Shown here: piece after piece, positions 1-64,000 of the stretch
How positions within the stretch are numbered: the stretch's first letter is position 1
How the letters are laid out: the number at the start of each line of letters is the position of its first letter
Assembly: GCF_017348835.2 (NCBI RefSeq)
Contig: NZ_CP071375.1
DNA: 64,000 nt
Direction: 5' to 3' (one strand)
DNA from: Escherichia coli
Lineage (GTDB): Bacteria > Pseudomonadota > Gammaproteobacteria > Enterobacterales > Enterobacteriaceae
The notes under the pieces: generated by a model
The model's database searches: none
What the model saw: the letters and a program-made list of their open reading frames with translations, nothing else
What the model was told of the DNA's origin: nothing
Program-made: the position numbers and the translations under genes

Positions 1-86
1 CCGACAATCGCTGCGGTAATAATTCCCGCCAGGATCGGTGCCGCCAGGTCGTGCCAGAAAGTCATGGCAAACTGCGCGAGCGTCAT
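1..86 (-). CDS. ldrC: Ldr-family type I toxin peptide, 5' part only (runs off the window start)
   Basis: Minus-strand translation from the ATG at 86 gives MTLAQFAMTFWHDLAAPILAGIITAAIV, the conserved N-terminus of the ~35-aa Ldr toxins; position next to chaA matches ldrC. Confidence 0.7.
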   Translation of the reverse strand, partial: MTLAQFAMTFWHDLAAPILAGIITAAIV

Positions 87-98
87 ATAGCCGCCTTG

Positions 99-127
99 TT
101 GTAATGACAACATTTTGCGGCTATTCT
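99..127 (+). promoter_or_regulatory. Putative sigma70 promoter for the Rdl antisense RNA (-35 TTGTAA 99-104, 17-bp spacer, -10 TATTCT 122-127)
   Basis: Hexamers and spacing read directly; lies antisense to the ldr 5' region. Confidence 0.3.
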
Positions 128-133
128 TGAAGT

Positions 134-190
134 GTCTGGTTTCAAGATTAGCCCCCGTTCTGTTGTCAGGTTTTACCTCTCAACGTGCGG
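134..190 (+). ncRNA. rdlC: Rdl-like antisense RNA (antitoxin of Ldr), interrupted in its terminator hairpin by IS4
   Basis: Sequence GTCTGGTTTCAAGATTAGCCCCCGTTCTGTTGTCAGGTTTTACCTCTCAACGTGCGG resembles Rdl RNAs as recalled; the 3' hairpin arm and T-tract (GGGTTTTCTCTTT) now lie beyond the IS4 at 1629-1641. Confidence 0.35.
179..190. repeat. 12-bp target-site duplication CTCAACGTGCGG, left copy, IS4 #1
   Basis: Identical 12-mer directly flanks both IS4 ends (179-190 and 1617-1628). Confidence 0.9.
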
Positions 191-1616
191 TAATGCCAGT
201 CAGTTAAGCAACTGACTGGCTCTTTTTCGGGGCTGTGGGGTATTTCCAGGGCCTCTCCTTTACCACTCTCGGGAAGGCCCTTTCCCTTCTTGTCGGTAAT
301 TTCACAAGTTGTCCCATACTTGCAAGATCGCGCATCAGCTCCGGTATACGTCCCGGTGAAGCGCCCTGCAATGTCATCAGCATTCTCATCACCATTCCGC
401 ATGATTCTGAGAAGCTCAGTTGATTTGGCCAGTAACCTTTCAGATGTTCCGCCATTTTAATCATCTGATATCTCACCAGATTATAAGCCAGTAAGACACC
501 CCACAGCTCTTGCTCCACAAGCTCAGGCTTTTTACTTCTCAGCGTCAGCCTGCTCAGTTGCATCGTCTGTTTTATCTCCCTGTATCCCAGTTCGATTTCC
601 CAGCGATGACTGTACAGATCCGCCATTTCTCCTCCGGGGAAGCGCATGGCGTCCGTCATCGACGTCAGCAGATGGCAGACTTTTCCTTTGCGCGTCACGG
701 TCAGCAGGCGGGCTGTCACCTCATTTCCCAGTCCCGGCCACTTTTTTCGTGCCTGCGGGCTGGTTTTCAGCTTCACCAGATGATCGCCTTTACCCAGTTT
801 TCTGATCTCTTCATATTGCGCTCCCTTTCTGAGAGGGATCATCCAGTGGCGGTGTTCTCCCGCCAGGCTCCAGGCATTTAACAATCCCAGTGAGTAATAA
901 CCTTTATCCATTAACGTCAGAGTGTTATCGCCGGTTTGTTCTATAAGTTGCTCAGCAAGCTCATTTTCGCTGTTCTTCATCGTGCCGAAGGCTGCAGCCG
1001 TCAGCAGATGGCTGGTCAGTTCCATCTGGCAGACCATTTTGACCTGCGGGTAGAGCGCCGGGGTCCCGGCATGTGTCTGGCGAGGGAAGGCTGCATCGTT
1101 CTCTGGTGTATCCGGTGTGCGCCAGAACACACCATCGATGGCCAGCAGGGTCAGGCCGCACCAGTGCGGATGCGGCGTGGCGTTATGCCAGAGCTGCGCT
1201 GTTTTCGTGAACACGCGGCGGACAGCCTCACTTCCCAGGCGCTGGCGGGCCTGAATAACAGCACTGGGGGCAACGAAGGTGCGATTGCCCGGCAGCATGA
1301 TGTCCAGGCGATTCACAATCTGGTGAAGAGGTTCTTTACGCTCAAGCGCCATGCCAACAATACACCAGACCATCATTTCGAGGGGAAGACGGCGCTTGCG
1401 TAGCGTTACAGTACCTGATTCGGCAAGGCAACGAGAGATGAGTTCGGGGTCGAGGTAATCTCCCAGAGAAGTCAGTGGGTTACGCAGAGAATCGTAACGG
1501 GATACCAGATCAAGAGCCTGTCCAATGTGCATAAAAAAATCCGGAAACGAGTGAGCGTTTCCGGATTCTTACACAGCCACTGGATCGGTCAACTGATCCT
1601 TAACTGATCGGCATTA
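191..1616 (-). mobile_element. IS4: IS4 insertion sequence, 1426 bp, imperfect 18-bp terminal inverted repeats (TAATGCCAGTCAGTTAAG / TAATGCCGATCAGTTAAG, 16 of 18 match)
   Basis: Terminal inverted repeats read at both ends, single 442-aa transposase ORF, 12-bp flanking direct repeat; length matches IS4. Confidence 0.92.
204..1532 (-). CDS. insG: IS4 transposase (442 aa)
   Basis: Full-length ORF filling the element between the inverted repeats; protein recognised as IS4 transposase. Confidence 0.9.
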
Positions 1617-1628
1617 CTCAACGTGCGG
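1617..1628. repeat. 12-bp target-site duplication CTCAACGTGCGG, right copy, IS4 #1
   Basis: Exact match to 179-190. Confidence 0.9.
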
Positions 1629-1928
1629 GGGTTTTCTCTTTCCAGCAACCAATGCCACCAGGGATAAAGCCCCCGCAACATTGCGCCTCACCGGATAACG
1701 CCGGCTTGGTGTGGATACTACGTCTCAATTCATCTTCACTTCATCCCTGAAGTGTTTGCAATGAAGAGTACATTCCGGCTTTTCAACAGCTGTTGCAGTG
1801 GTTTCGTGCAGGTTGTGGTACAGGCTCGCAATTCTGATTAACGACCTGTCCAGGTAGTATGAAGAAATACAATAAGCAGGAATTTATATTATCTCCCCCG
1901 ATTTCCGTCATCGGAGGAGATATAACTG

Positions 1929-3029
1929 TCAGGCAAATATCGTCATCAAATAGGCGGCAAACAGTGCCAGATGCGCTGCGCCATTGAGCACGTTAGTACG
2001 TCCGGTGGAGAAGGAGATATGGCACAGCACTAAAGAGGCCACCATCACCACCATTTCTGGCGCACCAAGTGCAAACTGCAATTCGTTACCCGTCATAAAG
2101 GCAATTAGCGTGACGACAGGTACGGTAAGCGAAATTGTTGCTAACACTGAACCAAAGAACAGATTCATCGCGCGCTGGACCTGGTTGTTCAACACTGCTT
2201 TTAATGCACCTAAACCTTCCGGCGACAGAATCAACAGTGCCACCAGGAAGCCAGTAAAGGCGACAGGGGCATTCATGCTGTCGAGCAAAGTCTCCAGCGG
2301 GCTGGCGTTCATTTTGGTGACTGCAATAACGGCAATCAGGTGGATAATCAACCAGATAGCATGCCACAGGCTGCTATGGGCAGATGGTTTACCGTGATGC
2401 GGGTCGTCATCATCACTGTCATCTTCGTGCTCGTAGACAAACAAACTTTGATGCGTTTTGGTCTGGATCAGCAAAAATACGCCATACATTGCCGCAGAAA
2501 TTAATGCTACCAGTAACGCCTGACCGGTTGAAAAATTCGCCGCAGGCAGAGCCATTGGAAATACCAGTACGATTATCGCCAGGGGGAACAGCGCAATTAA
2601 ATACTGCTTGATACCAAACAGATTCATATATTGGGTGGCAAACTTACGACCGCCCAACAATAATGAAAAGCCAACCAGCCCACCGGTAACAATCATAATG
2701 ATTGAATAGAGCGTATCACGCATTAGCGTTGGCGCGGCGTCGCCGGTTGCCATTAAAGCTGAAATCAAACTGACTTCAAGAATAACCACTGAAAGGCTAA
2801 GAATAAGCGAACCGTAAGGTTCTCCCAGGCGATGGGCTAATACGTCCGCATGACGGACAACACTAAAGGCGCTACTTAAAATACCAATAAGCGCAAGAAG
2901 ATTGATGGCAATGACCACTGGTAGTGTCTGGCTGCTTCCCCACAGGAACAGCACTACCAGCGCCAGAACCGGGAAAATAAGCGAAGTCTCCTTGTGGCGG
3001 GTTTTTACCGCCTCTTGAGCATTTGACAT
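1929..3029 (-). CDS. chaA: Ca2+/H+ (Na+,K+/H+) antiporter ChaA, 366 aa
   Basis: Protein recognised as ChaA; ORF-track start at 3116 is an upstream extension, start set at the ATG giving MSNAQEAVKT. Confidence 0.85.
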   Translation of the reverse strand: MSNAQEAVKTRHKETSLIFPVLALVVLFLWGSSQTLPVVIAINLLALIGILSSAFSVVRHADVLAHRLGEPYGSLILSLSVVILEVSLISALMATGDAAPTLMRDTLYSIIMIVTGGLVGFSLLLGGRKFATQYMNLFGIKQYLIALFPLAIIVLVFPMALPAANFSTGQALLVALISAAMYGVFLLIQTKTHQSLFVYEHEDDSDDDDPHHGKPSAHSSLWHAIWLIIHLIAVIAVTKMNASPLETLLDSMNAPVAFTGFLVALLILSPEGLGALKAVLNNQVQRAMNLFFGSVLATISLTVPVVTLIAFMTGNELQFALGAPEMVVMVASLVLCHISFSTGRTNVLNGAAHLALFAAYLMTIFA

Positions 3030-3298
3030 TATGGTTATCCCTTTGCAGATGAATTTATCGAAAATGTAAAAAATAGGTAGGAAAAATAACAGAAAGTGTC
3101 TGGATATCGGTAACATTTTACGAATTTTTACCCCGCTGTCGATTTTTTACTCATTGGGACATAAAAATAAGTAATACGTTTAGACAATGTTTGTTTTAGC
3201 GTTTCTTAAGAACAGTCTGACATGAAAATTCTCATGTTTTGGCAAGAGTAGATATTGTTGACCACACTTAATGTTCAACTTTGTAAAAGGAGTCAACG

Positions 3299-3529
3299 AT
3301 GCCGTATAAAACGAAAAGCGATCTGCCGGAAAGCGTAAAGCACGTTCTACCGTCTCATGCCCAGGATATCTATAAAGAAGCGTTCAACAGCGCATGGGAT
3401 CAATATAAAGATAAAGAAGATCGGCGTGATGACGCCAGTCGCGAAGAAACCGCGCATAAAGTGGCCTGGGCTGCTGTGAAACATGAATATGCCAAAGGGG
3501 ATGATGATAAATGGCATAAAAAATCGTAA
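3299..3529 (+). CDS. chaB: Cation transport regulator ChaB, 76 aa
   Basis: Protein and synteny match ChaB. Confidence 0.85.
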   Translation: MPYKTKSDLPESVKHVLPSHAQDIYKEAFNSAWDQYKDKEDRRDDASREETAHKVAWAAVKHEYAKGDDDKWHKKS

Positions 3530-3686
3530 AACCGGTAGCTTAGTTAAAGCTATTCGTGCGGTGTTGCCTTGCAAGTGGTCCGTGGATTGCATATTGTCCC
3601 GTTAGTGGTTTCAAAATGAGCAGTAAAAATGTCCGGAAGACACCAAAAAGTTGTCGCAGGGAAGTATGCAGTGGCGGAGGTGTAAG

Positions 3687-4382
3687 GTGATAACGCGTGA
3701 TTTCTTGATGAATGCCGATTGTAAAACGGCATTTGGTGCCATTGAAGAATCACTCTTATGGTCAGCAGAACAACGGGCGGCTTCGCTGGCGGCGACGCTG
3801 GCTTGTCGACCTGATGAGGGACCAGTGTGGATCTTCGGTTATGGATCGTTGATGTGGAATCCGGCACTGGAGTTTACCGAATCGTGCACCGGTACACTGG
3901 TTGGATGGCATCGCGCGTTTTGCCTGCGCCTGACCGCCGGGCGCGGGACTGCGCACCAGCCGGGACGGATGCTTGCACTGAAAGAGGGCGGACGCACCAC
4001 AGGCGTCGCCTATCGACTGCCTGAAGAGACGCTGGAGCAGGAACTAACCCTGTTGTGGAAGCGAGAGATGATTACCGGCTGTTATCTGCCAACCTGGTGC
4101 CAGCTTGATCTTGATGATGGACGCACAGTAAACGCCATTGTGTTTATTATGGACCCGCGACATCCAGAATATGAATCTGACACTCGCGCTCAGGTCATAG
4201 CGCCGTTGATTGCGGCGGCGAGCGGTCCGCTGGGAACCAACGCACAATACCTGTTTTCACTGGAACAGGAGCTTATCAAACTGGGAATGCAGGACGATGG
4301 GCTGAATGATTTGCTGGTATCGGTAAAAAAACTGCTGGCGGAGAATTATCCGGATGGTGTGTTAAGGCCGGGATTCGCCTGA
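3687..4382 (+). CDS. chaC: Glutathione-specific gamma-glutamylcyclotransferase ChaC, 231 aa
   Basis: Protein match; start set at the GTG giving MITRDFLMNADCK (ORF-track TTG start at 3651 is an extension). Confidence 0.8.
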   Translation: MITRDFLMNADCKTAFGAIEESLLWSAEQRAASLAATLACRPDEGPVWIFGYGSLMWNPALEFTESCTGTLVGWHRAFCLRLTAGRGTAHQPGRMLALKEGGRTTGVAYRLPEETLEQELTLLWKREMITGCYLPTWCQLDLDDGRTVNAIVFIMDPRHPEYESDTRAQVIAPLIAAASGPLGTNAQYLFSLEQELIKLGMQDDGLNDLLVSVKKLLAENYPDGVLRPGFA

Positions 4383-4425
4383 GTAAACTTCCCTCATAGT
4401 GGGGCGTCAGACGCCCCCTCAAACA

Positions 4426-4779
4426 TTAAAATGTGAGCACTTTATCGGCTGACAGCGTCCATTGCGCCAGTTCCACAAGAGCACCGATTTCCACCCCATC
4501 AATAAGAGGAAGTGTGCTAATCCCGCGCCCGTCGGTACAGGTTTTGCACAATTTCACCGGTACATTCTGAGCGGTAAGGATCTCCAGCATTTGCTGAATG
4601 TTGTAGCCTTCCCCTGGTTTTTGCCCGCGCAACCCGGCTGTGACCGCATCAGACATCAGGAACAGACGCAGATCCAGATTGCTCTCCTGCTCTCGTAACG
4701 CAATGGCCAGCCGCAAGCTGTTAAACAAGGATTCGCTCCCGTAAGGTGCGCCATTGGCAACGATCACGATTTTTTGCAT
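4426..4779 (-). CDS. ychN: DsrE/DsrF-like family protein YchN, 117 aa
   Basis: Protein and synteny match YchN. Confidence 0.85.
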   Translation of the reverse strand: MQKIVIVANGAPYGSESLFNSLRLAIALREQESNLDLRLFLMSDAVTAGLRGQKPGEGYNIQQMLEILTAQNVPVKLCKTCTDGRGISTLPLIDGVEIGALVELAQWTLSADKVLTF

Positions 4780-4796
4780 TATTTACTCCTGTATTC

Positions 4797-4900
<104 letters not shown>

Positions 4901-4901
4901 T

Positions 4902-6359
<1,458 letters not shown>

Positions 6360-7010
6360 TCAGAAAATGCGCTCCTGATGCACCCATACCGCTGCTTCCA
6401 CGCGAGACTTGAGCTTCATTTTCTTCAGCATGTGCTTGACGTGCACTTTTACTGTGCTTTCGGTGATGTCCAGGCGGCGGGCAATCATCTTGTTCGGCAA
6501 ACCCTGGGCAATCAGCTTGAGAATATCGCGCTCGCGTGGGGTTAACTGGTTAACATCGCGCTCAGTCGTGGCACGGTTAGCGCGCAAGCTGGCGGCCAGA
6601 ACAGGCGTTAATGCTTCGCTTAATACCATTTCGCCAGCAGCTGCCTGATGCAATGCTTTCAGCAGATCTTCCGGTTCCATATCTTTTAACAGATAGCCAT
6701 CCGCGCCGCGTTTCAGTGCGGTGACCACATCTTCTTCATGGTTAGAGACGCTGAATACCACAATGCGCCCTGAGAGAGACTTTTCGCGCAGTTTATCCAG
6801 CGTTTCCAGACCGTTCATGCCGGGCATATTGAGATCTAACAGGATCAGATCGGGATCAAGAGATTCCGCCAGTTCAATACCCTGTTCGCCATTACTCGCT
6901 TCGCCAACCACGGTGATATCTGGTGCCATACTGATAAGCTGTTTTACGCCAGTTCGCAACATCGGGTGATCGTCGATCAGCAGGATAGTAGCCGGTTCCT
7001 GATTACTCAT
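6360..7010 (-). CDS. narL: Nitrate/nitrite response regulator NarL, 216 aa
   Basis: [23 protein letters not shown]-terminus and LuxR-type C-terminus; start overlaps the narX stop by 8 nt. Confidence 0.92.
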
Positions 7011-8799
7011 GGGTATCTCCTTGGACGTCTGTGAAAGTTTTTTCGGGAATAAAGGTGACCACCACTTCGGTGCCACCTGATTCACGACGGCGGACGCGGC
7101 AATCGCCTCGTAAACTTTGCGCACGGTCGCGCATTATTATCATGCCGTAGTGATTGCTGCGGATGGCATTTTCAGGCACGCCGCAGCCGTTATCCTGGAC
7201 GGTCAATTTGACCTGATTATCGTTTTGCGCCACCGTCACCACGACCTCACTCGCTTGCGAATGTTTGAGGGCGTTACTTAATGCCTCACGGGCAATTTGC
7301 AACAAGTGGATTGCCTGATGCGAAGGCACCAGACGAGGCGGCAATTGATAATCCAGCTTCACCGGGAAGCCAAATTTGGCGCTGTACTCTTCGCAACTCG
7401 CCTCCAGCGCCGGACGTAATCCAGGCTCGGTGAGCTGCAAGCGGAATGTGGTGAGCAATTCACGCAACTGCGCCCAGGATGCATTCAGTTCGTTACGGAT
7501 CTGACTTAACAGTTCGCGGCTGCTTTCTGGCAGCGCATCGCCCTGCATCTGTAAACAACTCACCTGCATCTTCATGCAAGAGAGAGATTGGGCAATAGAA
7601 TCATGCAGTTCGCGCGCAATGGTGGCACGCTCTTCCATCACGATCAACTGTTGCTGACGTTCCTGATGCCGATCCAGCGCCAGCGTGGCGGTGAGTTGTT
7701 CAACCAGGGTATCCACCAGTTGTTGTTGATCATGGCTAAGATGACGCCCCTGCGGCAGGGTCGCCAGCAAAATACCGTACTGCGTATGAGAGTCAGCCAG
7801 CCGCCACTTCAGGGTCGTGCCGCGATCACCAACGGGTAATACGCCGCGCGGGCAGAGCTGGCAGCCTTTATCATCACAAGTCATATCTGGCTGGCAGGTA
7901 AACTCCTGATGATTCTCTTCATCATCAGTGTCATACACCCGCAGTTCGATATCACGTAGCAGGGTTAAATTCTGTAAGCCGTTGAGTACAGGTGACAGGC
8001 GTTCACACAGCGGGGCGCGGGAATGCAAACGGCGGTTAGCCTGCCATAAAAAAGAGAGGATCTGATTTTTATGCTCCAGCCCGGCGGTTTTCTCCTGAAC
8101 CCGCTGCTCAAGTACGGCATAACTTTCGGCCAGTTCTGCAGACATATTGTTCAATGCAGTTCCAAGCATCGCCATTTCGTTGCGCCCGCTGATGTTTGCG
8201 CGTTGGGTAAAATCGCGATGGCTGACGGCACTCGCCATTGCCAGCAGTTGCCGCCACGGTTGTAGCAGTCGCGCCCGCAACCAGATAATAGTGAACACCA
8301 GTAAAAGTGCCATAAATACCGCCATTACCCGATGGACCAGTACCACTGTCTCAATGCGCATTTCCGTGGTGCGGTCAAAACCAGATACCAGCTGATCAAG
8401 CCCGGCAACAAACTGGCTGACATCCGCTGACACCGTTTCTCGGTTTTGTGCACGCATCAGCGCAGGGATCAGTTCATTACGCCAGTAATCTTGTAAACCC
8501 TGTAATTGCGCCAGTTGTCCGTCTCGTTCTGCTGCTCGAGTCAACTCGGCGCTAAATGCCGTTTGTTCCATCTCTTTAATTAAGGGCTTGTCTTTCTCGC
8601 TTAATGGCACTGCTGCCAACAGACGGTAACTTTGCATGCGCAGCGATCCCGCTTTGTTGATCGCATGGGCACTGCCCTGAACGCCTTGCACCAGCCAGCC
8701 AGAAACCGCCATCCCTGCCAGTCCAATAGCAGTAGAAAGCAACACAATAAGCGCAACCTGATTAACCAGGGTGAGCGGAGAGAGACAACGTTTAAGCAT
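7003..8799 (-). CDS. narX: Nitrate/nitrite sensor histidine kinase NarX, 598 aa
   Basis: Protein and synteny match NarX. Confidence 0.92.
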
Positions 8800-9064
8800 G
8801 TAAACCTCTTCCTTCTGGCTTTAAATGAGCAATAACCTTAATGAATGTGACGATACATTCTGGAATGGCAGTATTCTCGGCTATTGGCTGAAGTATACCC
8901 ATACCCGGAAAGAGTTACTCCTTATTTGCCGTGTGGTTAGTCGCTTTACATCGGTAAGGGTAGGGATTCTACAGCACCGTGAAAAATCTCATAATTTTTA
9001 TGAAATCACTGTACTCACTATGGGTAGTGATAAATATCAATGATAGATAAAGTTATCTTATCGT

Positions 9065-9078
9065 TTGATTTACATCAA
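9065..9078 (+). promoter_or_regulatory. FNR box TTGATTTACATCAA in the narK promoter
   Basis: Perfect TTGAT-N4-ATCAA palindrome about 60 bp upstream of the narK start codon. Confidence 0.7.
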
Positions 9079-9137
9079 ATTGCCTTTAGCTACAGACACT
9101 AAGGTGGCAGACATCGAAACGAGTATCAGAGGTGTCT

Positions 9138-10529
9138 ATGAGTCACTCATCCGCCCCCGAAAGGGCTACTGGAGCTGTCATTACAGATTGGCGACCGGAA
9201 GATCCTGCGTTCTGGCAACAACGCGGTCAACGTATTGCCAGCCGCAACCTGTGGATTTCCGTTCCCTGTCTGCTGCTGGCGTTTTGCGTATGGATGTTGT
9301 TCAGCGCTGTTGCGGTGAACTTACCGAAAGTCGGTTTTAATTTTACGACCGATCAGCTATTTATGTTGACTGCGCTGCCTTCGGTTTCTGGCGCGTTATT
9401 ACGTGTTCCATACTCCTTTATGGTTCCTATCTTCGGTGGTCGTCGCTGGACGGCGTTCAGCACCGGTATTCTGATTATTCCTTGCGTCTGGCTGGGTTTT
9501 GCCGTGCAGGATACCTCCACGCCTTATAGCGTCTTCATCATCATCTCTCTGCTGTGCGGCTTTGCTGGCGCGAACTTCGCATCCAGTATGGCAAACATCA
9601 GCTTCTTCTTTCCGAAACAGAAGCAGGGTGGCGCGCTGGGTCTGAATGGTGGTCTGGGCAACATGGGCGTCAGCGTCATGCAGTTGGTTGCTCCGCTGGT
9701 GGTATCACTGTCGATTTTCGCAGTATTTGGTAGCCAGGGCGTCAAACAGCCGGATGGGACTGAGCTGTATCTGGCGAATGCGTCCTGGATATGGGTGCCG
9801 TTCCTTGCCATCTTCACCATTGCGGCGTGGTTTGGCATGAACGATCTTGCTACCTCGAAAGCCTCCATCAAGGAGCAGTTGCCGGTACTCAAACGGGGTC
9901 ATCTGTGGATTATGAGCCTGCTGTATCTGGCAACCTTCGGCTCCTTTATCGGCTTCTCCGCGGGCTTTGCGATGCTGTCAAAAACGCAGTTCCCGGATGT
10001 TCAGATTCTGCAATACGCTTTCTTCGGGCCGTTTATTGGTGCGCTGGCGCGTTCTGCAGGTGGTGCATTATCTGACCGTCTGGGCGGAACTCGTGTCACG
10101 CTGGTGAACTTTATTCTGATGGCGATTTTCAGCGGCCTGCTGTTCCTGACCTTACCGACTGACGGGCAGGGCGGAAGCTTCATGGCGTTCTTCGCGGTCT
10201 TCCTGGCGCTGTTCCTGACAGCTGGGCTGGGTAGTGGTTCCACTTTCCAGATGATTTCAGTGATCTTCCGTAAACTGACAATGGATCGCGTGAAAGCAGA
10301 AGGGGGTTCTGACGAACGTGCGATGCGTGAAGCGGCAACCGACACGGCGGCGGCGCTGGGTTTCATCTCTGCGATTGGCGCGATTGGTGGCTTCTTTATC
10401 CCGAAAGCGTTTGGTAGCTCGCTGGCATTAACGGGTTCGCCAGTCGGCGCAATGAAGGTATTTTTGATTTTCTATATCGCCTGCGTAGTGATTACCTGGG
10501 CGGTATATGGTCGGCATTCTAAAAAATAA
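9138..10529 (+). CDS. narK: Nitrate/nitrite transporter NarK (MFS), 463 aa
   Basis: Protein match; start set at the ATG giving MSHSSAPERATGAV. Confidence 0.9.
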   Translation: MSHSSAPERATGAVITDWRPEDPAFWQQRGQRIASRNLWISVPCLLLAFCVWMLFSAVAVNLPKVGFNFTTDQLFMLTALPSVSGALLRVPYSFMVPIFGGRRWTAFSTGILIIPCVWLGFAVQDTSTPYSVFIIISLLCGFAGANFASSMANISFFFPKQKQGGALGLNGGLGNMGVSVMQLVAPLVVSLSIFAVFGSQGVKQPDGTELYLANASWIWVPFLAIFTIAAWFGMNDLATSKASIKEQLPVLKRGHLWIMSLLYLATFGSFIGFSAGFAMLSKTQFPDVQILQYAFFGPFIGALARSAGGALSDRLGGTRVTLVNFILMAIFSGLLFLTLPTDGQGGSFMAFFAVFLALFLTAGLGSGSTFQMISVIFRKLTMDRVKAEGGSDERAMREAATDTAAALGFISAIGAIGGFFIPKAFGSSLALTGSPVGAMKVFLIFYIACVVITWAVYGRHSKK

Positions 10530-10552
10530 ATCTTAATATTTGATTATCCTTT

Positions 10553-10578
10553 GCGCGGCATGATGTCGCGCTTTTTTT
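10553..10578 (+). terminator. Rho-independent terminator after narK (GCGCGGCATGATGTCGCGC + T7)
   Basis: GC-rich hairpin followed by a T-tract. Confidence 0.6.
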
Positions 10579-10816
10579 ATGCGTCATTTAGTTACAACAT
10601 ACTAACGTTATATGGTTTATTTCGCCGGATTTAATTAAGAGCCATTAATACGTTACCCATGGGGAATACTCCTTAATACCCATTTGCATAAAAATCTTAA
10701 TAGTTTAAATAACTACAGGTATAAAACATCTTAATTTACAGCATGTTATGCTGTAACTGTTAATTATCCTAAAGGGGTATCTTAGGAATTTACTTTATTT
10801 TTCATCCCCATCACTC

Positions 10817-10830
10817 TTGATCGTTATCAA
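10817..10830 (+). promoter_or_regulatory. FNR box TTGATCGTTATCAA of the narG promoter; NarL heptamer-like TACYYMT motifs lie upstream at about 10655-10690
   Basis: Palindrome read directly; position about 90 bp upstream of the narG ATG is consistent with the known -41.5 FNR site. Confidence 0.7.
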
Positions 10831-10921
10831 TTCCCACGCTGTTTCAGAGCGTTACCTTGCCCTTAAACATTAGCAATGTCGATTTATCAGAGGGCCGACA
10901 GGCTCCCACAGGAGAAAACCG

Positions 10922-13900
10922 ATGAGTAAATTCCTGGACCGGTTTCGCTACTTCAAACAGAAGGGTGAAACCTTTGCCGATGGGCATGGCCAGCTTCTCA
11001 ATACCAACCGTGACTGGGAGGATGGATATCGCCAGCGTTGGCAGCATGACAAAATCGTCCGCTCTACCCACGGGGTAAACTGCACCGGCTCCTGCAGCTG
11101 GAAAATCTACGTCAAAAACGGTCTGGTCACCTGGGAAACCCAGCAGACTGACTACCCGCGTACCCGTCCGGATCTGCCAAACCATGAACCTCGCGGCTGC
11201 CCGCGCGGTGCCAGCTACTCCTGGTATCTTTACAGTGCCAACCGCCTGAAATACCCGATGATGCGCAAACGCCTGATGAAAATGTGGCGTGAAGCGAAGG
11301 CGCTGCATAGCGATCCGGTTGAGGCATGGGCTTCTATCATTGAAGACGCCGATAAAGCGAAAAGCTTTAAGCAGGCGCGTGGACGCGGTGGTTTTGTTCG
11401 TTCTTCCTGGCAGGAGGTGAACGAACTGATCGCCGCATCTAACGTTTACACCATCAAAAACTACGGCCCGGACCGTGTTGCTGGTTTCTCGCCAATTCCG
11501 GCAATGTCGATGGTTTCTTACGCATCGGGTGCACGCTATCTCTCGCTGATTGGCGGTACTTGCTTAAGCTTCTACGACTGGTACTGCGACCTGCCTCCTG
11601 CGTCTCCGCAAACCTGGGGCGAGCAAACTGACGTACCGGAATCTGCTGACTGGTACAACTCCAGCTACATCATCGCCTGGGGTTCAAACGTGCCGCAGAC
11701 GCGTACCCCGGATGCTCACTTCTTTACTGAAGTGCGTTACAAAGGCACCAAAACTGTTGCCGTCACACCAGACTACGCTGAAATCGCCAAACTGTGCGAT
11801 CTGTGGCTGGCACCGAAACAGGGCACCGATGCGGCAATGGCGCTGGCGATGGGCCACGTAATGCTGCGTGAATTCCACCTCGACAACCCAAGCCAGTATT
11901 TCACCGACTATGTGCGTCGCTACACCGACATGCCGATGCTGGTGATGCTGGAAGAACGCGACGGTTACTACGCTGCAGGTCGTATGCTGCGCGCTGCTGA
12001 TCTGGTTGATGCGCTGGGCCAGGAAAACAATCCGGAATGGAAAACTGTCGCCTTTAATACCAATGGCGAAATGGTTGCGCCGAACGGTTCTATTGGCTTC
12101 CGCTGGGGCGAGAAGGGCAAATGGAATCTTGAGCAGCGCGACGGCAAAACTGGCGAAGAAACCGAGCTGCAACTGAGCCTGCTGGGTAGCCAGGATGAGA
12201 TCGCTGAGGTAGGCTTCCCGTACTTTGGTGGCGACGGCACGGAACACTTCAACAAAGTGGAACTGGAAAACGTGCTGCTGCACAAACTGCCGGTGAAACG
12301 CCTGCAACTGGCTGATGGCAGCACCGCCTTGGTGACCACCGTTTATGATCTGACGCTGGCAAACTACGGTCTGGAACGTGGCCTGAACGACGTTAACTGT
12401 GCAACCAGCTATGACGATGTGAAAGCTTATACCCCGGCCTGGGCCGAGCAGATTACCGGCGTTTCTCGCAGCCAGATTATTCGCATCGCCCGTGAATTTG
12501 CCGATAACGCTGATAAAACGCACGGTCGTTCGATGATTATCGTCGGTGCGGGGCTGAACCACTGGTATCACCTCGATATGAACTATCGTGGTCTGATCAA
12601 CATGCTGATTTTCTGCGGCTGTGTCGGTCAGAGCGGGGGCGGCTGGGCGCACTATGTAGGTCAGGAAAAACTGCGTCCGCAAACCGGCTGGCAGCCGCTG
12701 GCGTTTGCCCTTGACTGGCAGCGTCCGGCGCGTCACATGAACAGCACTTCTTATTTCTATAACCACTCCAGCCAGTGGCGTTATGAAACCGTCACGGCGG
12801 AAGAGTTGCTGTCACCGATGGCGGATAAATCCCGTTATACCGGACACCTGATCGACTTTAACGTCCGTGCGGAACGCATGGGCTGGCTGCCGTCTGCACC
12901 GCAGTTAGGCACTAACCCGCTGACTATCGCTGGCGAAGCGGAAAAAGCCGGGATGAATCCGGTGGACTATACGGTGAAATCCCTGAAAGAGGGTTCCATC
13001 CGTTTTGCGGCAGAACAACCAGAAAACGGTAAAAACCACCCGCGCAACCTGTTCATCTGGCGTTCTAACCTGCTCGGTTCTTCCGGTAAAGGTCATGAGT
13101 TTATGCTCAAGTACCTGCTGGGGACGGAGCACGGTATCCAGGGTAAAGATCTGGGGCAGCAGGGCGGCGTGAAGCCGGAAGAAGTGGACTGGCAGGACAA
13201 TGGTCTGGAAGGCAAGCTGGATCTGGTGGTTACGCTGGACTTCCGTCTGTCGAGCACCTGTCTCTATTCCGACATCATTTTGCCGACGGCGACCTGGTAC
13301 GAAAAAGACGACATGAATACTTCGGATATGCATCCGTTTATTCACCCGCTGTCTGCGGCAGTCGATCCGGCCTGGGAAGCGAAAAGCGACTGGGAAATCT
13401 ACAAAGCCATCGCGAAGAAATTCTCCGAAGTGTGCGTCGGCCATCTGGGTAAAGAAACCGACATCGTCACGCTGCCTATCCAGCACGACTCTGCCGCTGA
13501 ACTGGCGCAGCCGCTGGATGTGAAAGACTGGAAAAAAGGCGAATGCGACCTGATCCCAGGCAAAACTGCACCGCACATTATGGTCGTAGAGCGCGATTAT
13601 CCGGCAACTTACGAACGCTTTACCTCTATCGGCCCGCTGATGGAGAAAATCGGTAACGGCGGTAAAGGGATTGCCTGGAACACCCAGAGCGAGATGGATC
13701 TGCTGCGTAAGCTCAACTACACCAAAGCGGAAGGTCCGGCGAAAGGCCAGCCGATGCTGAACACCGCAATTGATGCGGCAGAGATGATCCTGACACTGGC
13801 ACCGGAAACCAACGGTCAGGTAGCCGTGAAAGCCTGGGCTGCCCTGAGCGAATTTACCGGTCGTGACCATACGCATCTGGCGCTGAATAAAGAAGACGAG

Positions 13901-14665
13901 AAGATCCGCTTCCGCGATATTCAGGCACAGCCGCGCAAAATTATCTCCAGCCCGACCTGGTCTGGTCTGGAAGATGAACATGTTTCTTACAACGCCGGTT
14001 ACACCAACGTTCACGAGCTGATCCCATGGCGTACGCTCTCTGGTCGTCAGCAACTGTATCAGGATCACCAGTGGATGCGTGATTTCGGTGAAAGCCTGCT
14101 GGTTTATCGTCCGCCGATCGACACCCGTTCGGTGAAAGAAGTGATAGGCCAGAAATCCAACGGCAACCCGGAAAAAGCGCTCAACTTCCTGACGCCGCAC
14201 CAGAAGTGGGGTATCCACTCCACCTACAGCGACAACCTGCTGATGCTGACTTTAGGTCGCGGTGGGCCGGTGGTCTGGTTGAGTGAAGCCGATGCCAAAG
14301 ATCTGGGTATCGCCGATAACGACTGGATTGAAGTATTCAACAGCAACGGTGCTCTGACTGCCCGTGCGGTTGTCAGCCAGCGTGTTCCGGCAGGGATGAC
14401 CATGATGTACCACGCGCAGGAACGTATCGTTAACCTGCCTGGTTCGGAAATTACCCAACAGCGTGGTGGTATCCATAACTCGGTCACCCGTATCACGCCG
14501 AAACCGACGCATATGATCGGCGGCTATGCCCATCTGGCATACGGCTTTAACTACTACGGCACCGTAGGTTCTAACCGCGATGAGTTTGTTGTAGTGCGTA
14601 AGATGAAGAACATTGACTGGTTAGATGGCGAAGGCAATGACCAGGTACAGGAGAGCGTAAAATGA
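10922..14665 (+). CDS. narG: Respiratory nitrate reductase A alpha subunit NarG, 1247 aa
   Basis: Protein and synteny match; stop overlaps the narH start (ATGA). Confidence 0.95.
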   Translation: MSKFLDRFRYFKQKGETFADGHGQLLNTNRDWEDGYRQRWQHDKIVRSTHGVNCTGSCSWKIYVKNGLVTWETQQTDYPRTRPDLPNHEPRGCPRGASYSWYLYSANRLKYPMMRKRLMKMWREAKALHSDPVEAWASIIEDADKAKSFKQARGRGGFVRSSWQEVNELIAASNVYTIKNYGPDRVAGFSPIPAMSMVSYASGARYLSLIGGTCLSFYDWYCDLPPASPQTWGEQTDVPESADWYNSSYIIAWGSNVPQTRTPDAHFFTEVRYKGTKTVAVTPDYAEIAKLCDLWLAPKQGTDAAMALAMGHVMLREFHLDNPSQYFTDYVRRYTDMPMLVMLEERDGYYAAGRMLRAADLVDALGQENNPEWKTVAFNTNGEMVAPNGSIGFRWGEKGKWNLEQRDGKTGEETELQLSLLGSQDEIAEVGFPYFGGDGTEHFNKVELENVLLHKLPVKRLQLADGSTALVTTVYDLTLANYGLERGLNDVNCATSYDDVKAYTPAWAEQITGVSRSQIIRIAREFADNADKTHGRSMIIVGAGLNHWYHLDMNYRGLINMLIFCGCVGQSGGGWAHYVGQEKLRPQTGWQPLAFALDWQRPARHMNSTSYFYNHSSQWRYETVTAEELLSPMADKSRYTGHLIDFNVRAERMGWLPSAPQLGTNPLTIAGEAEKAGMNPVDYTVKSLKEGSIRFAAEQPENGKNHPRNLFIWRSNLLGSSGKGHEFMLKYLLGTEHGIQGKDLGQQGGVKPEEVDWQDNGLEGKLDLVVTLDFRLSSTCLYSDIILPTATWYEKDDMNTSDMHPFIHPLSAAVDPAWEAKSDWEIYKAIAKKFSEVCVGHLGKETDIVTLPIQHDSAAELAQPLDVKDWKKGECDLIPGKTAPHIMVVERDYPATYERFTSIGPLMEKIGNGGKGIAWNTQSEMDLLRKLNYTKAEGPAKGQPMLNTAIDAAEMILTLAPETNGQVAVKAWAALSEFTGRDHTHLALNKEDEKIRFRDIQAQPRKIISSPTWSGLEDEHVSYNAGYTNVHELIPWRTLSGRQQLYQDHQWMRDFGESLLVYRPPIDTRSVKEVIGQKSNGNPEKALNFLTPHQKWGIHSTYSDNLLMLTLGRGGPVVWLSEADAKDLGIADNDWIEVFNSNGALTARAVVSQRVPAGMTMMYHAQERIVNLPGSEITQQRGGIHNSVTRITPKPTHMIGGYAHLAYGFNYYGTVGSNRDEFVVVRKMKNIDWLDGEGNDQVQESVK

Positions 14666-16200
14666 AAATTCGTTCACAAGTCGGCATGGTGCTGAATCTC
14701 GATAAGTGCATCGGCTGCCACACCTGTTCAGTTACCTGTAAAAACGTCTGGACCAGCCGTGAAGGCGTGGAATACGCGTGGTTCAACAACGTGGAAACCA
14801 AGCCGGGCCAGGGCTTCCCGACTGACTGGGAAAACCAGGAAAAATACAAAGGCGGCTGGATCCGTAAAATCAACGGCAAACTGCAGCCGCGCATGGGTAA
14901 CCGTGCCATGCTGCTGGGTAAAATCTTCGCTAACCCGCATCTGCCGGGGATCGACGATTATTACGAGCCGTTCGATTTTGACTATCAGAACCTGCATACC
15001 GCGCCGGAAGGCAGCAAATCACAGCCGATTGCCCGTCCGCGTTCGCTGATTACCGGGGAACGGATGGCGAAAATCGAAAAAGGGCCGAACTGGGAAGATG
15101 ACCTGGGCGGTGAGTTTGACAAGCTGGCGAAAGACAAGAACTTCGACAACATCCAGAAGGCGATGTATAGCCAGTTCGAAAACACCTTCATGATGTATTT
15201 GCCGCGCCTGTGCGAACACTGCCTGAACCCGGCATGTGTGGCGACCTGCCCGAGCGGTGCGATTTACAAGCGTGAAGAAGATGGCATCGTCCTGATCGAC
15301 CAGGATAAATGCCGTGGCTGGCGTATGTGCATCACCGGATGCCCGTACAAAAAAATCTACTTCAACTGGAAGAGCGGTAAGTCTGAGAAGTGCATCTTCT
15401 GCTATCCGCGTATTGAAGCGGGTCAGCCGACCGTGTGCTCAGAAACCTGTGTCGGTCGTATCCGTTATCTTGGCGTGCTGCTGTACGATGCCGACGCGAT
15501 TGAACGTGCAGCCAGCACCGAGAACGAGAAAGATCTCTACCAGCGTCAGCTGGAGGTGTTCCTCGATCCGAACGATCCGAAAGTCATCGAGCAGGCGATT
15601 AAAGACGGTATTCCGCTGAGCGTTATTGAAGCTGCACAGCAGTCGCCGGTTTATAAAATGGCAATGGAATGGAAACTGGCGCTGCCGCTGCATCCAGAAT
15701 ATCGCACACTGCCGATGGTCTGGTACGTGCCGCCTCTGTCTCCGATTCAGTCTGCAGCAGACGCGGGTGAGCTGGGTAGCAACGGCATTCTGCCAGACGT
15801 CGAAAGCCTGCGTATTCCGGTACAGTATCTGGCGAATCTGCTGACCGCCGGTGATACCAAACCGGTACTGCGCGCGCTGAAACGTATGCTGGCGATGCGT
15901 CATTACAAACGTGCTGAAACCGTTGACGGTAAAGTTGATACCCGTGCGCTGGAAGAGGTCGGTCTGACCGAAGCCCAGGCACAGGAGATGTACCGTTATC
16001 TGGCGATTGCTAACTACGAAGATCGCTTTGTGGTGCCGAGTAGTCATCGTGAACTGGCACGGGAAGCCTTCCCGGAGAAAAATGGCTGCGGCTTTACCTT
16101 TGGTGATGGCTGCCACGGTTCAGATACCAAATTCAATCTGTTCAACAGCCGTCGTATCGATGCCATCGATGTGACCAGCAAAACGGAGCCGCATCCATGA
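14662..16200 (+). CDS. narH: Nitrate reductase A beta subunit NarH (Fe-S), 512 aa
   Basis: Cys-cluster motifs (CIGCHTCSVTC, CEHCLNPACVATCP); synteny. Confidence 0.95.
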   Translation: MKIRSQVGMVLNLDKCIGCHTCSVTCKNVWTSREGVEYAWFNNVETKPGQGFPTDWENQEKYKGGWIRKINGKLQPRMGNRAMLLGKIFANPHLPGIDDYYEPFDFDYQNLHTAPEGSKSQPIARPRSLITGERMAKIEKGPNWEDDLGGEFDKLAKDKNFDNIQKAMYSQFENTFMMYLPRLCEHCLNPACVATCPSGAIYKREEDGIVLIDQDKCRGWRMCITGCPYKKIYFNWKSGKSEKCIFCYPRIEAGQPTVCSETCVGRIRYLGVLLYDADAIERAASTENEKDLYQRQLEVFLDPNDPKVIEQAIKDGIPLSVIEAAQQSPVYKMAMEWKLALPLHPEYRTLPMVWYVPPLSPIQSAADAGELGSNGILPDVESLRIPVQYLANLLTAGDTKPVLRALKRMLAMRHYKRAETVDGKVDTRALEEVGLTEAQAQEMYRYLAIANYEDRFVVPSSHRELAREAFPEKNGCGFTFGDGCHGSDTKFNLFNSRRIDAIDVTSKTEPHP

Positions 16201-16907
16201 TCGAACTCGTGATTGTATCGCGTCTCCTTGAATATCCGGATGCTGCCTTATGGCAGCATCAACAAGAGATGTTTGAGGCGATTGCCGCGTCGAAAAATCT
16301 GCCAAAAGAGGATGCCCATGCGCTGGGCATTTTCCTGCGCGATTTAACGACGATGGATCCGCTCGATGCCCAGGCGCAGTACAGCGAACTGTTCGACCGT
16401 GGCCGCGCCACGTCACTGTTGCTGTTTGAACATGTGCACGGCGAATCCCGCGACCGCGGCCAGGCGATGGTGGACCTGCTGGCGCAGTACGAGCAGCACG
16501 GCTTGCAGTTAAACAGCCGCGAATTGCCGGATCATCTGCCGCTGTATCTGGAGTACCTGTCGCAGCTGCCGCAAAGCGAAGCCGTGGAAGGTTTGAAAGA
16601 TATCGCGCCGATTCTGGCATTGCTGAGCGCGCGTCTGCAACAGCGTGAAAGCCGTTATGCCGTGCTGTTTGATCTGCTGCTGAAATTGGCCAATACCGCT
16701 ATCGACAGCGACAAAGTGGCGGAAAAAATTGCCGACGAAGCGCGCGATGATACGCCGCAGGCGCTGGATGCTGTCTGGGAAGAAGAGCAGGTTAAATTCT
16801 TTGCTGACAAAGGCTGCGGTGATTCAGCAATCACTGCTCATCAGCGTCGCTTTGCCGGTGCCGTCGCGCCGCAATATCTGAATATCACCACCGGAGGACA
16901 GCACTAA
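16197..16907 (+). CDS. narJ: Nitrate reductase assembly chaperone NarJ, 236 aa
   Basis: Protein and synteny; 4-nt overlaps at both ends. Confidence 0.92.
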
Positions 16908-17584
16908 TGCAATTCCTGAATATGTTCTTCTTTGATATCTACCCGTACATAGCCGGGGCGGTCTTCCTGATTGGTAGCTGGCTGCGTTATGACTACGGGC
17001 AGTACACCTGGCGCGCGGCGTCCAGCCAGATGCTGGATCGCAAAGGGATGAACCTGGCGTCGAACCTGTTCCATATCGGTATTCTGGGGATTTTTGTCGG
17101 TCACTTCTTCGGTATGTTGACGCCGCACTGGATGTATGAAGCCTGGCTGCCGATTGAAGTGAAACAGAAAATGGCGATGTTTGCTGGTGGTGCCAGCGGC
17201 GTGCTGTGTCTGATTGGCGGCGTGCTATTGCTCAAACGCCGCCTGTATAGCCCGCGCGTGCGTGCAACCACTACCGGAGCGGATATCCTGATCCTGTCGC
17301 TGCTCGTTATCCAGTGCGCGCTGGGCCTGCTGACCATTCCATTCTCCGCTCAGCATATGGACGGTAGCGAGATGATGAAACTGGTTGGCTGGGCGCAGTC
17401 GGTGGTGACCTTCCACGGTGGCGCTTCTCAACACCTCGATGGTGTGGCGTTTATCTTCCGTCTGCACCTGGTGCTGGGGATGACGTTATTCCTGCTGTTC
17501 CCATTCTCGCGTCTGGTACACATCTGGAGCGTACCGGTGGAGTATCTGACACGTAAGTACCAGCTGGTGCGCGCTCGTCACTAA
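16907..17584 (+). CDS. narI: Nitrate reductase A gamma subunit NarI (cytochrome b), 225 aa
   Basis: Protein and synteny. Confidence 0.92.
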
Positions 17585-17605
17585 GCGAATTTTAGTTCAC
17601 ATAGA

Positions 17606-17628
17606 CCCTGCTTCGGCGGGGTTTTTTT
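17606..17628 (+). terminator. Rho-independent terminator of the narGHJI operon
   Basis: CCCTGCTTCGGCGGGG hairpin followed by T7. Confidence 0.6.
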
Positions 17629-17649
17629 ATGGGCACGGTGCGGGGTGAG

Positions 17650-17710
17650 TTGTCGGATGCGCTTCGCTTATCCGACCTACAGGGGAGGATATTGTAGGTC
17701 CGGTAAACGT
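17650..17710. repeat. REP-like palindromic unit(s)
   Basis: TGTCGGATGCGCTTCGCTTATCCGACCTACAGG resembles the REP consensus. Confidence 0.4.
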
Positions 17711-17767
17711 GGTGCCATCGGGCAAAATTAGCTCGGAGTAACAGGTTTTGATTATTTCAGGAAGCGA

Positions 17768-17945
17768 TGGTGGTGGGGGAAGGATTACTCAGCGCTGCGC
17801 GCTTCGCCCTTCGGGTCGTTGCCTGCGGCAACGCTCTCTCGCTGGCGCTCGAGTCGAACCTTGGTCGAAGCTTCTCGTCCTTCCCCGCTTGGGCAGAATA
17901 TTAATTTACGGATTCGCTTGAGAGTTCAGGTACTTTTGAAAGTGA
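17768..17945 (-). repeat. tpr: tyrT-distal repeat unit (about 178 bp) carrying a copy of the tRNA-Tyr 3' end; the region is known to encode the small protamine-like Tpr (ORF not delimited here)
   Basis: GATGGTGGTGGGGGAAGGATT recurs at 17768, 17945 and 18064. Confidence 0.5.
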
Positions 17946-18030
<85 letters not shown>

Positions 18031-18064
18031 AGGGGTAATTCAAATTTCGAGGTAATGCTTGAGA

Positions 18065-18149
<85 letters not shown>

Positions 18150-18194
18150 ACGGGGTAATGCTTTTTACTGGCCTGCTCCCTTATCGGGAAGCGG

Positions 18195-18230
18195 GGCGCA
18201 TCATATCAAATGACGCGCCGCTGTAAAGTG
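18195..18230 (-). promoter_or_regulatory. tyrT promoter (-35 TTTACA at 18223-18228, -10 TATGAT at 18200-18205, GC-rich discriminator GCGCCCCGCTTCC)
   Basis: Matches the classic stringently controlled tyrT promoter; hexamers read on the minus strand. Confidence 0.75.
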
Positions 18231-18308
18231 TTACGTTGAGAAAAATGAACTGGTTGCGTAATTTTCATCCGTAACGGATTAAAGGTAACCAGTTATTTTT
18301 GCTGGCGA

Positions 18309-19151
18309 TTAAAGAATAATCGTCCGATTACCGTAAACAAAGACGCGCTGCGCCAGTACTTTGTAGAGCGCGCGACTTAAGACGTTTTTCTCGACGTCAC
18401 GACCTGCGCGCATCATATCTTCAGCTGTGTAGGTATGATCGACATGAATAACGTCCTGCATGATGATTGGGCCTTCGTCCAGATTGTCATTCACATAGTG
18501 AGCGGTTGCGCCAATAATCTTCACGCCACGTTCATAGGCCTGGTGATAAGGACGTGCGCCGATAAACGCTGGCAGGAAGGAATGGTGAATATTGATGATC
18601 TTATTCGGGAAGCGTGACACAAATTCCGGTGTTAATACCCGCATATACTTCGCCAGCACCACGTAGTCAGGTTGATAAGCATCAATGGCATCCGCCATCT
18701 TTTGATCGTGCTCGTTGCGGCTTAACCCTTCATGGCTTACCAGCTCAAACGGAATATTAAAACGCTCAACCAGAGAACGCAAAGTATCGTGGTTACCAAT
18801 AACTGCCGCGATTTCGACATCCAGGCCGCCGTAATTGGCTTTCATCAACAAATCGCCAAGGCAATGAGCCTCTTTAGTGACCAGAATCACTATCCGGCGA
18901 CGACCGGCAGGATTCAGCTCACGCACGGAGCCTTCTGGCAATGCGCTATCGAGATCCGCCAGCAGGGTGGAATCATTAAAAATCCCTTCCAGTTCCGTGC
19001 GCATAAAAAAGCGCCCGGTACGGTGATCAACAAATTCATTGTTCTGTACGATATTTAACTCGTGCTTGTAGCAAATATTGGTAATACGTGCGATCAGACC
19101 TTTTTGGTCCGGACAAATAGTACGCAGAACTTTACGTTGGAGTGAATGCAT
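18309..19151 (-). CDS. purU: Formyltetrahydrofolate deformylase PurU, 280 aa
   Basis: Protein and synteny. Confidence 0.9.
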   Translation of the reverse strand: MHSLQRKVLRTICPDQKGLIARITNICYKHELNIVQNNEFVDHRTGRFFMRTELEGIFNDSTLLADLDSALPEGSVRELNPAGRRRIVILVTKEAHCLGDLLMKANYGGLDVEIAAVIGNHDTLRSLVERFNIPFELVSHEGLSRNEHDQKMADAIDAYQPDYVVLAKYMRVLTPEFVSRFPNKIINIHHSFLPAFIGARPYHQAYERGVKIIGATAHYVNDNLDEGPIIMQDVIHVDHTYTAEDMMRAGRDVEKNVLSRALYKVLAQRVFVYGNRTIIL

Positions 19152-19200
19152 TGCTGGAAAAACCTTGTTGAGAGTGTTTGCTAAACCGTACCGTCAACCA

Positions 19201-19659
19201 TTATTGGCCGCAGCACTTTTTAAATTTTTTACCTGAACCACAAGGGCAGGGATCGTTGCGGCCAAACTGCGGACGTGTACCGTCAATATAGTACCATTGA
19301 CCGTTTTCTTTCAAAAATCGCGAACGTTCAATTATTGCACCTGTTTTGCCACCTTCGGTAAATCGCGCAACAAAACTAACAAATCCGATATTGTCGGCGT
19401 CCTGCCAACAATGTTCAAATACGGTCAATCCCAACCATTCAGTATGCGCAAATCCGGCAATCAATTCGGCACGTAACGCCGCTGCTCCACAAGATGGATG
19501 CCAGGTCTTTATTAAATAATCTGCGTCTTGCATCACAAAAGCGCAGTAACGCGAACGCATGAGATGTTCTGGATCAGGTGCAACCTTTTCACCAGACACA
19601 TAAGGGTGGCAACATAGGCTATACTCGACAGCACTACCACAGGGACAAAGCTGAGACAC
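19201..19659 (-). CDS. ychJ: UPF0225 SEC-C-motif protein YchJ, 152 aa
   Basis: CPCGSG metal-binding motifs at both ends; start set at the GTG giving (M)SQLCPCGS. Confidence 0.75.
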
Positions 19660-19771
19660 AAATAATCTCCCTGGAAACAATAACGGCGTATTAACCGCCT
19701 GAGTAGCACTATGTTAACCGAGCAGTAGCGATGTGGCTACGATTGCATTCCAGGGGAATCTTGCGGGAATA

Positions 19772-20677
19772 ATGAGAAAGATAAAAATAGGGCTGGCGCT
19801 GGGATCTGGCGCGGCGAGAGGTTGGTCGCATATTGGCGTTATTAATGCGCTAAAAAAAGTGGGTATTGAAATTGATATCGTTGCAGGATGTTCAATTGGT
19901 TCGCTGGTGGGCGCGGCCTATGCATGCGATCGATTATCTGCGCTGGAAGATTGGGTAACCTCTTTCAGTTATTGGGATGTTTTACGCCTGATGGATCTCT
20001 CCTGGCAGCGCGGTGGGTTACTGCGCGGCGAGCGTGTCTTCAATCAATACCGCGAAATAATGCCGGAAACAGAGATCGAAAATTGTTCCCGTCGCTTCGC
20101 GGCTGTTGCCACCAATTTAAGTACGGGGCGTGAATTATGGTTTACTGAAGGCGATCTCCATCTTGCTATTCGCGCATCATGCAGTATTCCAGGACTCATG
20201 GCACCCGTTGCGCATAACGGCTACTGGCTGGTTGATGGGGCAGTCGTTAACCCAATTCCTATTTCGCTCACGCGTGCATTGGGTGCTGATATTGTGATAG
20301 CGGTCGACCTGCAGCACGATGCTCATTTGATGCAACAAGATTTGCTCTCCTTTAATGTCAGTGAAGAAAATAGCGAGAATGGTGATTCTCTGCCGTGGCA
20401 TGCGCGTCTGAAAGAAAGGTTAGGCAGCATAACGACACGTCGGGCGGTGACAGCACCAACGGCAACAGAGATTATGACCACTTCTATCCAGGTGCTGGAG
20501 AACCGCCTTAAAAGGAACCGCATGGCAGGTGATCCGCCCGATATTCTGATTCAACCTGTTTGCCCGCAAATATCTACGCTTGATTTCCATCGCGCGCACG
20601 CTGCCATTGCGGCCGGACAGCTGGCAGTGGAAAAGAAAATGGACGAACTTTTGCCGTTGGTACGCACCAACATTTGA
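19772..20677 (+). CDS. rssA: Patatin-like phospholipase RssA, 301 aa
   Basis: GxGxxG and GCSIG motifs; start set at the ATG giving MRKIKIGLALGSG. Confidence 0.8.
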   Translation: MRKIKIGLALGSGAARGWSHIGVINALKKVGIEIDIVAGCSIGSLVGAAYACDRLSALEDWVTSFSYWDVLRLMDLSWQRGGLLRGERVFNQYREIMPETEIENCSRRFAAVATNLSTGRELWFTEGDLHLAIRASCSIPGLMAPVAHNGYWLVDGAVVNPIPISLTRALGADIVIAVDLQHDAHLMQQDLLSFNVSEENSENGDSLPWHARLKERLGSITTRRAVTAPTATEIMTTSIQVLENRLKRNRMAGDPPDILIQPVCPQISTLDFHRAHAAIAAGQLAVEKKMDELLPLVRTNI

Positions 20678-20768
20678 CCAGAATTTTTATCTACACTTAA
20701 GTTAATTCTGACAGGCGCAGGTGGCAATAGCATGCCACTATTGAGTAAAGCCAGTCAGGGGAGAGAAC

Positions 20769-21782
20769 ATGACGCAGCCATTGGTCGGAAAACAGATTCT
20801 CATTGTTGAAGATGAGCAGGTATTTCGCTCGCTTCTGGATTCGTGGTTTTCCTCATTGGGAGCGACAACGGTACTGGCGGCTGATGGGGTGGATGCCCTT
20901 GAGTTGCTGGGAGGTTTCACTCCAGACCTGATGATATGTGATATCGCGATGCCACGAATGAACGGGCTTAAACTGCTGGAACATATACGCAACAGAGGTG
21001 ATCAGACACCGGTTCTGGTGATATCTGCCACCGAAAATATGGCAGATATTGCCAAAGCGTTACGTCTGGGCGTTGAAGATGTTTTGCTGAAACCAGTTAA
21101 AGATCTGAATCGCTTGCGCGAGATGGTTTTTGCCTGTCTCTATCCCAGCATGTTTAATTCGCGCGTTGAGGAAGAGGAAAGGCTTTTTCGCGACTGGGAT
21201 GCAATGGTTGATAACCCTGCCGCAGCGGCGAAATTATTACAGGAACTACAACCGCCGGTTCAGCAGGTGATTTCCCATTGCCGGGTTAATTACCGTCAAT
21301 TGGTTGCCGCGGACAAACCCGGCCTGGTGCTTGATATTGCCGCACTTTCGGAAAACGATCTGGCATTTTATTGCCTTGATGTAACCCGAGCTGGACATAA
21401 TGGCGTACTTGCTGCCTTGTTATTACGCGCATTGTTTAACGGATTATTACAGGAACAGCTTGCACACCAAAATCAACGGTTGCCAGAGTTGGGCGCGTTA
21501 TTGAAGCAGGTAAACCATTTACTCCGTCAGGCCAATCTGCCGGGGCAGTTTCCGCTATTAGTTGGCTATTATCATCGCGAACTGAAAAATCTCATTCTGG
21601 TTTCTGCGGGTCTGAATGCGACGTTAAATACCGGCGAACACCAGGTGCAAATCAGTAATGGTGTTCCGTTAGGCACTTTAGGTAACGCTTATTTGAATCA
21701 ATTGAGCCAGCGATGCGATGCCTGGCAATGCCAAATATGGGGAACCGGTGGTCGACTGCGCTTGATGTTGTCTGCAGAATGA
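20769..21782 (+). CDS. rssB: RpoS-degradation adaptor response regulator RssB, 337 aa
   Basis: Receiver domain N-terminus; synteny. Confidence 0.9.
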   Translation: MTQPLVGKQILIVEDEQVFRSLLDSWFSSLGATTVLAADGVDALELLGGFTPDLMICDIAMPRMNGLKLLEHIRNRGDQTPVLVISATENMADIAKALRLGVEDVLLKPVKDLNRLREMVFACLYPSMFNSRVEEEERLFRDWDAMVDNPAAAAKLLQELQPPVQQVISHCRVNYRQLVAADKPGLVLDIAALSENDLAFYCLDVTRAGHNGVLAALLLRALFNGLLQEQLAHQNQRLPELGALLKQVNHLLRQANLPGQFPLLVGYYHRELKNLILVSAGLNATLNTGEHQVQISNGVPLGTLGNAYLNQLSQRCDAWQCQIWGTGGRLRLMLSAE

Positions 21783-21983
21783 GCAAACGATAACGCGGGC
21801 TAAATTTGCATTACCTGCTAATGTCGGCTGGTGGTACTATCGTCGCCATTCGTATAAGTAATTGTCTTAATTATGCTAACTCGCCTCCTTTTCAGAACTT
21901 AGCCCCTTCGGGGTGCTGATATACTGGGATGCGATACAGAAATATGAACACGTTCAAAACACGAACAGTCCAGGAGAATTTAA

Positions 21984-22892
21984 ATGGCTGCCATTAATAC
22001 GAAAGTCAAAAAAGCCGTTATCCCCGTTGCGGGATTAGGAACCAGGATGTTGCCGGCGACGAAAGCCATCCCGAAAGAGATGCTGCCACTTGTCGATAAG
22101 CCATTAATTCAATACGTCGTGAATGAATGTATTGCGGCTGGCATTACTGAAATTGTGCTGGTTACACACTCATCTAAAAACTCTATTGAAAACCACTTTG
22201 ATACCAGTTTTGAACTGGAAGCAATGCTGGAAAAACGTGTAAAACGTCAACTGCTTGATGAAGTGCAGTCTATTTGTCCGCCGCACGTAACTATTATGCA
22301 AGTTCGTCAGGGGCTGGCGAAAGGCCTGGGACACGCGGTATTGTGTGCTCACCCGGTAGTGGGTGATGAACCTGTGGCTGTTATTTTGCCTGACGTTATT
22401 CTGGATGAATATGAATCCGATTTGTCACAGGATAACCTGGCAGAGATGATCCGCCGCTTTGATGAAACGGGTCATAGCCAGATCATGGTTGAACCGGTTG
22501 CTGATGTGACCGCATATGGCGTTGTGGATTGCAAAGGCGTTGAATTAGCGCCGGGTGAAAGCGTACCGATGGTTGGCGTGGTTGAAAAACCAAAAGCGGA
22601 TGTTGCGCCGTCTAATCTCGCTATTGTGGGTCGTTACGTACTTAGCGCGGATATTTGGCCGTTGCTGGCAAAAACCCCTCCGGGAGCTGGTGATGAAATT
22701 CAGCTCACCGACGCAATTGATATGCTGATCGAAAAAGAAACGGTTGAAGCCTATCATATGAAAGGGAAGAGCCATGACTGCGGTAATAAATTAGGTTACA
22801 TGCAGGCCTTCGTTGAATACGGTATTCGTCATAACACCCTTGGCACGGAATTTAAAGCCTGGCTTGAAGAAGAGATGGGCATTAAGAAGTAA
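21984..22892 (+). CDS. galU: UTP-glucose-1-phosphate uridylyltransferase GalU, 302 aa
   Basis: Protein and synteny. Confidence 0.92.
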
Positions 22893-22916
22893 CATCCGTA
22901 TCGGTGTTATCCACGA

Positions 22917-22948
22917 AACGGCGTTGAGCAATCGACGCCGTTTTTTTA
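22917..22948 (+). terminator. Rho-independent terminator after galU
   Basis: AACGGCGTTGAGCAATCGACGCCGTT + T7. Confidence 0.65.
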
Positions 22949-22983
22949 TAGCTTATTCTTATTAAATTGTCTTAAACCGGACA

Positions 22984-23012
22984 ATAAAAAATCCCGCCGA
23001 TGGCGGGATTTT
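22984..23012 (-). terminator. Rho-independent terminator after hns
   Basis: AATCCCGCCGATGGCGGGATT hairpin with a T-run on the minus strand. Confidence 0.65.
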
Positions 23013-23035
23013 AAGCAAGTGCAATCTACAAAAGA

Positions 23036-23449
23036 TTATTGCTTGATCAGGAAATCGTCGAGGGATTTACCTTGCTCATCCATTGCTTTTTTGATTACAG
23101 CTGGAGTACGGCCCTGGCCAGTCCAGGTTTTAGTTTCGCCGTTTTCGTCAACGTAGCTATATTTTGCCGGACGCTGAGCACGTTTAGCTTTGGTGCCAGA
23201 TTTAACGGCGGCAAGGCTATTCAGCAGCTCGTTCGGGTCAATACCGTCAGCGATCAGCATTTCGCGATATTGCTGCAGTTTACGAGTGCGCTCTTCAACT
23301 TCAGCAGCAGCCGCGCTTTCTTCTTCGCGACGTTCGTTAACAACAACTTCTAATTTTTCCAGCATTTCTTCCAGCGTTTCAAGTGTACATTCTCTTGCCT
23401 GCGCACGAAGAGTACGGATGTTGTTCAGAATTTTAAGTGCTTCGCTCAT
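23036..23449 (-). CDS. hns: Nucleoid-associated protein H-NS, 137 aa
   Basis: [21 protein letters not shown]-terminus. Confidence 0.95.
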
Positions 23450-24052
23450 TGTAGTAATCTCAAACTTATATTGGGGTGGTTTGTTGAGGTAATAATAGAG
23501 CCTTAAATTCAGTTGTGCAATAGCCAGGAATGTAAGGAATTCAAAATTGTTCTTTATTTTGTGCCGCCAATAAATATCTTTTCATAAAATTAGCCAGAAA
23601 AGACGCGGCATATAGCCCTATTTGTACCGATGATTTCGCAGCACGTGAGGTTAAAACTTCCTGATTCATGTCACATTTTATGGGGAGATTATCGTAGGCT
23701 GACGACCTTTCAGTCTTCTGTATTAGTCGTGTTTACGAGAATTCCCTATTAAGCGAATGATGAAAAGTAGAACAGTCGCAATAAGAGCAGGGACTTAGTA
23801 TTGCACTATCTCCTGGAGGTCAACAGAGGGCTATTACTTGCGCAACAGGTTAAAGATTGTGAATAGTTACCAGCAGTCATTTACCCGCTTATAACAAGCG
23901 AGGCAGTTGTAATGATAGCTCAGAAGGATTATGCAAGGCTTCGTAAGGGAGAACGCATATACCACTTCTGTGCATACTGTTGAGCTGAAAAACTGACGAA
24001 TTATGATAAACTCCAGCCAACTTTATTTCATATCATTGAGGGCCTGTGGCTG

Positions 24053-24670
24053 ATGGCACAGCTATATTTCTACTATTCCGCAATGAATGCGGGTAAGTCT
24101 ACAGCATTGTTGCAATCTTCATACAATTACCAGGAACGCGGCATGCGCACTGTCGTATATACGGCAGAAATTGATGATCGCTTTGGTGCCGGGAAAGTCA
24201 GTTCGCGTATAGGTTTGTCATCGCCTGCAAAATTATTTAACCAAAATTCATCATTATTTGATGAGATTCGTGCGGAACATGAACAGCAGGCAATTCATTG
24301 CGTACTGGTTGATGAATGCCAGTTTTTAACCAGACAACAAGTATATGAATTATCGGAGGTTGTCGATCAACTCGATATACCCGTACTTTGTTATGGTTTA
24401 CGTACCGATTTTCGAGGTGAATTATTTATTGGCAGCCAATACTTACTGGCATGGTCCGACAAACTGGTTGAATTAAAAACCATCTGTTTTTGTGGCCGTA
24501 AAGCAAGCATGGTGCTGCGTCTTGATCAAGCAGGCAGACCTTATAACGAAGGTGAGCAGGTGGTTATTGGTGGTAATGAACGATACGTTTCTGTATGCCG
24601 TAAACACTATAAAGAGGCGTTACAAGTCGGCTCATTAACGGCTATTCAGGAAAGGCATCGCCACGACTAA
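24053..24670 (+). CDS. tdk: Thymidine kinase, 205 aa
   Basis: P-loop NAGKST near the N-terminus; synteny. Confidence 0.92.
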
Positions 24671-24929
24671 TAAGAATTTCTTTACTGACAGGGTGAGCAG
24701 GGCACTTTTATCCTGTCAGTTCGTTTTACGCACTTCTTCCGGGCTATACACCCTTCTCGGCAGTTTTTTAACGCCGCTATACGCCTCACAGGGCTCTTAA
24801 GCACCGACGTTGACTTGTGACCTGTAAAGTACAGTATCCTGTGTTTAGGCGTTATACATCGTCGCAAATATGATGAAGGCTAATGCTGTCGGTTTATGGA
24901 AAAGTTGCTTTGGGTAAACAAAAAAACGG

Positions 24930-24941
24930 CCCCAGAAGGGG
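24930..24941. repeat. 12-bp target-site duplication CCCCAGAAGGGG, left copy, IS4 #2
   Basis: Identical 12-mer at 26368-26379. Confidence 0.9.
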
Positions 24942-26367
24942 TAATGCCAGTCAGTTAAGCAACTGACTGGCTCTTTTTCGGGGCTGTGGGGTATTTCCAG
25001 GGCCTCTCCTTTACCACTCTCGGGAAGGCCCTTTCCCTTCTTGTCGGTAATTTCACAAGTTGTCCCATACTTGCAAGATCGCGCATCAGCTCCGGTATAC
25101 GTCCCGGTGAAGCGCCCTGCAATGTCATCAGCATTCTCATCACCATTCCGCATGATTCTGAGAAGCTCAGTTGATTTGGCCAGTAACCTTTCAGATGTTC
25201 CGCCATTTTAATCATCTGATATCTCACCAGATTATAAGCCAGTAAGACACCCCACAGCTCTTGCTCCACAAGCTCAGGCTTTTTACTTCTCAGCGTCAGC
25301 CTGCTCAGTTGCATCGTCTGTTTTATCTCCCTGTATCCCAGTTCGATTTCCCAGCGATGACTGTACAGATCCGCCATTTCTCCTCCGGGGAAGCGCATGG
25401 CGTCCGTCATCGACGTCAGCAGATGGCAGACTTTTCCTTTGCGCGTCACGGTCAGCAGGCGGGCTGTCACCTCATTTCCCAGTCCCGGCCACTTTTTTCG
25501 TGCCTGCGGGCTGGTTTTCAGCTTCACCAGATGATCGCCTTTACCCAGTTTTCTGATCTCTTCATATTGCGCTCCCTTTCTGAGAGGGATCATCCAGTGG
25601 CGGTGTTCTCCCGCCAGGCTCCAGGCATTTAACAATCCCAGTGAGTAATAACCTTTATCCATTAACGTCAGAGTGTTATCGCCGGTTTGTTCTATAAGTT
25701 GCTCAGCAAGCTCATTTTCGCTGTTCTTCATCGTGCCGAAGGCTGCAGCCGTCAGCAGATGGCTGGTCAGTTCCATCTGGCAGACCATTTTGACCTGCGG
25801 GTAGAGCGCCGGGGTCCCGGCATGTGTCTGGCGAGGGAAGGCTGCATCGTTCTCTGGTGTATCCGGTGTGCGCCAGAACACACCATCGATGGCCAGCAGG
25901 GTCAGGCCGCACCAGTGCGGATGCGGCGTGGCGTTATGCCAGAGCTGCGCTGTTTTCGTGAACACGCGGCGGACAGCCTCACTTCCCAGGCGCTGGCGGG
26001 CCTGAATAACAGCACTGGGGGCAACGAAGGTGCGATTGCCCGGCAGCATGATGTCCAGGCGATTCACAATCTGGTGAAGAGGTTCTTTACGCTCAAGCGC
26101 CATGCCAACAATACACCAGACCATCATTTCGAGGGGAAGACGGCGCTTGCGTAGCGTTACAGTACCTGATTCGGCAAGGCAACGAGAGATGAGTTCGGGG
26201 TCGAGGTAATCTCCCAGAGAAGTCAGTGGGTTACGCAGAGAATCGTAACGGGATACCAGATCAAGAGCCTGTCCAATGTGCATAAAAAAATCCGGAAACG
26301 AGTGAGCGTTTCCGGATTCTTACACAGCCACTGGATCGGTCAACTGATCCTTAACTGATCGGCATTA
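24942..26367 (-). mobile_element. IS4: IS4 insertion sequence, 1426 bp, second copy, same orientation as the first
   Basis: Same terminal inverted repeats and identical encoded proteins as the copy at 191-1616; own 12-bp target-site duplication. Confidence 0.92.
24955..26283 (-). CDS. insG: IS4 transposase (442 aa)
   Basis: Protein identical to the 204-1532 ORF. Confidence 0.9.
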
Positions 26368-26379
26368 CCCCAGAAGGGG
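26368..26379. repeat. 12-bp target-site duplication CCCCAGAAGGGG, right copy, IS4 #2
   Basis: Exact match to 24930-24941. Confidence 0.9.
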
Positions 26380-26408
26380 CCGTTTATGTTGCCAGACAGC
26401 GCTACTGA

Positions 26409-29084
26409 TTAAGCGGATTTTTTCGCTTTTTTCTCAGCTTTAGCCGGAGCGGCTTCTTTTTTCGCTGCAGTTTCACCTTCTACATAATCACGACCGTAGT
26501 AGGTATCCAGCAGAATCTGTTTCAGCTCGGAGATCAGCGGGTAACGCGGGTTAGCGCCGGTGCACTGGTCATCGAATGCATCTTCAGACAGTTTATCCAC
26601 GTTCGCCAGGAAGTCTGCTTCCTGAACGCCAGCTTCACGGATAGATTTCGGAATACCCAGTTCAGCCTTCAGCGTTTCCAGCCATGCCAGCAGTTTCTCG
26701 ATCTTAGCAGCAGTACGGTCGCCCGGTGCGCTCAGACCCAGGTGGTCGGCAATTTCAGCATAACGACGGCGAGCCTGCGGACGGTCATACTGGCTGAATG
26801 CAGTCTGCTTGGTCGGGTTGTCGTTCGCATTGTAGCGAATAACGTTACAAATCAGCAGGGCGTTTGCCAGACCGTGCGGAATATGGAACTGGGAACCCAG
26901 TTTGTGCGCCATTGAGTGACATACACCCAGGAAGGCGTTCGCAAACGCGATACCCGCGATAGTCGCTGCACTGTGAACACGTTCACGCGCTACCGGATTT
27001 TTAGACCCTTCGTGGTAGGACGCTGGCAGATATTCTTTCAGCAGTTTCAGTGCCTGCAGAGCCTGACCATCAGAGAACTCAGATGCCAGTACAGAAACAT
27101 AAGCTTCCATGGCGTGAGTTACTGCGTCCAGACCACCGAAAGCACACAGGGACTTCGGCATGTCCATAACCAGGTTGGCGTCGACAATCGCCATATCCGG
27201 GGTCAGTGCATAGTCCGCCAGCGGGTATTTCTGACCAGTAGCGTCGTCAGTTACAACCGCAAACGGAGTGACTTCAGAACCTGTACCAGAAGTGGTGGTG
27301 ACAGCGATCATTTTCGCTTTCACGCCCATTTTCGGGAACTTGTAGATACGTTTACGGATATCCATAAAGCGCAGCGCCAGCTCTTCGAAGTGAGTTTCCG
27401 GATGTTCGTACATAACCCACATGATCTTCGCGGCGTCCATCGGGGAACCACCACCCAGCGCGATAATCACGTCTGGTTTGAAGGAGTTTGCCAGTTCTGC
27501 ACCTTTACGAACGATGCTCAGGGTCGGGTCCGCTTCTACTTCGAAGAAGACTTCAGTTTCAACGCCTGCTGCTTTCAGTACGGAAGTGATCTGATCAGCA
27601 TAACCATTGTTGAACAGGAAGCGGTCAGTCACGATGAGCGCACGTTTGTGGCCATCAGTAATCACTTCATCCAGCGCGATTGGCAGGGAGCCACGGCGGA
27701 AGTAGATAGATTTCGGAAGTTTGTGCCACAACATGTTTTCAGCTCGCTTAGCAACGGTTTTCTTGTTGATCAGGTGTTTCGGACCAACGTTTTCAGAGAT
27801 GGAGTTACCACCCCAGGAACCACAACCCAGAGTCAGGGAAGGTGCGAGTTTGAAGTTATACAGGTCACCGATACCACCCTGAGAAGCCGGGGTGTTAATC
27901 AGGATACGAGCCGTTTTCATTTTCTGACCGAAGTAAGAAACGCGAGCCGGTTGGTTATCCTGGTCAGTGTACAGGCAAGAGGTATGACCGATACCACCCA
28001 TAGCAACCAGTTTCTCTGCTTTTTCTACCGCGTCTTCGAAATCTTTAGCGCGGTACATTGCCAGAGTCGGGGACAGTTTTTCATGTGCGAACGGTTCGCT
28101 TTCATCAACAACGGTCACTTCACCGATCAGAATCTTGGTGTTTTCTGGTACAGAGAAGCCTGCCAGTTCAGCAATTTTATAGGCTGGCTGACCAACGATA
28201 GCCGCGTTCAGCGCACCGTTTTTCAGGATAACGTCCTGAACAGCTTTCAGCTCTTTACCCTGCAACAGATAGCCGCCGTGGGTTGCGAAACGTTCACGTA
28301 CTGCGTCATAAACAGAGTCAACAACAACAACGGACTGTTCAGAAGCACAGATTACGCCGTTGTCGAAGGTTTTGGACATCAGTACAGATGCAACTGCACG
28401 TTTGATATCAGCAGTTTCATCAATAACAACTGGAGTGTTACCCGCGCCTACACCGATAGCTGGTTTACCGGAGCTGTATGCGGCTTTAACCATGCCCGGA
28501 CCACCAGTCGCGAGGATCAGGTTGATGTCTGGGTGGTGCATCAGTGCGTTAGAAAGTTCAACAGAAGGTTGATCGATCCAGCCGATCAGATCTTTCGGAG
28601 CACCGGCAGCGATAGCAGCCTGCAGAACGATATCAGCCGCTTTGTTGGTGGCATCTTTTGCACGCGGGTGCGGGGAGAAGATAATGGCGTTACGGGTCTT
28701 CAGACTGATCAGCGATTTGAAGATAGCAGTTGAAGTCGGGTTAGTGGTCGGAACGATACCGCAAATAATACCGATTGGTTCAGCGATAGTGATGGTACCA
28801 AAAGTGTCGTCTTCAGACAGAACACCACAGGTTTTTTCATCTTTATAGGCGTTGTAGATATATTCAGAAGCAAAGTGGTTTTTGATCACTTTATCTTCGA
28901 CGATACCCATGCCGGATTCGGCAACGGCCATTTTCGCGAGTGGGATTCGAGCATCTGCAGCAGCCAGAGCGGCGGCGCGGAAGATTTTGTCTACTTGCTC
29001 TTGAGTGAAACTGGCATATTCACGCTGGGCTTTTTTTACACGCTCTACGAGTGCGTTAAGTTCAGCGACATTAGTAACAGCCAT
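26409..29084 (-). CDS. adhE: Bifunctional acetaldehyde-CoA / alcohol dehydrogenase AdhE, 891 aa
   Basis: Protein and synteny. Confidence 0.95.
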
Positions 29085-29560
29085 AATGCTCTCCTGATAA
29101 TGTTAAACTTTTTTAGTAAATCATCTGCTCGAATACGAGAGTATAGTCAGTGCGATGATGATTTGCTTAACCGATGAAAATCAAAAGCTTACTCGCGCTC
29201 ACACTCACTGTGATTTACTAAAAGAGTTTAAACATTAGAGTTATTATCTCTAATGCGTCACTTCCAGGTGGCGTAAGCAAGATTACTCACTTCTGGGTAC
29301 TGATTGCGTGATCCAAATCAAATTTTTGCAAAGCTGACACCTTTCAGCATCGCTTTTCGCCATTATAGCTAACAGTTAATAAATTGTAGTATGATTTGGT
29401 GGCTACATTAGCATGTTTTGCACAACTAGATAACAATAACGAATGATAGCAATTTTAAGTAGTTAGGAGGTGAAAAATGCTGTCAAAAGGCGTATTGTCA
29501 GCGCGTCTTTTCAACCTTATTTATGGCTAACATTATCCGGCTTTTGCTTCGGAGCTAACC

Positions 29561-30208
29561 GTGATTCAGACCCTTTTTGATTTTCCCGTTTACTTCAAAT
29601 TTTTCATCGGGTTATTTGCGCTGGTCAACCCGGTAGGGATTATTCCCGTCTTTATCAGCATGACCAGTTATCAGACAGCGGCAGCGCGAAACAAAACTAA
29701 CCTTACAGCCAACCTGTCTGTGGCCATTATCTTGTGGATCTCGCTTTTTCTCGGCGACACGATTCTACAACTTTTTGGTATATCAATTGATTCGTTCCGT
29801 ATCGCCGGGGGCATCCTGGTGGTGACGATAGCGATGTCGATGATCAGCGGCAAGCTTGGAGAGGATAAACAGAACAAGCAAGAAAAATCAGAAACCGCGG
29901 TACGTGAAAGCATTGGTGTGGTGCCACTGGCGTTGCCGTTGATGGCGGGGCCAGGGGCGATCAGTTCTACCATCGTCTGGGGTACGCGTTATCACAGCAT
30001 TAGCTATCTGTTTGGTTTCTTTGTGGCTATTGCATTGTTCGCTTTATGTTGTTGGGGATTGTTCCGCATGGCACCGTGGCTGGTACGGGTTTTACGCCAG
30101 ACCGGCATCAACGTGATTACGCGTATTATGGGGCTATTGTTGATGGCACTGGGGATTGAATTTATCGTTACTGGTATTAAGGGGATTTTCCCCGGCCTGC
30201 TTAATTAA
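29561..30208 (+). CDS. ychE: MarC-family inner membrane protein YchE, 215 aa (GTG start)
   Basis: Protein and synteny. Confidence 0.85.
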   Translation: MIQTLFDFPVYFKFFIGLFALVNPVGIIPVFISMTSYQTAAARNKTNLTANLSVAIILWISLFLGDTILQLFGISIDSFRIAGGILVVTIAMSMISGKLGEDKQNKQEKSETAVRESIGVVPLALPLMAGPGAISSTIVWGTRYHSISYLFGFFVAIALFALCCWGLFRMAPWLVRVLRQTGINVITRIMGLLLMALGIEFIVTGIKGIFPGLLN

Positions 30209-30945
30209 TTCCTTTCAAATGAAACGGAGCTGCCATGCTCCGTTTACTTTGTCATTATTTTTACTTTGTTCCTGCGCAGTTATCAAAAGCAAAAGGAATA
30301 GGTAAAAATATTCTTCTCAAATTACAGTTAGTTATAAGGATTTCCTTAACTGCTTCTCTTCACCATCATGTTAATTTCGCCACATCATAATCCTGGGCTT
30401 GCTGAAGAATAATTGAAATGATATTAGTAATTCCACTGCCTTTGGTAGAGGAAAGTGCTAAATAATAATCAATTGTTAAATTATTGTGCATTTCACTACC
30501 GGAACTGTAATCAGAAAAGATAGACATGCTTAACCAATCTCTATTTGATTGAATTGAAAGATGTTTGTTAAGACATGGATGCAAGCTATAGATTCTGATA
30601 CGGTCAATAAAAGAGAATTGCTTAACAATTTTGCAAAATGTATTGGCGAGTAAGAAGCGCATTTGGTACTTTCCGGGCAACCGCCAGGCGATTCTTTATT
30701 GGTAATGAGAATAATTAACAATTAAAGAGCGTCGCGAAAGAATAATGTGTCTCGACAGGGGAGACACAGTACGAATCGACATAAGGTGATCGTCTGAATC
30801 ACCAGAATAAATAAAGTCGGTGATAGCAATCCGTAACGATAAAGTAACCTGACAGCAGAAAGTCTCCGAGCCTGTGCAGGGTCCCATTCCGGGATTACAC
30901 ATGCTGGTTAATACCAGTAATTATAATGAGGGAGTCCAAAAAACA

Positions 30946-32577
30946 ATGACCAACATCACCAAGAGAAGTTTAGTAGCAGCTGGCGTTCTGGCTGCGCTAA
31001 TGGCAGGGAATGTAGCGCTGGCAGCTGATGTACCCGCAGGCGTCACACTGGCGGAAAAACAAACGCTGGTACGTAACAATGGTTCAGAAGTTCAGTCATT
31101 AGATCCGCACAAAATTGAAGGTGTTCCGGAGTCTAATATCAGCCGAGACCTGTTTGAAGGCTTACTGGTCAGCGATCTTGACGGCCATCCGGCACCTGGC
31201 GTCGCTGAATCCTGGGATAATAAAGACGCGAAAGTCTGGACCTTCCATTTGCGTAAAGATGCGAAATGGTCTGATGGCACGCCAGTCACAGCACAAGACT
31301 TTGTGTATAGCTGGCAACGTTCTGTTGATCCGAACACTGCTTCTCCGTATGCCAGTTATCTGCAATATGGGCATATCGCCGGTATTGATGAAATTCTTGA
31401 AGGGAAAAAACCGATTACCGATCTCGGCGTGAAAGCTATTGATGATCACACATTAGAAGTCACCTTAAGTGAACCTGTTCCGTACTTCTATAAATTACTT
31501 GTTCACCCATCAACTTCACCGGTGCCAAAAGCCGCTATCGAGAAATTCGGCGAAAAATGGACCCAGCCTGGTAATATCGTCACCAACGGTGCCTATACCT
31601 TAAAAGATTGGGTCGTAAACGAACGAATCGTTCTTGAACGCAGCCCGACCTACTGGAACAACGCGAAAACCGTTATTAACCAGGTAACCTATTTGCCTAT
31701 TGCTTCTGAAGTTACCGATGTCAACCGCTACCGTAGTGGTGAAATCGACATGACGTATAACAATATGCCGATCGAATTGTTCCAGAAGCTGAAAAAAGAG
31801 ATCCCGGACGAAGTTCACGTTGATCCATACCTGTGCACTTACTATTACGAAATTAACAACCAGAAACCGCCATTCAACGATGTGCGTGTGCGTACCGCAC
31901 TGAAACTAGGTATGGACCGCGATATCATTGTTAATAAAGTGAAAGCGCAGGGCGACATGCCCGCCTATGGTTACACTCCACCGTATACTGATGGCGCAAA
32001 ATTGACTCAGCCAGAATGGTTTGGCTGGAGCCAGGAAAAACGTAACGAAGAAGCGAAAAAACTGCTGGCTGAAGCGGGTTATACCGCAGACAAACCGTTG
32101 ACCATCAACCTGCTGTATAACACCTCCGATCTGCATAAAAAGCTGGCGATTGCTGCCTCTTCATTGTGGAAGAAAAACATTGGTGTAAACGTCAAACTGG
32201 TTAACCAGGAGTGGAAAACGTTCCTCGACACCCGTCACCAGGGCACTTTTGATGTGGCCCGTGCAGGCTGGTGTGCAGACTACAACGAACCAACTTCCTT
32301 CCTGAACACCATGCTGTCGAACAGCTCGATGAATACCGCGCATTATAAGAGCCCGGCCTTTGACAGCATTATGGCGGAAACGCTGAAAGTGACTGACGAG
32401 GCGCAGCGCACAGCTCTGTACACTAAAGCAGAACAACAGCTGGATAAGGATTCGGCCATTGTTCCTGTTTATTACTACGTGAATGCGCGTCTGGTGAAAC
32501 CGTGGGTTGGTGGCTATACCGGCAAAGATCCGCTGGATAATACCTATACCCGGAATATGTACATTGTGAAGCACTAA
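30946..32577 (+). CDS. oppA: Periplasmic oligopeptide-binding protein OppA, 543 aa
   Basis: Start set at the ATG giving MTNITKRSLVAAGVLAALMAGNVALA (signal peptide). Confidence 0.92.
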   Translation: MTNITKRSLVAAGVLAALMAGNVALAADVPAGVTLAEKQTLVRNNGSEVQSLDPHKIEGVPESNISRDLFEGLLVSDLDGHPAPGVAESWDNKDAKVWTFHLRKDAKWSDGTPVTAQDFVYSWQRSVDPNTASPYASYLQYGHIAGIDEILEGKKPITDLGVKAIDDHTLEVTLSEPVPYFYKLLVHPSTSPVPKAAIEKFGEKWTQPGNIVTNGAYTLKDWVVNERIVLERSPTYWNNAKTVINQVTYLPIASEVTDVNRYRSGEIDMTYNNMPIELFQKLKKEIPDEVHVDPYLCTYYYEINNQKPPFNDVRVRTALKLGMDRDIIVNKVKAQGDMPAYGYTPPYTDGAKLTQPEWFGWSQEKRNEEAKKLLAEAGYTADKPLTINLLYNTSDLHKKLAIAASSLWKKNIGVNVKLVNQEWKTFLDTRHQGTFDVARAGWCADYNEPTSFLNTMLSNSSMNTAHYKSPAFDSIMAETLKVTDEAQRTALYTKAEQQLDKDSAIVPVYYYVNARLVKPWVGGYTGKDPLDNTYTRNMYIVKH

Positions 32578-32662
32578 TGGCAATACGTGGGGCAGGAGTG
32601 TCCTGCTCCACGGTGTCTGATTTTTATCGCATTACAGAAGGCACAGGCCAGAAGGTAGGGCA

Positions 32663-33583
32663 ATGTTAAAATTTATTCTACGTCGCTGTCTGGAAGCGAT
32701 TCCGACGCTATTTATTCTTATTACTATTTCGTTCTTTATGATGCGCCTCGCGCCGGGAAGCCCTTTTACCGGCGAACGTACTTTACCGCCAGAAGTGATG
32801 GCCAATATCGAAGCGAAATATCATCTTAATGATCCAATCATGACACAGTATTTCAGCTACCTGAAACAACTGGCGCACGGTGATTTCGGTCCATCGTTTA
32901 AATATAAAGATTATTCGGTCAATGACCTGGTGGCATCCAGTTTTCCCGTTTCTGCCAAACTGGGAGCCGCAGCATTTTTCCTTGCGGTAATACTGGGTGT
33001 TAGTGCTGGCGTTATTGCCGCATTAAAACAAAACACCAAATGGGACTATACCGTGATGGGGCTGGCAATGACCGGGGTTGTTATCCCCAGTTTTGTGGTT
33101 GCGCCATTATTAGTCATGATATTTGCGATCATTTTGCATTGGCTGCCGGGCGGTGGCTGGAATGGTGGGGCGCTTAAATTCATGATATTGCCGATGGTGG
33201 CGTTGTCACTCGCTTATATCGCCAGTATTGCGCGTATTACCCGTGGCTCTATGATTGAAGTATTACACTCCAACTTTATTCGTACTGCCCGGGCGAAAGG
33301 GTTACCTATGCGGCGGATCATTTTACGCCACGCATTAAAACCTGCTCTGTTACCCGTGCTCTCCTATATGGGCCCCGCATTTGTCGGCATTATTACCGGT
33401 TCTATGGTTATCGAAACCATTTATGGTTTGCCGGGGATTGGGCAACTGTTCGTTAATGGCGCATTGAACCGTGACTATTCCTTAGTGTTAAGCCTGACCA
33501 TCCTGGTTGGTGCGTTAACCATTTTGTTTAATGCCATTGTCGATGTGCTATATGCGGTTATCGACCCGAAAATCCGTTACTGA
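32663..33583 (+). CDS. oppB: Oligopeptide ABC transporter permease OppB, 306 aa
   Basis: Protein and synteny. Confidence 0.92.
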   Translation: MLKFILRRCLEAIPTLFILITISFFMMRLAPGSPFTGERTLPPEVMANIEAKYHLNDPIMTQYFSYLKQLAHGDFGPSFKYKDYSVNDLVASSFPVSAKLGAAAFFLAVILGVSAGVIAALKQNTKWDYTVMGLAMTGVVIPSFVVAPLLVMIFAIILHWLPGGGWNGGALKFMILPMVALSLAYIASIARITRGSMIEVLHSNFIRTARAKGLPMRRIILRHALKPALLPVLSYMGPAFVGIITGSMVIETIYGLPGIGQLFVNGALNRDYSLVLSLTILVGALTILFNAIVDVLYAVIDPKIRY

Positions 33584-33597
33584 TACTGGAGCTCGCG

Positions 33598-34506
33598 ATG
33601 ATGTTAAGTAAGAAAAACAGCGAGACGCTGGAAAATTTCAGTGAAAAGCTGGAGGTCGAAGGGCGCAGCTTGTGGCAGGACGCACGTCGACGTTTTATGC
33701 ATAACCGTGCGGCGGTTGCCAGTCTGATAGTGCTGGTGCTGATCGCGTTATTTGTAATCCTGGCACCGATGCTTTCGCAGTTTGCCTATGACGATACTGA
33801 CTGGGCGATGATGTCCAGCGCCCCGGATATGGAGTCCGGTCACTACTTTGGTACTGACTCATCCGGTCGCGACCTGCTTGTGCGCGTTGCGATTGGCGGG
33901 CGTATCTCACTCATGGTCGGTGTTGCTGCGGCACTGGTGGCAGTGGTCGTGGGGACACTTTACGGTTCGCTTTCCGGTTATCTGGGCGGTAAAGTGGATT
34001 CGGTAATGATGCGTCTGCTGGAAATCCTCAACTCCTTCCCATTCATGTTCTTCGTCATTTTGCTGGTGACCTTTTTCGGCCAAAACATCCTGCTGATTTT
34101 CGTGGCGATTGGCATGGTTTCCTGGCTGGATATGGCTCGTATTGTGCGTGGGCAAACCCTGAGTCTGAAGCGCAAAGAGTTTATTGAGGCGGCACAAGTT
34201 GGCGGTGTATCGACGCCTGGCATTGTTATTCGTCACATTGTACCGAACGTACTCGGTGTGGTGGTGGTCTACGCATCGCTACTGGTGCCCAGCATGATCC
34301 TCTTTGAATCTTTCCTTAGCTTCCTGGGGTTGGGTACGCAAGAGCCGTTAAGCAGCTGGGGTGCATTGCTGAGTGATGGCGCGAACTCGATGGAAGTTTC
34401 TCCATGGTTACTGTTGTTCCCAGCGGGATTCCTCGTGGTGACGCTGTTTTGTTTCAACTTTATCGGCGATGGCTTGCGTGATGCCCTCGACCCGAAAGAT
34501 CGTTAA
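33598..34506 (+). CDS. oppC: Oligopeptide ABC transporter permease OppC, 302 aa
   Basis: Protein and synteny. Confidence 0.92.
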   Translation: MMLSKKNSETLENFSEKLEVEGRSLWQDARRRFMHNRAAVASLIVLVLIALFVILAPMLSQFAYDDTDWAMMSSAPDMESGHYFGTDSSGRDLLVRVAIGGRISLMVGVAAALVAVVVGTLYGSLSGYLGGKVDSVMMRLLEILNSFPFMFFVILLVTFFGQNILLIFVAIGMVSWLDMARIVRGQTLSLKRKEFIEAAQVGGVSTPGIVIRHIVPNVLGVVVVYASLLVPSMILFESFLSFLGLGTQEPLSSWGALLSDGANSMEVSPWLLLFPAGFLVVTLFCFNFIGDGLRDALDPKDR

Positions 34507-34517
34507 GGAGTGCAGCC

Positions 34518-35531
34518 ATGAGCGTAATTGAAACTGCAACTGTGCCGCTCGCACAACAACAGGCTGACGCACTGCTGAACGTGAAAGATTTGCGTGTCAC
34601 CTTTAGTACTCCGGACGGCGACGTCACGGCGGTCAATGATTTGAATTTTTCCCTACGTGCCGGAGAAACGCTGGGCATTGTAGGTGAGTCTGGTTCGGGT
34701 AAATCGCAAACTGCATTTGCGTTGATGGGCCTGTTGGCTGCCAACGGACGTATTGGCGGATCGGCAACCTTCAATGGGCGTGAAATCCTCAATTTGCCAG
34801 AGCGTGAACTCAATAAACTGCGCGCTGAACAAATCTCAATGATTTTTCAGGACCCAATGACTTCGTTGAATCCCTATATGCGCGTCGGTGAGCAGTTGAT
34901 GGAAGTGCTGATGCTGCATAAGAACATGAGCAAAGCTGAGGCGTTTGAAGAGTCGGTGCGGATGCTCGATGCGGTAAAAATGCCGGAAGCGCGTAAACGC
35001 ATGAAAATGTACCCGCACGAATTTTCTGGCGGCATGCGTCAGCGAGTTATGATTGCGATGGCATTGCTATGTCGACCTAAGCTGCTGATTGCGGATGAAC
35101 CCACTACTGCGCTGGACGTCACCGTACAGGCGCAGATCATGACGCTATTGAATGAACTGAAGCGGGAATTTAATACCGCCATCATTATGATTACCCACGA
35201 TCTTGGCGTGGTGGCGGGGATCTGCGACAAAGTGCTGGTCATGTACGCCGGGCGCACGATGGAATATGGCAACGCGCGCGATGTCTTTTACCAGCCCGTT
35301 CATCCTTATTCTATCGGTTTGCTCAACGCGGTGCCGCGTCTCGATGCGGAAGGTGAAACAATGTTGACCATCCCGGGTAATCCGCCAAACTTGCTGCGAT
35401 TACCGAAAGGTTGCCCGTTCCAGCCACGTTGTCCACATGCGATGGAAATTTGTAGTAGCGCACCGCCGCTGGAAGAGTTTACGCCTGGCCGTCTGCGTGC
35501 TTGCTTTAAACCGGTGGAGGAACTGTTATGA
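34518..35531 (+). CDS. oppD: Oligopeptide ABC transporter ATPase OppD, 337 aa
   Basis: Walker A GESGSGKS; synteny. Confidence 0.92.
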   Translation: MSVIETATVPLAQQQADALLNVKDLRVTFSTPDGDVTAVNDLNFSLRAGETLGIVGESGSGKSQTAFALMGLLAANGRIGGSATFNGREILNLPERELNKLRAEQISMIFQDPMTSLNPYMRVGEQLMEVLMLHKNMSKAEAFEESVRMLDAVKMPEARKRMKMYPHEFSGGMRQRVMIAMALLCRPKLLIADEPTTALDVTVQAQIMTLLNELKREFNTAIIMITHDLGVVAGICDKVLVMYAGRTMEYGNARDVFYQPVHPYSIGLLNAVPRLDAEGETMLTIPGNPPNLLRLPKGCPFQPRCPHAMEICSSAPPLEEFTPGRLRACFKPVEELL

Positions 35532-36532
35532 ATGCTGTAACTGAAGGAAGAAAAGTCCTCCTTGAAATCGCCGATCTGAAAGTGCACTTTGAAATCAAAG
35601 ATGGCAAACCGTGGTTCTGGCAACCGCCGAAAACGCTCAAAGCCGTCGATGGTGTCACTCTTCGCCTGTATGAAGGGGAAACATTAGGTGTGGTAGGGGA
35701 ATCGGGATGCGGTAAGTCCACCTTTGCTCGCGCCATCATTGGCCTGGTTAAAGCGACCGACGGTCATGTTGCCTGGTTAGGTAAAGAGTTGCTGGGCATG
35801 AAGCCCGATGAATGGCGTGCCGTTCGCAGTGATATTCAGATGATTTTCCAGGATCCGTTGGCATCGCTAAACCCGCGTATGACCATCGGCGAGATCATCG
35901 CTGAACCACTGCGTACTTATCATCCGAAAATGTCACGCCAGGAAGTTCGCGAGCGCGTGAAGGCGATGATGCTGAAAGTCGGGTTATTGCCTAACCTGAT
36001 TAACCGCTATCCGCATGAGTTCTCTGGTGGGCAGTGCCAGCGTATCGGGATTGCGCGTGCTCTTATTCTTGAACCGAAGCTGATTATCTGTGATGAGCCG
36101 GTGTCGGCGCTGGACGTGTCAATTCAGGCGCAGGTGGTCAACCTGCTCCAGCAATTGCAACGTGAGATGGGATTGTCATTAATTTTTATCGCTCATGACC
36201 TGGCCGTGGTAAAACATATTTCCGATCGTGTGTTGGTGATGTATCTCGGCCATGCGGTAGAACTGGGGACCTATGATGAGGTCTACCACAATCCACTACA
36301 TCCTTACACCAGGGCATTGATGTCGGCAGTCCCCATACCTGATCCGGATCTGGAGAAGAACAAAACCATCCAGTTACTGGAAGGGGAATTACCGTCGCCG
36401 ATCAACCCGCCTTCCGGTTGTGTTTTCCGTACCCGTTGCCCGATTGCCGGTCCGGAGTGCGCCAAAACACGTCCTGTTCTGGAGGGGAGTTTCAGACACG
36501 CCGTTTCTTGCCTGAAAGTCGATCCGCTTTAA
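35528..36532 (+). CDS. oppF: Oligopeptide ABC transporter ATPase OppF, 334 aa
   Basis: Walker A GESGCGKS; 4-nt overlap with oppD. Confidence 0.92.
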   Translation: MNAVTEGRKVLLEIADLKVHFEIKDGKPWFWQPPKTLKAVDGVTLRLYEGETLGVVGESGCGKSTFARAIIGLVKATDGHVAWLGKELLGMKPDEWRAVRSDIQMIFQDPLASLNPRMTIGEIIAEPLRTYHPKMSRQEVRERVKAMMLKVGLLPNLINRYPHEFSGGQCQRIGIARALILEPKLIICDEPVSALDVSIQAQVVNLLQQLQREMGLSLIFIAHDLAVVKHISDRVLVMYLGHAVELGTYDEVYHNPLHPYTRALMSAVPIPDPDLEKNKTIQLLEGELPSPINPPSGCVFRTRCPIAGPECAKTRPVLEGSFRHAVSCLKVDPL

Positions 36533-36540
36533 ACACAATA

Positions 36541-36566
36541 AGGGCTGACAGTTGTCAGCCCTTTTT
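36541..36566. terminator. Rho-independent terminator between convergent oppF and yciU
   Basis: AGGGCTGACAGTTGTCAGCCCT + T5. Confidence 0.65.
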
Positions 36567-36584
36567 CACGCCGAAAGCGATTAT

Positions 36585-38409
<1,825 letters not shown>

Positions 38410-38551
38410 AGATTAGAAATCCTTTTGAAAGCGCATTGTTATGAGTTTACGCATATGGATTCATCTGGCAAATAAAAACGCGGGAAAAGCACTGGTCAGC
38501 GTCGGGGGCGGGGGTATAATGACCATTCTGTTATTGCATAGAGTAGTTAAC

Positions 38552-38725
38552 ATGAAGCGGAGTAGAACGGAAGTGGGGCGCTGGCGCATGCAGCGTCAGG
38601 CTAGCCGACGTAAATCGCGTTGGCTTGAGGGGCAATCGCGCCGAAATATGCGTATCCACAGCATCAGGAAGTGCATTCTAAACAAACAGCGTAACTCGTT
38701 ATTGTTTGCGATCTACAATATCTAA
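38552..38725 (+). CDS. yciY: Small basic protein YciY, 57 aa
   Basis: C-terminal 57 aa of the 94-aa ORF (MKRSRTEVGRWRMQ...) match YciY as recalled. Confidence 0.45.
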   Translation: MKRSRTEVGRWRMQRQASRRKSRWLEGQSRRNMRIHSIRKCILNKQRNSLLFAIYNI

Positions 38726-38779
38726 ATGTACTGGGCACCATTGCGGTGCCCAATAAGTTTACTCTTCCGTCTTTAAACT

Positions 38780-40033
38780 CTATTTTTGCGCCGATTCTTT
38801 ACTGTCAGTTTTCGTTTCTTGTTCATCGTTATCGCTGAAAATACCATGACCTGAGTTCAACAACATTGAAACGAGCATATCATTATTAATCTCTTCACCA
38901 TTTAAAACTCGCGCCAGAATTTCGCTGCCAAACAGTTGCGGTGAGAGAATGATATCCGGATGTACCATCTTAATCTTATTCAGGTTTTTGCTATCACTGA
39001 CGGCGAGAACTGTTTTGACATCACCGCTCATATCTTTTGCCGAGAGTACAACAAACGCGTTATCTGCATCGTTATCACTCAGCGCCAGAATGGCCCGGCA
39101 ACGATCGATTCCCGCTTTCTTTAATACTGAACTGTCATTACTGTCACCGGGGATAACATCAGCGTTATCGCCTAAGCGTTGCTCAAGTTGCTTGATATCA
39201 TCTTCAGGCAAGTTGCTGATAACCGTTACGTTTTGTCCGCGTTGATTCAGTTGCAGGATCGTATTGATGGCGAGAATCGAATGTCCGCAAACAATAAAAT
39301 GATCTTTACGATGCATTGTATGATTGTTTCCTTTTACAAGTTTGTTGAATCCCCCGCGGATAAGCGGACCAAAAATTGAGGTCATAGATGTGGCAAAAAC
39401 GGTAATGCCGGAAATAATGACCGAAATAGTGAACAATCGTGCTGATTCAGAAACAGGGACAATATCGCCATAGCCGACGGTTGACATGGTTTCTATCGAA
39501 AAATAGAACGCGGTCATCAAACTTTCTATTCGCGGATTAAAACCTTCGCTTAAATAAAGCGCACCGTAGGTGGAGTAAAACAGTAATGTCGTGAAACTAA
39601 TAAATGCAAAAATTGTCCCGGCTGCGGCGCTACTGTGGGAGAAGTCTTTGCGCAGTATCAGCAAAAACACCAGCGTAAAAATGCAAAATCCAATACTAAA
39701 TTTTAGCCAGGGATAAAAATGCAGGGTGTAAATTAGCGCTATCAACAACAAAATGATACTGATTGCCCATGCGAGCTTTGCCCGGAACAGTAAGCCAATG
39801 GAGTTCAGGACAAGAAAGACGCCGAGCATAAATAGTGGGGCGTTTGCCAGCAAGGATAGATCCAACTCTGAAAATGCTTTGATATGGAAAATATCTAGCA
39901 AATTGACCGACATACCATAGATTGTTTTAAAAATAAGCAATCCATTTAAAAAGACGGCCAGCGCGAGAATGTCGTGCCGTAGGGTCACCCATAAATTTGT
40001 TGCTGTTTGTTTGAATGTAGCCCAGTGACTCAC
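38780..40033 (-). CDS. kch: Voltage-gated K+ channel Kch, 417 aa
   Basis: TVGYGD selectivity filter and TrkA-like C-terminal domain; start set at the GTG giving (M)SHWATFKQ. Confidence 0.85.
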   Translation of the reverse strand: MSHWATFKQTATNLWVTLRHDILALAVFLNGLLIFKTIYGMSVNLLDIFHIKAFSELDLSLLANAPLFMLGVFLVLNSIGLLFRAKLAWAISIILLLIALIYTLHFYPWLKFSIGFCIFTLVFLLILRKDFSHSSAAAGTIFAFISFTTLLFYSTYGALYLSEGFNPRIESLMTAFYFSIETMSTVGYGDIVPVSESARLFTISVIISGITVFATSMTSIFGPLIRGGFNKLVKGNNHTMHRKDHFIVCGHSILAINTILQLNQRGQNVTVISNLPEDDIKQLEQRLGDNADVIPGDSNDSSVLKKAGIDRCRAILALSDNDADNAFVVLSAKDMSGDVKTVLAVSDSKNLNKIKMVHPDIILSPQLFGSEILARVLNGEEINNDMLVSMLLNSGHGIFSDNDEQETKTDSKESAQK

Positions 40034-40332
40034 TGATACCTCTGTAACCACAATTTTGTTTAATTATCTTAGCGTGCACATTTTCTGAACATACATGCAG
40101 CGCGTGAATGTGTTAAACAATAGTAGATGACTTTATCCGCAGTAATCAAAGGTTTTGAGCGAGCAACTGTACCTCAGGAAAGGTCATTTTTCCTGAATAT
40201 GCTCACATCATATAAAGAAATACAGATAAAGTTATTATCTGCTTGTGGTGGTGAATGCACTGACCGGCTATATGGAAAGGCCAAACAAGAACACGGTTGC
40301 AAAAACCGTGCCCTTAAATATTGAATCTCTAT

Positions 40333-40629
40333 TCAGAACACTTTCTTAAATGGTTTCACTGAAACGTGTTCATAGACACCTGCCGCTACGTACGGGTCAG
40401 CATCGGCCCAGGCCTGAGCTGCTTCCAGCGATTCAAATTCAGCAATAACGGTTGAGCCAGTAAATCCCGCAGCCCCTGGATCGTTACTGTCTACCGCTGG
40501 CATTGGACCAGCTGTCAACAAACGACCTTCATCATGCAGTAACTGTAAACGTGCTAAATGTGCCGGACGAACGGAAAGGCGTTTTTCGAGGCTATCAGCT
40601 TTGTCTTGAGCGTAAATAACATACAACAC
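40333..40629 (-). CDS. yciI: YciI-like protein, 98 aa (GTG start)
   Basis: Protein and synteny; ORF-track start is an upstream extension. Confidence 0.75.
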
Positions 40630-40852
40630 GGGCACAACTCCTTGTTCGGGAAAGTTGTAAAGTACGTTATTTGAAAGGGCGAAGATCTGCAACGGAAAGA
40701 TGATGTCTTTGTTAAGACCATGCATAAAGTAAGGTCAATCACGCCAAAAATGACATTTTCACTGATCCTGATCGTCTTGCCTTATTGAATATGATTGCTA
40801 TTTGCATTTAAAATCGAGGCCTGGTTTTTCTACTGAAATGATTATGACTTCA

Positions 40853-41548
40853 ATGACCCTTGATTTACCTCGCCGCTTCCCCTGGCCGACGTTACTTTCG
40901 GTCTGCATTCATGGTGCTGTTGTGGCGGGTCTGCTCTATACCTCGGTACATCAGGTTATTGAACTACCTGCGCCTGCGCAGCCGATTTCTGTCACGATGG
41001 TTGCGCCTGCTGATCTCGAACCGCCACAAGCCGTTCAGCCGCCACCGGAGTCGGTGGTAGAGCCAGAACCGGAACCTGAGCCGATCCCCGAACCGCCAAA
41101 AGAAGCACCGGTGGTCATTGAAAAGCCGAAGCCGGTGAAAAAGGTACAGGAGCAGCCAAAACGCGATGTCAAACCCGTAGAGTCGCGTCCGGCATCACCG
41201 TTTGAAAATACGGCACCGGCACGCCCGACATCAAGTACAGCAACGGCTGCAACCAGCAAGCCGGTTACCAGTGTGGCTTCAGGACCACGCGCACTAAGCC
41301 GTAATCAGCCGCAGTATCCGGCACGAGCACAGGCATTGCGCATTGAAGGGCAGGTTAAAGTTAAATTTGATGTCACGCCGGATGGTCGCGTGGATAACGT
41401 GCAAATCCTCTCAGCTAAACCTGCGAACATGTTTGAGCGTGAGGTGAAAAATGCGATGCGCAGATGGCGTTATGAGCCGGGTAAGCCAGGCAGTGGGATT
41501 GTGGTGAATATCCTGTTTAAAATTAACGGCACCACCGAAATTCAGTAA
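40853..41548 (+). CDS. tonB: TonB energy transducer, 231 aa here, with a short Lys-Pro repeat
   Basis: MTLDLPRRFPWPTLLSVCIHGAVVAGLLYTS N-terminus; Pro-rich (EP)n and KPKP spacer; C-terminal domain. Confidence 0.92.
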   Translation: MTLDLPRRFPWPTLLSVCIHGAVVAGLLYTSVHQVIELPAPAQPISVTMVAPADLEPPQAVQPPPESVVEPEPEPEPIPEPPKEAPVVIEKPKPVKKVQEQPKRDVKPVESRPASPFENTAPARPTSSTATAATSKPVTSVASGPRALSRNQPQYPARAQALRIEGQVKVKFDVTPDGRVDNVQILSAKPANMFEREVKNAMRRWRYEPGKPGSGIVVNILFKINGTTEIQ

Positions 41549-41558
41549 GCAGAAAGTC

Positions 41559-41582
41559 AAAAGCCTCCGACCGGAGGCTTTT
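41559..41582. terminator. Bidirectional Rho-independent terminator between tonB and yciA
   Basis: AAAAGCCTCCGACCGGAGGCTTTT, a symmetric hairpin with A/T runs on both sides. Confidence 0.8.
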
Positions 41583-41587
41583 GATTA

Positions 41588-41986
41588 TTACTCAACAGGT
41601 AAGGCGCGAGGTTTTCCTTCAGGATCAACCGCGACATACTTAAATAATGCTTCTGTCGCTTTATAGCGTTGCCCGATTGGTTCAGACGCTACTTTTTTCA
41701 CCCACACTTCAATATTAATGCTGACCGATGTCGTCCCTTTCTGGACACAGCGTGCATAGCAGCACACCACATCGCCGACCGCAACCGGCCGTAAGAAAGT
41801 CATTCCTTCAACCCGCACAGTCACTACGCGACCGTGGGCAATTTCTTTTGCCAGAATAGCGCCGCCAATATCCATTTGTGACATTAACCAACCACCAAAG
41901 ATGTCACCATTGGCATTGGTATCGGCGGGCATGGCTAAAGTACGTAAAACAAGATCGCCCTGAGGGACGTTATGTGTTGTAGACAT
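41588..41986 (-). CDS. yciA: Acyl-CoA thioesterase YciA, 132 aa
   Basis: Protein and synteny. Confidence 0.88.
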   Translation of the reverse strand: MSTTHNVPQGDLVLRTLAMPADTNANGDIFGGWLMSQMDIGGAILAKEIAHGRVVTVRVEGMTFLRPVAVGDVVCCYARCVQKGTTSVSINIEVWVKKVASEPIGQRYKATEALFKYVAVDPEGKPRALPVE

Positions 41987-42090
41987 GGTAAAACCGACTT
42001 AAAAGGAAAATCACAGGCGCGATGCTACTATGATTTTCCTGAGGAGAACAGAGGAGATACAGCGCCAGCCCCGAAGGACTGGCAGTCTGG

Positions 42091-42630
42091 TTAGGATTTA
42101 TCTTCCTGCGGCATGTGGCGGTAGATATAGATACCGCTTAACAATGTGAAGATTAAGGTAAGGGCGGTCAGGCCAAAGACTTTAAAGTTGACCCAAATAT
42201 TTTGCGGCAGCCAGAATGCGATGTAGATGTTTGCCAGACCGCAAAGGATAAAGAAAACAGCCCAGGCCAGATTCAGCTTCGACCATACCGGTTGCGGCAG
42301 CGTGAGTTCTTTACCCAGCATCCGCTGAATTAGCGGCTTTTTCATCACCCATTGGCTGACTAACAGGGCTCCCGCAAACAGAGCATAAATGACTGTAACC
42401 TTCCATTTAATAAACTCATCATTGTGGAAGAACAGCGTCAAGCCACCGAAGACGACCACCAGAACAAAAGTGATCAGGGCCATCTTCTCAACCTTACGAA
42501 AGCGAACCCAGCTATAGATAAGCACAATCGCCGTGGCGACGATCAGCGCCGCAGTAGCCGCATAGATGTCATAAATCTTGTAAAACGCGAAAAAGACAAC
42601 CAGCGGTAAAAAATCAAGAAACTGCTTCAT
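42091..42630 (-). CDS. yciB: Inner membrane protein YciB (intracellular septation protein A), 179 aa
   Basis: Protein and synteny. Confidence 0.88.
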
Positions 42631-42659
42631 TTTACGATTCCGTAATCAAATGCTTAAGG

Positions 42660-43403
42660 TTATTGGCGAATCAACATATACAGACGGAACAGATAGATGA
42701 GCAATACGGCTGAAATCAGGTTGCTCAAGGTGTTCGCCAGTACGGCACCAATTTCCGGGGTTAATGCGGCAAAAGAAGAGGCAAAAAGCAGCAACAGTGT
42801 TTTTGCCAGCAACCAGCTCAGTACTGCGGGTGCCACCAGACGCATATTCGCCCAAGTCAGCCGCATACTGCTACGCATCGAGGCAAAAATGCCCATTTTG
42901 TTCTGTACCAACATCACCGGTGCCAGGGCCAGTAAAATGGCCATGATAATTCCCGGAACGACCACTAGCATGATGCCAATCTGTACTAAAAGGGTAGTCA
43001 GAAAAATCAGAATAAATAACTTTGGCAATATCGGCGCACTGGCACCAATAGCTCGCAGCGCACTGACTCTCTGACCCGCAGACACCAGCTGGATAATTAA
43101 TATTACGCCTCCGGCGAGAATGGCGTTACCGATTAATCCAGAAAAAGTGGACGCCGCTGAAGCCTGCAGCAAAATTTGTTGCTGTTCCGGTGACATATTC
43201 TGAACCAGGTCGAACAACCCACTACTGCCGCTAACGGGCACGCCGTCATTGAGCTGCGCAAGCTGTGCATCACTGGGTGAGAAAACATGCCCTAACACCA
43301 CTGTGATAAACGCACATAGCAACGATACCAACAGAATGGTCATAAATTGATTACGGAAGAAATTTCCGGTGTCACGGTATACGGACTGCGCCGTGATAGA
43401 CAT
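42660..43403 (-). CDS. yciC: UPF0259 inner membrane protein YciC, 247 aa
   Basis: Protein and synteny. Confidence 0.88.
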
Positions 43404-43759
43404 GCACTCTCCTTGAGTTTTATGCAGGTGTTAATTAGCGGGCAATTGTACCCTGGTTAAGCCTCGGGTGGCAGCATCAGGTCTTGTATGGAAAAGCATA
43501 TCTTTGTAAAGCGGAGGTAATCGCTGGCCTTCAGGCGTGGGCAAACCGCGGCAAGTGGCGATCGAGTTAATATTTGCGTAGCGAAAATATTTAAAAATTG
43601 ATTTAAATCACGTTAACCAGGATTCTCAATGCAACTTCTAAATTAATCCAGATCAATAAAGGGTGAATTATCATATGTAATGTGATCTATGTAGGATCAT
43701 TTGTTACTCCAATGTAGGTATATTCGTCACGTTTTTATAACCATAACGACGGAGCGGAT

Positions 43760-44398
43760 ATGAAAAAGTTAACAGTGGCGGCTTTGGCAGTAACAACTCT
43801 TCTCTCTGGCAGTGCCTTTGCGCATGAAGTAGGCGAATTTTTTATGCGTGCAGGTTCTGCAACCGTACGTCCAACAGAAGGTGCTGGTGGTACGTTAGGA
43901 AGTCTGGGTGGATTCAGCGTGACCAATAACACTCAACTGGGCCTGACGTTTACTTATATGGCGACCGACAACATTGGTGTGGAATTACTGGCAGCGACGC
44001 CGTTCCGCCATAAAATCGGCACCCGGGCGACCGGCGATATTGCAACCGTTCATCATCTGCCGCCAACACTGATGGCGCAGTGGTATTTTGGTGATGCCAG
44101 CAGCAAATTCCGTCCTTATGTTGGGGCAGGTATTAACTACACCACCTTCTTTGATAATGGATTTAACGATCATGGCAAAGAGGCGGGGCTTTCCGATCTC
44201 AGTCTGAAAGATTCCTGGGGAGCTGCCGGGCAGGTGGGGGTTGATTATCTGATTAACCGTGACTGGTTGGTTAACATGTCAGTCTGGTACATGGATATCG
44301 ATACCACCGCCAATTATAAACTGGGCGGTGCACAGCAACATGATAGCGTACGCCTCGATCCGTGGGTGTTTATGTTCTCAGCAGGATATCGTTTTTAA
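43760..44398 (+). CDS. ompW: Outer membrane protein W, 212 aa
   Basis: Signal peptide MKKLTVAALAVTTLLSGSAFA; C-terminal aromatic residue. Confidence 0.92.
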   Translation: MKKLTVAALAVTTLLSGSAFAHEVGEFFMRAGSATVRPTEGAGGTLGSLGGFSVTNNTQLGLTFTYMATDNIGVELLAATPFRHKIGTRATGDIATVHHLPPTLMAQWYFGDASSKFRPYVGAGINYTTFFDNGFNDHGKEAGLSDLSLKDSWGAAGQVGVDYLINRDWLVNMSVWYMDIDTTANYKLGGAQQHDSVRLDPWVFMFSAGYRF

Positions 44399-44403
44399 TT
44401 CCG

Positions 44404-44433
44404 CACAAAAACGACCCCGTAATATACGGGGTC
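44404..44433 (-). terminator. Rho-independent terminator after yciE
   Basis: GACCCCGTAATATACGGGGTC hairpin with a T-run on the minus strand. Confidence 0.6.
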
Positions 44434-44457
44434 AATAAGGACATGGCATAAAGGGTA

Positions 44458-44964
44458 TTATTTCTTCGCTTCTACGCCATCAGTTTCAGAGCGAATTAAA
44501 AATTTCTCAGTTGTTTGCGGAATATGCTGAATCAGCCATTCGGCCATTTGCTTTTCCTCATTTAAAATCGCTTCGATGATCGGAATTGAGGCTGTATCAC
44601 CGGCATTTTTTGCTGCTGCTAATAGTGAAGTATAACAGGCGATTTCAAATTGCTCGAAGACATACCCGCTAATAGAACCTTTGACTATTTCATCAGAAGG
44701 GAATATACAACCGATTGACTGCCCAAGCGCAGCCATTTTACTCATGGAATCTTTAATGACTGAACGTGAAATGTCATTACGATCAAGAATAGTTTCCAGT
44801 TGAACAATCTGGTTTTTGGTTTCACTAAGATGTTGTTCAATACGAGCGCGTAGTTCAGGATAATTATCTATACGGCTGGCCATGGATTCAAGCATAGATT
44901 CGGCTTGCTTTTCCATTGAGTGGGCGTCACGTAACCAGTCATGATAATGTTCAATACGATTCAT
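44458..44964 (-). CDS. yciE: Ferritin-like DUF892 protein YciE, 168 aa
   Basis: Protein and synteny. Confidence 0.88.
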   Translation of the reverse strand: MNRIEHYHDWLRDAHSMEKQAESMLESMASRIDNYPELRARIEQHLSETKNQIVQLETILDRNDISRSVIKDSMSKMAALGQSIGCIFPSDEIVKGSISGYVFEQFEIACYTSLLAAAKNAGDTASIPIIEAILNEEKQMAEWLIQHIPQTTEKFLIRSETDGVEAKK

Positions 44965-45009
44965 GAAAATGTCCTCTTTATAAAATGACTAAAAGTTAAA
45001 GTTCATATT

Positions 45010-45510
45010 TCAGGCTTTATTTTCGGCTTTCTTATTTACGTTATTAAGGGCCAGATCAGTCAGTTTGATGTCGGTGGCCTTTTCTTCTTCCAGGGTTTCT
45101 TTCAGAAGCTTCGCTGCTTTACGGTAACCTAATTGTTCAGCCAGCGTCGCTAATGTCCCGTAACTGGCAATCTCATAATGCTCGACTTTCTGTGCTGCGG
45201 CAATCAGTGCGGCATCACGCACTTCGTTTTTCTCGGTACTTTCGATGACCTCATTAGCTTCTTCAATAAGACCTTCCATTGCCACACATTTCATGCGCTT
45301 AATTTTCAGATTCGATTCTGATTCCACAACTTGATCAATACGTTCAATCTGTCCATGTGTTTCCTCGAGGTGCGCATGAAAAGCCTGACTTAATTTTTCG
45401 TTTGATGTTGCTCTTGCGAGTTTTGCCAGTGCCCGGGTTAATTGTTTTTCTGCGCTGTAGGTATCTGAAAGCAGGTGAATAAATACATCTTCAATGGTCT
45501 TCATATTCAT
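45010..45510 (-). CDS. yciF: Ferritin-like DUF892 protein YciF, 166 aa
   Basis: Start set at the ATG giving MNMKTIEDVFIHLL. Confidence 0.85.
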   Translation of the reverse strand: MNMKTIEDVFIHLLSDTYSAEKQLTRALAKLARATSNEKLSQAFHAHLEETHGQIERIDQVVESESNLKIKRMKCVAMEGLIEEANEVIESTEKNEVRDAALIAAAQKVEHYEIASYGTLATLAEQLGYRKAAKLLKETLEEEKATDIKLTDLALNNVNKKAENKA

Positions 45511-45595
45511 ATTTTTCTCCAGTGGAATCACTGCGAGCCATATGGCCCGCAGATGCAATTATCTTTATCAGCTGATATTAATAATTAACGGTGAA

Positions 45596-45775
45596 TCAGG
45601 ATTTACCTGATTTATTACCACCGTTTTGTTGACCGCCTTTTTTACCCGCTTCAGATGCGCGTTGCGGATCATTTTTAAAATTACCGCCGCTATGCTGACC
45701 GCCTTTACGGCCTGCGTCGGATGCCTTCTCACGGTCTTCGGCGAAATTTCCTGAACCACCACGATGTTCGGCCAT
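45596..45775 (-). CDS. yciG: KGG-repeat stress protein YciG, 59 aa
   Basis: Repeated RKGGQ / KKGGQ motifs; start set at MAEHRGGSGNF. Confidence 0.8.
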   Translation of the reverse strand: MAEHRGGSGNFAEDREKASDAGRKGGQHSGGNFKNDPQRASEAGKKGGQQNGGNKSGKS

Positions 45776-46121
45776 GTTATTTCTCCCGTTGCGTTGCATT
45801 GTTTCATTAATATGAGTGTTGTGTGTCGACACTCATTAAAATTAGTCGCCAATGAGAATTAGTCAAATTAAGCATAACGAGAAGAAAGTGGGAAAATATA
45901 TTATGAGGAACGTTCTTGATATATTAACAATTGCCTGAGGAATAAGTGACTTAGAGAAAATTATTGATTTTACTGGTGTTATGTTGCGGGATTAATTTGT
46001 TTGATTATATTACTGTTGGGCGGAAAAATGACGTAAGTTGACGTTTGACAGGGGTAAGCGAAACGGTAAAAAGATTAAATATTAAATGAATTTAGGATTT
46101 TTCCGGCTTCGTTAAAGAAAG

Positions 46122-46150
46122 TTAAAATGCCGCCAGCGGAACTGGCGGCT
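46122..46150 (-). terminator. trp operon terminator (trp t)
   Basis: Minus strand reads CAGCCGCCAGTTCCGCTGGCGGCATTTT immediately after the trpA stop. Confidence 0.8.
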
Positions 46151-46156
46151 GTGGGA

Positions 46157-46963
46157 TTAACTGCGCGTCGCCGCTTTCATCGGTTGTACAAAAACTTTCA
46201 GTGCCGCCAGCATTTTCTCTGGCTCATTAATATGTTGCTCGATGATTTTAACAATGGCCGAACCAGAAATCGCGCCCGCAGCTCCTGCATCAATCGCTGC
46301 TTTTACCTGATCCGGGGCGGAAATACCAAATCCCTGCAATGGAGGTGCAGCGTTGTACTCTTTCAGCTTCGCAACCAGATGATTGAGGGGTAACGCGGCG
46401 CGGTTTTCAGCGCCGGTCACGCCCGCACGCGACAGCAAATAGGTGTAACCACGACCGTAAGAGGCTATCTGGCGCAGCAAGTCGTCATCGGCATTCGGCG
46501 GGCAGATAAAGATAGGTGCGACATTATGGCGCAACGCGGCCTGGCGGAAGGGCGCGGACTCTTCAACTGGCACATCGGCAACCAGCACCGAATCGACGCC
46601 GACTTTCTCGCACTGGGCATAAAACTCATCAATGCCTTTGTTAAACACCAGATTGGCATACATCAAAAGGCCGATAGGAATGGTCGGGTGCTTCTGGCGA
46701 ATGAGTGCCAGCATCTCAAAGCACTGCGCCGGGGTCACACCTGCCGCAAAGGCACGCAGTGTGGCGTTTTGAATCGTCGGGCCATCTGCCAGTGGGTCGG
46801 AGAAGGGGATGCCTAACTCCAGCGCGTCAGCACCGGCTTCAATTAGCGTATCGATAATTTTCAGCGACTGCTCAATGCCCGGATCGCCGAGCGTGACGAA
46901 AGGAACGAATGCGCCTTCTTTGCGCTCCTTCAACTGGGCAAACAGAGATTCGTAGCGTTCCAT
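46157..46963 (-). CDS. trpA: Tryptophan synthase alpha subunit, 268 aa
   Basis: Protein and synteny. Confidence 0.95.
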
Positions 46964-48156
46964 CAGATTTCCCCTCGTGCTTTCAAAATATCGTGAACGG
47001 TGAAGATGTCTTTATCGCCGCGACCGGAAAGGTTAACCACCAGTAGCTGCTCTTTTTCCGGGTTTTCGCGCATCATTTTCAGTGCATGGGCCAGCGCGTG
47101 GGAGGATTCCAGCGCCGGGATAATCCCTTCGTGCAGGCAGAGCGTTTTGAAGGCTTCCAGTGCTTCATCATCGGTAATTGACACGTAATCAGCGCGTCCA
47201 GTGCTGTTAAGATACGCGTGTTGCGGGCCGACGGACGGGAAATCCAGCCCGGCAGAAATGGAGTAAGATTCTTCAATCTGCCCATCTTCGGTTTGCATCA
47301 TCGGCGCTTTCATACCGAAATAGATACCCACGCGACCATGTTTTAACGGTGCGCCGTGCTCGCCAGTTTCGATACCGTGACCACCTGGCTCCACACCAAT
47401 CAGGCCGACGTTGGTTTCATTGATGAAATCAGCAAACATGCCGATGGCATTCGAACCGCCGCCAACACAGGCGATAACGGCATCCGGTAGGCGACCTTCT
47501 CTTTCCAGAATCTGCGCTTTGGTTTCTTCGCCAATCATCCGCTGAAACTCACGGACAATGGTCGGATAAGGATGTGGGCCAGCTGCGGTGCCCAGCATAT
47601 AGTGCGCAGTTTCATAACTGCCGGACCAGTCGCGTAGCGCCTCATTACAGGCATCTTTCAGCGTGGCGGAACCGCTATGTACCGGGATCACTTCCGCACC
47701 CATTAAGCGCATACGAAAAACGTTAGGCGACTGGCGTTCAACGTCTTTGGCACCCATATAAATACGGCATTTCAGGCCGAGCAGGGCGCTGGCAAGGGCC
47801 GACGCTACGCCATGCTGACCGGCACCGGTTTCGGCGATGATTTCGGTTTTACCCATCCGCTTCGCCAGTAAAGCCTGACCGAGCACCTGGTTAGTTTTAT
47901 GCGCGCCGCCGTGCAGCAAATCTTCGCGCTTCAGATACAGCGTGGTTTTCGTCCCAGCCGTAATGTTCTGGCATTTGGTCAGTGCGGTTGGACGCCCGGC
48001 ATAGTTTTTCAGTAGGTCGTTGAACTGGGCTTGAAATTCAGGATCTTTTTGCGCGCTGACAAAAGCTTCTTCCAGCTGGCGCAGAGCAGGCATCAGGATT
48101 TGTGGCACGTACATGCCGCCAAACTCACCAAAATAGGGGTTAAGTAATGTTGTCAT
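46963..48156 (-). CDS. trpB: Tryptophan synthase beta subunit, 397 aa
   Basis: Protein and synteny; 1-nt overlap with trpA. Confidence 0.95.
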
Positions 48157-48167
48157 TGTTCCTTTCC

Positions 48168-49529
48168 TTAATATGCGCGCAGCGTCTGGAAAACCGAGGC
48201 CAAAAGACGTGCGTCTTTGATGCCCGGTTGCGACTCTACAGCAGAATTAAAATCAAGTCCGGCGCAGCCGGTTTGTGCCGCTTCCACGCAGTTATCTGCG
48301 CCTAAGCCCCCCGCCAGCAGAACGTTGCCAAGCGATTGACCGTTTAACAGTGACCAGTCGAAACGTTGCCCGCTTCCACCCTGGCCGTTGTCTAAAACAT
48401 ATTTATCAACGTGCTGAAGCTCGCGGGCGGGCAGGGTTTCACCGACGCTTAATGCTTTCCAGATGGCAACGTGTGCTGGCAGAGCTTCACGCAGCGTATC
48501 GATATACAGCTGATCTTCATTACCATGCAGTTGCACTGCCGCCAGCGATAACACCTTAGCTTTGTCCACCACCTCGGCAATATCGTGATTGCGGAACACG
48601 CCAACATACTGCAACGGTGCCGCAGCCATCACTTCCTGCGCCTGTTCAACGTTGACGCAACGCGGTGATGTCGCAACAAAAATCAACCCACCGTAAATCG
48701 CGCCCGCGTCATAAGCTGCTTTAGCATCTTGCCCACGCGTCAGGCCACATACTTTATTCTCACCCAGCAATACCCGGCGCACGGCGGCGTGCAAATCGTC
48801 ATGGGCCATCAACGCCGAACCAATCAGAAAACCGTTAGCGAAGTGGCTTAACTCGCGCACCTGAGCGTAAGTATTGATGCCTGATTCGCTGATTACCGTC
48901 ACGTTGTGCCCCAGTTTCGGCGCAAGCTCGCGGGTACGGTTGAGATCAATCGACAAATCACGCAGATCGCGGTTGTTGATGCCAACGACCTTTGCCCCCA
49001 ATGCAATGGCGCGCTCCAGTTCCTCTTCATTACTGACTTCGGTCAGCACCCCCATCTCCAGACTGTGAGCGACGGCTGCAAGCTGGCGATATTGGTCGTC
49101 ATCCAGTACTGAAAGCATTAATAAGCAGGCATCGGCCTGGTAATAGCGCGCCAGATAGATCTGGTAAGGGTCGATAATGAAGTCTTTACACAAAATCGGC
49201 TGTGGCGCGATTTGGCTGACGATGGGGAGAAAATCAAAGCTTCCCTGGAAATATTTCTCGTCAGTCAGCACCGAAATTGCCGAAGCGTAATTTCTGTAGA
49301 CGGTTGCAATGCGTGCCGGATCGAAATCATCACGGATCACGCCTTTTGACGGCGACGCTTTCTTGCACTCCAGAATAAACGCCGTGCGCGCACCCTGTAG
49401 CGCATCATAAAAATGTCGCGTGCTCGGCTGAACCTCATTCTGAAAACTGGCCAGCGGTTGCTGCTGTTTGCGGGCTTCTACCCAAATCGCCTTGTCTGCG
49501 ACGATTTTCGCTAAAACGGTTTGCATCAT
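48168..49529 (-). CDS. trpC: Bifunctional indole-3-glycerol-phosphate synthase / phosphoribosylanthranilate isomerase, 453 aa
   Basis: Protein and synteny. Confidence 0.95.
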
Positions 49530-51125
49530 TTACCCTCGTGCCGCCAGTGCGGTGACTCTGTCGTAAGCGGAACCACTGCGCAGTACCTCAAGAACGGTTT
49601 GCGCATTGGCTTGCAGATCTTCATGGCCATGCAGGCGCATTAACATGGCGACATTCGCAGCGACGGCTGCTTCATGGGCGGCGTCGCCTTTACCTTGTAA
49701 CAAACGTGTTAAAATGTCACGGTTTTCTTCCGGTGTTCCGCCTGCCAGTTGCTCCTGGTGGTAGGGCGTCAGGCCAAAATCTTCAGCGGTCAATTGATAG
49801 CTCTTAATTTCGCCGTCATGCAGCTCGGCAACGATTGTCGGCGCGTGTAATGAAACTTCATCCATCCCGCCGCTGTGCACCACCGCCGCGCGTTGATACC
49901 CCAGCACGCGCAAGGTTTCGGCAATCGGCAGCACCAGTTCCGGACTATAAACACCAATTAACGCCAGCGGCGGATGCGCCGGGTTAATCAATGGCCCCAG
50001 CACATTGAACAGGGTGCGGGTTTTCAGTTGCTGGCGAACCGGCATCGCGTGGCGGAATCCGGTGTGATACTTCGGCGCAAAGAGGAAACAAACACCTAAC
50101 TCATCCAGCGCCTGGCGCGATTTATCGGCGTTCATATCAAGATTAATACCGAACGCCGCCAGCAGATCGGACGAACCAGATTTACTGGAGACGCTACGGT
50201 TGCCGTGTTTCGCCACTTTCAGCCCACAGGCCGCGGCGACAAACGCACTGGCGGTAGAAATATTGATACTGTTGCTGCCGTCACCGCCAGTACCGACGAT
50301 ATCAGCAAACAGATAATCCGGGCGCGGGAACGGCGCTGCGTTTTCCAGTAGCGCGGTTGCTGCCCCGGCGATCTCGTTCGGGTGCTCGCCGCGAATTTTC
50401 ATGCTCACCAGCGCCGCCGCCAGTTGTTCCGGCTTCAGCTCGCCACGCACCACCGCTGAAAACAGCTGGTGACTTTCTTGTTGGCTAAGCGTCTGCGCCT
50501 GATACAGTTTTTCCAGAATCGGTTGCAGCGTGTTGGCTGGCTCTAGTTTCTGCTGCGCCCAGGCCAGCGTTTGTTCCAGCAGGCGAGCACCTTGGGTAGT
50601 AAGAATGGACTCTGGATGAAACTGGAAACCGCAAACGCGATCTGCATCGTGACGCACCGCCATCACCATGCCATTAAAATGGGCGTTGATGGTTAAACCT
50701 GCCGGAATGTTACTGCCAACCAGCGAGTGATAACGCGCCACCGGCAGCGGGTTTGTTAATCCGGCAAACATCGCCTGACCGTCATGTTCAATGCTCGACG
50801 CTTTACCGTGGAGAATTTCGCCCGCCTGACCGACATAGCCCCCGTAAGCTTCGACAATCGCCTGATGACCAAGGCAAATGCCAATAATAGGCAGCTTACC
50901 GCGCAGGCGGGTAAGCAGTTCAGGCATACAACCGGCTTCGCTCGGCACACCGGGTCCAGGAGAAAGCATCAGCACCGGATTGCTCATCGTCGCCAGGCGT
51001 TCAATTAAGGTCTGCGCCGGAATATGGTTGCGGTAAATCACCACGTTATGCCCATTGCTGCGCAACTGATCTGCCAGGTTGTACGTAAAAGAGTCGATAT
51101 TATCGAGCAGCAGAATGTCAGCCAT
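49530..51125 (-). CDS. trpD: Anthranilate synthase component II / anthranilate phosphoribosyltransferase, 531 aa
   Basis: Protein and synteny. Confidence 0.95.
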
Positions 51126-52687
51126 CAGAAAGTCTCCTGTGCATGATGCGCGGTGGCAATAGCGCGCAGTACAGCGCGGGCTTTATTACGGGTTTCGTCG
51201 GCTTCCGACTGCGGAACAGAATCAAGGACTACGCCAGCACCGGCTTGCACGGTAGCGATACCGTTTTCCACCAGCGCCGAGCGGATCACAATGCAGGTGT
51301 CGAGATCGCCATGCGCGGTGAAATAACCTACCGCGCCGCCGTAGCTGCCGCGGCGACGACCTTCAGCTTCGGCAATTAACTGCATAGCGCGTACTTTCGG
51401 CGCACCGCTTAACGTACCCATATTCATACAGGCGCGGTAAGCGTGTAGGGCGTCGAGATCGTGGCGCAGCTCACCGACCACGCGGGAGACCAGGTGCATC
51501 ACGTAAGAGTAACGGTCAACTTTGGTGAGGTCGGCGACGTAGCGGCTGCCGGGGGTGCAAATGCGTGCCAGATCATTACGGGCGAGATCCACCAGCATCA
51601 GATGTTCAGAAAGCTCTTTATGATCGGTACGCATTTCCAGTTCGATGCGGCTGTCGAGGTCTCTGTCCAGCGAGCCATCGGCGCGACGACCGCGCGGTCG
51701 TGTTCCGGCAATCGGGTAGATCTCAATCTGGCGGCTGGTGGCGTCATACTTGAGCGAACTTTCCGGCGACGCGCCAAACAGGGTGAAATCATTATCCTGC
51801 ATAAAAAACATGTACGGGCTGGGATTACTCTTTTTCAGCACGTAATAGGCCGCCAGCGGTGACGGGCAGGGCAGAGAGAAACGGCGAGATGGCACCACCT
51901 GGAAAATTTCTCCAGCGCGAATCGCTTTTTGCAACAAACGCACTACGCCACCGAACTCTTCATCGCTCTGGTTACATTCACAACGCATATGCGGCACGGA
52001 AACCACCGGCAGCGGTGGCGCGGTTTCGGTCAGTTGCTGGCGAAGATCGTTCAGGCGAGCAGTGAGACGTTGTTTTTCTTCTTCATTCGGAGCAAACAGG
52101 CTGGCCTGAATGCGGGTGCTTTTTTTCTGATGGTCAATCACCATCAGCGTTTCAGCGAGATAAAAACAGAAATCAGGGCAGTTATTTTCCGCTGACAGTT
52201 GCGGTAAATCTTCAAACCCCGCCACAAGGTCATAAGAGAACAGGCCGCCGAAGAACATGGCTTCTCGTTCTTCCTTCGGTACATTCAACAGATTCTGCAA
52301 TAAGCGGAAAGCGTCAAAAACCGAAAGGGAGCATAAGCGAGCGTCTTCATCCAGCAGTGGACTAACAGGGGGGAAGCGCAGCACACGGCAGTTTGGTAAT
52401 TGTTCATTTTCCACACCCGCAGGCAGGGCGTTATCCAGTAGTGTCAGCAGGGCTTCGCCGTTGCCGGAAAGGGACTGGATTGTGACAGTGTCACCTAAAG
52501 CTGTAATGCGTAGCGCACTGTCTACCAGCAGCAGGCTTTTTAAATCATCTTTGCTGTCGATATCTGCGGATTCCAGCAGCAGCGTTGCCGGACGATCCTC
52601 ACACAATTGGTGAAAAAGCGCGGTGGGATTGTCGCGATAAGCGCCTTCGCAGGTTAGCAGTTCGAGAGTCGGTTTTTGTGTTTGCAT
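51125..52687 (-). CDS. trpE: Anthranilate synthase component I, 520 aa
   Basis: Protein and synteny; 1-nt overlap with trpD. Confidence 0.95.
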
Positions 52688-52707
52688 TGTTATTCTCTAA
52701 TTTTGTT

Positions 52708-52738
52708 CAAAAAAAAGCCCGCTCATTAGGCGGGCTGG
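52708..52738 (-). terminator. trp attenuator (3:4 terminator hairpin AGCCCGCCTAATGAGCGGGCT + T8)
   Basis: Read directly on the minus strand between trpL and trpE. Confidence 0.9.
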
Positions 52739-52779
52739 GTATCTGATTGCTTTACGCATGGTGAATACACTGCCCGTTT

Positions 52780-52824
52780 CAGGAAGTGCGCCACCAAGCT
52801 TTCAGTACGAAAATTGCTTTCATT
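52780..52824 (-). CDS. trpL: trp leader peptide [14 protein letters not shown] with tandem Trp codons
   Basis: Exact 14-codon ORF read on the minus strand. Confidence 0.95.
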
Positions 52825-52845
52825 GTCGATACCCTTTTTACGTGA

Positions 52846-52886
52846 ACTTGCGTACTAGTTAACTAGTTCAATGATTAATTGTCAAC
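52846..52886 (-). promoter_or_regulatory. trp promoter and TrpR operator (-35 TTGACA at 52881-52886, -10 TTAACT at 52858-52863, operator palindrome ACTAGTTAACTAGT)
   Basis: Hexamers with 17-bp spacer and the operator palindrome read directly. Confidence 0.9.
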
Positions 52887-52960
52887 AGCTCATTTCAGAA
52901 TATTTGCCAGAACCGTTATGATGTCGGCGCAAAAAACATTATCCAGAACGGGAGTGCGCC

Positions 52961-53842
52961 TTGAGCGACACGAATTACGCAGTGATTTACGACCTGCACA
53001 GCCATACCACAGCTTCCGATGGCTGCCTGACGCCAGAAGCATTGGTGCACCGTGCAGTCGAGATGCGCGTCGGCACCCTGGCGATCACCGACCATGACAC
53101 CACAGCTGCAATCGCGCCAGCAAGAGAGGAAATTTCACGTTCGGGACTGGCGCTGAATCTTATTCCCGGCGTGGAAATTTCCACGGTCTGGGAAAATCAT
53201 GAAATTCATATTGTCGGGCTGAATATTGATATTACTCATCCGCTAATGTGTGAGTTCCTCGCGCAGCAGACAGAACGGCGCAATCAGCGGGCGCAGCTAA
53301 TTGCCGAAAGACTTGAAAAAGCGCAAATACCTGGGGCGCTGGAAGGCGCGCAACGACTGGCGCAGGGCGGCGCGGTGACGCGCGGTCATTTTGCGCGTTT
53401 CCTTGTGGAGTGCGGCAAAGCCAGTTCAATGGCGGATGTCTTTAAAAAGTATCTGGCGCGCGGGAAAACCGGATACGTTCCGCCACAGTGGTGTACAATA
53501 GAACAAGCTATTGATGTCATTCATCATTCTGGCGGTAAGGCGGTGCTAGCTCATCCTGGGCGGTACAATCTTAGTGCTAAATGGCTGAAAAGATTGGTTG
53601 CGCATTTTGCCGAACACCACGGCGACGCGATGGAAGTCGCGCAGTGCCAGCAATCGCCCAATGAACGCACCCAGCTGGCGACACTTGCGCGTCAGCATCA
53701 TTTATGGGCATCACAAGGATCTGATTTTCATCAGCCATGCCCGTGGATCGAACTGGGTCGTAAACTCTGGCTGCCCGCAGGCGTTGAAGGCGTCTGGCAG
53801 CTATGGGAACAGCCGCAGAACACCACAGAGAGGGAATTATGA
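52961..53842 (+). CDS. yciV: PHP-domain 5'-3' exoribonuclease YciV/TrpH (RNase AM), 293 aa
   Basis: HSHTTASDG PHP motif; synteny. Confidence 0.88.
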   Translation: MSDTNYAVIYDLHSHTTASDGCLTPEALVHRAVEMRVGTLAITDHDTTAAIAPAREEISRSGLALNLIPGVEISTVWENHEIHIVGLNIDITHPLMCEFLAQQTERRNQRAQLIAERLEKAQIPGALEGAQRLAQGGAVTRGHFARFLVECGKASSMADVFKKYLARGKTGYVPPQWCTIEQAIDVIHHSGGKAVLAHPGRYNLSAKWLKRLVAHFAEHHGDAMEVAQCQQSPNERTQLATLARQHHLWASQGSDFHQPCPWIELGRKLWLPAGVEGVWQLWEQPQNTTEREL

Positions 53843-54459
53843 GCCAGTTTTTTTATATTCATCCTGATAACCCACAGCAACGTCTGATCAACCAGGCGGT
53901 GGAGATCGTGCGTAAAGGCGGGGTGATTGTTTATCCAACCGATTCCGGCTATGCGCTTGGCTGTAAAATTGAAGATAAAAACGCGATGGAGCGTATTTGT
54001 CGTATTCGCCAACTGCCGGACGGTCACAACTTTACCCTGATGTGTCGCGATCTTTCTGAACTCTCGACCTATTCATTTGTGGATAACGTTGCGTTTCGTT
54101 TGATGAAAAACAACACGCCGGGTAACTACACTTTTATCCTGAAAGGGACGAAAGAAGTGCCACGCCGTCTGTTGCAGGAAAAACGCAAAACCATCGGTAT
54201 GCGTGTGCCTTCTAACCCGATTGCGCAGGCGTTGCTTGAAGCATTGGGCGAACCGATGCTTTCCACTTCGCTAATGCTGCCAGGCAGCGAATTTACCGAA
54301 TCCGATCCGGAAGAAATTAAAGACCGTCTGGAAAAACAGGTGGATTTGATCATTCACGGCGGCTATCTCGGTCAGAAACCGACAACGGTTATCGATCTTA
54401 CCGATGATACGCCAGTCGTGGTGCGTGAAGGCGTAGGTGATGTGAAGCCTTTCTTATAA
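53839..54459 (+). CDS. yciO: YrdC/Sua5-family protein YciO, 206 aa
   Basis: Start set at the ATG giving MSQFFYIHPDNPQQ; 4-nt overlap with yciV. Confidence 0.85.
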   Translation: MSQFFYIHPDNPQQRLINQAVEIVRKGGVIVYPTDSGYALGCKIEDKNAMERICRIRQLPDGHNFTLMCRDLSELSTYSFVDNVAFRLMKNNTPGNYTFILKGTKEVPRRLLQEKRKTIGMRVPSNPIAQALLEALGEPMLSTSLMLPGSEFTESDPEEIKDRLEKQVDLIIHGGYLGQKPTTVIDLTDDTPVVVREGVGDVKPFL

Positions 54460-54486
54460 TAAATTGCGTTCCACGGATGGAAGACT

Positions 54487-56382
54487 ATGGCAGGGAAGTT
54501 TCGCTGCATTTTGCTGTTGATAGCAGGGCTGTTTGTATCATCTCTAAGTTATGCAGAAAACACGGAGATCCCTTCTTATGAAGAAGGGATCTCGCTCTTT
54601 GATGTTGAAGCCACTCTGCAACCGGATGGGGTGCTCGACATCAAAGAAAATATTCATTTTCAGGCGCGAAATCAGCAGATTAAGCACGGATTTTATCGTG
54701 ATTTACCACGACTCTGGATGCAGCCTGATGGGGACGCTGCACTGCTGAACTATCATATTGTTGGCGTCACCCGTGATGGTATTCCTGAACCCTGGCATCA
54801 TGACTGGCATATCGGGTTAATGAGTATTGTCGTGGGCGATAAACAACGTTTCTTGCCTCAAGGCGACTATCATTATCAAATTCATTATCAGGTTAAAAAT
54901 GCTTTCCTGCGTGAGGGAGATTCAGATCTGTTAATCTGGAACGTGACTGGTAACCACTGGCCGTTTGAAATCTATAAGACCCGATTTTCACTCAAGTTCC
55001 CTGATATCGCGGGTAATCCATTTAGCGAAATCGATCTCTTTACTGGAGAAGAGGGCGACACATATCGAAATGGCCGCATCCTTGAGGACGGAAGAATTGA
55101 ATCCCGCGATCCGTTTTATCGTGAAGATTTCACGGTACTCTACCGCTGGCCTCACGCTTTACTTAGCAATGCCCCGGCTCCACAAACGACGAATATTTTC
55201 AGCCATCTTCTTTTACCCTCCACGTCATCGTTGTTAATTTGGTTTCCGTGTCTGTTCCTGGTTTGTGGATGGTTATATCTCTGGAAGCGCAGGCCGCAAT
55301 TTACGCCAGTAGATGTAATTGAAACCGATGTCATTCCGCCAGATTACACGCCCGGCATGTTACGTCTCGATGCGAAGCTGGTTTACGACGATAAAGGTTT
55401 TTGCGCCGATATCGTAAATCTGATTGTGAAAGGAAAAATTCATCTGGAAGACCTGTATGACAAGAACCAGCAAACCCTGATTCGTGTTAATGAAGGCGCG
55501 ACCAGAAATAATGAGGTATTACTGCCCGCAGAGCAGTTATTACTGGAAGCGTTATTTCGTAAAGGCGATAAGGTCGTTCTTACGGGGAGACGCAACAGAG
55601 TCTTACGTAGGGCATTTTTACGGATGCAGAAATTTTATCTGCCGCGTAAAAAGTCTTCGTTTTACCGGCCTGATACGTTTTTGCAATGGGGTGGACTGGC
55701 AATATTGGCGGTCATTCTCTACGGTAACCTGAGTCCTGTAGGCTGGGCAGGAATGAGTCTGGTGGGCGATATGTTTATTATGATCTGCTGGCTTCTTCCT
55801 TTTTTATTTTGTTCCCTTGAGCTTTTGTTTGCCCGCGATGATGACAAGCCTTGCGTTAATCGTGTAATCATCACTTTGTTTTTACCGCTGATTTGTTCAG
55901 GCGTGGCCTTTTATTCTCTCTATATCAATGTCGGAGATGTATTCTTTTACTGGTATATGCCAGCGGGTTATTTTAGCGCTGTTTTCCTGACCGGTTATCT
56001 CACTGGTATGGGGTATATTTTTCTGCCAAAGTTTACCCAAACTGGGCAGCAACGTTATGCCCACGGTGAAGCTATCGTTAACTATCTTGCGCGTAAAGAG
56101 GCGGCAACACACAGTGGGCGGCGGCGGAAAGGGGAAACACGGAAACTGGATTACGCGTTGCTAGGTTGGGCTGTCTCAGCAAACCTTGGAAGAGAATGGG
56201 TAGCACGTATCACCCCATCACTCACAGCGGCTGTTAGCTCCCCGGAAATTGCCCGTAGTGGCGTTTTGTTCTCATTACAGATGCACCTGAGTCTGGGGGC
56301 CAATACCAGTTTGTTGGGGCGAAGTTATTCCGGTGGTGGTGCTGGCGGCGGCGCGGGTGGCGGAGGCGGTGGTGGCTGGTAA
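54487..56382 (+). CDS. yciQ: DUF2207 membrane protein YciQ, 631 aa, with a Gly-rich C-terminal tail
   Basis: Signal-like N-terminus, several hydrophobic segments, C-terminal GGGAGGGAGGGGGGGW. Confidence 0.85.
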   Translation: MAGKFRCILLLIAGLFVSSLSYAENTEIPSYEEGISLFDVEATLQPDGVLDIKENIHFQARNQQIKHGFYRDLPRLWMQPDGDAALLNYHIVGVTRDGIPEPWHHDWHIGLMSIVVGDKQRFLPQGDYHYQIHYQVKNAFLREGDSDLLIWNVTGNHWPFEIYKTRFSLKFPDIAGNPFSEIDLFTGEEGDTYRNGRILEDGRIESRDPFYREDFTVLYRWPHALLSNAPAPQTTNIFSHLLLPSTSSLLIWFPCLFLVCGWLYLWKRRPQFTPVDVIETDVIPPDYTPGMLRLDAKLVYDDKGFCADIVNLIVKGKIHLEDLYDKNQQTLIRVNEGATRNNEVLLPAEQLLLEALFRKGDKVVLTGRRNRVLRRAFLRMQKFYLPRKKSSFYRPDTFLQWGGLAILAVILYGNLSPVGWAGMSLVGDMFIMICWLLPFLFCSLELLFARDDDKPCVNRVIITLFLPLICSGVAFYSLYINVGDVFFYWYMPAGYFSAVFLTGYLTGMGYIFLPKFTQTGQQRYAHGEAIVNYLARKEAATHSGRRRKGETRKLDYALLGWAVSANLGREWVARITPSLTAAVSSPEIARSGVLFSLQMHLSLGANTSLLGRSYSGGGAGGGAGGGGGGGW

Positions 56383-56594
56383 TTAAGCTGATGTTAATCG
56401 AAACAAGCTTTAACCATAAAGATAGTGTAGTATGTTGCGCCTCAAAGCCAGGCCAGTTAAAACGTCGAGTCGTTTAATTAAGGCCTGAAGAGTTCAAACA
56501 GACTTTACTATCAGTGAGTCAGATGTAAGTTCTGACTCACTGTTGCACAAAAGCATATCAGACGCCTGGGAAGGCGACACCAAAAGGAAGCTCT

Positions 56595-57467
56595 ATGAGC
56601 GAAAAGCTACAGAAAGTGCTGGCGCGTGCCGGCCACGGTTCTCGCCGTGAAATCGAATCTATTATTGAAGCCGGTCGTGTGAGTGTTGATGGCAAAATTG
56701 CTAAACTCGGCGATCGCGTTGAAGTTACCCCTGGATTGAAAATCCGTATCGATGGTCACCTGATTTCGGTACGTGAGTCCGCTGAACAAATTTGTCGCGT
56801 TCTGGCCTATTACAAACCGGAAGGTGAGTTGTGTACCCGTAACGATCCGGAAGGACGTCCAACGGTGTTTGACCGTCTGCCAAAACTGCGCGGCGCACGC
56901 TGGATTGCCGTGGGTCGCTTGGACGTTAATACCTGTGGTCTGCTGCTGTTCACCACCGATGGTGAACTGGCAAACCGTTTAATGCATCCAAGCCGTGAAG
57001 TTGAACGTGAATATGCCGTGCGTGTATTTGGTCAGGTTGACGACGCGAAACTGCGTGATTTGAGTCGTGGCGTGCAGTTGGAAGATGGTCCGGCAGCTTT
57101 TAAAACCATCAAGTTCAGCGGCGGCGAAGGGATCAACCAGTGGTACAACGTGACTCTGACCGAAGGCCGTAACCGTGAAGTTCGTCGACTGTGGGAAGCG
57201 GTTGGTGTGCAGGTGAGCCGCCTGATCCGTGTTCGTTACGGTGATATCCCACTGCCAAAAGGTCTGCCACGCGGTGGCTGGACGGAGCTGGACCTCGCCC
57301 AGACTAACTATCTGCGCGAACTGGTGGAGCTACCGCCAGAAACCAGCTCTAAAGTCGCTGTAGAAAAAGACCGTCGTCGCATGAAGGCGAATCAGATTCG
57401 TCGTGCGGTGAAACGTCACAGTCAGGTGAGCGGCGGTCGTCGTTCTGGCGGGCGTAATAGCGGTTAA
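56595..57467 (+). CDS. rluB: 23S rRNA pseudouridine(2605) synthase RluB
   Basis: S4 domain N-terminus; synteny. Confidence 0.88.
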
Positions 57468-57473
57468 TCAAAG

Positions 57474-57501
57474 TATGCCGGACGTCATATCCGGCATTTT
57501 T
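57474..57501 (+). terminator. Rho-independent terminator after rluB
   Basis: ATGCCGGACGTCATATCCGGCAT + T5. Confidence 0.6.
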
Positions 57502-57506
57502 ACAGA

Positions 57507-58097
57507 TTAATAATCGATCCCTATCTGCGCTTTTACACCGGCATCAAACGCATGTTTGATGGGGCGCAGCTCACTCACCGTATCCGCCAGTTCAAGAATA
57601 TCCCGATGACAGCCTCGACCCGTGATAATCACCGTCTGTTGATGTGGACGTTCATTTAACGCCTGCAACACTTCTTCCAGTGGCAAATAGTCATACGCCA
57701 CCATATATGTCAGCTCATCGAGCAAAACCATATCCAGTGAGGAATCAGCAAGCATCCGCTTTGCATGTTGCCAGACTTCGCGGCAGGCGGCGGTATCAGA
57801 CTCGCGGTTTTGTGTATCCCAGGTAAAGCCCGTTGCCATCACCTGAAACTCAACGCCATGTGGCTCCAGCAGATTGCGTTCGCCATTAGGCCAGGTGCCT
57901 TTAATAAACTGCACGACGCCCACTTTTTTTCCGTGACCAACTGCGCGTGTTGCCGTACCAAATGCCGCGGTGGTTTTGCCTTTTCCATTGCCGGTAAAGA
58001 CGATGATAATACCGCGTTCATCCTGGGCCTGGGCCACACGAGCATCTACTTTTTCTTTCACTCGCTGCTGACGCTGTTGGTAGCGTTCATCACTCAT
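57507..58097 (-). CDS. btuR: Cob(I)yrinic acid a,c-diamide adenosyltransferase, 196 aa
   Basis: Protein and synteny. Confidence 0.9.
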   Translation of the reverse strand: MSDERYQQRQQRVKEKVDARVAQAQDERGIIIVFTGNGKGKTTAAFGTATRAVGHGKKVGVVQFIKGTWPNGERNLLEPHGVEFQVMATGFTWDTQNRESDTAACREVWQHAKRMLADSSLDMVLLDELTYMVAYDYLPLEEVLQALNERPHQQTVIITGRGCHRDILELADTVSELRPIKHAFDAGVKAQIGIDY

Positions 58098-58852
58098 TGG
58101 GAAATTCCTGGTTTACGGCCCGGTTGGGCGTCAAAGGTCATGCCGGTTTTACGGCGGCTGTCATCGCCCATCAGCCAGAGGTAGAGCGGCATGATATCAG
58201 CGGGTGTTTTAAGTTTCTGTGGATCTTCGGTCGGGAAGGCGCTGGCACGCATTGCGGTGCGCGTACCGCCTGGGTTAATGCAGTTGACGCGCAGGCGCTG
58301 CTGATATTCATCGGCCAGTACCTGCATCATCCCTTCGGTGGCAAATTTCGACGCTGCATATGCACCCCAGTTGGCTCGTCCCTGACGTCCAACGCTTGAT
58401 GAAGTAAAGACCAGTGAACCGGCGTCCGATTTGAGTAATAAAGGAAGCAGTGCCTGGGTGAGCATAAAGGTGGCATTAACGTTGACCTGCATGACGTCCT
58501 GCCAGACCTGTGGATTTTGTTCGCTCATTGGACAAACATCGCCGAGCAATCCGGCATTATGCAAAACACCATCCAGACGCGGATAATTAACGGCAATGCG
58601 CTGTGCCAGTTGTTGGCAATCTTCGGACCTGCAGGTCAGCAAATCGAGAATAAACCACTGTGGCTGACGCCCAGTTTCTTCGTTTATGTGGCTGGCTACC
58701 TGACGTAATTTTTCTTCATTACGGCCCAACAGAATCACTGTCGCACCATAGCGTGCATACGTCATCGCGGCTTCACGACCAATACCATCACTGGCTCCCG
58801 TCACCAGGATAATGCGATCATTGAGTAAATCTTGTTTTGGCTGGTAATGCAT
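58094..58852 (-). CDS. folM: Short-chain dehydrogenase YciK / FolM (dihydromonapterin reductase), 252 aa
   Basis: TGASDGIG Rossmann motif; 4-nt overlap with btuR. Confidence 0.88.
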   Translation of the reverse strand: MHYQPKQDLLNDRIILVTGASDGIGREAAMTYARYGATVILLGRNEEKLRQVASHINEETGRQPQWFILDLLTCRSEDCQQLAQRIAVNYPRLDGVLHNAGLLGDVCPMSEQNPQVWQDVMQVNVNATFMLTQALLPLLLKSDAGSLVFTSSSVGRQGRANWGAYAASKFATEGMMQVLADEYQQRLRVNCINPGGTRTAMRASAFPTEDPQKLKTPADIMPLYLWLMGDDSRRKTGMTFDAQPGRKPGISQ

Positions 58853-59071
58853 GGCTACTCCTCAACGACGTTGTCTGTCGCGCTGCCAGTGTACTTTATG
58901 ACTTTGGGGCTTTATGCCTGAAACAGAAGGGCATTTCAATCAGCCTGGGGCGATAACACCGCAAAATGGATACTTTGTCATACTTTCGCTGCAATAACAT
59001 CTCTGCGAGACGGCTTAACATGCCTGTTGTAAACTGTGAGCCAAAGCGTTGTTTAACCAAGGTGGGGACTC

Positions 59072-60121
59072 GTGGAATTGTTGTCTGAATATGGTTTGTT
59101 TTTGGCGAAAATCGTTACCGTTGTGCTAGCGATTGCGGCGATTGCCGCCATTATTGTCAATGTTGCTCAACGTAATAAACGCCAGCGTGGCGAGTTACGG
59201 GTCAACAATCTCAGCGAACAGTATAAGGAGATGAAAGAAGAACTGGCCGCGGCGCTGATGGACTCACATCAGCAAAAACAGTGGCACAAAGCGCAGAAGA
59301 AAAAGCATAAGCAAGAAGTGAAAGCAGCAAAAGCGAAAGCCAAACTGGGCGAGGTGGCAACTGACAGTAAACCCCGCGTCTGGGTGCTGGATTTTAAAGG
59401 CAGCATGGACGCCCATGAAGTGAACTCGCTACGTGAAGAGATAACGGCTGTACTCGCAGCATTCAAACCGCAGGATCAGGTTGTGCTACGTCTGGAAAGC
59501 CCTGGTGGCATGGTGCATGGTTACGGGTTGGCGGCTTCGCAGCTGCAGCGTCTGCGTGATAAAAACATTCCTTTAACTGTTACGGTAGACAAAGTCGCTG
59601 CCAGCGGCGGTTACATGATGGCCTGTGTGGCGGACAAAATTGTTTCCGCACCGTTTGCTATTGTGGGTTCCATTGGCGTGGTGGCGCAAATGCCCAACTT
59701 TAACCGCTTCCTGAAAAGCAAAGATATTGATATCGAACTGCACACCGCCGGGCAGTACAAGCGCACGCTGACCTTGCTGGGTGAAAATACCGAAGAAGGG
59801 CGGGAGAAATTCCGCGAAGAGTTGAACGAAACGCATCAGTTATTTAAAGATTTTGTGAAGCGTATGCGTCCGTCTCTGGATATTGAACAGGTGGCAACGG
59901 GGGAACACTGGTACGGACAACAGGCGGTAGAGAAAGGCCTGGTTGATGAAATCAACACCAGTGATGAAGTTATTCTTAGCCTGATGGAAGGCCGTGAAGT
60001 GGTCAATGTACGCTATATGCAGCGTAAACGACTCATTGACCGATTCACCGGCAGCGCGGCAGAGAGCGCCGATCGATTGTTGTTACGCTGGTGGCAGCGG
60101 GGGCAAAAGCCATTGATGTAA
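59072..60121 (+). CDS. sohB: Periplasmic S49-family peptidase SohB, 349 aa
   Basis: Protein and synteny. Confidence 0.9.
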   Translation: MELLSEYGLFLAKIVTVVLAIAAIAAIIVNVAQRNKRQRGELRVNNLSEQYKEMKEELAAALMDSHQQKQWHKAQKKKHKQEVKAAKAKAKLGEVATDSKPRVWVLDFKGSMDAHEVNSLREEITAVLAAFKPQDQVVLRLESPGGMVHGYGLAASQLQRLRDKNIPLTVTVDKVAASGGYMMACVADKIVSAPFAIVGSIGVVAQMPNFNRFLKSKDIDIELHTAGQYKRTLTLLGENTEEGREKFREELNETHQLFKDFVKRMRPSLDIEQVATGEHWYGQQAVEKGLVDEINTSDEVILSLMEGREVVNVRYMQRKRLIDRFTGSAAESADRLLLRWWQRGQKPLM

Positions 60122-60128
60122 AAGACAA

Positions 60129-60158
60129 ACGCGAGGGTAAGACCTCGCGTTTTGCTTT
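60129..60158. terminator. Rho-independent terminator between sohB and yciN
   Basis: ACGCGAGGGTAAGACCTCGCGT + TTTTG. Confidence 0.6.
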
Positions 60159-60408
60159 AATCAACCAGGTGATATTTTTCTGAAAGCACATGGGCCAGGT
60201 GTTTGAACATATTAAACACCGCGGTGCTTTTGGCTGTTGGCAATCCTTGTTCATCTAAAAAGTAGTCGCCGGTAAATACCAGCACGCCATTACGCTGCGT
60301 GACGCCGGTGGCTTCAATCCCTGCGAGCGTATCCTCATGCTCACGAATGATTTTGTTGGCCTCTTTCAACAGCGTTTCGCGGTCGATGGGTTGTGTCTCT
60401 TTGTTCAT
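60157..60408 (-). CDS. yciN: DUF2498 protein YciN, 83 aa
   Basis: Protein and synteny. Confidence 0.85.
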
Positions 60409-60787
60409 TATTTACTCCTTAAACAAGGACATTAGTCTACGCCAGGCATGGCTTGCAGACAAATATACCACGCTGGTGGCAAGAGCGCCTTACTGGCAAC
60501 TTTGGATTTTGCATGCTAATAAAGTTGCGTATCGGATTTTATCAGGTACAGTGTGACGCTTTCGTCAATCTGGCAATAGATTTGCTTGACATTCGACCAA
60601 AATTCCGTCGTGCTATAGCGCCTGTAGGCCAAGACCTGTTAACTCAGTCACCTGAATTTTCGTGAACAGAGTCACGACAAGGGGTTGATATCCGCAGAGA
60701 ACGAGTCCATATCGGTAACTCGTTGCCAGTGGAAGGTTTATCAACGTGCGACGCATTCCTGGAAGAATCAAATTAGGTAAGGTGAAT

Positions 60788-63385
60788 ATGGGTAAAGCTC
60801 TTGTCATCGTTGAGTCCCCGGCAAAAGCCAAAACGATCAACAAGTATCTGGGTAGTGACTACGTGGTTAAATCCAGCGTCGGTCACATCCGCGATTTGCC
60901 GACCAGTGGCTCAGCTGCCAAAAAGAGTGCCGACTCTACCTCCACCAAGACGGCTAAAAAGCCTAAAAAGGATGAACGTGGCGCTCTCGTCAACCGTATG
61001 GGGGTTGACCCGTGGCACAATTGGGAGGCGCACTATGAAGTGTTGCCTGGTAAAGAGAAGGTCGTCTCTGAACTGAAACAACTGGCTGAAAAAGCCGACC
61101 ACATCTATCTCGCAACCGACCTTGACCGCGAAGGGGAAGCCATTGCATGGCACCTGCGGGAAGTTATTGGGGGTGATGATGCGCGCTATAGCCGAGTGGT
61201 GTTTAACGAAATTACTAAAAACGCGATCCGCCAGGCGTTTAACAAACCGGGTGAGCTGAATATTGATCGTGTTAATGCCCAGCAGGCGCGTCGCTTTATG
61301 GACCGCGTGGTGGGGTATATGGTTTCGCCGCTGCTATGGAAAAAGATCGCTCGTGGTCTGTCTGCCGGTCGTGTGCAGTCGGTGGCGGTCCGCCTGGTGG
61401 TCGAGCGTGAGCGTGAAATTAAAGCGTTTGTGCCGGAAGAGTTCTGGGAAGTCGATGCCAGCACGACCACGCCATCTGGTGATGCGTTGGCGTTGCAGGT
61501 GACTCATCAGAACGACAAACCGTTCCGTCCGGTCAACAAAGAACAAACTCAGGCTGCGGTAAGTCTGCTGGAAAAAGCGCGCTACAGCGTGCTGGAACGT
61601 GAAGACAAACCGACAACCAGTAAACCTGGCGCTCCTTTTATTACCTCTACGCTGCAACAAGCTGCCAGCACCCGTCTTGGATTTGGCGTGAAAAAAACCA
61701 TGATGATGGCGCAGCGTTTGTATGAAGCAGGCTATATCACTTACATGCGTACCGACTCCACTAACCTGAGTCAGGACGCGGTAAATATGGTTCGCGGTTA
61801 TATCAGCGATAATTTTGGTAAGAAATATCTGCCGGAAAGTCCGAATCAGTACGCCAGCAAAGAAAACTCACAGGAAGCGCACGAAGCGATTCGTCCTTCT
61901 GACGTCAATGTGATGGCGGAATCGCTGAAGGATATGGAAGCAGATGCGCAGAAACTGTACCAGTTAATCTGGCGTCAGTTCGTTGCCTGCCAGATGACCC
62001 CAGCGAAATATGACTCCACGACGCTGACCGTTGGTGCGGGCGATTTCCGCCTGAAAGCACGCGGTCGTATTTTGCGCTTTGATGGCTGGACGAAAGTGAT
62101 GCCTGCACTGCGTAAAGGCGATGAAGATCGTATCTTACCGGCAGTCGATAAAGGCGATGCTCTGACGCTCGTTGAACTGACACCAGCCCAGCACTTTACC
62201 AAGCCGCCAGCCCGTTTCAGTGAAGCATCGCTGGTTAAAGAACTGGAAAAACGTGGTATCGGTCGTCCGTCTACCTATGCGTCGATCATATCGACCATTC
62301 AGGATCGTGGCTATGTGCGAGTAGAAAATCGTCGTTTCTATGCGGAAAAAATGGGCGAAATCGTCACCGATCGCCTGGAAGAGAATTTCCGCGAGTTAAT
62401 GAACTACGACTTCACCGCGCAGATGGAAAACAGCCTTGACCAGGTGGCAAATCACGAAGCAGAGTGGAAAGCTGTACTGGATCACTTCTTCTCGGATTTC
62501 ACTCAGCAGTTAGATAAAGCTGAAAAAGATCCGGAAGAGGGGGGTATGCGTCCGAACCAGATGGTTCTGACCAGCATCGACTGCCCGACCTGTGGTCGCA
62601 AAATGGGTATTCGCACAGCGAGCACCGGGGTATTCCTTGGCTGTTCTGGCTATGCGCTGCCGCCGAAAGAGCGTTGCAAAACAACCATTAACCTGGTGCC
62701 GGAAAACGAAGTGCTGAACGTGCTGGAAGGCGAAGACGCTGAAACCAACGCGCTGCGCGCAAAACGTCGTTGCCCGAAATGCGGCACGGCGATGGACAGC
62801 TATCTCATCGATCCGAAACGTAAGTTGCATGTCTGTGGTAATAACCCAACCTGCGACGGTTACGAGATCGAAGAGGGCGAATTCCGCATTAAAGGTTATG
62901 ACGGCCCGATCGTTGAGTGTGAAAAATGTGGCTCTGAAATGCACCTGAAAATGGGGCGTTTCGGTAAATACATGGCCTGCACCAACGAAGAGTGTAAAAA
63001 CACACGTAAGATTTTACGTAACGGAGAAGTGGCACCACCGAAAGAAGATCCGGTGCCATTACCTGAGCTGCCGTGCGAAAAATCAGATGCTTATTTCGTG
63101 CTGCGTGACGGCGCTGCGGGTGTTTTCCTGGCTGCCAACACTTTCCCGAAATCGCGTGAAACGCGTGCGCCGCTGGTGGAAGAGCTGTATCGCTTCCGCG
63201 ATCGTCTGCCGGAAAAACTGCGTTATCTGGCCGATGCGCCGCAGCAGGATCCGGAAGGTAATAAGACTATGGTTCGCTTTAGCCGTAAAACCAAACAGCA
63301 ATATGTCTCTTCGGAAAAAGACGGAAAGGCGACTGGCTGGTCAGCATTTTATGTTGATGGCAAATGGGTTGAAGGGAAAAAATAA
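60788..63385 (+). CDS. topA: DNA topoisomerase I, 865 aa
   Basis: Start set at the ATG giving [22 protein letters not shown]; C-terminal Zn-ribbon Cys clusters. Confidence 0.95.
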
Positions 63386-63414
63386 CCTTTAATTCTGTCA
63401 GGTTTTTATAAACA

Positions 63415-63441
63415 AAGGGTCGCGAAAGCGGCCCTTTTTTA
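63415..63441 (+). terminator. Rho-independent terminator after topA
   Basis: GGGTCGCGAAAGCGGCCC + T6. Confidence 0.65.
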
Positions 63442-63570
63442 TTGCATATTATTTTTTCTTCATACCTATACACTAAGGCTATAAATGATATAGTGGTTAT
63501 AGTTAGCACCTTTTTTATTATTAAATCGTATTAGTCACCCGCCAGGTGTGACGAAAAAACGATGTTCTGA

Positions 63571-64000
<430 letters not shown>

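What the first reader, a model, noticed from the sequence alone, without database searches (positions are those of the whole stretch)
1..1641. IS4 inserted in the ldrC/rdlC type I toxin-antitoxin locus, splitting the putative RdlC terminator and the ldrC leader
The ldr toxin ORF starts at 86 on the minus strand. On the plus strand a promoter-like pair (TTGTAA, 17 bp, TATTCT) is followed by an Rdl-like RNA whose terminator hairpin (GCCCCCG ... CGGGGG + TTTTCTCTTT) is cut by IS4 between 190 and 191. The 3' arm and T-tract now sit 1.4 kb away at 1629-1641. Because Rdl is antisense to the ldr 5' leader, the same insertion should also separate the ldrC promoter from its ORF. Either the toxin is silenced or it is driven by read-out from IS4.
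Basis: partly seen in the sequence, partly recalled or inferred. Interest (0 to 1): 0.6.

Follow-up and report, generated by a model that had tools for sequence, protein, structure and literature searches.

The report
IS4 inserted in rdlC/ldrC toxin-antitoxin locus
A 1.4-kb IS4 element has inserted into the terminator of the RdlC antitoxin RNA, cutting the LdrC toxin gene off from its promoter; the sequence there fits the terminator-like sites IS4 prefers, so this is an ordinary natural insertion.

Summary
IS4 lies at 191-1616 (1426 bp, intact 442-aa transposase on the minus strand) between 12-bp target duplications, CTCAACGTGCGG at 179-190 and 1617-1628. With IS4 and one duplicate removed, the sequence matches K-12 ldrC-rdlC-chaA at 98.4% over 495 bp. 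Rfam rdlD matches 134-194 at 55.1 bits, against 84-92 bits for intact copies, because the 3' terminator arm is missing.

IS4 sits 104 nt upstream of the ldr ATG, inside the region antisense to Rdl. The ldrC promoter (inferred at about 1715-1744, minus strand) and the first ~90 nt of the leader are therefore 1.4 kb from the ORF.

Three points are new.
- The site is a good IS4 target. A matrix built from 49 independent metagenomic IS4 flanks ranks it 14th among distinct sites, out of 122,190 window positions. The window's second IS4, in the tdk/adhE terminator, ranks 3rd and 7th.
- Different IS4 alleles hit the same nucleotide in the same orientation at least twice. Only 3 of 5,426 complete genomes carry the insertion.
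- IS4 has terminator-like hairpins at both ends, which predicts a ~94-nt RdlC'-IS4 chimeric RNA and a silenced ldrC.

The expression consequences are inferred, not measured. Interest is low to moderate.

The parts
1..86 (-). 5' part of the Ldr toxin ORF (chaA-proximal, ldrC-position copy). It holds 28 codons and runs off the window start.
   Evidence: Translation MTLAQFAMTFWHDLAAPILAGIITAAIV equals K-12 LdrB 1-28. The full 35-aa ORF is intact in PE164, whose flanks are 100% identical to the window.
87..190 (-). The 104 nt of the ldr 5' UTR that stay attached to the ORF, now cut off from the promoter.
   Evidence: Alignment to K-12 LDR copies. No promoter-like site of 8/12 or better reads toward ldr from the IS4 left end, apart from a weak site at 431->404 inside the transposase gene.
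99..127 (+). Rdl promoter-like hexamers, TTGTAA (99-104), 17-nt spacer, TATTCT (122-127).
   Evidence: Read from the sequence. It scores 8/12 in my own scan and lies 7 nt upstream of the annotated K-12 rdlC 5' end, which maps to G134.
134..190 (+). Truncated RdlC antitoxin RNA gene, 57 of about 66-68 nt.
   Evidence: Rfam RF01813 scores 55.1 bits with the 3' stem arm missing. Intact copies score 83.6-91.8 bits.
179..190 (.). Left copy of the 12-bp target-site duplication, CTCAACGTGCGG.
   Evidence: the repeat finder family D6.
191..1616 (-). IS4, 1426 bp. The strand given is that of the transposase gene.
   Evidence: 18-bp terminal inverted repeats and exact length. It differs from K-12 IS4 at 15 of 1426 nt. 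The same locus is annotated 'IS4-like element IS4 family transposase' in three RefSeq genomes.
204..1532 (-). Intact IS4 transposase ORF, 442 aa.
   Evidence: the ORF listing. Four amino-acid differences from K-12 InsG.
195..227 (+). IS4 left-end hairpin (11 perfect pairs, loop AAGC) followed by TCTTTTT. It is the predicted substitute terminator for RdlC'.
   Evidence: Terminator scan. Fold energy -18.7 kcal/mol, z = -5.8. The 134-227 chimera folds as the Rdl inner hairpin plus this hairpin. No variable position occurs before IS4 nt 141 in 11 copies.
1528..1570 (-). IS4 right-end hairpin followed by U7, immediately before the transposase ATG at 1532. It is the predicted block to transcripts reading in from the ldrC promoter.
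   Evidence: Inverted repeat I3. Fold energy -22.2 kcal/mol, z = -5.8.
1565..1592 (-). Promoter-like site for the IS4 transposase, TTGACC-16-AAGAAT with TG. Its -10 lies in the 5' arm of the hairpin.
   Evidence: scan_promoters_terminators, 9/12.
1617..1628 (.). Right copy of the target-site duplication.
1626..1641 (+). Orphaned 3' arm and T-tract of the RdlC terminator, CGGGGGTTTTCTCTTT.
   Evidence: Alignment with K-12 rdlA/B/C and the Rfam consensus structure.
1617..1708 (-). Promoter-proximal ~90 nt of the ldrC leader, now reading into the IS4 right end. The transcription start is inferred.
   Evidence: LDR-D versus LDR-A/B/C alignment. Near-invariant sequence begins just downstream of the -10-like hexamer.
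1589..1681 (-). Leader ORF (ldrX-like, 25 codons when intact, ATG at 1681). It is now fused into the IS4 inverted repeat and reads MLRGLYPWWHWLLERENPRTL+SNADQLRIS.
   Evidence: the ORF listing. The ORF region is nearly invariant between LDR-D and LDR-A/B/C. The ldrX hypothesis is quoted in PMC4147584.
1715..1744 (-). Inferred ldrC promoter, ATGAAG-18-TAGTAT. It scores 7/12, with a weak -35.
   Evidence: The conserved TAGTAT/TAGAAT marks the point where LDR-D and LDR-A/B/C similarity starts; own scan. Not experimentally anchored here.
24942..26367 (-). Second IS4 copy, 0/1426 differences from the rdlC copy, in the tdk/adhE terminator hairpin. It is the probable donor.
   Evidence: The allele is identical at this site in strain F2_81, which lacks the rdlC insertion.

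Best explanation
**What it is.** This is a natural, fairly recent IS4 transposition into the chaA-proximal LDR repeat of an E. coli chromosome.

**Why there.** IS4 recognises terminator-like targets: a short G+C-rich palindrome apex flanked by a T-tract. The 3' half of the RdlC terminator, CTCAACGTGCGG|GGGTTTTCT, fits that pattern. In this lineage the donor was most probably the resident IS4 copy in the tdk/adhE terminator 23 kb away.

**Shown consequence.** The insertion physically splits both overlapping genes. rdlC loses the 3' arm and U-tract of its terminator. The ldrC ORF keeps only the proximal 104 nt of its roughly 185-nt leader, and its promoter now lies 1.4 kb away.

**Inferred consequences.**
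1. Transcripts from the ldrC promoter enter IS4 in the sense direction of the transposase. They meet a strong hairpin plus U7 just before the transposase start codon, so they end there or stay untranslated.
2. The ldrC ORF has no promoter of its own. It can be reached only by weak read-through from the transposase gene, because the IS4 left-end hairpin has no U-tract on that strand.
3. Rdl transcription from its intact promoter runs 57 nt and then stops at the IS4 left-end hairpin plus UCUUUUU. This gives a ~94-nt RdlC'-IS4 chimera that still covers the leader segment left next to ldrC.
4. An intact neighbouring Rdl, identical at nt 8-57, can also pair with that segment.

**Net effect.** One of several redundant Ldr toxin copies is silenced with its antisense control essentially retained, so the change is tolerated and probably nearly neutral.
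For: **Structure**
- IS4 boundaries, 12-bp duplication and intact transposase.
- The empty site equals K-12 ldrC/rdlC/chaA at 98.4% over 495 bp.
- Rfam rdlD scores 55.1 bits truncated against 83.6-91.8 intact.
- Rdl overlaps the ldr 5' UTR (PMC4147584; PMC2887945). The promoter is inferred upstream of the insertion.

**Target preference**
- 49 distinct IS4 right flanks from metagenome contigs give the consensus C-n-S-C-n4-GGGG-n-G-n-TTTTTT.
- A T-run of at least 4 occurs in 33/49 flanks against 7.2% background, p = 2e-26.
- In the IS-free reconstruction of the window the rdlC site scores 10.82. That is the 99.983 percentile and the 14th distinct site among 122,190 positions.
- The other occupied site ranks 3rd and 7th.
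- Eight E. coli sites read in full show the duplication sitting on hairpin apices of terminators.

**Recency and recurrence**
- The window's rdlC copy, its tdk copy and the F2_81 tdk copy are identical, 0/1426 differences.
- The SW07164 rdlC copy differs at 14 nt from the window's. It is 100% identical to IS4 copies at many other sites and plasmids in at least 40 genomes.
- Junction and orientation are identical in all carriers.

**Expression inference**
- Left-end hairpin -18.7 kcal/mol plus TCTTTTT.
- Chimera fold.
- Right-end hairpin -22.2 kcal/mol plus U7 before the ATG.
- No outward promoter-like site near the IS4 left end.
- Neighbouring intact rdl identical at nt 8-57.
- Ldr ORFs intact in all three complete-genome carriers.
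Against: - No expression data exist here. Terminator function of both IS4 hairpins, the stability and activity of the chimeric RNA, and the strength of transposase read-out are predictions only.
- The ldr promoter and start site are inferred from conservation. The -35 is poor (7/12), and the primary paper (Kawano 2002) could not be read.
- Predicted accessibility of the ldr SD/AUG is the same in full-length, truncated and read-out transcripts. Folding therefore gives no extra argument that read-out transcripts are inert.
- The matrix uses right flanks only, and several unoccupied sites in the window score higher. It explains why the site is permissive, not why it was chosen.
- No IS4 was found in the identical rdlA or rdlB sites of 5,426 genomes, which a pure hot-spot model does not predict.
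Confidence: 0.72

Rival explanations
1. Read-out activation. The ldrC ORF is now co-transcribed with the IS4 transposase. The shortened leader escapes normal control, so toxin synthesis becomes coupled to transposase expression. That would be a harmful or addictive toxin-IS linkage rather than silencing.
For: - ldrC and the transposase gene are on the same strand.
- The IS4 left-end hairpin has no U-tract on the minus strand, and no terminator-like site lies between the transposase stop (204) and the ldr ATG (86).
- Many type I toxin mRNAs are activated by 5' truncation (general knowledge of tisB, dinQ and zorO).
Against: - The transposase promoter is the only upstream promoter-like site, and IS transposase promoters are generally weak.
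- The retained 104-nt leader still contains the whole Rdl-complementary segment. Both the predicted chimeric Rdl' and an intact neighbouring Rdl can pair with it.
- Predicted SD/AUG sequestration by the 3' UTR is unchanged.
- Ldr ORFs are intact in three carrier genomes from different lineages, which argues against strong toxicity.
Confidence: 0.13
2. Single ancient insertion. IS4 entered rdlC once, deep in E. coli history, and diverged together with its flanks. Nearly all lineages then lost it through recombination between LDR repeats. On this reading the site is not a recurrent target.
For: - IS4 divergence between the window and SW07164 (14/1426, 0.98%) is close to flank divergence (45/4315, 1.04%).
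- Tandem LDR repeats vary from 1 to 3 copies, so loss by recombination is easy.
- The insertion is always in the chaA-proximal copy and always in the same orientation.
Against: - The window's rdlC copy is identical (0/1426) to the tdk/adhE copy of the same lineage, including strain F2_81, which lacks the rdlC insertion.
- The SW07164 copy is 100% identical to IS4 copies at many unrelated chromosomal and plasmid sites in at least 40 genomes. Both therefore look like recent copies of circulating alleles.
- SW07164 and RM8082 differ at 1 nt inside IS4 but at 4 positions within 130 bp of the junctions.
- Only 3 of 5,426 genomes carry the insertion.
- The site matches the independently derived IS4 target matrix.
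Confidence: 0.12
3. Assembly artefact. A repeated IS4 was mis-placed into a repeated LDR unit.
For: Both IS4 and LDR are multi-copy repeats, and the window holds two identical IS4 copies.
Against: - A perfect 12-bp target duplication of the length typical for IS4.
- Unique chaA-side flank directly to the right.
- Identical junctions in three independently assembled complete genomes.
Confidence: 0.01

Closest known systems
IS4 of E. coli K-12 (insG, between yjgZ and nanX) and the IS4 subgroup of the IS4 family
   Same: - 1426 bp, the same 18-bp ends, a 442-aa DDE transposase and a 12-bp duplication.
- 98.9% identity.
- Marked target specificity in the arms flanking the duplication is already reported for the IS4 subgroup (PMC2266710).
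- From memory, not verified here: early work described very few IS4 sites (galT, the pheST attenuator) and an AAA-N20-TTT-type consensus.
   Different: - This copy is a different allele, 15 nt and 4 amino acids from K-12.
- It lies in a site not described in any paper I could search.
- The target here has a good T-arm but, in most carriers, no A-arm.
ldr/rdl (LDR) type I toxin-antitoxin repeats of E. coli K-12 (Kawano et al. 2002)
   Same: - Same position between kdsA and chaA.
- Same ORF, leader, Rdl promoter and Rdl sequence, 98.4% identity once IS4 is removed.
   Different: - Rdl lacks its own terminator.
- ldr lacks its promoter and the distal leader, including the start of the conserved leader ORF.
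- Copy number differs between strains, from 1 to 3.
Chromosomal hok/sok loci of E. coli K-12 inactivated by IS elements (Pedersen and Gerdes 1999; from memory, cited only in the reference list seen)
   Same: A chromosomal type I toxin-antitoxin copy disrupted by an insertion sequence close to the toxin reading frame, leaving an intact but presumably silent toxin ORF.
   Different: - A different toxin family and different IS elements (IS150/IS186 there, as I recall).
- Here the IS lies inside the antisense overlap, so both partners are cut at once.
- Here the IS is predicted to supply a new terminator to the antitoxin.
IS elements that target palindromic or terminator-like sequences (IS1397, IS621 and ISRm22 into REP; terminator-like sequences next to ISs)
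   Same: Insertion into extragenic palindromes and an association of IS ends with terminator-like structures (PMC1525189; bioRxiv 10.1101/2025.07.22.666184).
   Different: Those reports concern REP elements or family-level statistics. The IS4-specific matrix and the two occupied sites in this window are my own analysis.

Membership tests
IS4 (IS4 family, IS4 subgroup) | Length of about 1.4 kb with about 18-bp terminal inverted repeats. | tested here: met
   1426 bp, with ends TAATGCCAGTCAGTTAAG and CTTAACTGATCGGCATTA.
IS4 (IS4 family, IS4 subgroup) | A single uninterrupted transposase ORF, near-identical to the reference IS4. | tested here: met
   442-aa ORF at 204-1532 (-), with 4 amino-acid and 15 nt differences from K-12 IS4. 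RefSeq annotates it as an IS4 family transposase at the same locus. The DDE/YREK motifs were not examined separately.
IS4 (IS4 family, IS4 subgroup) | Target duplication of about one helical turn (11-13 bp). | tested here: met
   12 bp here. Nine other sites show 12 or 13 bp.
IS4 (IS4 family, IS4 subgroup) | Insertion at sites that fit the element's target preference. | tested here: met
   Matrix score 10.82, the 99.983 percentile of window positions. The leave-one-out median of real sites is 7.9.
Rdl antitoxin RNA (Rfam RF01813 rdlD) | Covariance-model score at or above the gathering threshold. | tested here: met
   55.1 bits against a threshold of 50.
Rdl antitoxin RNA (Rfam RF01813 rdlD) | Complete long stem-loop with its 3' arm and U-tract, which is the intrinsic terminator. 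| tested here: not met
   The five outer pairs and the U-tract are deleted in the alignment. The missing half is at 1626-1641. The locus is therefore a disrupted member, not an intact one.
Rdl antitoxin RNA (Rfam RF01813 rdlD) | Encoded antisense to the 5' UTR of an ldr gene, with its own promoter. | tested here: met
   It starts 47 nt upstream of the ldr ATG on the opposite strand, and the promoter hexamers at 99-127 are retained.
Rdl antitoxin RNA (Rfam RF01813 rdlD) | Produces a ~60-68-nt RNA that represses Ldr synthesis. | not testable with these tools
   Only a prediction is available: a ~94-nt chimera ending at the IS4 hairpin.
Ldr toxin (Ldr/Fst superfamily) | 35-aa hydrophobic peptide with a conserved W and a charged C-terminus. 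| tested here: inconclusive
   Only 28 codons lie in the window, and they are identical to K-12 LdrB. The full 35-aa ORF is present in PE164, whose flanks are 100% identical to the window.
Ldr toxin (Ldr/Fst superfamily) | Transcribed from its own promoter with a long 5' UTR. | tested here: not met
   The leader is interrupted 104 nt upstream of the ATG, and the inferred promoter is 1.4 kb away.
Intrinsic (Rho-independent) terminator, for the IS4 left-end element at 195-227 | G+C-containing stem, short loop and an immediately following U-rich tract. | tested here: met
   11-bp perfect stem with 6 G-C pairs, 4-nt loop, then TCTTTTT; -18.7 kcal/mol.
Intrinsic (Rho-independent) terminator, for the IS4 left-end element at 195-227 | Actually stops RNA polymerase. 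| not testable with these tools
   Needs term-seq, 3' RACE or in vitro transcription.

The most novel reading that the evidence does not exclude
IS4 may be a terminator-homing element that carries its own insulation. On this reading it inserts at the apex of intrinsic-terminator hairpins. It replaces the terminator it destroys with a strong one at its left end, and it blocks read-in to its transposase with a hairpin plus U7 at its right end. At rdlC this 'terminator swap' would produce a stable, functional chimeric antitoxin (RdlC'-IS4). It would also place the transposase end directly downstream of the ldrC promoter and leave the toxin ORF as the 3' extension of the transposase transcript. 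The same nucleotide would then be hit repeatedly in nature because the outcome is tolerated.
Probability: 0.2. Interest if true: 0.5.

Novelty: new member of a known kind. Interest (0 to 1): 0.3.

Why it matters
In practice it is an annotation point. In carrier strains rdlC is a disrupted gene and ldrC is an orphan ORF, yet RefSeq still annotates the toxin as a normal CDS and lists neither the Rdl remnant nor the insertion as such.

Biologically it is a clean natural experiment. PE164 and the source strain can be compared with the near-identical strain F2_81. That comparison could show whether the distal leader and leader ORF are needed for Ldr expression, and whether Rdl tolerates a foreign terminator. 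Reviews say the Ldr/Rdl mechanism is still unresolved.

The side result also helps predict where IS4 will land and why such insertions are mild. IS4 chooses terminator-like apices, and it carries terminator-like hairpins at both ends.

Tried and rejected
**Literature that could not be reached or gave nothing**
- The primary ldr/rdl papers and a TSS data set are not held: Kawano 2002 and 2012, Fozo 2008 and Thomason 2015. The supplement of PMC3562002 is not held either. The ldr start site therefore rests on conservation, not on a published coordinate.
- A search for ldrC/rdlC returned unrelated acronyms.
- A five-term IS4/terminator search returned nothing.
- No paper was found that links IS4 with ldr or rdl.

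**Hypotheses tested and dropped**
- I tested whether the SW07164 and RM8082 rdlC copies derive from their own tdk/adhE copy. They do not: that site holds a different ~990-bp IS4-like remnant that shares only 34 nt with IS4.
- I checked whether an IS4 flagged next to bcsG lies in LDR-D. It lies inside the bcsG coding sequence.
- I compared predicted SD/AUG accessibility in full-length, truncated and read-out ldr transcripts. There was no difference, so this does not discriminate.
- I looked for covariation supporting the predicted leader/3'-UTR pairing between LDR-D and LDR-A/B/C by eye. One change is one-sided and one disrupts a pair, so the result is inconclusive.
- I considered whether the shared orientation shows an orientation rule. 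With 2-3 events and a roughly symmetrical target (A-arm in 7 of 11 fully read sites, T-arm in 9 of 11), it is not statistically meaningful.
Full report
**1. Observation**

- **ldr and Rdl.** The window opens inside an ldr toxin gene on the minus strand. Its ATG is at 86, and the visible 28 codons are identical to K-12 LdrB. On the plus strand TTGTAA (99-104), a 17-nt spacer and TATTCT (122-127) precede G134. Rfam's rdlD model (RF01813) matches from there to 194 at 55.1 bits against a gathering score of 50. The alignment shows that the five outer base pairs of the 3' arm and the U-tract are absent. Intact rdl copies in K-12, F2_81 and PE164 score 83.6-91.8 bits.
- **IS4.** From 191 to 1616 lies a 1426-bp element with IS4's 18-bp terminal repeats. 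It carries an uninterrupted 442-aa transposase ORF on the minus strand (204-1532). It is flanked by a perfect 12-bp duplication, CTCAACGTGCGG at 179-190 and 1617-1628. It differs from K-12 IS4 at 15 nt and 4 amino acids.
- **Orphan terminator half.** The missing Rdl terminator half, CGGGGGTTTTCTCTTT, is at 1626-1641.
- **Empty-site test.** Joining 1-190 to 1629-1935 gives a sequence that aligns to K-12 ldrC-rdlC-chaA at 98.4% over 495 bp. Its distal unique part matches only the chaA-proximal repeat.

**2. Surroundings and relatives**

- **Gene order.** To the right lie chaA, chaB and chaC, as in K-12.
- **Carriers.** Among 5,426 complete E. coli genomes only three carry IS4 at this place: PE164, SW07164 and RM8082. 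All have the same junction nucleotides and the same orientation.
- **Closest genome.** The window is essentially the PE164 haplotype. Its flanks are 100% identical over 190 nt on the left and 4.3 kb on the right, and IS4 differs at 2 nt.
- **LDR copy number.** It varies between strains: one in F2_81, two in PE164 and RM8082, three in SW07164 and K-12.
- **Toxin ORF.** The Ldr ORF next to IS4 is intact in all three complete genomes.
- **Neighbouring Rdl.** PE164 retains an intact rdl in the neighbouring repeat. It is identical to the truncated one at nt 8-57.

**3. Where the ldr promoter is**

I could not read the primary papers. Reviews state that Rdl overlaps the long 5' UTR of ldr mRNA and not the RBS or start codon. 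They also state that the repression mechanism is unresolved, with a leader ORF (ldrX) proposed (PMC4147584; PMC8309996; PMC2887945). IS4 lies inside the Rdl-complementary segment, 104 nt upstream of the ATG, so the ldr start site must lie to the right of IS4.

An alignment of LDR-D with LDR-A/B/C on the mRNA strand supports this. Near-invariant sequence begins just after a -10-like TAGTAT/TAGAAT, at window 1720->1715 on the minus strand. A start near 1708 gives a leader of about 185 nt. With the 108-nt ORF and a terminator about 85 nt downstream of the stop, the mRNA would be about 380 nt. That agrees with the roughly 370-nt size I recall from Kawano 2002, which is memory and not verified. The -35 is poor (7/12), so the exact promoter remains an inference.

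The conserved leader contains a 25-codon ORF with its ATG at 1681 on the minus strand. The insertion truncates it and fuses it to the IS4 inverted repeat.

**4. Why IS4 is here**

- **Second copy in the window.** It lies at 24942-26367 in the same orientation, with 0 differences. It sits in the hairpin of the tdk/adhE terminator, AAAAAAACGG[CCCCAGAAGGGG]CCGTTTAT. That insertion is present in 1,129 of 5,426 genomes.
- **Sites read in full.** Eight E. coli IS4 sites show the same picture. The 12-13-bp duplication covers the apex of a palindrome, with an A-rich left arm and a T-rich right arm. Examples are the lysP, fieF and tdk terminators. Five of these were picked because BLAST extended into the left flank, so their left-flank similarity to rdlC is partly by construction.
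- **Unbiased sample.** I scanned metagenome contigs for the IS4 right end. This gave 87 contigs and 49 distinct right flanks. The consensus is C-n-S-C-n4-GGGG-n-G-n-TTTTTT. A T-run of at least 4 occurs in 33/49 flanks against 7.2% of background positions, p = 2e-26.
- **Scoring the window.** I scanned the window with both IS4 copies and one duplicate each removed, 122,190 positions in all. The tdk/adhE site ranks 3rd and 7th. The rdlC site scores 10.82, which is the 99.983 percentile and the 14th distinct site. That is above the leave-one-out median of real sites, 7.9.
- **Other LDR copies.** The rdlA and rdlB sites are identical and score the same. rdlD scores 5.46 in register.

This agrees with the "spectacular" arm specificity reported for the IS4 subgroup (PMC2266710). 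It also agrees with the reported over-representation of terminator-like sequences next to ISs (bioRxiv 10.1101/2025.07.22.666184).

**5. One event or several**

- The window's rdlC copy is identical to its tdk/adhE copy. It is also identical to the tdk/adhE copy of F2_81, a close relative that lacks the rdlC insertion. This points to a recent hop of about 23 kb within this lineage.
- The SW07164 and RM8082 copies are a different allele, 14-15 nt away. That allele is 100% identical to IS4 copies at many unrelated chromosomal and plasmid sites in at least 40 genomes.
- Two independent insertions at the same nucleotide are therefore the most economical reading.
- SW07164 and RM8082 differ at 1 nt inside IS4 but at 4 positions within 130 bp of the junctions. 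That could mean a third event, or it could reflect gene conversion among LDR repeats.
- A single ancient insertion is not excluded. IS4 and flank divergence are both about 1%, but that reading needs ad hoc homogenisation of IS4 copies.

**6. Consequences (inferred)**

- **RdlC.** On the plus strand the IS4 left end carries an 11-bp perfect hairpin followed by TCTTTTT (-18.7 kcal/mol). RNA from the intact Rdl promoter should end there. The predicted ~94-nt chimera keeps Rdl's 5' tail and inner hairpin.
- **Read-out toward ldrC.** On the minus strand the same hairpin has no U-tract. No promoter-like site of 8/12 or better reads out of the IS4 left end, apart from a weak site at 431->404 inside the transposase gene. 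ldrC can therefore be reached only by transposase read-through.
- **Read-in from the ldrC promoter.** At the right end a hairpin (-22.2 kcal/mol) followed by U7 abuts the transposase ATG. The predicted transposase promoter (TTGACC-16-AAGAAT) has its -10 in the 5' arm of that hairpin. Native transcripts would therefore lack the hairpin, while transcripts entering from the ldrC promoter would form it. This is the classical arrangement that protects an IS from outside activation, applied here by inference.
- **Translation signals.** Predicted sequestration of the ldr SD/AUG by the 3' UTR is unchanged by the truncation, so it does not discriminate between the models.

Overall the most likely state is a silenced, intact toxin ORF with antisense cover retained.

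**7. Comparison and verdict**

The element is a bona fide IS4. The RNA gene is a disrupted member of rdlD, because the terminator feature was tested and not met. The toxin gene is an Ldr copy deprived of its promoter. The closest precedent I recall is the chromosomal hok/sok loci of K-12 inactivated by IS elements, which is memory and not verified here.

No paper I could search links IS4 with ldr or rdl. The event is nevertheless a new instance of known kinds of things: a site-selective IS, and an IS-disrupted type I toxin-antitoxin copy. Interest is low to moderate. Its value lies in annotation, in the natural near-isogenic pair for dissecting Ldr/Rdl control, and in the quantified terminator-like target preference of IS4.

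Noticed in passing
window 24942-26367, with flanks 24900-24941 and 26368-26400: A second IS4 copy is identical (0/1426) to the rdlC copy and has the same orientation. It sits in the hairpin of the tdk/adhE bidirectional terminator, with duplication CCCCAGAAGGGG. This insertion is present in 1,129 of 5,426 complete E. coli genomes. The two direct copies bracket about 23.3 kb (chaA to tdk, including nar genes, galU and hns). Together they form a potential composite element or a substrate for deletion or duplication.
   Followed up: partly
49 metagenome loci among L016-L102 (right flanks), plus L008 and L011-L015: IS4 inserts almost only at terminator-like sites. The right-flank consensus is C-n-S-C-n4-GGGG-n-G-n-TTTTTT, and the duplication covers the hairpin apex. 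A matrix built from these flanks picks out both occupied sites in the window among the top 14 distinct sites, out of 122,190 positions. IS4 also carries terminator-like hairpins at both of its own ends (195-227 on the plus strand, 1570->1528 on the minus strand).
   Followed up: partly
L006 4248-5235 (RM8082) and the matching region of L005 (SW07164): In these strains the very same tdk/adhE hairpin holds a different ~990-bp IS4-like remnant. Its ends are CAATGCCGTTCACTTAAG and CTTAACTGATCGGCATTG, its transposase is frameshifted, and it shares only 34 nt with IS4. A related element has used the same target.
   Followed up: partly
window 1681->1617 on the minus strand, continuing at 190->166 in the empty site; alignment A2 columns ~327-430: A 25-codon leader ORF (MLRGLYPWWHWLLERENPRTLRGKT) with an upstream GGTGAGG lies in the ldr 5' UTR. 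This stretch is nearly invariant between LDR-D and LDR-A/B/C, more conserved than the toxin ORF itself. It probably corresponds to the proposed ldrX.
   Followed up: partly
L001 2490-2791 (PE164 ldr copy next to IS4; window 87-130 for the 5' partner): The predicted fold pairs the segment just upstream of and across the ldr SD/AUG (AUGUUGUCAUUAC...GGCGGCU) with the 3' UTR (GGCUGCCGUGAUGGCAAUAU). This resembles hok-type fold-back inhibition. A comparison with LDR-D gave no clear compensatory change.
   Followed up: partly
L001, L002, L003, L004, L007 (kdsA-chaA interval): LDR copy number varies from 1 to 3 among strains. The protein allele at the chaA-proximal position also differs: LdrB-like in the window and PE164, and other variants in SW07164 and RM8082. 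This points to frequent unequal recombination or gene conversion among the repeats.
   Followed up: no
IS4 copies in the window, L001-L003, L008, L011-L015, L104 and L105: Three IS4 alleles about 1% apart are circulating. The K-12 type is identical at six different sites in six strains. The SW07164 type is identical in at least 40 genomes, including plasmids. The window type is resident at tdk/adhE.
   Followed up: partly
window 166-402 on the minus strand (and 24845-25153 at the second copy): An ORF in a second frame over the 3' end of the transposase gene stays open through the IS4 left end and continues into whatever flank follows. At rdlC it ends with the leader-ORF tail RTLRGKT. It is probably only a mechanical ORF.
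   Followed up: no
window 17768-18149 and 52709-52802: Rfam finds RtT RNA with two tRNA genes (the tyrT/tyrV region) and the trp operon leader. These are ordinary landmarks, consistent with the K-12-like gene order.
   Followed up: no

Follow-up and report, generated by a model that had tools for sequence, protein, structure and literature searches.

The analysed stretch, referred to here as the window, comprises 64,000 nucleotides of Escherichia coli DNA (contig NZ_CP071375.1) and carries two IS4 copies (Table 1). Each copy is 1426 bp long, and the two show 0 mismatches to each other. They share one orientation, with the transposase on the minus strand in both, and each is bounded by 12-bp direct repeats. 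The ends, TAATGCCGATCAGTTAAG and TAATGCCAGTCAGTTAAG, form ~18-bp imperfect terminal inverted repeats as expected for IS4, and the elements are 100% identical to elements annotated as IS4. A single DDE transposase ORF of 442 aa is present, and PF13006 (Nterm_IS4) and PF01609 (DDE_Tnp_1) are recorded for the identical protein. By length, ends, transposase and duplication, both elements belong to IS4 (ISfinder IS4; IS4 family, IS4 subgroup). The target duplication is 12 bp at both window sites and 11-14 bp over 55 sites, in keeping with a stagger of about one helical turn. Copy 2 is found in the order tdk-IS4-adhE, which is syntenic with the CE10 annotation. No 448-aa version of this transposase is on record, and a look-up with the 448-aa Shigella variant (P0007) added one new site only.

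Table 1 Features at the two IS4 insertions, in window coordinates.
Feature	Coordinates	Strand	Basis
Ldr-family type I toxin gene, 5' part (MTLAQFAM...), partner of rdl	1-85	-	read from sequence
rdl antisense RNA gene, interrupted at 190/191	134-190	+	Rfam RF01813 match 134-194, 55.1 bits
Site 1 duplication CTCAACGTGCGG, left copy	179-190		sequence
IS4 copy 1	191-1616	-	18-bp imperfect terminal repeats starting TAATGCC; transposase ORF 204-1532, 442 aa
Inward-facing terminator-like hairpin in right terminal repeat	195-230 (copy 2: 24946-24981)	+	terminator scan and fold
Terminator-like hairpin directly 5' of transposase AUG	1533-1567 (copy 2: 26284-26318)	-	fold and sequence
Site 1 duplication CTCAACGTGCGG, right copy	1617-1628		sequence
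GGG+TTTT, one good half-site arm of site 1, remainder of Rdl terminator	1629-1635	+	half-site score
Left arm of site 2, A7 + CGG	24920-24929		sequence; half-site score
Site 2 duplication CCCCAGAAGGGG (inner stem, loop, inner stem), left copy	24930-24941		sequence, fold
IS4 copy 2	24942-26367	-	identical to copy 1; transposase co-directional with adhE
Site 2 duplication CCCCAGAAGGGG, right copy	26368-26379		sequence
Right arm of site 2, CCG + TTTAT	26380-26387		sequence; half-site score 11.4 bits

Insertion sites and IS4 ends

Copy 1 interrupts rdl, and the flank carrying its toxin partner is named 'toxin Ldr family protein' by RefSeq in PE164 and RM8082. According to the Rfam match and the fold, the target consists of the terminal hairpin and U4 of Rdl, a predicted intrinsic terminator, and the reconstructed empty site folds at -31.4 kcal/mol. 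On the long Rdl hairpin, the duplication occupies the descending side and stops 3 nt short of the T-tract, so the cut at 190/191 removes the final GGG of the terminator stem together with its T-tract. The hairpin apex lies ~11 nt from the duplication centre, and 3/7 symmetric pairs match. The site fits the target motif described below on the T-tract side only: this half-site scores 11.6 bits, among the top 22 of 122,220 window half-sites (top 0.02%), and the other half scores -4.0, the null level. The rdl/IS4 junction was found in only 3/5426 E. coli genomes. The insertion looks like a recent local hop; it would be a rare half-site event, originating from the adhE copy 24.75 kb away, that truncated the antitoxin RNA Rdl.

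Site 2, downstream of adhE, is a perfect hairpin, ACGGCCCC-AGAA-GGGGCCGT; with its 8-bp GC stem, its 4-nt loop and U7 (-23 kcal/mol), it is a predicted intrinsic terminator. Read on the minus strand, the A7 at 24920-24926 (plus strand) and the adjoining CGG form the adhE terminator's U-tract and the base of its stem. The left arm is the best half-site in the window (17.0 bits). With a matrix whose training sites all came from other genera (non-E. coli), the complete site ranks first of ~244,000 window candidates, with 28.4 bits vs 21.8 for the next. Among 5426 E. coli genomes, it is occupied by IS4 in the window orientation in 1130 and in the opposite orientation in 190, and it is empty in 2183. 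An opposite-orientation insertion, checked in strain H1827/12, has the same 12-bp duplication. The adhE/tdk site is a complete target and, across the species, a hot spot that IS4 has entered repeatedly in either orientation.

A sequence-only reading of the window had placed both insertions in the GC-rich arm of terminator hairpins, in the same orientation relative to the hairpin. Coordinates, repeats and fold agree with two IS4 copies with 12-bp duplications in the Rdl and adhE/tdk terminators, and the ranks of the adhE site and of the rdl T-tract half put their placement far beyond chance. The description of the arm does not hold for site 2, where the duplication is the symmetric apex (4-bp inner stem, 4-nt loop, 4-bp inner stem). 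The T-rich tract proposed for the plus strand of site 2 is only TTTAT; adhE is on the minus strand, and the real T7 is found there. Relative to the terminated transcripts (Rdl plus, adhE minus), the two copies are oppositely oriented. Since the palindromic adhE site is used both ways (1130 vs 190) with the same duplication, a shared orientation relative to the hairpin carries no meaning.

IS4 itself carries inward-facing hairpins followed by T-runs at both ends, as seen by terminator scan and fold. The right-end hairpin, GCCAGTCAGTT-AAGC-AACTGACTGGC followed by TCTTTTT, is kept in 37 distinct end sequences, which include a compensatory AG/CT to GT/AC change; in copy 1, it would stop Rdl read-through. 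The hairpin before the transposase AUG is AUCCGGAAACG...CGUUUCCGGAU plus U7. As predicted terminators, these hairpins would stop incoming transcripts, and for this reason the terminator lost to an insertion may be functionally replaced and insertions may be well tolerated.

A two-fold symmetric target motif

The consensus was derived from 55 reconstructed targets, of which 22 are distinct sites of IS4 in E. coli and 33 belong to related elements; it yielded a half-site matrix from 110 half-sites. A larger set held 290 unique flanks of IS4 and elements sharing its end sequence. All collected sites are survivors in natural genomes rather than de novo events, and REP-type flank pairings across different loci, which are unreliable, were left out of the statistics.

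The 22 E. coli sites and the 33 related-element sites have a common consensus. The target is two-fold symmetric and consists of an A-tract of 4-9 bp, 3 G/C bp, a cut, a core of 11-14 bp, a second cut, 3 G/C bp and a T-tract; the half-site matrix is thus a symmetric consensus of the IS10, IS50, IS231A and IS186 type. Each half-site has A at -9 to -4 (91-94% at -6 and -5), then S S S and the cut; past the cut, C is found at +1 (75%), and +4 is C and almost never G. The duplicated core has C as its first base and G as its last, with GC-palindromic ends around a 3-6 nt centre.

The offset between tract and duplication is 3 bp in 57/83 arms, 4 bp in 14 and 2 bp in 7. Tract spacings of 17, 18, 19 and 20 bp correspond to duplications of 11, 12, 13 and 14 bp, respectively (r = 0.79, n = 27, permutation p < 1e-5). 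Because the cuts fall ~3 bp inside each tract, it is the tract spacing (17-20 bp) that fixes how long the duplication is. Insertions in both orientations are likewise found at rpoD/mug and at opgH/yceK, where the two orientations share one 13-bp duplication, and together with adhE/tdk these sites show the either-orientation use with identical duplications that is expected of symmetric targeting. Insertions within coding genes (L008, L132, L140 and L141) still match the half-site. The stronger half-site adjoins the right IS end in 16 sites and the left in 6, a marginal trend (p = 0.05). The second-ranked predicted site of the window, the galU/hns terminator (~22995), is unoccupied in either orientation in all 5426 genomes; either the matrix is insufficient, or selection clears insertions there.

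Sequence, structure and survivorship

The sequence-only reading had suggested that structure or a G-run, and not a simple consensus in the primary sequence, is recognised. A clear half-site consensus, which alone picks adhE as the best site in the window, speaks against this wording, although the link to terminator-type hairpins proved real and general. An inner stem together with an A-tract is present in 48% of the 290 unique flanks vs 0.6% of random positions. Stem positions covary, with Watson-Crick pairing of 62-82% vs 29-59% expected (z 4.5-6.5), and this is well above the prediction from two independent half-sites, which argues against consensus alone. So does the retention of 4.9 of 7 symmetric pairs by one-tract sites. 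A real palindrome or hairpin preference may exist alongside the consensus.

Carried further, such observations would fit a transposase that recognises an extruded hairpin or cruciform, or a single-stranded hairpin, at terminators, with sequence secondary and the cut placed at a fixed distance from the stem base. Six stem positions covary, and at three of these GC and CG occur at similar frequencies; one-tract sites remain palindromic, and hairpins account for 85% of occupied two-tract sites vs 16% of arms-only background matches. Duplication length tracks hairpin size, for which a cruciform geometry would offer a simple explanation; small elements that share the IS4 end sequence are found at the apex of REP-like palindromes without an A-tract; and IS1272/TnSha1 offers a precedent for terminator hairpins as targets (PMC4923244). 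However, we regard this account as unlikely, since it leaves the base preferences unexplained (A-tracts 91-98%, C over G at +1 and +4). These preferences differ from those of unoccupied hairpins: C is the first duplicated base in 70% of occupied sites vs 31% of unoccupied hairpins of the right size (p = 6e-5), and it is this difference in base identity that establishes a sequence consensus. The cut is measured from the A-tract/GC boundary and not from the palindrome end, although the variable-length A/T tracts are complementary. The rdl duplication lies off the hairpin apex with few matching pairs, the coding sites L005, L153 and L140 have 1/7 pairs, and REP elements account for 0/22 E. coli IS4 sites. 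Evolved terminators make up nearly all natural two-arm sites, which could also produce the covariation. Structure-only targeting is expected to show no primary-sequence consensus and to remove part of the stem-loop by blunt deletion, without duplication, whereas the IS4 consensus is strong and its duplications are exact (11-14 bp), with no target bases lost. Hairpin structure alone does not account for IS4 targeting, which depends on a readable consensus sequence.

Two further explanations are far less probable. If IS4 inserted approximately at random and persisted only where it does no harm, for example in a terminator that separates converging genes, many sites would be expected between such genes, as is observed; all data do come from natural genomes, and of 8 new IS4 insertions in mutation-accumulation lines, half fell in coding DNA (PMC5009759). 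Yet pure survivorship was rejected as very improbable, being contradicted by the precision of the cuts, which selection cannot set to the base pair (3 bp from each tract), by the orientation pairs, since selection cannot give identical duplications in both orientations at three sites, by gene-disrupting insertions that follow the same half-site, by a motif common to elements in many genera and metagenomes, and by the prediction of the adhE site from the other-genera matrix. Recognition of the G run that ends the duplicated segment is scarcely credible. Both window duplications have G-rich ends, and G is favoured at -4 (62%) and -3 (52%) across 146 flanks, but strong conservation is seen only at the last base (G) and the first base (C), and the G-rich ends are the counterpart of the C preferred at +1 and +4 in the opposing half-site. 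A G-run is not required, and this candidate was rejected because many duplications end GCTG, GGTG, GAGC, TGGC or GCCG.

We therefore favour, with a probability of roughly 70%, the reading that both window insertions are normal target choices of IS4, made via the symmetric composite motif. The natural sequences that spell this motif are two-way intrinsic terminators between converging genes, and the two copies lie in terminator hairpins because such terminators happen to spell it. A dimeric IS4-family transposition complex would read double-stranded DNA, each half recognising one arm through A-tract shape and base contacts near the cut. The GC palindrome would be partly a consequence of two-fold symmetry and partly due to natural two-arm sites being evolved terminators.

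A point against this reading is that a rigid complex bound to straight B-DNA could hardly produce a stagger varying from 11 to 14 bp. A bolder proposal, which we consider speculative and probably incorrect, is that there is no fixed stagger: each end would be placed 3 bp inside its own tract, with the target setting the length, and 'terminator-swapping' would provide a safe haven. If true, the former would call for a GC palindrome that is strongly deformed or extruded (cruciform-like), and the latter would mean that IS4 lands in two-way terminators and restores the function it destroys via its conserved inward-facing end terminators.

Significance and relation to known insertion sequences

For the window itself the result is routine. 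It explains the positions of both IS4 copies, one of which occupies the hot spot common to the species. In wider use, the rule could predict IS4 landing sites and, because some hybrid flanks combined the adhE site with the bamD/raiA site, could flag terminators as recurrent breakpoints for IS4-mediated rearrangement. It could also help design targets for the biochemistry of IS4 target capture, of which we know of no study. That duplication length tracks target geometry provides a testable handle on how the IS4-family complex engages its target.

IS4 duplications of 11-13 bp were reportedly described by Habermann in 1979 and Klaer in 1981, and Mayaux is said to have reported IS4 in the pheST attenuator in 1984, with an AAA-N20-TTT consensus. 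The described specificity concerns the same element and agrees with that found here in its variable duplication, conserved A-rich and T-rich arms and high site selectivity. The conserved target arms of IS4 are already published: the conservation of left and right arms in the IS4 subgroup has been called 'spectacular' (De Palmenaer, Siguier & Mahillon 2008, PMC2266710). In the more recent literature searched, no paper was found that equates the IS4 motif with two-way terminators or gives the AAA-N20-TTT consensus, and none that places the cuts 3 bp inside the tracts, links duplication length to tract spacing or surveys the adhE hot spot across genomes.

Symmetric targets are familiar from IS10 and IS50, which use symmetric 9-bp consensus sites, and the IS231A target is reportedly GGG(N)5CCC with A/T-rich flanks. 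Within the IS4 family, IS186 targets GGGG(N6/N7)CCCC, read through its flanks, in both orientations (Lee et al. 2016, PMC5009759). IS4 resembles IS186 in its two-fold symmetric target, in the recognition of flanks rather than of the duplicated core, in variable core length, in the use of both orientations at one site and in repeated hits at few sites. The two differ in that the IS4 determinants are A/T tracts and a C...G-bounded GC palindrome, its duplication is longer, and the polarity is CCCC...GGGG in IS4 vs GGGG...CCCC in IS186.

IS1272/TnSha1 (IS1182 family) inserts into terminator hairpins in staphylococci (Furi et al. 2016, PMC4923244) and, like IS4, prefers such hairpins, with multiple independent hits in both orientations. 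In contrast to IS4, with its consensus and 11-14 bp duplication, IS1272 lacks a primary-sequence consensus, removes a portion of the stem-loop and leaves no duplication. REP-targeting insertion sequences include ISRm22 of the IS4 family (Tobes & Pareja 2006, PMC1525189). IS4 likewise targets extragenic palindromes, and small metagenomic elements with IS4-type ends are found at REP-like apexes; E. coli IS4 differs in that 0/22 of its sites are in REP elements and in that A/T tracts belong to its motif.

Placement of the two IS4 copies

The two IS4 copies in the window lie in the same orientation 24,751 bp apart, show 0 mismatches to each other and are 100% identical to annotated IS4 elements at the DNA level. 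The transposase ORF spans 442 aa and contains domains PF13006 and PF01609. An exact 12-bp repeat flanks each copy, confirming the duplications claimed by the sequence-only reading. The left terminal repeat holds three Dam sites (GATC) within its first 35 nt (TAATGCCGATCAGTTAAGGATCAGTTGACCGATCC), and the equivalent 35 nt of the right end hold none; this is reminiscent of how Dam controls IS10 and IS50. The RtT RNA, tRNA genes and trp leader detected with Rfam are ordinary E. coli features, and the two tRNA genes are tRNA-Tyr by synteny with the CE10 annotation.

Coordinates of features in the window
Feature	Position	Copy 2 position	Strand	Remark
rdl antisense-RNA gene	134-194		+	Rfam RF01813; adjoins ldr toxin gene
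IS4 copy 1	191-1616			1426 bp; transposase on minus
IS4 copy 2		24942-26367		1426 bp; transposase on minus
Right-end hairpin	195-230	24946-24981	+	within right terminal repeat; 195-220, then TCTTTTT
Left-end hairpin and U7	1533-1567	26284-26318	-	directly upstream of transposase AUG; 1567-1539, then U7
Promoter-like site	1592-1565		-	the only one; left-end hairpin downstream of it
First 35 nt of left terminal repeat	1582-1616	26333-26367		three GATC
RtT RNA and two tRNA genes	17768-18149		-	Rfam
trp operon leader	52709-52802		-	Rfam

Copy 1 interrupts rdl (site 1) and copy 2 the adhE/tdk terminator (site 2). In the reconstructed empty site 1, the 3' end of Rdl folds into a long hairpin with UUUU after it. 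The duplicated segment spans the descending side of this hairpin, ends exactly 3 nt (GGG) short of the T-tract and is centred ~11 nt off the apex. The Rfam rdlD match extends 4 nt into IS4, and a predicted read-through Rdl RNA (region 134-245) would be ~40 nt longer and end at the IS-borne hairpin. The sequence at site 2 forms a perfect hairpin, ACGGCCCC-AGAA-GGGGCCGT, preceded on the plus strand by A7 and followed by TTTAT; since adhE is on the minus strand, A7 represents the U7 of its terminator. Here the duplication is the symmetric apex, and the earlier placement of both duplications in one GC-rich arm therefore fails at site 2.

Of 5426 complete E. coli genomes, 1130 have IS4 at the adhE/tdk site in the window orientation, 190 have it there the other way round and 2183 have an empty site. 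In strain H1827/12, the duplication around the opposite-orientation copy is exactly identical (CCCCAGAAGGGG). One genome (locus L150) carries an 11-bp duplication, CCCTTCTGGGG, compared with 12 bp at loci L133, L134 and L148 and in the window (24930-24941), a difference that points to a further independent insertion at this hairpin. At the rpoD/mug and opgH/yceK terminators, too, IS4 is found either way round, the 13-bp duplication being identical for the two orientations. Because single sites are used in both orientations, the orientation shared by the window copies, remarked on from the sequence alone, is without significance; relative to the terminated transcripts (Rdl plus, adhE minus), the copies are in fact opposite. 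The rdl/IS4 junction is present in only 3 genomes. The two copies are identical and IS movement is known to be biased toward nearby sites (PMC5009759), so the simplest account of the rdl insertion is a recent hop from the copy resident at adhE.

Four collected loci (L001, L002, L006 and L009) have hybrid flanks, pairing an adhE side with a bamD/raiA side or the reciprocal, and their duplications do not match. Such flanks imply that IS4 copies resident at these two terminators have recombined (inversion or translocation). Further recurrent neighbours by annotation are mug, rraA, lpxM, nfsA, pdxK and an L-lactate permease gene. IS4 target sites are so alike that BLAST alignments of junction queries extend 25-35 nt into unrelated flanks.

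A target rule from collected sites

IS4 sites came from exact-protein look-ups, from annotated regions and from one scan each of metagenomes and species-representative genomes with the conserved end sequence as query. The sample comprised 22 distinct E. coli IS4 targets and another 33 reconstructed for related elements (from Kosakonia, Buttiauxella, Budvicia, Photorhabdus, Burkholderia and other hosts), plus 290 unique one-sided flanks. The suspected association with stem-loops held across these flanks: an inner stem closing at the junction was found in 62% (8.7% of random positions), an A-tract in 68% (5.7%) and both together in 48% (0.6%).

Read toward the cut, 110 half-sites give a consensus of A at -9 to -4 (91-94% at -6 and -5), three G/C and the cut, followed by C at +1 (75%) and at +4 (67%, with G at only 4%). 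Of 83 arms, 57 have the duplication 3 bp from the tract boundary, 14 have it at 4 bp and 7 at 2 bp. Duplication length accordingly follows the spacing between the two A/T tracts, with spacings of 17, 18, 19 and 20 bp yielding duplications of 11, 12, 13 and 14 bp (r=0.79, n=27, permutation p<1e-5). Spacing falls within 17-20 bp at 26 of 27 occupied two-tract sites, whereas unoccupied terminator-like hairpins from the same loci range from 11 to 32 bp, with 33% within 17-20 bp. Among the 55 reconstructed sites, 16 asymmetric ones have the stronger half-site by the right IS end and 6 by the left, a marginal trend (p=0.05).

Small elements with IS4-type ends (85-375 bp, most 154-171 bp) were also seen on metagenome contigs (L033, L045, L055, L059-L061, L069, L111 and L117-L119). 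They occupy the apex of Pseudomonas REP-like palindromes (...GTGGCGAGC / GGGCTTGCCC / GCTCGCCAC...), lack an A-tract and have duplications of 10 bp. In several copies, an inverted loop distinguishes one "duplication" from the other (GGGCTTGCCC versus GGGCAAGCCC).

Sequence and structure in target choice

The sequence-only reading had proposed recognition of structure or of a G-run rather than of a simple sequence consensus. A palindrome component has support, and a sequence component is also evident. With a half-site score matrix trained on non-E. coli sites only, the adhE site comes first, at 28.4 bits (runner-up 21.8), among ~244,000 position-by-length candidates in the IS-free window. For the rdl site, the T-tract half scores 11.6 bits, within the top 22 of 122,220, and the other half is null (-4.0 bits). 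Base identity also separates occupied sites from 27 unoccupied hairpins of suitable size, both for C as the first duplicated base (70% versus 31%, p=6e-5) and for C at +4 (70% versus 44%, p=0.007). The cut lies at a distance counted from the A-tract/GC boundary and not from the end of the palindrome, which continues through tracts of variable length, and at least one half-site fits insertions that disrupt genes (a TonB-receptor gene, bcsG, a phage tape-measure gene and a DUF4049 gene). We favour a symmetric reading of double-stranded DNA.

IS4 may also sense the hairpin itself. Symmetric positions form Watson-Crick pairs at 62-82% versus 29-59% expected (z 4.5-6.5), GC and CG are near-equal in frequency at three covarying positions, and one-tract sites still hold 4.9 of 7 symmetric pairs. 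Hairpins are present at 85% of occupied two-tract sites versus only 16% of arms-only matches in a 1.18 Mb background. However, a natural sequence with two good arms is nearly always an evolved terminator, and surviving insertions are biased to harmless places; genomics alone therefore cannot tell a sequence reading from a structure reading. In all 5426 genomes the galU/hns terminator, ranked second among the predicted sites of the window, lacks IS4 in either orientation. Thus, either the matrix alone is not sufficient, or selection removes insertions beside hns.

IS-borne hairpins and known systems

Both IS4 ends carry an inward-facing hairpin followed by a T-run. The right-end hairpin is kept in 37 distinct end sequences across genera, with a T-run after it in 33, and Burkholderia and Paraburkholderia elements show a compensatory AG/CT to GT/AC change in it. 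With such hairpins at both ends, transcripts entering from either flank would meet a substitute (putative) terminator, and landing in a terminator would thereby do unusually little harm. We infer that the IS-borne hairpins could replace the lost terminator, and the left hairpin may attenuate IS4's own transposase transcript.

IS4 was already described in older papers as selective, with a variable duplication and conserved target arms. High selectivity, variable duplication and conserved target arms are likewise published in PMC2266710. IS186, of the same family, reads a symmetric target through its flanks, with a core of variable length and in both orientations (PMC5009759), and the IS4-family member ISRm22 targets REP sequences (PMC1525189). 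Terminator hairpins are targets of IS1272, which unlike IS4 has neither a consensus nor a duplication (PMC4923244). Given these precedents, the IS4 placement in the window is an instance of known behaviour and not a new kind of system; the refinements, which provide useful leads, are the equivalence with two-way terminators, the 3-bp rule, the way duplication length tracks tract spacing, the adhE census and the IS-borne putative terminators.

Follow-up and report, generated by a model that had tools for sequence, protein, structure and literature searches.

The insertion sequence IS4 of Escherichia coli K-12 (insG; ISfinder IS4) is the type element of the IS4 family, and its single K-12 copy presumably occupies a different locus from the insertions described here. 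The older papers on IS4 targets are said to give a consensus of roughly AAA-N20-TTT, and Hallet et al., in 1994, as cited in PMC2266710, reportedly found that IS231A prefers A/T tracts on either side of a short, symmetric, GC-rich core. K-12 also has ISZ' (insZ), a defective 989-bp element of the IS4 family with a frameshifted transposase remnant, in the hairpin between tdk and adhE. Pairs of IS copies are known in two settings: it is well established that IS10 and IS50, both of the IS4 family, form composite transposons (Tn10 and Tn5), in which two copies of one element surround passenger DNA; and in evolution experiments with E. coli, copies of IS1, IS150 or IS5, arranged as identical direct repeats of >1 kb around dispensable genes, gave deletions and duplications with recombinant junctions that were actually observed. 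Published surveys record one IS4 in K-12 (PMC3032704, Table 3, the E. coli W paper), a target duplication of about one helical turn in the IS4 family (PMC2266710), and IS-associated deletions and duplications (PMC11708052). For IS4 itself the duplication is of 11-13 bp.

The DNA analysed here, called the window below, is a stretch of 64,000 nucleotides from the E. coli contig NZ_CP071375.1. It contains two copies of IS4, at 191-1616 (copy 1) and 24942-26367 (copy 2), each of 1426 bp and both on the minus strand, which a script comparison found to be 100% identical; no further IS4 fragments occur elsewhere in the window. A repeat search places their starts 24,751 bp apart, which leaves 23,325 bp (1617-24941) between them. 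Each copy has one minus-strand open reading frame of 442 amino acids (204-1532 and 24955-26283), and the two encoded proteins are identical. The first-pass annotation had given the same length, orientation, spacing and protein identity, all borne out base by base, and the nucleotide divergence that it named as evidence against its reading is absent, every base being the same in both copies. The terminal inverted repeats are imperfect, of 18 bp (TAATGCCAGTCAGTTAAG / TAATGCCGATCAGTTAAG, 16 of 18 positions matching; 191-208 and 1599-1616 in copy 1). The transposase scores 305 bits against the equivalog model NF033592 (transpos_IS4_1, IS4 family; NCBIfam cut-off 115, E = 4.5e-91), and the RefSeq annotation of the same element in strain PE164 reads 'IS4-like element IS4 family transposase'.

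Perfect target-site duplications of 12 bp flank both elements: CTCAACGTGCGG at 179-190 and 1617-1628 around copy 1, and CCCCAGAAGGGG at 24930-24941 and 26368-26379 around copy 2. A 13-bp duplication was found at an IS4 site in bcsG of another genome, and the same insertion site may be filled or empty among closely related genomes, an indirect sign of presumed cut-and-paste transposition. Both copies have the IS4 length, its inverted repeats, a single ORF for an IS4-family DDE transposase, and the duplication. The K-12 element does not differ from them in length, 18-bp repeats, 442-aa DDE transposase, range of duplication lengths or target preference; copy number and positions are what differ, as the clone studied here has several IS4 elements, two of them 24.7 kb apart.

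The layout of the region is ldr/rdl, IS4 copy 1, chaA through hns and tdk, IS4 copy 2, adhE, with chaA wholly inside the bracket. The segment at 1629-24929 holds, in this order, chaA(-), chaB, chaC, ychN(-), ychO, narL(-), narX(-), narK, narGHJI, RtT/tyrT/tyrV(-), purU(-), ychJ(-), rssA, rssB, galU, hns(-) and tdk, where (-) marks the minus strand; tyrT and tyrV are two tRNA-Tyr genes and lie there together with RtT. This agrees with the gene content listed in the first-pass annotation, and is read from open reading frames and from the annotated genome of the pig isolate PE164, with which all 23,325 bases of the interval 1617-24941 agree. There is one difference in the 37,633 bases of the right flank, which is also the only one in 61 kb of unique DNA, and beyond that SNP the window and PE164 differ only by three SNPs inside the IS4 copies. 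The window and PE164 are of one clone, and PE164 carries both IS4 copies, with the bracketed interval intact and in single copy. The gene order kdsA-ldr-chaA-tdk-adhE-opp is the standard one for E. coli, and is found in PE164, F2_81, SW07164 and RM8082.

Each of the two insertion sites is a terminator-like hairpin. From 60 unique sequences flanking the left end of IS4, taken from contig matches mostly in other Enterobacterales genera, a target matrix was built; since a clean duplication at both ends was available for only 2 of 67 loci, the matrix is limited to the left arm plus the duplication. These left flanks share an A-run, a C-rich stem, and G at positions -4 and -1, and the sites for which both arms are available also show a T-run; a marked target-site preference is present in the arms that flank the duplication. 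The target reported for IS231A would resemble this arrangement of A-run, C-rich stretch, G-rich positions and T-run, although that element belongs to another subgroup and another host (Bacillus). Scored with the left-arm matrix, the tdk-adhE site takes first rank among the 122,190 positions of the IS-free window, with 24.2 bits and the match on the very base and strand of the insertion, whereas the ldr-chaA site ranks 8939 with -2.2 bits. The low score of the latter arises because TTTT stands where other sites have the A-run; the site has G at -1 and -4 and the right-hand T-run, and so fits only on its right arm. The two positions follow from the known target specificity of IS4, which the first-pass annotation had missed, but the target rule accounts for the ldr-chaA site only partly. 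Passages of De Palmenaer et al. are among the literature quoted in support of the explanation of the pair given below. IS4, and elements with its left end, home to terminator-like hairpins, and one of those hit here terminates a type I antitoxin sRNA.

Copy 2 lies 41 nt downstream of the adhE stop codon, and its left duplication (24930-24941) makes up one half of the tdk/adhE terminator hairpin, which the insertion splits. The empty site in E. coli O103:H2 12009 reads AAAAAAACGGCCCCAGAAGGGGCCGTTTAT, with a predicted hairpin fold of -21 kcal/mol. Among 5426 complete E. coli genomes, this position holds an IS4 of intact size in 1135 and ISZ' in 1886, K-12 included, and is empty in others. The IS4 of F2_81 at this site is identical to copy 2, and that of AH21G053 lacks 270 bp internally and has diverged by about 2%. 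ISZ' uses the same hairpin, dyad and orientation as IS4 and has similar ends (CAATGCC…GGCATTG, compared with TAATGCC…GGCATTA in IS4). Its transposase remnant is 31% identical to that of IS4, there is no internal nucleotide similarity, and the duplication is of 10 bp rather than 12 bp; by length, sequence and duplication size ISZ' is a different element, and copy 2 is not ISZ'. Across the species, elements of the IS4 type have a hot spot in the tdk-adhE terminator, and copy 2 is a common, long-standing insertion there, a point also missing from the first-pass annotation. We found no paper on the IS4 insertion locus in the literature on IS4 targets, insZ at tdk/adhE and IS-mediated hns-galU deletions. 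As the best IS4 target in the window, this bidirectional terminator, common to tdk and adhE, may hold IS4, a decayed IS4, ISZ' or nothing, and copy 2 is the resident copy of the lineage.

To its left, copy 1 is bordered by a type I toxin-antitoxin unit, ldr/rdl. The 5' part of the Ldr toxin gene (3-86, minus strand; first 28 of 35 codons, translation MTLAQFAMTFWHDLAAPILAGIITAAIV) is cut by the window edge, and the identical PE164 sequence is annotated as an Ldr family toxin. On the plus strand, the Rdl antitoxin sRNA gene (134-190) is interrupted by copy 1 at 9 nt before its 3' end, and its last 21 nt, the 12 duplicated ones included, stand at 1617-1637. The Rfam model RF01813 (rdlD) gives 55.1 bits at 134-194, compared with 83.6 bits for the intact gene of F2_81, and in the fold of the intact RNA the insertion point is in the 3' arm of the terminator stem. 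A promoter scan to the right of copy 1 found no promoter for ldr, so that any effect of the insertion on ldr expression would be a matter of conjecture. IS4 at this site is rare, with 3 of 5426 complete genomes (PE164, SW07164 and RM8082); the occupant in SW07164 and RM8082 is an IS4 variant with 14-15 differences. Two further hits of 69% coverage proved to be IS4 inside an IS150 within the ldr/rdl repeat array and are not counted. Another set of hits seemed to place IS4 in the ldrD repeat beside bcsG, but inspection put the element inside bcsG, with the ldrD repeat 1.6 kb away and only grouped under one location with it, and the idea of a hot spot across all ldr/rdl repeats was therefore dropped.

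F2_81, of the same clone, has the ldr-chaA site without IS4, which may seem to prove that copy 1 is recent. We did not accept this, since F2_81 may have lost IS4 by repeat recombination: it has a single ldr/rdl repeat unit, chimeric between units A and B of PE164, with the insertion point inside the interval where the crossover lies, and copy 1 may have inserted before or after the split from F2_81. Copy 1 may be described as a rare insertion in the Rdl terminator stem, in the ldr/rdl repeat beside chaA, and most likely derives from an identical IS4 in the same genome. The perfect identity of the copies might have arisen otherwise, by gene conversion between older copies or by homogenisation in assembly or polishing, rather than by recent transposition from site to site. 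The PE164 copies point that way, since they differ from those of the window by 2 and 1 positions and from each other by 3, against one difference in 61 kb of unique DNA; and the diverged variant in SW07164 and RM8082 shows that, by sequence, an older insertion is possible. Yet the tdk-adhE element of F2_81 equals that of the window, and is thus the IS4 consensus of the clone, so that the private differences of PE164 may be sequencing errors; and an occupancy of 3 in 5426, with two IS4 variants each matching its own lineage, fits independent recent insertions at a preferred site better than one ancient event. We regard gene conversion or homogenisation as an unlikely, though not negligible, source of the identity.

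Could the 23-kb segment with its two flanking IS4 copies be a composite transposon, which moved, or can move, as one piece? Two complete elements with intact ends do bracket it, in the manner of IS10 and IS50, but the outer flanks differ, CTCAACGTGCGG to the left of copy 1 and CCCCAGAAGGGG to the right of copy 2, so that the pair has no common outer duplication of the kind found in Tn10 and Tn5, and each copy has a perfect 12-bp duplication of its own. The bracketed genes are in standard order and place, as in genomes that lack one or both copies, their surroundings being no different from those in relatives, and each site is occupied independently across the population. The pair further departs from Tn10 and Tn5 in that its passenger is 23 kb of syntenic core DNA and its copies are direct, in place of the usual inverted ones. 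As a history of this locus the composite transposon is effectively refuted, and there is hardly any probability left for it in either form. In contrast, the different and intact duplications, the empty sites elsewhere (ldr-chaA in F2_81 and tdk-adhE in O103:H2 12009), and the unequal occupancy (3 and 1135 of 5426 genomes) argue for independent insertions, as the first-pass annotation had proposed. Two separate IS4 insertions, each in a terminator-like hairpin, are very probably the explanation of the pair.

The same-facing copies form 1.4-kb perfect direct repeats, and homologous recombination between them could delete or tandemly duplicate the segment. This much of the RecA-dependent deletion and amplification suggested in the first-pass annotation stands: in principle, and by textbook reasoning on IS-copy recombination, 23.3 kb of non-essential but important genes could be lost or duplicated, with large effects through hns and galU. 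The events themselves did not turn up. The junctions predicted for a deletion and for a tandem duplication were written out as synthetic queries, and at >=80% coverage neither had a match in any of the 5426 complete E. coli genomes, a search of little power, given that one genome in the collection carries the pair; that genome, PE164, has the interval intact and single-copy, so the related assembly, a kind of check that had been proposed, gives no sign of either event. This sets the pair apart from the cases in the evolution experiments.

A stronger version would have the pair as an active, used rearrangement hot spot, where deletion or amplification of the hns-galU-nar segment is appreciably frequent in subpopulations of the clone and has phenotypic consequences. 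The geometry is suitable, with two direct repeats of 1426 bp, perfect in sequence and separated by only 23.3 kb, and products of IS-IS recombination are common in evolution experiments; the interval contains no gene known to be essential in K-12. Against this stand the absence of both junctions from the 5426 genomes, the intact single-copy interval in the window and in PE164, and the target duplications, which are still matched pairs, so that neither copy has exchanged flanks by recombination; joint loss of hns, galU and tyrT/tyrV would, moreover, probably be costly. We consider active use of the pair very improbable, and give slightly less credence still to the idea that it makes the chaA-hns-tdk segment a high-frequency contingency locus in a porcine E. 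coli clone. If that were true, hns, galU, tdk, narGHJI and tyrTV would all be lost in one RecA-dependent deletion, tandem amplification would raise the dosage of H-NS, GalU and RssB, and either could give rise to standing subpopulations that are selected under attack by LPS-core phages, exposure to nucleoside analogues, or anaerobic nitrate conditions.

The IS4 pair is, then, ordinary: the element is already known, and so is this kind of arrangement. Its significance is small, at the level of strain bookkeeping, since it is well understood how direct IS repeats around dispensable genes give rise to deletions and duplications. When the clone is assembled or engineered, the stretch 191-26367 should be expected to be possibly unstable or prone to mis-assembly, and the tdk-adhE terminator is a handy lineage marker.

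The two insertion sequences in the window (copy 1, 191-1616; copy 2, 24942-26367) are each 1426 bp long, lie on one strand and agree at every base. Their starts are 24,751 bp apart and 23,325 bp separate them (1617-24941), so that base-by-base string comparison bears out the first-pass annotation, which had described identical copies of this size, orientation and spacing. A perfect repeat of 1.4 kb far exceeds chance expectation, and the same comparison over the whole 64 kb detects no further IS4 fragment. Each copy has a single long open reading frame (minus strand; 204-1532 and 24955-26283) for a transposase of 442 amino acids, which scores 305 bits against NF033592, the NCBIfam model of IS4-family transposases (cut-off 115). 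The ends of the element are imperfect inverted repeats of 18 bp, with 16 of 18 positions matching. All defining sequence features of IS4 that were tested are present, and the element is, judged by its sequence, IS4 itself. Directly upstream of the transposase ATG, on the minus strand, a run of U7 comes after a perfect stem-loop of about 11-14 bp (1539-1566 and 26290-26317; -25.5 kcal/mol). The sole promoter-like match, TTGACC-16-AAGAAT (1592-1565), overlaps the upstream arm of this stem-loop. The hairpin would form in external transcripts, for example in read-through from adhE into copy 2, and not in native ones. The stem-loop looks like the usual guard of insertion sequences against external transcription.

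E. coli PE164 (pig, China; NZ_CP114128.1) is of the same clone as the window and carries IS4 at both sites. The two sequences agree throughout the 23,325-bp interval and the 190 bp to the left of copy 1, and in the 37.6 kb that follow copy 2 on the right they differ at one base. By the PE164 annotation, the bracketed genes are chaA, chaB, chaC, ychN, ychO, narL, narX, narK, narGHJI, RtT, tyrT/tyrV, purU, ychJ, rssA, rssB, galU, hns and tdk. On the right side of copy 2 follow adhE, ychE, the opp genes, tonB, the trp operon, topA and cysB, all ordinary core genome. At 17768-18154, within the interval, the tandem tRNA-Tyr genes tyrT/tyrV (a 92-nt repeat, 99% identical, with a spacing of 119 nt) are followed by RtT (Rfam RF00391, 132 bits), a layout that is standard for E. 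coli. A third genome, F2_81, is also of this clone, with 2 differences in 21 kb and an identical IS4 between tdk and adhE, and is devoid of copy 1.

Three of the four differences between the window and PE164 in the 64 kb compared fall within 2.85 kb of IS4, at element positions 661 and 1276 in PE164 copy 1 and 770 in PE164 copy 2; the fourth is at window position 43830. Such clustering points, for one of the assemblies, to errors of sequencing or polishing connected with the repeats, or to gene conversion. Either PE164 holds errors or private mutations in IS4, or the window copies have been homogenised by repeat polishing or gene conversion; since the IS4 of F2_81 is identical to that of the window, the window sequence appears to be the true IS4 of the clone.

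The two copies are the products of two separate insertions. Copy 1 is flanked by a perfect 12-bp direct repeat, CTCAACGTGCGG, and copy 2 by another, CCCCAGAAGGGG (site span 24930-26379); these duplications are distinct and intact, empty versions of both sites exist in other genomes, and the sites are occupied independently of one another, all of which upholds the earlier view of independent insertions that do not form a composite element. A composite transposon was considered and rejected, as the shared outer duplication, the defining test, is absent. Both duplications are still matched pairs, and therefore neither copy has recombined since with another IS4. Copy 2 is probably the resident IS4 of the lineage, and the likely source of copy 1 is either copy 2 or a further identical IS4 of this genome.

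Searches of 5426 complete E. coli genomes found an intact-size IS4 at the tdk-adhE site in 1135, and a 989-bp defective IS4-family element in 1886, K-12 included (L007, 3248-4236). The latter is named ISZ'/insZ in the K-12 annotation (PMC3032704, Table 3). ISZ' lies in the same orientation on the same dyad. It has the ends CAATGCC…GGCATTG, a duplication of 10 bp (CCCAGAAGGG) centred on that dyad, compared to 12 bp for IS4, a transposase remnant only 31% identical to that of IS4, and no internal nucleotide similarity to it, and on this comparison the two are different elements. In other genomes, such as AH21G053, the IS4 at this site has lost 270 bp internally and diverges by about 2%, and in others again, such as O103:H2 12009, the site is empty and reads AAAAAAACGGCCCCAGAAGGGGCCGTTTAT. 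The tdk-adhE terminator is thus a multi-state hot spot in E. coli, found with IS4, internally deleted IS4, ISZ' or no element.

The left neighbour of copy 1 is not chaA, but an ldr/rdl type I toxin-antitoxin unit. Translation of the minus strand at 3-86 gives the first 28 residues of the Ldr toxin, and the Rdl antitoxin sRNA is matched by Rfam at 134-194. By Rfam alignment and RNA folding (134-220 and 1617-1637), copy 1 interrupts the Rdl gene within the 3' arm of the long terminator stem, 9 nt short of the 3' end, and the Rfam score falls from 83.6 bits in F2_81 (L003, 3069-3134) to 55.1 bits with the insertion. The toxin reading frame is probably cut off from its own promoter. On the Rdl strand, the left-end hairpin of IS4 (195-220) and the TCTTTTT behind it resemble a terminator, and a chimeric Rdl might therefore end there.

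The ldr-chaA site is occupied in just three of the 5426 genomes, PE164, SW07164 and RM8082, and in all three IS4 disrupts Rdl exactly as in the window, with identical position, orientation and duplication. The SW07164 and RM8082 elements are a variant with 14-15 differences from that of the window, and these two genomes carry ISZ', not IS4, at tdk-adhE. This distribution fits a preferred site that has been used repeatedly. A single old insertion followed by widespread loss keeps a small share of the probability. F2_81, which lacks copy 1, has one ldr/rdl repeat unit (L003, 2778-3437) versus two in PE164 (L001, 4139-6771). This unit is chimeric, the head of PE164 unit A being joined to the tail of unit B, and the IS4 insertion point lies within the crossover interval; thus, F2_81 may have lost the element through recombination between the flanking repeat units.

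Perfect direct repeats of 1.4 kb at a distance of 23.3 kb could recombine to delete or duplicate the interval, in which no gene is known to be essential in K-12. Strains without tdk resist azidothymidine, and strains without galU resist phages that need the LPS core. The first-pass annotation had presented the pair as a substrate for deletion and amplification; the direct-repeat geometry would allow this, but the significance attached to it was generic and had no data behind it. Queries built for the deletion junction (kdsA/ldr-IS4-adhE) and the tandem-duplication junction (tdk-IS4-chaA) had no match at ≥80% coverage in any of the 5426 genomes, a search of little power, as PE164 alone among them carries both copies. 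The top matches reach 71% coverage and correspond to ordinary IS4-adhE or tdk-IS4 halves. No products of such recombination were thus observed among these genomes, and PE164 and the window strain have the same IS4-interval-IS4 arrangement. Both the element and this type of arrangement are already known; the analysis is most useful for two by-products, the multi-state hot spot at tdk-adhE and the terminator-homing pattern of the left end of IS4 and its relatives.

Each of the two IS4 insertion points falls in a terminator-like hairpin. At tdk-adhE, the fold of the empty site is A-run/CGGCCCC-AGAA-GGGGCCG/T-run (-21 kcal/mol, z = -5.2), which is predicted to be a bidirectional terminator between convergent genes. 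Target choice was also examined apart from the window, by scanning one genome per species with the 30-nt left end of IS4. The 67 loci found (L013-L079) are mainly from other genera of Enterobacterales (Kosakonia, Budvicia, Buttiauxella, Silvania, Rosenbergiella, Yersinia, Photorhabdus and others). The pattern of their 60 unique left flanks is an A-run (-23 to -16), C-rich positions (-12 to -9) and G at both -4 and -1, and a stem-loop is evident in many, e.g., aaaaaacacCCGCctgaaGCGG-IS-…GCGGgtgtttttttt. Once the two IS4 copies had been cut out of the window, a position weight matrix derived from these flanks gave its highest score among 122,190 positions (24.2 bits) to the tdk-adhE site, correct to the base and the strand. 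For ldr-chaA the rank is poor (8939) because TTTT stands where the A-run is expected; this site retains the G positions and the right-hand T-run. Terminator homing by the left end of IS4 and its relatives emerges as a clear pattern. The IS4 consensus dating from the 1980s is approximately AAA-N20-TTT, and the observed preference agrees with it.

The A-run and GC-rich stem-loop, in the form of an intrinsic terminator, nearly always precede the exact 30-nt left end. Among the scanned loci, the 'Ancestor' assemblies of Citrobacter sp. 18056 (L036) and Chryseobacterium sp. 18061 (L076) have an identical left flank, and the match in an Oscillospiraceae MAG (L079) begins at position 2 of a 1403-bp contig, which suggests barely more than IS4 itself; these cases are probably cross-contamination or binning artefacts of public assemblies. 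Other high-scoring candidate sites in the window, without IS4, are near IS-free coordinates 49828, 21539 and 60526. Elsewhere in E. coli, IS4 is found between ravA and kup (L008, 2514-3939) with a duplication, CTCAAAGGGGGG, that has A-run and T-run arms; within bcsG (L009, 1506-2931) with a 13-bp duplication, CAGATGATTGGGG, an insertion common to many human isolates; and within an IS150 copy that sits in the ldr/rdl repeat array (L080).

Follow-up and report, generated by a model that had tools for sequence, protein, structure and literature searches.

IS4 is said to insert at targets with the consensus AAA-N20-TTT, reportedly put forward by Mayaux and colleagues in 1984 in the journal Gene, together with an IS4 insertion in the pheST attenuator that is said to have abolished attenuation and raised downstream expression. 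In IS10 and IS50, a fold-back hides the ribosome-binding site, thereby protecting the transposase from external read-through. For elements of the IS4 subgroup, a striking specificity of the target arms has been described, and the target-site duplication is given as about 10 bp for the IS4 family (De Palmenaer et al. 2008). Moreover, insertion sequences are known to target REP palindromes (Tobes and Pareja 2006, PMC1525189). In the open-access literature, the target-arm remark was the only pertinent one found, and no statement on IS4 with terminators or with adhE was encountered.

The insertion described here is situated in a window of 64,000 nucleotides of Escherichia coli DNA, the window being the whole stretch that was analysed. 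The gene order is galU, hns, tdk, insertion, adhE, ychE and oppA (Table 1). The inserted element is IS4, a member of the IS4 subgroup within the IS4 family, as length, terminal repeats, open reading frame, duplication and sequence identity all fit. The imperfect 18-bp inverted repeats start with (T/C)AATGCC and match at 16 of 18 positions, and over the whole element the nucleotide identity to the IS4 copy of K-12 (insG) amounts to 98.9%. For exactly this 442-aa transposase, the Pfam domains PF13006 (Nterm_IS4) and PF01609 (DDE_Tnp_1) are on record. The duplication at adhE is a perfect repeat of 12 bp, and other IS4 copies are flanked by duplications of 11-14 bp. The copy at adhE has probably been active recently; elsewhere, IS4 reaches up to 32 copies per genome.

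Table 1. Positions of the features discussed, in the numbering of the window.
Feature	Position	Strand	Basis or remark
Second IS4 copy, target-site duplication CTCAACGTGCGG, in the 3' end of the rdl antitoxin sRNA gene	191-1616	-	
tdk coding sequence	24053-24670	+	ORF list
tdk's own terminator, separate from the split hairpin	24697-24725	+	Same sequence as K-12 Term-seq 3' end 1294198(+)
Severed 3' arm remainder and U-tract of the native adhE terminator, CCGUUUUUUU (mRNA strand)	24920-24929	-	
Target-site duplication copy, tdk side, CCCCAGAAGGGG	24930-24941		
Full-length IS4, 1426 bp, transposase co-directional with adhE	24942-26367	-	
Transposase-distal IS4 inverted repeat, TAATGCCAGTCAGTTAAG	24942-24959	+	
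Inward terminator-like hairpin, transposase-distal end, GCCAGTCAGTT-AAGC-AACTGACTGGC and TCTTTTT	24946-24978	+	
IS4 transposase ORF, intact, single, 442 aa	24955-26283	-	ORF list
IS4 terminator-like hairpin, arms 26319-26307 and 26300-26289, U7 26290-26284	26284-26319	-	Folding
Promoter-like TTGACC-16 nt-AAGAAT, TG upstream, overlapping the 5' arm of the IS4 hairpin	26316-26343	-	Consensus match only
Transposase-proximal IS4 inverted repeat, TAATGCCGATCAGTTAAG, with GATC inside	26350-26367	-	
Target-site duplication copy, adhE side, CCCCAGAAGGGG, the apex of the terminator hairpin	26368-26379		
Outer 5' arm of the native adhE terminator stem, AAACGG (mRNA strand), on the adhE side	26380-26385	-	
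adhE coding sequence, 891 aa, stop TAA 26411-26409	26409-29084	-	ORF list; adhE annotation in the 100%-identical genome F2_81

Deletion of IS4 and one copy of the repeat gives, on the minus strand, the sequence TAA-N23-AAACGGCCCC-TTCT-GGGGCCGTTT-TTTT, which corresponds to TAA-N23-AAACGGCCCC-UUCU-GGGGCCGUUU-UUUU in the RNA. The restored hairpin starts 24 nt past the adhE stop codon and consists of a GC-rich 10-bp stem with a 4-nt loop, followed by a U7 tract, and thus displays the layout of an intrinsic terminator, with a GC-rich stem-loop leading into a U-tract 3' of the stop codon. For the empty site, folding of a 62-nt fragment yielded -23.6 kcal/mol with z = -3.4. An earlier note on this DNA had placed IS4 inside the stem-loop of the adhE terminator, and had claimed that excision restores a Rho-independent terminator and that adhE is left with a truncated stem lacking a T-tract. 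Each of these claims is borne out: the interval 24921-26390 brackets the element and both terminator halves, folding of the empty site returned the 10-bp hairpin with its U-tract, and the stub remaining on the adhE side, CCCC-UUCU-GGGG, comprises only 4-5 bp, folds weakly (z = -1.0) and has no U-tract.

The severed remnant of the U-tract is not identical in all occupied alleles, reading AAAAAAACGG in the window (24920-24929) and AAAAAATACGG in K-12 (L001, 2896-2906). The change in K-12 fits the decay of a segment that has fallen out of use. A scan of positions 22000-30500 against Rfam gave no match to a known RNA family 3' of adhE. A bidirectional terminator common to adhE and tdk was also considered and is unlikely, since a separate 3' end has been mapped for tdk, 54 nt past the tdk stop codon.

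Given that the stub on the adhE side lacks a U-tract, adhE transcripts must enter IS4, and on this point the earlier note is likewise in agreement with the present analysis. About 50 nt inside the adhE-near end, however, IS4 bears a hairpin of its own on the adhE strand. This hairpin, GAAUCCGGAAACG-CUCACU-CGUUUCCGGAUU followed by U7, has a stem of 12-14 bp and a 6-nt loop, and it ends right before the transposase ATG (26283). It shares the intrinsic terminator layout of a GC-rich stem-loop running into a U-tract, folds at -24.8 kcal/mol (z = -6.5, with 0 of 200 shuffles as stable), and according to folding is more stable together with its U7 than the native adhE terminator. A pattern-based terminator scan did not include the minus-strand hairpin in its list, probably due to a stem extension that consumed the T-run, and folding was used instead. 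Owing to the presence of this hairpin on the adhE strand, read-through should stay within about 85 nt of IS4, and the adhE 3' end in this window is predicted to lie near 26284-26290. A promoter-like site of IS4 itself overlaps the 5' arm of the hairpin (Table 1). Transcripts from this site would begin within the hairpin and avoid termination, whereas those arriving from outside would terminate.

At the transposase-distal end of IS4, the hairpin facing inward on the opposite strand (Table 1) would halt transcription coming from the tdk side. The same sequence coincides with the 3' end 4502127(+) of the K-12 IS4 copy, which has three entries in the three-condition Term-seq table for K-12 (Supplementary file 1 of Adams et al. 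2021, PMC7815308). No 3' end is listed there at the transposase-proximal hairpin of that copy, although nothing indicates that transcription reaches that end in K-12. Since a second inward-facing hairpin is present at the other end, IS4 appears to be insulated on either side, and whichever way round it inserts, the terminator that it splits would be replaced.

Taken together, IS4 has split the apex of the adhE terminator, and it is quite probable that adhE transcripts end at the element's own hairpin and that adhE is affected only to a small extent. According to this explanation, IS4 would have landed in the adhE terminator because of its preference for an A-tract, about 20 bp and a T-tract centred on the duplication, an arrangement that corresponds to the architecture of a terminator flanked by A- and T-tracts. 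Insertion at the apex duplicated the 12 bp constituting the hairpin tip. The adhE transcripts pass the truncated stem before entering IS4 and most likely terminate at the hairpin and U7 just upstream of the transposase start codon. The adhE 3' UTR is predicted to reach about 124 nt, compared with about 52 nt at the intact site, with a stable hairpin still capping its end, and the hairpin would at the same time shield the transposase gene from adhE read-through. Anatomy, population frequencies, target preference and the 3' end within the homologous ISZ of K-12 are observed; we infer that termination at the transposase-proximal hairpin would be efficient in vivo and that level and stability of the adhE mRNA would be little changed.

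A corresponding arrangement is present in K-12 MG1655, where ISZ with the pseudogene insZ (b4573) is located between tdk and adhE. The distance to the adhE stop codon is 41 bp for both K-12 ISZ and the IS4 of the window, and the ISZ duplication, which reads 10 bp (CCCAGAAGGG), is centred on the same dyad as that of IS4. K-12 ISZ (L001, 2918-3906) is a decayed element of about 989 bp, lacking about 440 bp compared with the full-length relative. Despite its decay, it retains the inverted repeat and a hairpin of 10 bp followed by UUUUCUU directly before the ISZ ATG. This hairpin is placed like the one in IS4 but differs in sequence. A full-length relative of ISZ (1430 bp, target-site duplication TTCAGTTCGGG) is found on plasmid NZ_CP062843.1 (L037). 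The first 35 nt at its transposase-proximal end, containing three GATC motifs and TTGACC, hardly differ from those of IS4, and its transposase is 39% identical to the IS4 transposase. The notion that ISZ is a diverged IS4 was rejected, as the DNA aligns over the terminal 34 nt only and the proteins are 31-39% identical.

In K-12, Term-seq detected a strong 3' end at 1295324(-), with read counts of 53,801, 51,499 and 100,225 in three growth conditions, which is labelled 'orphan' (PMC7815308). This position falls in the U-tract of the ISZ hairpin, 122 nt past the adhE stop codon. No 3' end is listed in the Term-seq tables (PMC7815308) between adhE and 1295324(-), and this stretch includes the truncated native stem. 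Judged by its position and read count, 1295324(-) is most likely the true 3' end of the K-12 adhE mRNA, located inside ISZ; a link of the 'orphan' end to adhE is absent from the PMC7815308 table. A search for 3'-end maps from IS-free or IS4-bearing strains (EHEC, UPEC, Nissle, BL21) yielded no usable data set.

To analyse the occupancy of the site, the empty site of 600 bp was reconstructed and searched for in 5,426 complete E. coli genomes. An intact empty site is present in 2,206 genomes, with up to 99.7% identity across the 600 bp, and in nearly all other genomes the match is interrupted at query position 289/290, where the duplication has its edge. IS4-type DNA occupies the adhE site in 1,133 of the 5,426 genomes. 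Full-length IS4 with the junction of the window accounts for 111 of these, and the remainder mostly resemble ATCC 25922, in which 270 bp are deleted from within IS4 and the transposase is frameshifted. The ISZ-type arrangement of K-12 is found in 1,884 genomes. Overall, about 59% of the complete E. coli genomes, K-12 MG1655 included, carry an IS4-type element at exactly this site. Moreover, IS4 is also found there reversed, flanked by an identical 12-bp duplication (L029), and on the variant target TCCCTTCTGGGG (L017). Since ISZ, IS4 in both orientations and IS4 on a variant target are all found there, the adhE terminator is a repeatedly used insertion hotspot. Existing records already cover the element as well as its target preference and the occupied locus, and the insertion is an ordinary, catalogued IS polymorphism.

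The IS-free allele, which the earlier note proposed for comparison, is thus not the norm. The interpretation in the note was right in that the native terminator is split and IS4 is entered, but it overlooked the hairpin supplied by IS4 itself and the common occupancy of the site. Because of these two features and the 3' end within ISZ in K-12, the insertion is unlikely to have a large effect on how adhE 3' ends form or on the stability of the mRNA.

The best explanation may be extended, and is compatible with the reading, that the adhE-near end of the insertion sequence and its hairpin are kept by selection as the working terminator of adhE. This extension is possible but rather doubtful. In its favour, the K-12 ISZ pseudogene has kept the inverted repeat together with a hairpin that is used as a 3' end, and in ATCC 25922 hairpin and U7 of IS4 are intact despite deletion and frameshift. 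The two decayed forms, K-12 ISZ and internally deleted IS4, together cover about 2,900 genomes. However, their retention can be explained by limited time and clonal inheritance, and the deletions are far from the adhE-near end, which could be due to chance.

Substantially less probable is that loss of the native terminator leads to substantial adhE read-through across IS4 and the transposase ORF towards tdk, where the transcript would be antisense, with altered 3' ends or mRNA stability and expression of the transposase. The weakly folding stub without a U-tract fits such a course, as do the strong transcription of adhE and the fact that intrinsic terminators are never fully efficient. Against it stand the stronger hairpin and U7 on the adhE strand about 50 nt inside IS4, and the equivalent ISZ hairpin, which represents a strong 3' end of K-12 in three of three conditions. 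Furthermore, occupied alleles are the prevailing ones in major lineages, and this speaks against a serious cost to a gene central to fermentation.

The target preference of IS4 was derived from 18 distinct target loci reconstructed from IS4 copies in other genomes. The motif AAA-N16-22-TTT, centred on the duplication, is present at 15 of the 18 loci compared to 0.64% of background positions in the window (binomial p ~1e-30). A is nearly invariable at positions -14 to -10, as is T at +10 to +14, and the sample reproduces the AAA-N20-TTT consensus attributed to Mayaux et al. 1984. Folding at -12 kcal/mol or better was obtained for 10 of the 18 loci, eight of which are gene ends (adhE, bamD, crr, typA, eno, rpoD/mug, yceK/mdoH and degS/mdh), the other two being a plasmid site and a site within a coding sequence. 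The targets at gene ends look like textbook terminators. A fixed orientation of IS4, identical to that of the upstream gene, was considered and rejected: adhE, bamD, typA and rpoD/mug are each occupied both ways, which rules out a fixed orientation and fits a symmetric target. The specificity seen in the 18-locus sample agrees with that described for the target arms of IS4-subgroup elements (De Palmenaer et al. 2008).

As IS4 insertions matching the motif also occur within coding sequences, the palindrome at adhE might owe its resemblance to a terminator merely to IS4 targeting an A-tract, a palindrome and a T-tract, without being a functional adhE terminator; this is highly improbable in view of the GC-rich 10-bp stem with its 4-nt loop and U7 placed 24 nt past the adhE stop codon, the intact hairpin in 2,206 genomes, the separate tdk terminator, and the variant target (L017), in which stem pairing is preserved by a G-U wobble.

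The window contains a second IS4 copy, which is identical to the copy at adhE at 1426 of 1426 positions. It interrupts an rdl sRNA that was identified by its flanks (134-194 and 1617-1640) as Rfam rdlD with 55.1 bits, above the gathering score. Here, the 3' terminator arm of rdl is split about 310 bp downstream of chaA, and Rdl RNA would now run into the end hairpin of IS4. The two copies are in direct orientation, 23 kb apart, and bracket chaA, narGHJI, purU, rssAB, galU, hns and tdk. Being identical and direct, they lend themselves readily to events that delete or duplicate the block from chaA to tdk.

Rearrangements are also visible in other genomes, where hybrid junctions of the type adhE-IS4-bamD (L008, L009) and raiA-IS4-tdk (L013) are flanked by mismatched repeats. 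These hybrid junctions indicate recombination, in some strains, between the IS4 at the adhE terminator and the one at that of bamD, and imply a large chromosomal inversion. In ATCC 25922 (L002), the B2-type IS4 is flanked by inverted 12-mers, CCCCAGAAGGGG and CCCCTTCTGGGG. Its transposase-proximal repeat has lost the GATC and is, over about 35 bp, the exact reverse complement of the other junction. This junction looks like the product of quasi-palindrome template switching or gene conversion.

For the window itself the insertion is of little consequence, as a functional terminator very probably remains in place for adhE. Two modest points are new, namely that the adhE mRNA of K-12 most likely ends in ISZ and that elements of the IS4 type may seek terminators and bring replacements. 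In a wider form, which is put forward tentatively and falls somewhat short of an even chance, IS4-subgroup elements would be specialised terminator-homing elements that recognise the succession of A-tract, stem and T-tract in intrinsic terminators, insert in either orientation at the apex of the hairpin, and replace the lost terminator by inward-facing terminators at both ends; at adhE, the terminator would have been swapped and remnants of the elements retained. If this were true, the insertion would be nearly neutral, the adhE terminator of most E. coli, K-12 included, would be borne by an insertion sequence, and the decayed remnants would have been retained because they act as the adhE terminator. 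In the reference strain K-12, the ancestral adhE 3' end is absent. Copies of IS4 are found in the terminators of well-known genes, namely adhE, bamD, crr, typA, rpoD, eno and mdh/degS, and act as substrates for large inversions. The combination of terminator targeting with self-supplied terminators would provide a neat account of how insertion sequences persist at low cost.

Among the known systems, the IS4 copy of K-12 (insG, b4278) shares with the one at adhE the length of 1426 bp, the inverted repeats and the 12-bp duplication, and the transposases differ at four residues. In contrast to the insertion in the adhE terminator, the K-12 copy occupies a non-hairpin AAA-N20-TTT site. K-12 ISZ has the target site dyad, the orientation, a nearly identical stretch of the first 35 nt at the transposase-proximal end, and a hairpin with a U-tract before the ATG in common with the IS4 of the window, but represents another IS4-subgroup element, about 989 bp long and decayed, with a 10-bp duplication. 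The IS4 insertion in pheST reportedly likewise affected a terminator-type hairpin between A and T runs. The adhE case differs in that the insertion lies at a gene end, where the terminator carried by the element can substitute. With IS10 and IS50, IS4 shares the principle that the end of the element keeps outside transcripts from expressing the transposase, whereas IS4 and ISZ appear to use a true terminator hairpin with a U-tract for this purpose. The insertion sequences that target REP palindromes (PMC1525189) resemble IS4 in homing to extragenic palindromes and thereby limiting gene damage; in IS4, however, specificity resides in the A/T-tract arms, and the targets are single-copy terminators.

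Follow-up and report, generated by a model that had tools for sequence, protein, structure and literature searches.

What does the long AT-rich spacer between ychE and oppA hold in Escherichia coli: a gene of its own on the minus strand, where an open reading frame (ORF) of 104 codons is found, or the leader and regulatory DNA of oppA? We addressed this question in a stretch of 64,000 nucleotides of E. coli DNA, referred to as the window throughout, whose positions are counted from its first letter. Our analysis leaves little doubt that the spacer, on its plus strand, controls the oppABCDF operon of the oligopeptide transporter, both at the level of transcription and post-transcriptionally, and that the minus-strand ORF is accidental. 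This control region is already known in detail and its explanation is published. Coordinates, conservation, RNA covariation, complementarity to MicF, and the non-coding behaviour of the ORF were established in this analysis, while transcription start sites (TSSs), RNase E cleavage, regulation by MicF, GcvB, and Hfq, and the list of regulators were taken from the literature. The family-wide alignment adds a precise map of those leader and promoter elements that are under selection.

The ychE-oppA spacer and its conservation

The relevant segment of the window carries adhE (minus strand), the 17-codon ychT, ychE (29561-30208, plus strand), and oppA (ATG at 30946, plus strand). The small protein gene ychT (29477-29530), which is annotated in RefSeq, is located just 5' of ychE within the AT-rich adhE-ychE spacer. 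The spacer between ychE and oppA comprises 737 bp (30209-30945) with a GC content of 0.37, which drops to a minimum of 0.31 in 200-bp windows, compared to 0.45-0.55 in the flanking genes; the original observation of about 740 bp of markedly AT-rich DNA in front of oppA was thus accurate. The region was found in 5,423 of 5,426 complete E. coli genomes, and over 851 nt, the window is 100% identical to strain PE164.

For a comparison beyond the species, the ychE neighbourhood was fetched from 80 Enterobacteriaceae species and the 80 spacers were aligned with MAFFT; all identities and motif counts given below refer to the 71 non-Escherichia species among them, unless a different set is named. The gene order is the same in the 80 loci wherever oppA is located on the fetched contig, and the control region lies immediately 5' of oppA, on the same strand and 3' of ychE, i.e., in the position of an oppABCDF leader. 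Wherever both genes are present on the locus, the spacer measures 665-879 bp, mostly 720-800 bp.

Conservation is distributed in blocks. The first part of the spacer (30209-30368) reaches a mean identity of just 0.39. It contains the intrinsic terminator hairpin of ychE (30222-30245, plus strand; AAACGGAGC...GCTCCGTTT followed by a T-rich run), found by terminator scan, whose stem letters are partly kept in other genera, and a non-conserved AT-rich stretch (30246-30368) that leads from this terminator to the oppA control region. At 30369, BLAST conservation against the window begins abruptly, with matches in dozens of genera. Mean identity amounts to 0.76 in 30369-30434 and 0.72 in 30435-30490, the latter with many invariant columns, drops to 0.33 in 30491-30605, and rises to 0.79 in 30606-30680. 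Further downstream, the alignment reveals a conserved stretch at 30703-30720 (for which no separate mean was calculated), followed by mean identities of 0.62 in 30753-30805, 0.87 in 30806-30830, and 0.60 in 30831-30945. The conserved blocks fall on mapped functional elements, as set out in the following.

Promoters and candidate operators upstream of oppA

Two oppA transcription starts, P1 (+1) and P2 (+246), have been confirmed by primer extension in E. coli K-12 (Carrier, Lalaouna & Masse, RNA Biol 2023, PMC9988348); according to the same paper, they were first seen by Igarashi et al. 1997. We transferred the published numbering to the window by means of the primers EM5064, EM4528, EM4516, EM4518, EM1320, and EM5095 from PMC9988348, all of which map uniquely and with 0-1 mismatch. 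The reverse primer of the P1 promoter fusion, EM5064, ends at 30435, and the T7 primer EM4528, from which an RNA starting at +341 is transcribed, begins at 30775. Therefore, P1 +1 corresponds to 30435, which places P2 (+246) at 30680, the MicF site (+372..+392) at 30806-30826, and the oppA AUG at +512. The resulting oppA leader lengths are 511 nt (P1), 266 nt (P2), and 171 nt (end at +341), the last of which reproduces the published 'P3' leader. The locus is the same as the published K-12 oppA 5' UTR (PMC9988348), and the published landmarks fall on conserved elements.

Both starts are preceded by correctly spaced sigma-70 hexamers, with the -10 element 8 nt before 30435 and 30680, respectively. 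P1 (30399-30435, plus strand), located by primers and conservation, is composed of the -35 element TTGCTG (30399-30404), a 17-nt spacer, the -10 element TATTAG (30422-30427), and the start at A30435; TATTAG is identical in 70 of the 71 species, and the TTG of the -35 element in all 71. P2 and a conserved block upstream of it occupy 30606-30680 (plus strand), with TTGGCG (30643-30648; identical in 67/71 species) and TACTTT (30667-30672; 66/71) separated by an 18-nt spacer and the start at A30680. A simple promoter scan did not flag either promoter because both remain below its 9/12 threshold. In the proposed mechanism, these two sigma-70 promoters would drive oppA, P1 with the 511-nt and P2 with the 266-nt leader. 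In the supplement of a published tiling-array study (U00096.2 coordinates minus 1,268,260), an opp transcript starts near 30717, i.e., proximal to P2. A strain difference concerns the P1 -10 element, which reads TATTAG in the window and in all other Escherichia loci examined, but TATTAT in K-12 (G->T at 30427), the K-12 version being nearer to consensus.

Two further promoter candidates were discarded. The Ishihama-predicted promoter TTAACA-17-AAGAAT, which overlaps 30703-30720, does not coincide with a mapped TSS, and its -10 element is not conserved. A sigma-54 reading of TGGCGA-N5-AAGCG in one of the conserved blocks (block B), made by eye, was dropped as the GC dinucleotide is not conserved.

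P1 and P2 stand 246 nt apart in Escherichia, and the distance amounts to 252-256 nt in almost every other genus, while the middle of the P1 leader (30491-30605, plus strand) has kept its length but not its sequence, as judged from its mean identity and from the P1-P2 spacing. Since these central ~115 nt show neither sequence conservation nor conserved RNA pairing, the constant P1-P2 spacing suggests a constraint on the spacing of the DNA, by looping or wrapping. A structure search of the whole P1-to-P2 segment (30435-30680) revealed no conserved RNA pairs, and by elimination only, the conservation of the P1-proximal leader is attributed to a function at the DNA level. The constant spacing and the conserved block at +13..+56 are architectural features for which no explanation has been stated.

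This block (30447-30490, plus strand, corresponding to +13..+56 of the P1 transcript) is strongly conserved in the alignment and includes the IS5 target GTGCTAAAT. Within it, a direct repeat TGTTAA-N5-TGTGCA is found at 30474-30490. The block is probably an operator; its assignment to the ArcA type would follow from the repeat as judged by eye. Upstream of P1, the 71-species alignment reveals a palindrome at 30369-30384, TGTTA-N6-CCACA in the window and TGTTA-N6-TCACA/TAACA in other genera, centred 58.5 bp 5' of P1, which is a candidate CRP-type activator or repressor site. A scan with the CRP-type pattern found 28 sites compared to 28.4 expected, and thus not above chance. Downstream of P2, the conserved GATGAGAATAATTAACA block (30703-30720, plus strand) resembles a Fur box: it matches 13 of 16 positions of AATGATAATCATTATC, the sole such match in the 64-kb window with 0.59 expected by chance, and a consensus scan with the full Fur 19-mer found no match. 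Since scans for the consensus motifs did not exceed chance level, operators of the CRP, ArcA, and Fur type at 30369-30384, 30474-30490, and 30703-30720, respectively, are put forward as hypotheses, with conservation as their sole support. In the literature, Lrp, ArcA, Fur (a repressor), ModE, Nac, and H-NS are named as opp regulators; the conserved blocks at P1 and P2 presumably hold operators for these factors, and we infer which factor belongs to which block.

As a side observation, the conserved ATGAGAAT.ATT at 30703-30724 is readable as a mini-ORF of 6 codons (MRII..*) in many genera; no convincing Shine-Dalgarno (SD) sequence was found upstream of it.

The structured leader and its small RNA partners

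The P2 leader (30681-30960) folds into five plus-strand helices with 32 pairs, which we evaluated in 46 species. In the alignment, 96.1% of the cells are paired, compared to 86.1% in column shuffles and 29-48% with the partners slid against each other. Doubly changed cells number 185 with 56.5 expected, and compensatory changes occur in 18 of the 32 pairs and in four of the five helices. Because the plus-strand helices are supported by compensatory changes, the functional strand is the oppA strand.

Helix H1 (30746-52 with 30762-68) pairs UGUGUCU with AGACACA around the conserved loop ACAGGGG, and all of its 7 pairs show compensatory changes; our scan had flagged its reverse complement as a minus-strand terminator. 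H2 (30775-30780 with 30816-30821), predicted by the fold, connects the RNase E site with the MicF site and encloses H3. None of its 6 pairs shows a compensatory change, and 2 are invariant throughout, such that covariation is neutral on H2. In H3 (30785-30791 with 30796-30803), H4 (30848-30855 with 30872-30880), and H5 (30904-30908 with 30913-30917), compensatory changes support 5/7, 4/7, and 2/5 pairs, respectively. An Rfam scan of 28900-31200 at E<=1 reported no leader family, and its three matches were unrelated and at chance level (E 0.1-0.6). The older predicted sRNA HB84 maps to 30849-30895 and coincides with H4. Small leader ORFs on the plus strand, starting from ATG 30638 and GTG 30455, were considered and rejected, as their start codons are not conserved.

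The third 'start' of Igarashi (+341) has been identified as an RNase E processing site (PMC9988348). Primer EM4528 places it at A30775 (plus strand), the 'P3' of Igarashi 1997, from which the 171-nt leader extends. In the proposed mechanism, the leader would be cut by RNase E at this position, as the literature reports for K-12, and its 3' half would present, in this order, the MicF site (30806-30826), the AU-rich enhancer, the covarying hairpins, and the SD/AUG region, with Hfq, GcvB, and polyamines acting on the last of these, again according to the literature.

MicF has been reported to pair at +372..+392 and to activate oppA translation, with a putative enhancer just 3' of the site; protection in lead probing at these positions and compensatory mutants support the pairing (PMC9988348). 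The site (30806-30827, plus strand) is placed by primer mapping, the published probing, and our own duplex calculation: for MicF(1-35), with the sequence of NC_000913.3, the best duplex is located at 30808-30827 with a dG of -25.3 kcal/mol compared to -16.5 +/- 2.2 for shuffles, none of 60 being as good. GTCGGTGATAGC within the site is nearly invariant in the 71 species. The AU-rich stretch 3' of it (30828-30852, plus strand) is the proposed translational enhancer, which is removed in the oppA-delta399 construct (PMC9988348); in primer EM5095, one arm matches 30803-30826 and the other 30853-30874.

At the 3' edge of the leader, the sequence of the oppA initiation region (30928-30970, plus strand) displays the SD element GAGGGAG (30928-30934), the AUG at 30946, and a C/A-rich GcvB target. 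The best GcvB(56-100) duplex lies at 30932-30970, on the ribosome-binding site and start codon as expected, but it is no better than mononucleotide shuffles owing to the overall C/A-rich composition of the target. Evidence for the GcvB site therefore comes from the literature, which reports that Hfq and GcvB repress at the oppA ribosome-binding site and that the leader is polyamine-responsive, too (PMC9988348). The expectation that the oppA leader is a GcvB target consequently holds as far as the literature is concerned, but not in its placement: the site is located at the start codon and the 3' edge of the spacer, outside its AT-rich part. With Lrp, ArcA, Fur, ModE, Nac, H-NS, RNase E, MicF, GcvB, Hfq, and polyamines as its regulators, the oppA leader ranks among the longest mRNA leaders of E. 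coli and among those under the heaviest regulation.

A homologous leader gives rise to an sRNA in Salmonella enterica, where OppX, derived from the oppA 5' UTR, acts as a sponge of MicF (Matera et al. 2022, as cited in PMC9988348); the same paper quotes OppX-L, -M, and -S with 410, 190, and 109 nt, respectively. By analogy, the E. coli leader may yield a stable, Hfq-bound MicF sponge as well and would then serve as sRNA gene and mRNA leader at once. Along these lines, the MicF-complementary sequence and its flanking helices are kept in E. coli, in two Salmonella subspecies loci, and in ~70 species, nearly invariant across genera, and Hfq-linked RNA from the spacer has been described twice, as an Hfq-dependent sRNA 'ychE-oppA' in E. 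coli (Raghavan et al. 2011) and as an Hfq-enriched interval (Bilusic et al. 2014). Unlike for Salmonella, however, published reports on E. coli disagree over the accumulation of a stable OppX species: Carrier et al. 2023 detected no stable fragment of the E. coli oppA 5' UTR and described MicF as an activator acting on the full mRNA (PMC9988348), and our terminator scan found no terminator-like element 3' of the MicF site. We consider an additional sponge function in E. coli possible, though rather unlikely, and regard the spacer primarily as the control region of the oppABCDF mRNA.

The antisense ORF and the origin of the spacer

The 315-bp minus-strand ORF exists as it had been described; it extends over 30366-30680, starts with TTG, and encodes 104 aa. 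PGAP annotates a shorter version of 98 aa from ATG 30662 (30366-30662, minus strand) as 'hypothetical protein'. The frame overlies the P1 promoter and the leader positions +1..+246. When the spacer was shuffled 2000 times with its dinucleotides preserved, an ORF of at least 104 aa arose in 3.75% of the shuffles; such an ORF is mildly unusual for one spacer and unremarkable genome-wide. Of 60 E. coli genomes in a spread sample, PGAP annotates it in ~73%, while 16, including O157:H7 strains, carry no annotated ORF.

Could the ORF nevertheless be a real, young protein gene of 98 or 104 aa, restricted to E. coli and antisense to the oppA leader? In its favour, one may cite that most E. coli genomes carry it intact and annotated, that few shuffles contain a frame this long, that an SD-like GGAAAG stands 6 nt before ATG 30662, and that NG86 pN/pS values of the ORF amount to 0.25, 0.25, and 0.66, on 4-20 substitutions each; the value of 0.25 against two close E. 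coli strains rests on tiny counts of 3 vs 3 and 2 vs 2 changes. Several findings speak against it. Of all single-base changes in the ORF, about 5% give rise to a stop, from which a neutral loss of roughly 20% is expected at 1.5% divergence, and the 16 of 60 genomes without the annotated ORF are close to this expectation. Moreover, the frame is interrupted by stops in several E. coli lineages, including O157:H7-type genomes without the annotation, and by stops or frameshifts in every other Escherichia lineage. In the aligned frame, an in-frame stop is found in E. coli strain 150 and in Escherichia sp. MOD1-EC7003, and several stops together with a 1-nt insertion at 30397 are found in four further Escherichia lineages; in other genera, the frame is not open in the alignment. 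Substitution rates at the three codon positions are 14.0/16.2/13.5% within Escherichia, without any excess at the third position, and are flat in other genera (39.1/39.4/38.8%).

Database searches point in the same direction. Three ORFs of the spacer were compared with Pfam and NCBIfam, without a match. When 5.8 billion protein clusters were searched by word index, 51 matches were returned, many of them truncated to ~53 aa, which all belong to Escherichia/Shigella or to unnamed metagenome sequences, with the exception of one record labelled Enterobacter hormaechei. An exhaustive HMMER search of 1.84 billion representatives found only 22 proteins, close variants or fragments with 68-96% identity, and no homologue of the ORF beyond Escherichia. 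The ORF is an orphan in this search, and it has no domains.

The absence of an obvious ribosome-binding context, as originally noted, applies to the TTG start but not to ATG 30662, where GGAAAG is present; this motif, however, is simply the conserved P2 -10 element read on the minus strand. Every conserved stretch inside the ORF has its explanation in a promoter or operator element of the opposite strand. The promoter scan found no promoter-like site upstream of the ORF on the minus strand, and a low-level antisense transcript over oppA, reported in the published tiling-array supplement, stops near 30913, short of the ORF.

Conserved homologues with a coding-type substitution pattern would have argued for a gene. 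What was found instead is a broken frame, flat codon positions, and no homologues beyond Escherichia, and since both the homologue and the substitution test fail, the ORF behaves as non-coding DNA. The 104-codon antisense ORF is almost certainly not a gene, and the chance that it is a real E. coli-restricted protein gene is very slight. Equally improbable is a de novo E. coli-specific proto-gene that is occasionally translated to a 98-aa protein; here, a chance frame antisense to the constrained P1/leader sequence would have been kept open partly since this DNA cannot change freely. What novelty is left at the locus lies in this small chance of a translated proto-gene and in the unexplained architectural features of the leader.

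The expectation of a long oppA leader with regulatory DNA rather than a gene is borne out by the mapped 511-nt leader, the promoters, and the non-coding ORF. Under the control-region reading, the minus-strand ORF would be an accidental open frame on the strand opposite to P1 and to leader positions +1..+246. The RefSeq 'hypothetical protein' (WP_072169490.1, WP_001211520.1, and variants) probably represents a systematic over-annotation, and what thousands of E. coli annotations in RefSeq repeat is very probably no gene; a literature search for the protein accessions found no paper that mentions them. WP_072169490.1 / WP_001211520.1 share with other spurious PGAP calls that they are ab initio and family-less predictions in one species, antisense to a functional element. 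Unlike most of these, the call is longer, at 98 aa, despite its location in AT-rich DNA, where stops are frequent.

With regard to the origin of the spacer, its AT-richness was correctly recognised, and genomic SELEX flags H-NS and RNA polymerase in the ychE-oppA spacer according to the literature. H-NS-type DNA in the sense of a foreign island is not what we found, since the AT-rich DNA is vertically conserved across the family: the distribution is not patchy, as that of horizontally acquired DNA would be, but syntenic and conserved in blocks. As both the length of the spacer and its blocks are kept across the family, a recently acquired AT-rich island is ruled out. That the spacer is a decayed, H-NS-silenced remnant of a horizontally acquired gene, with the ORF as its pseudogene, has next to no probability, for its low GC content (0.31-0.37), the H-NS signal from SELEX, and its attraction of IS elements stand against spacers of similar length with the same blocks in Salmonella, Citrobacter, Enterobacter, Klebsiella, and Raoultella, wherever both genes are on the locus, and against the lack of any protein family or homologue in any frame tried.

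IS elements do interrupt the control region of oppA in some strains; the region is split in about 67-87 of the 5,423 E. coli genomes. In the MG1655 reference (NC_000913.3), IS5U is inserted after the invariant GTGCTAA at P1 +27/28 (window 30462/30463), where it parts P1 from oppA and splits the antisense ORF, whereas the leader of the window strain is free of IS5U. W3110 carries an IS2 at ~30427, in the P1 -10 hexamer. In view of IS5 in MG1655 and IS2 in W3110 within the control region, the outcome of opp regulation experiments depends on the K-12 stock.

Elsewhere in the window, two identical direct copies of an IS element are located at ~189-1600 and ~24940-26370, 24,751 bp apart. Each copy encodes a transposase of 442 aa (ORF 24955-26283, minus strand, in the second copy), which we take to be the IS4-type InsG. 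The second copy adjoins the 3' end of adhE, and the pair brackets ~23 kb in the manner of a composite element.
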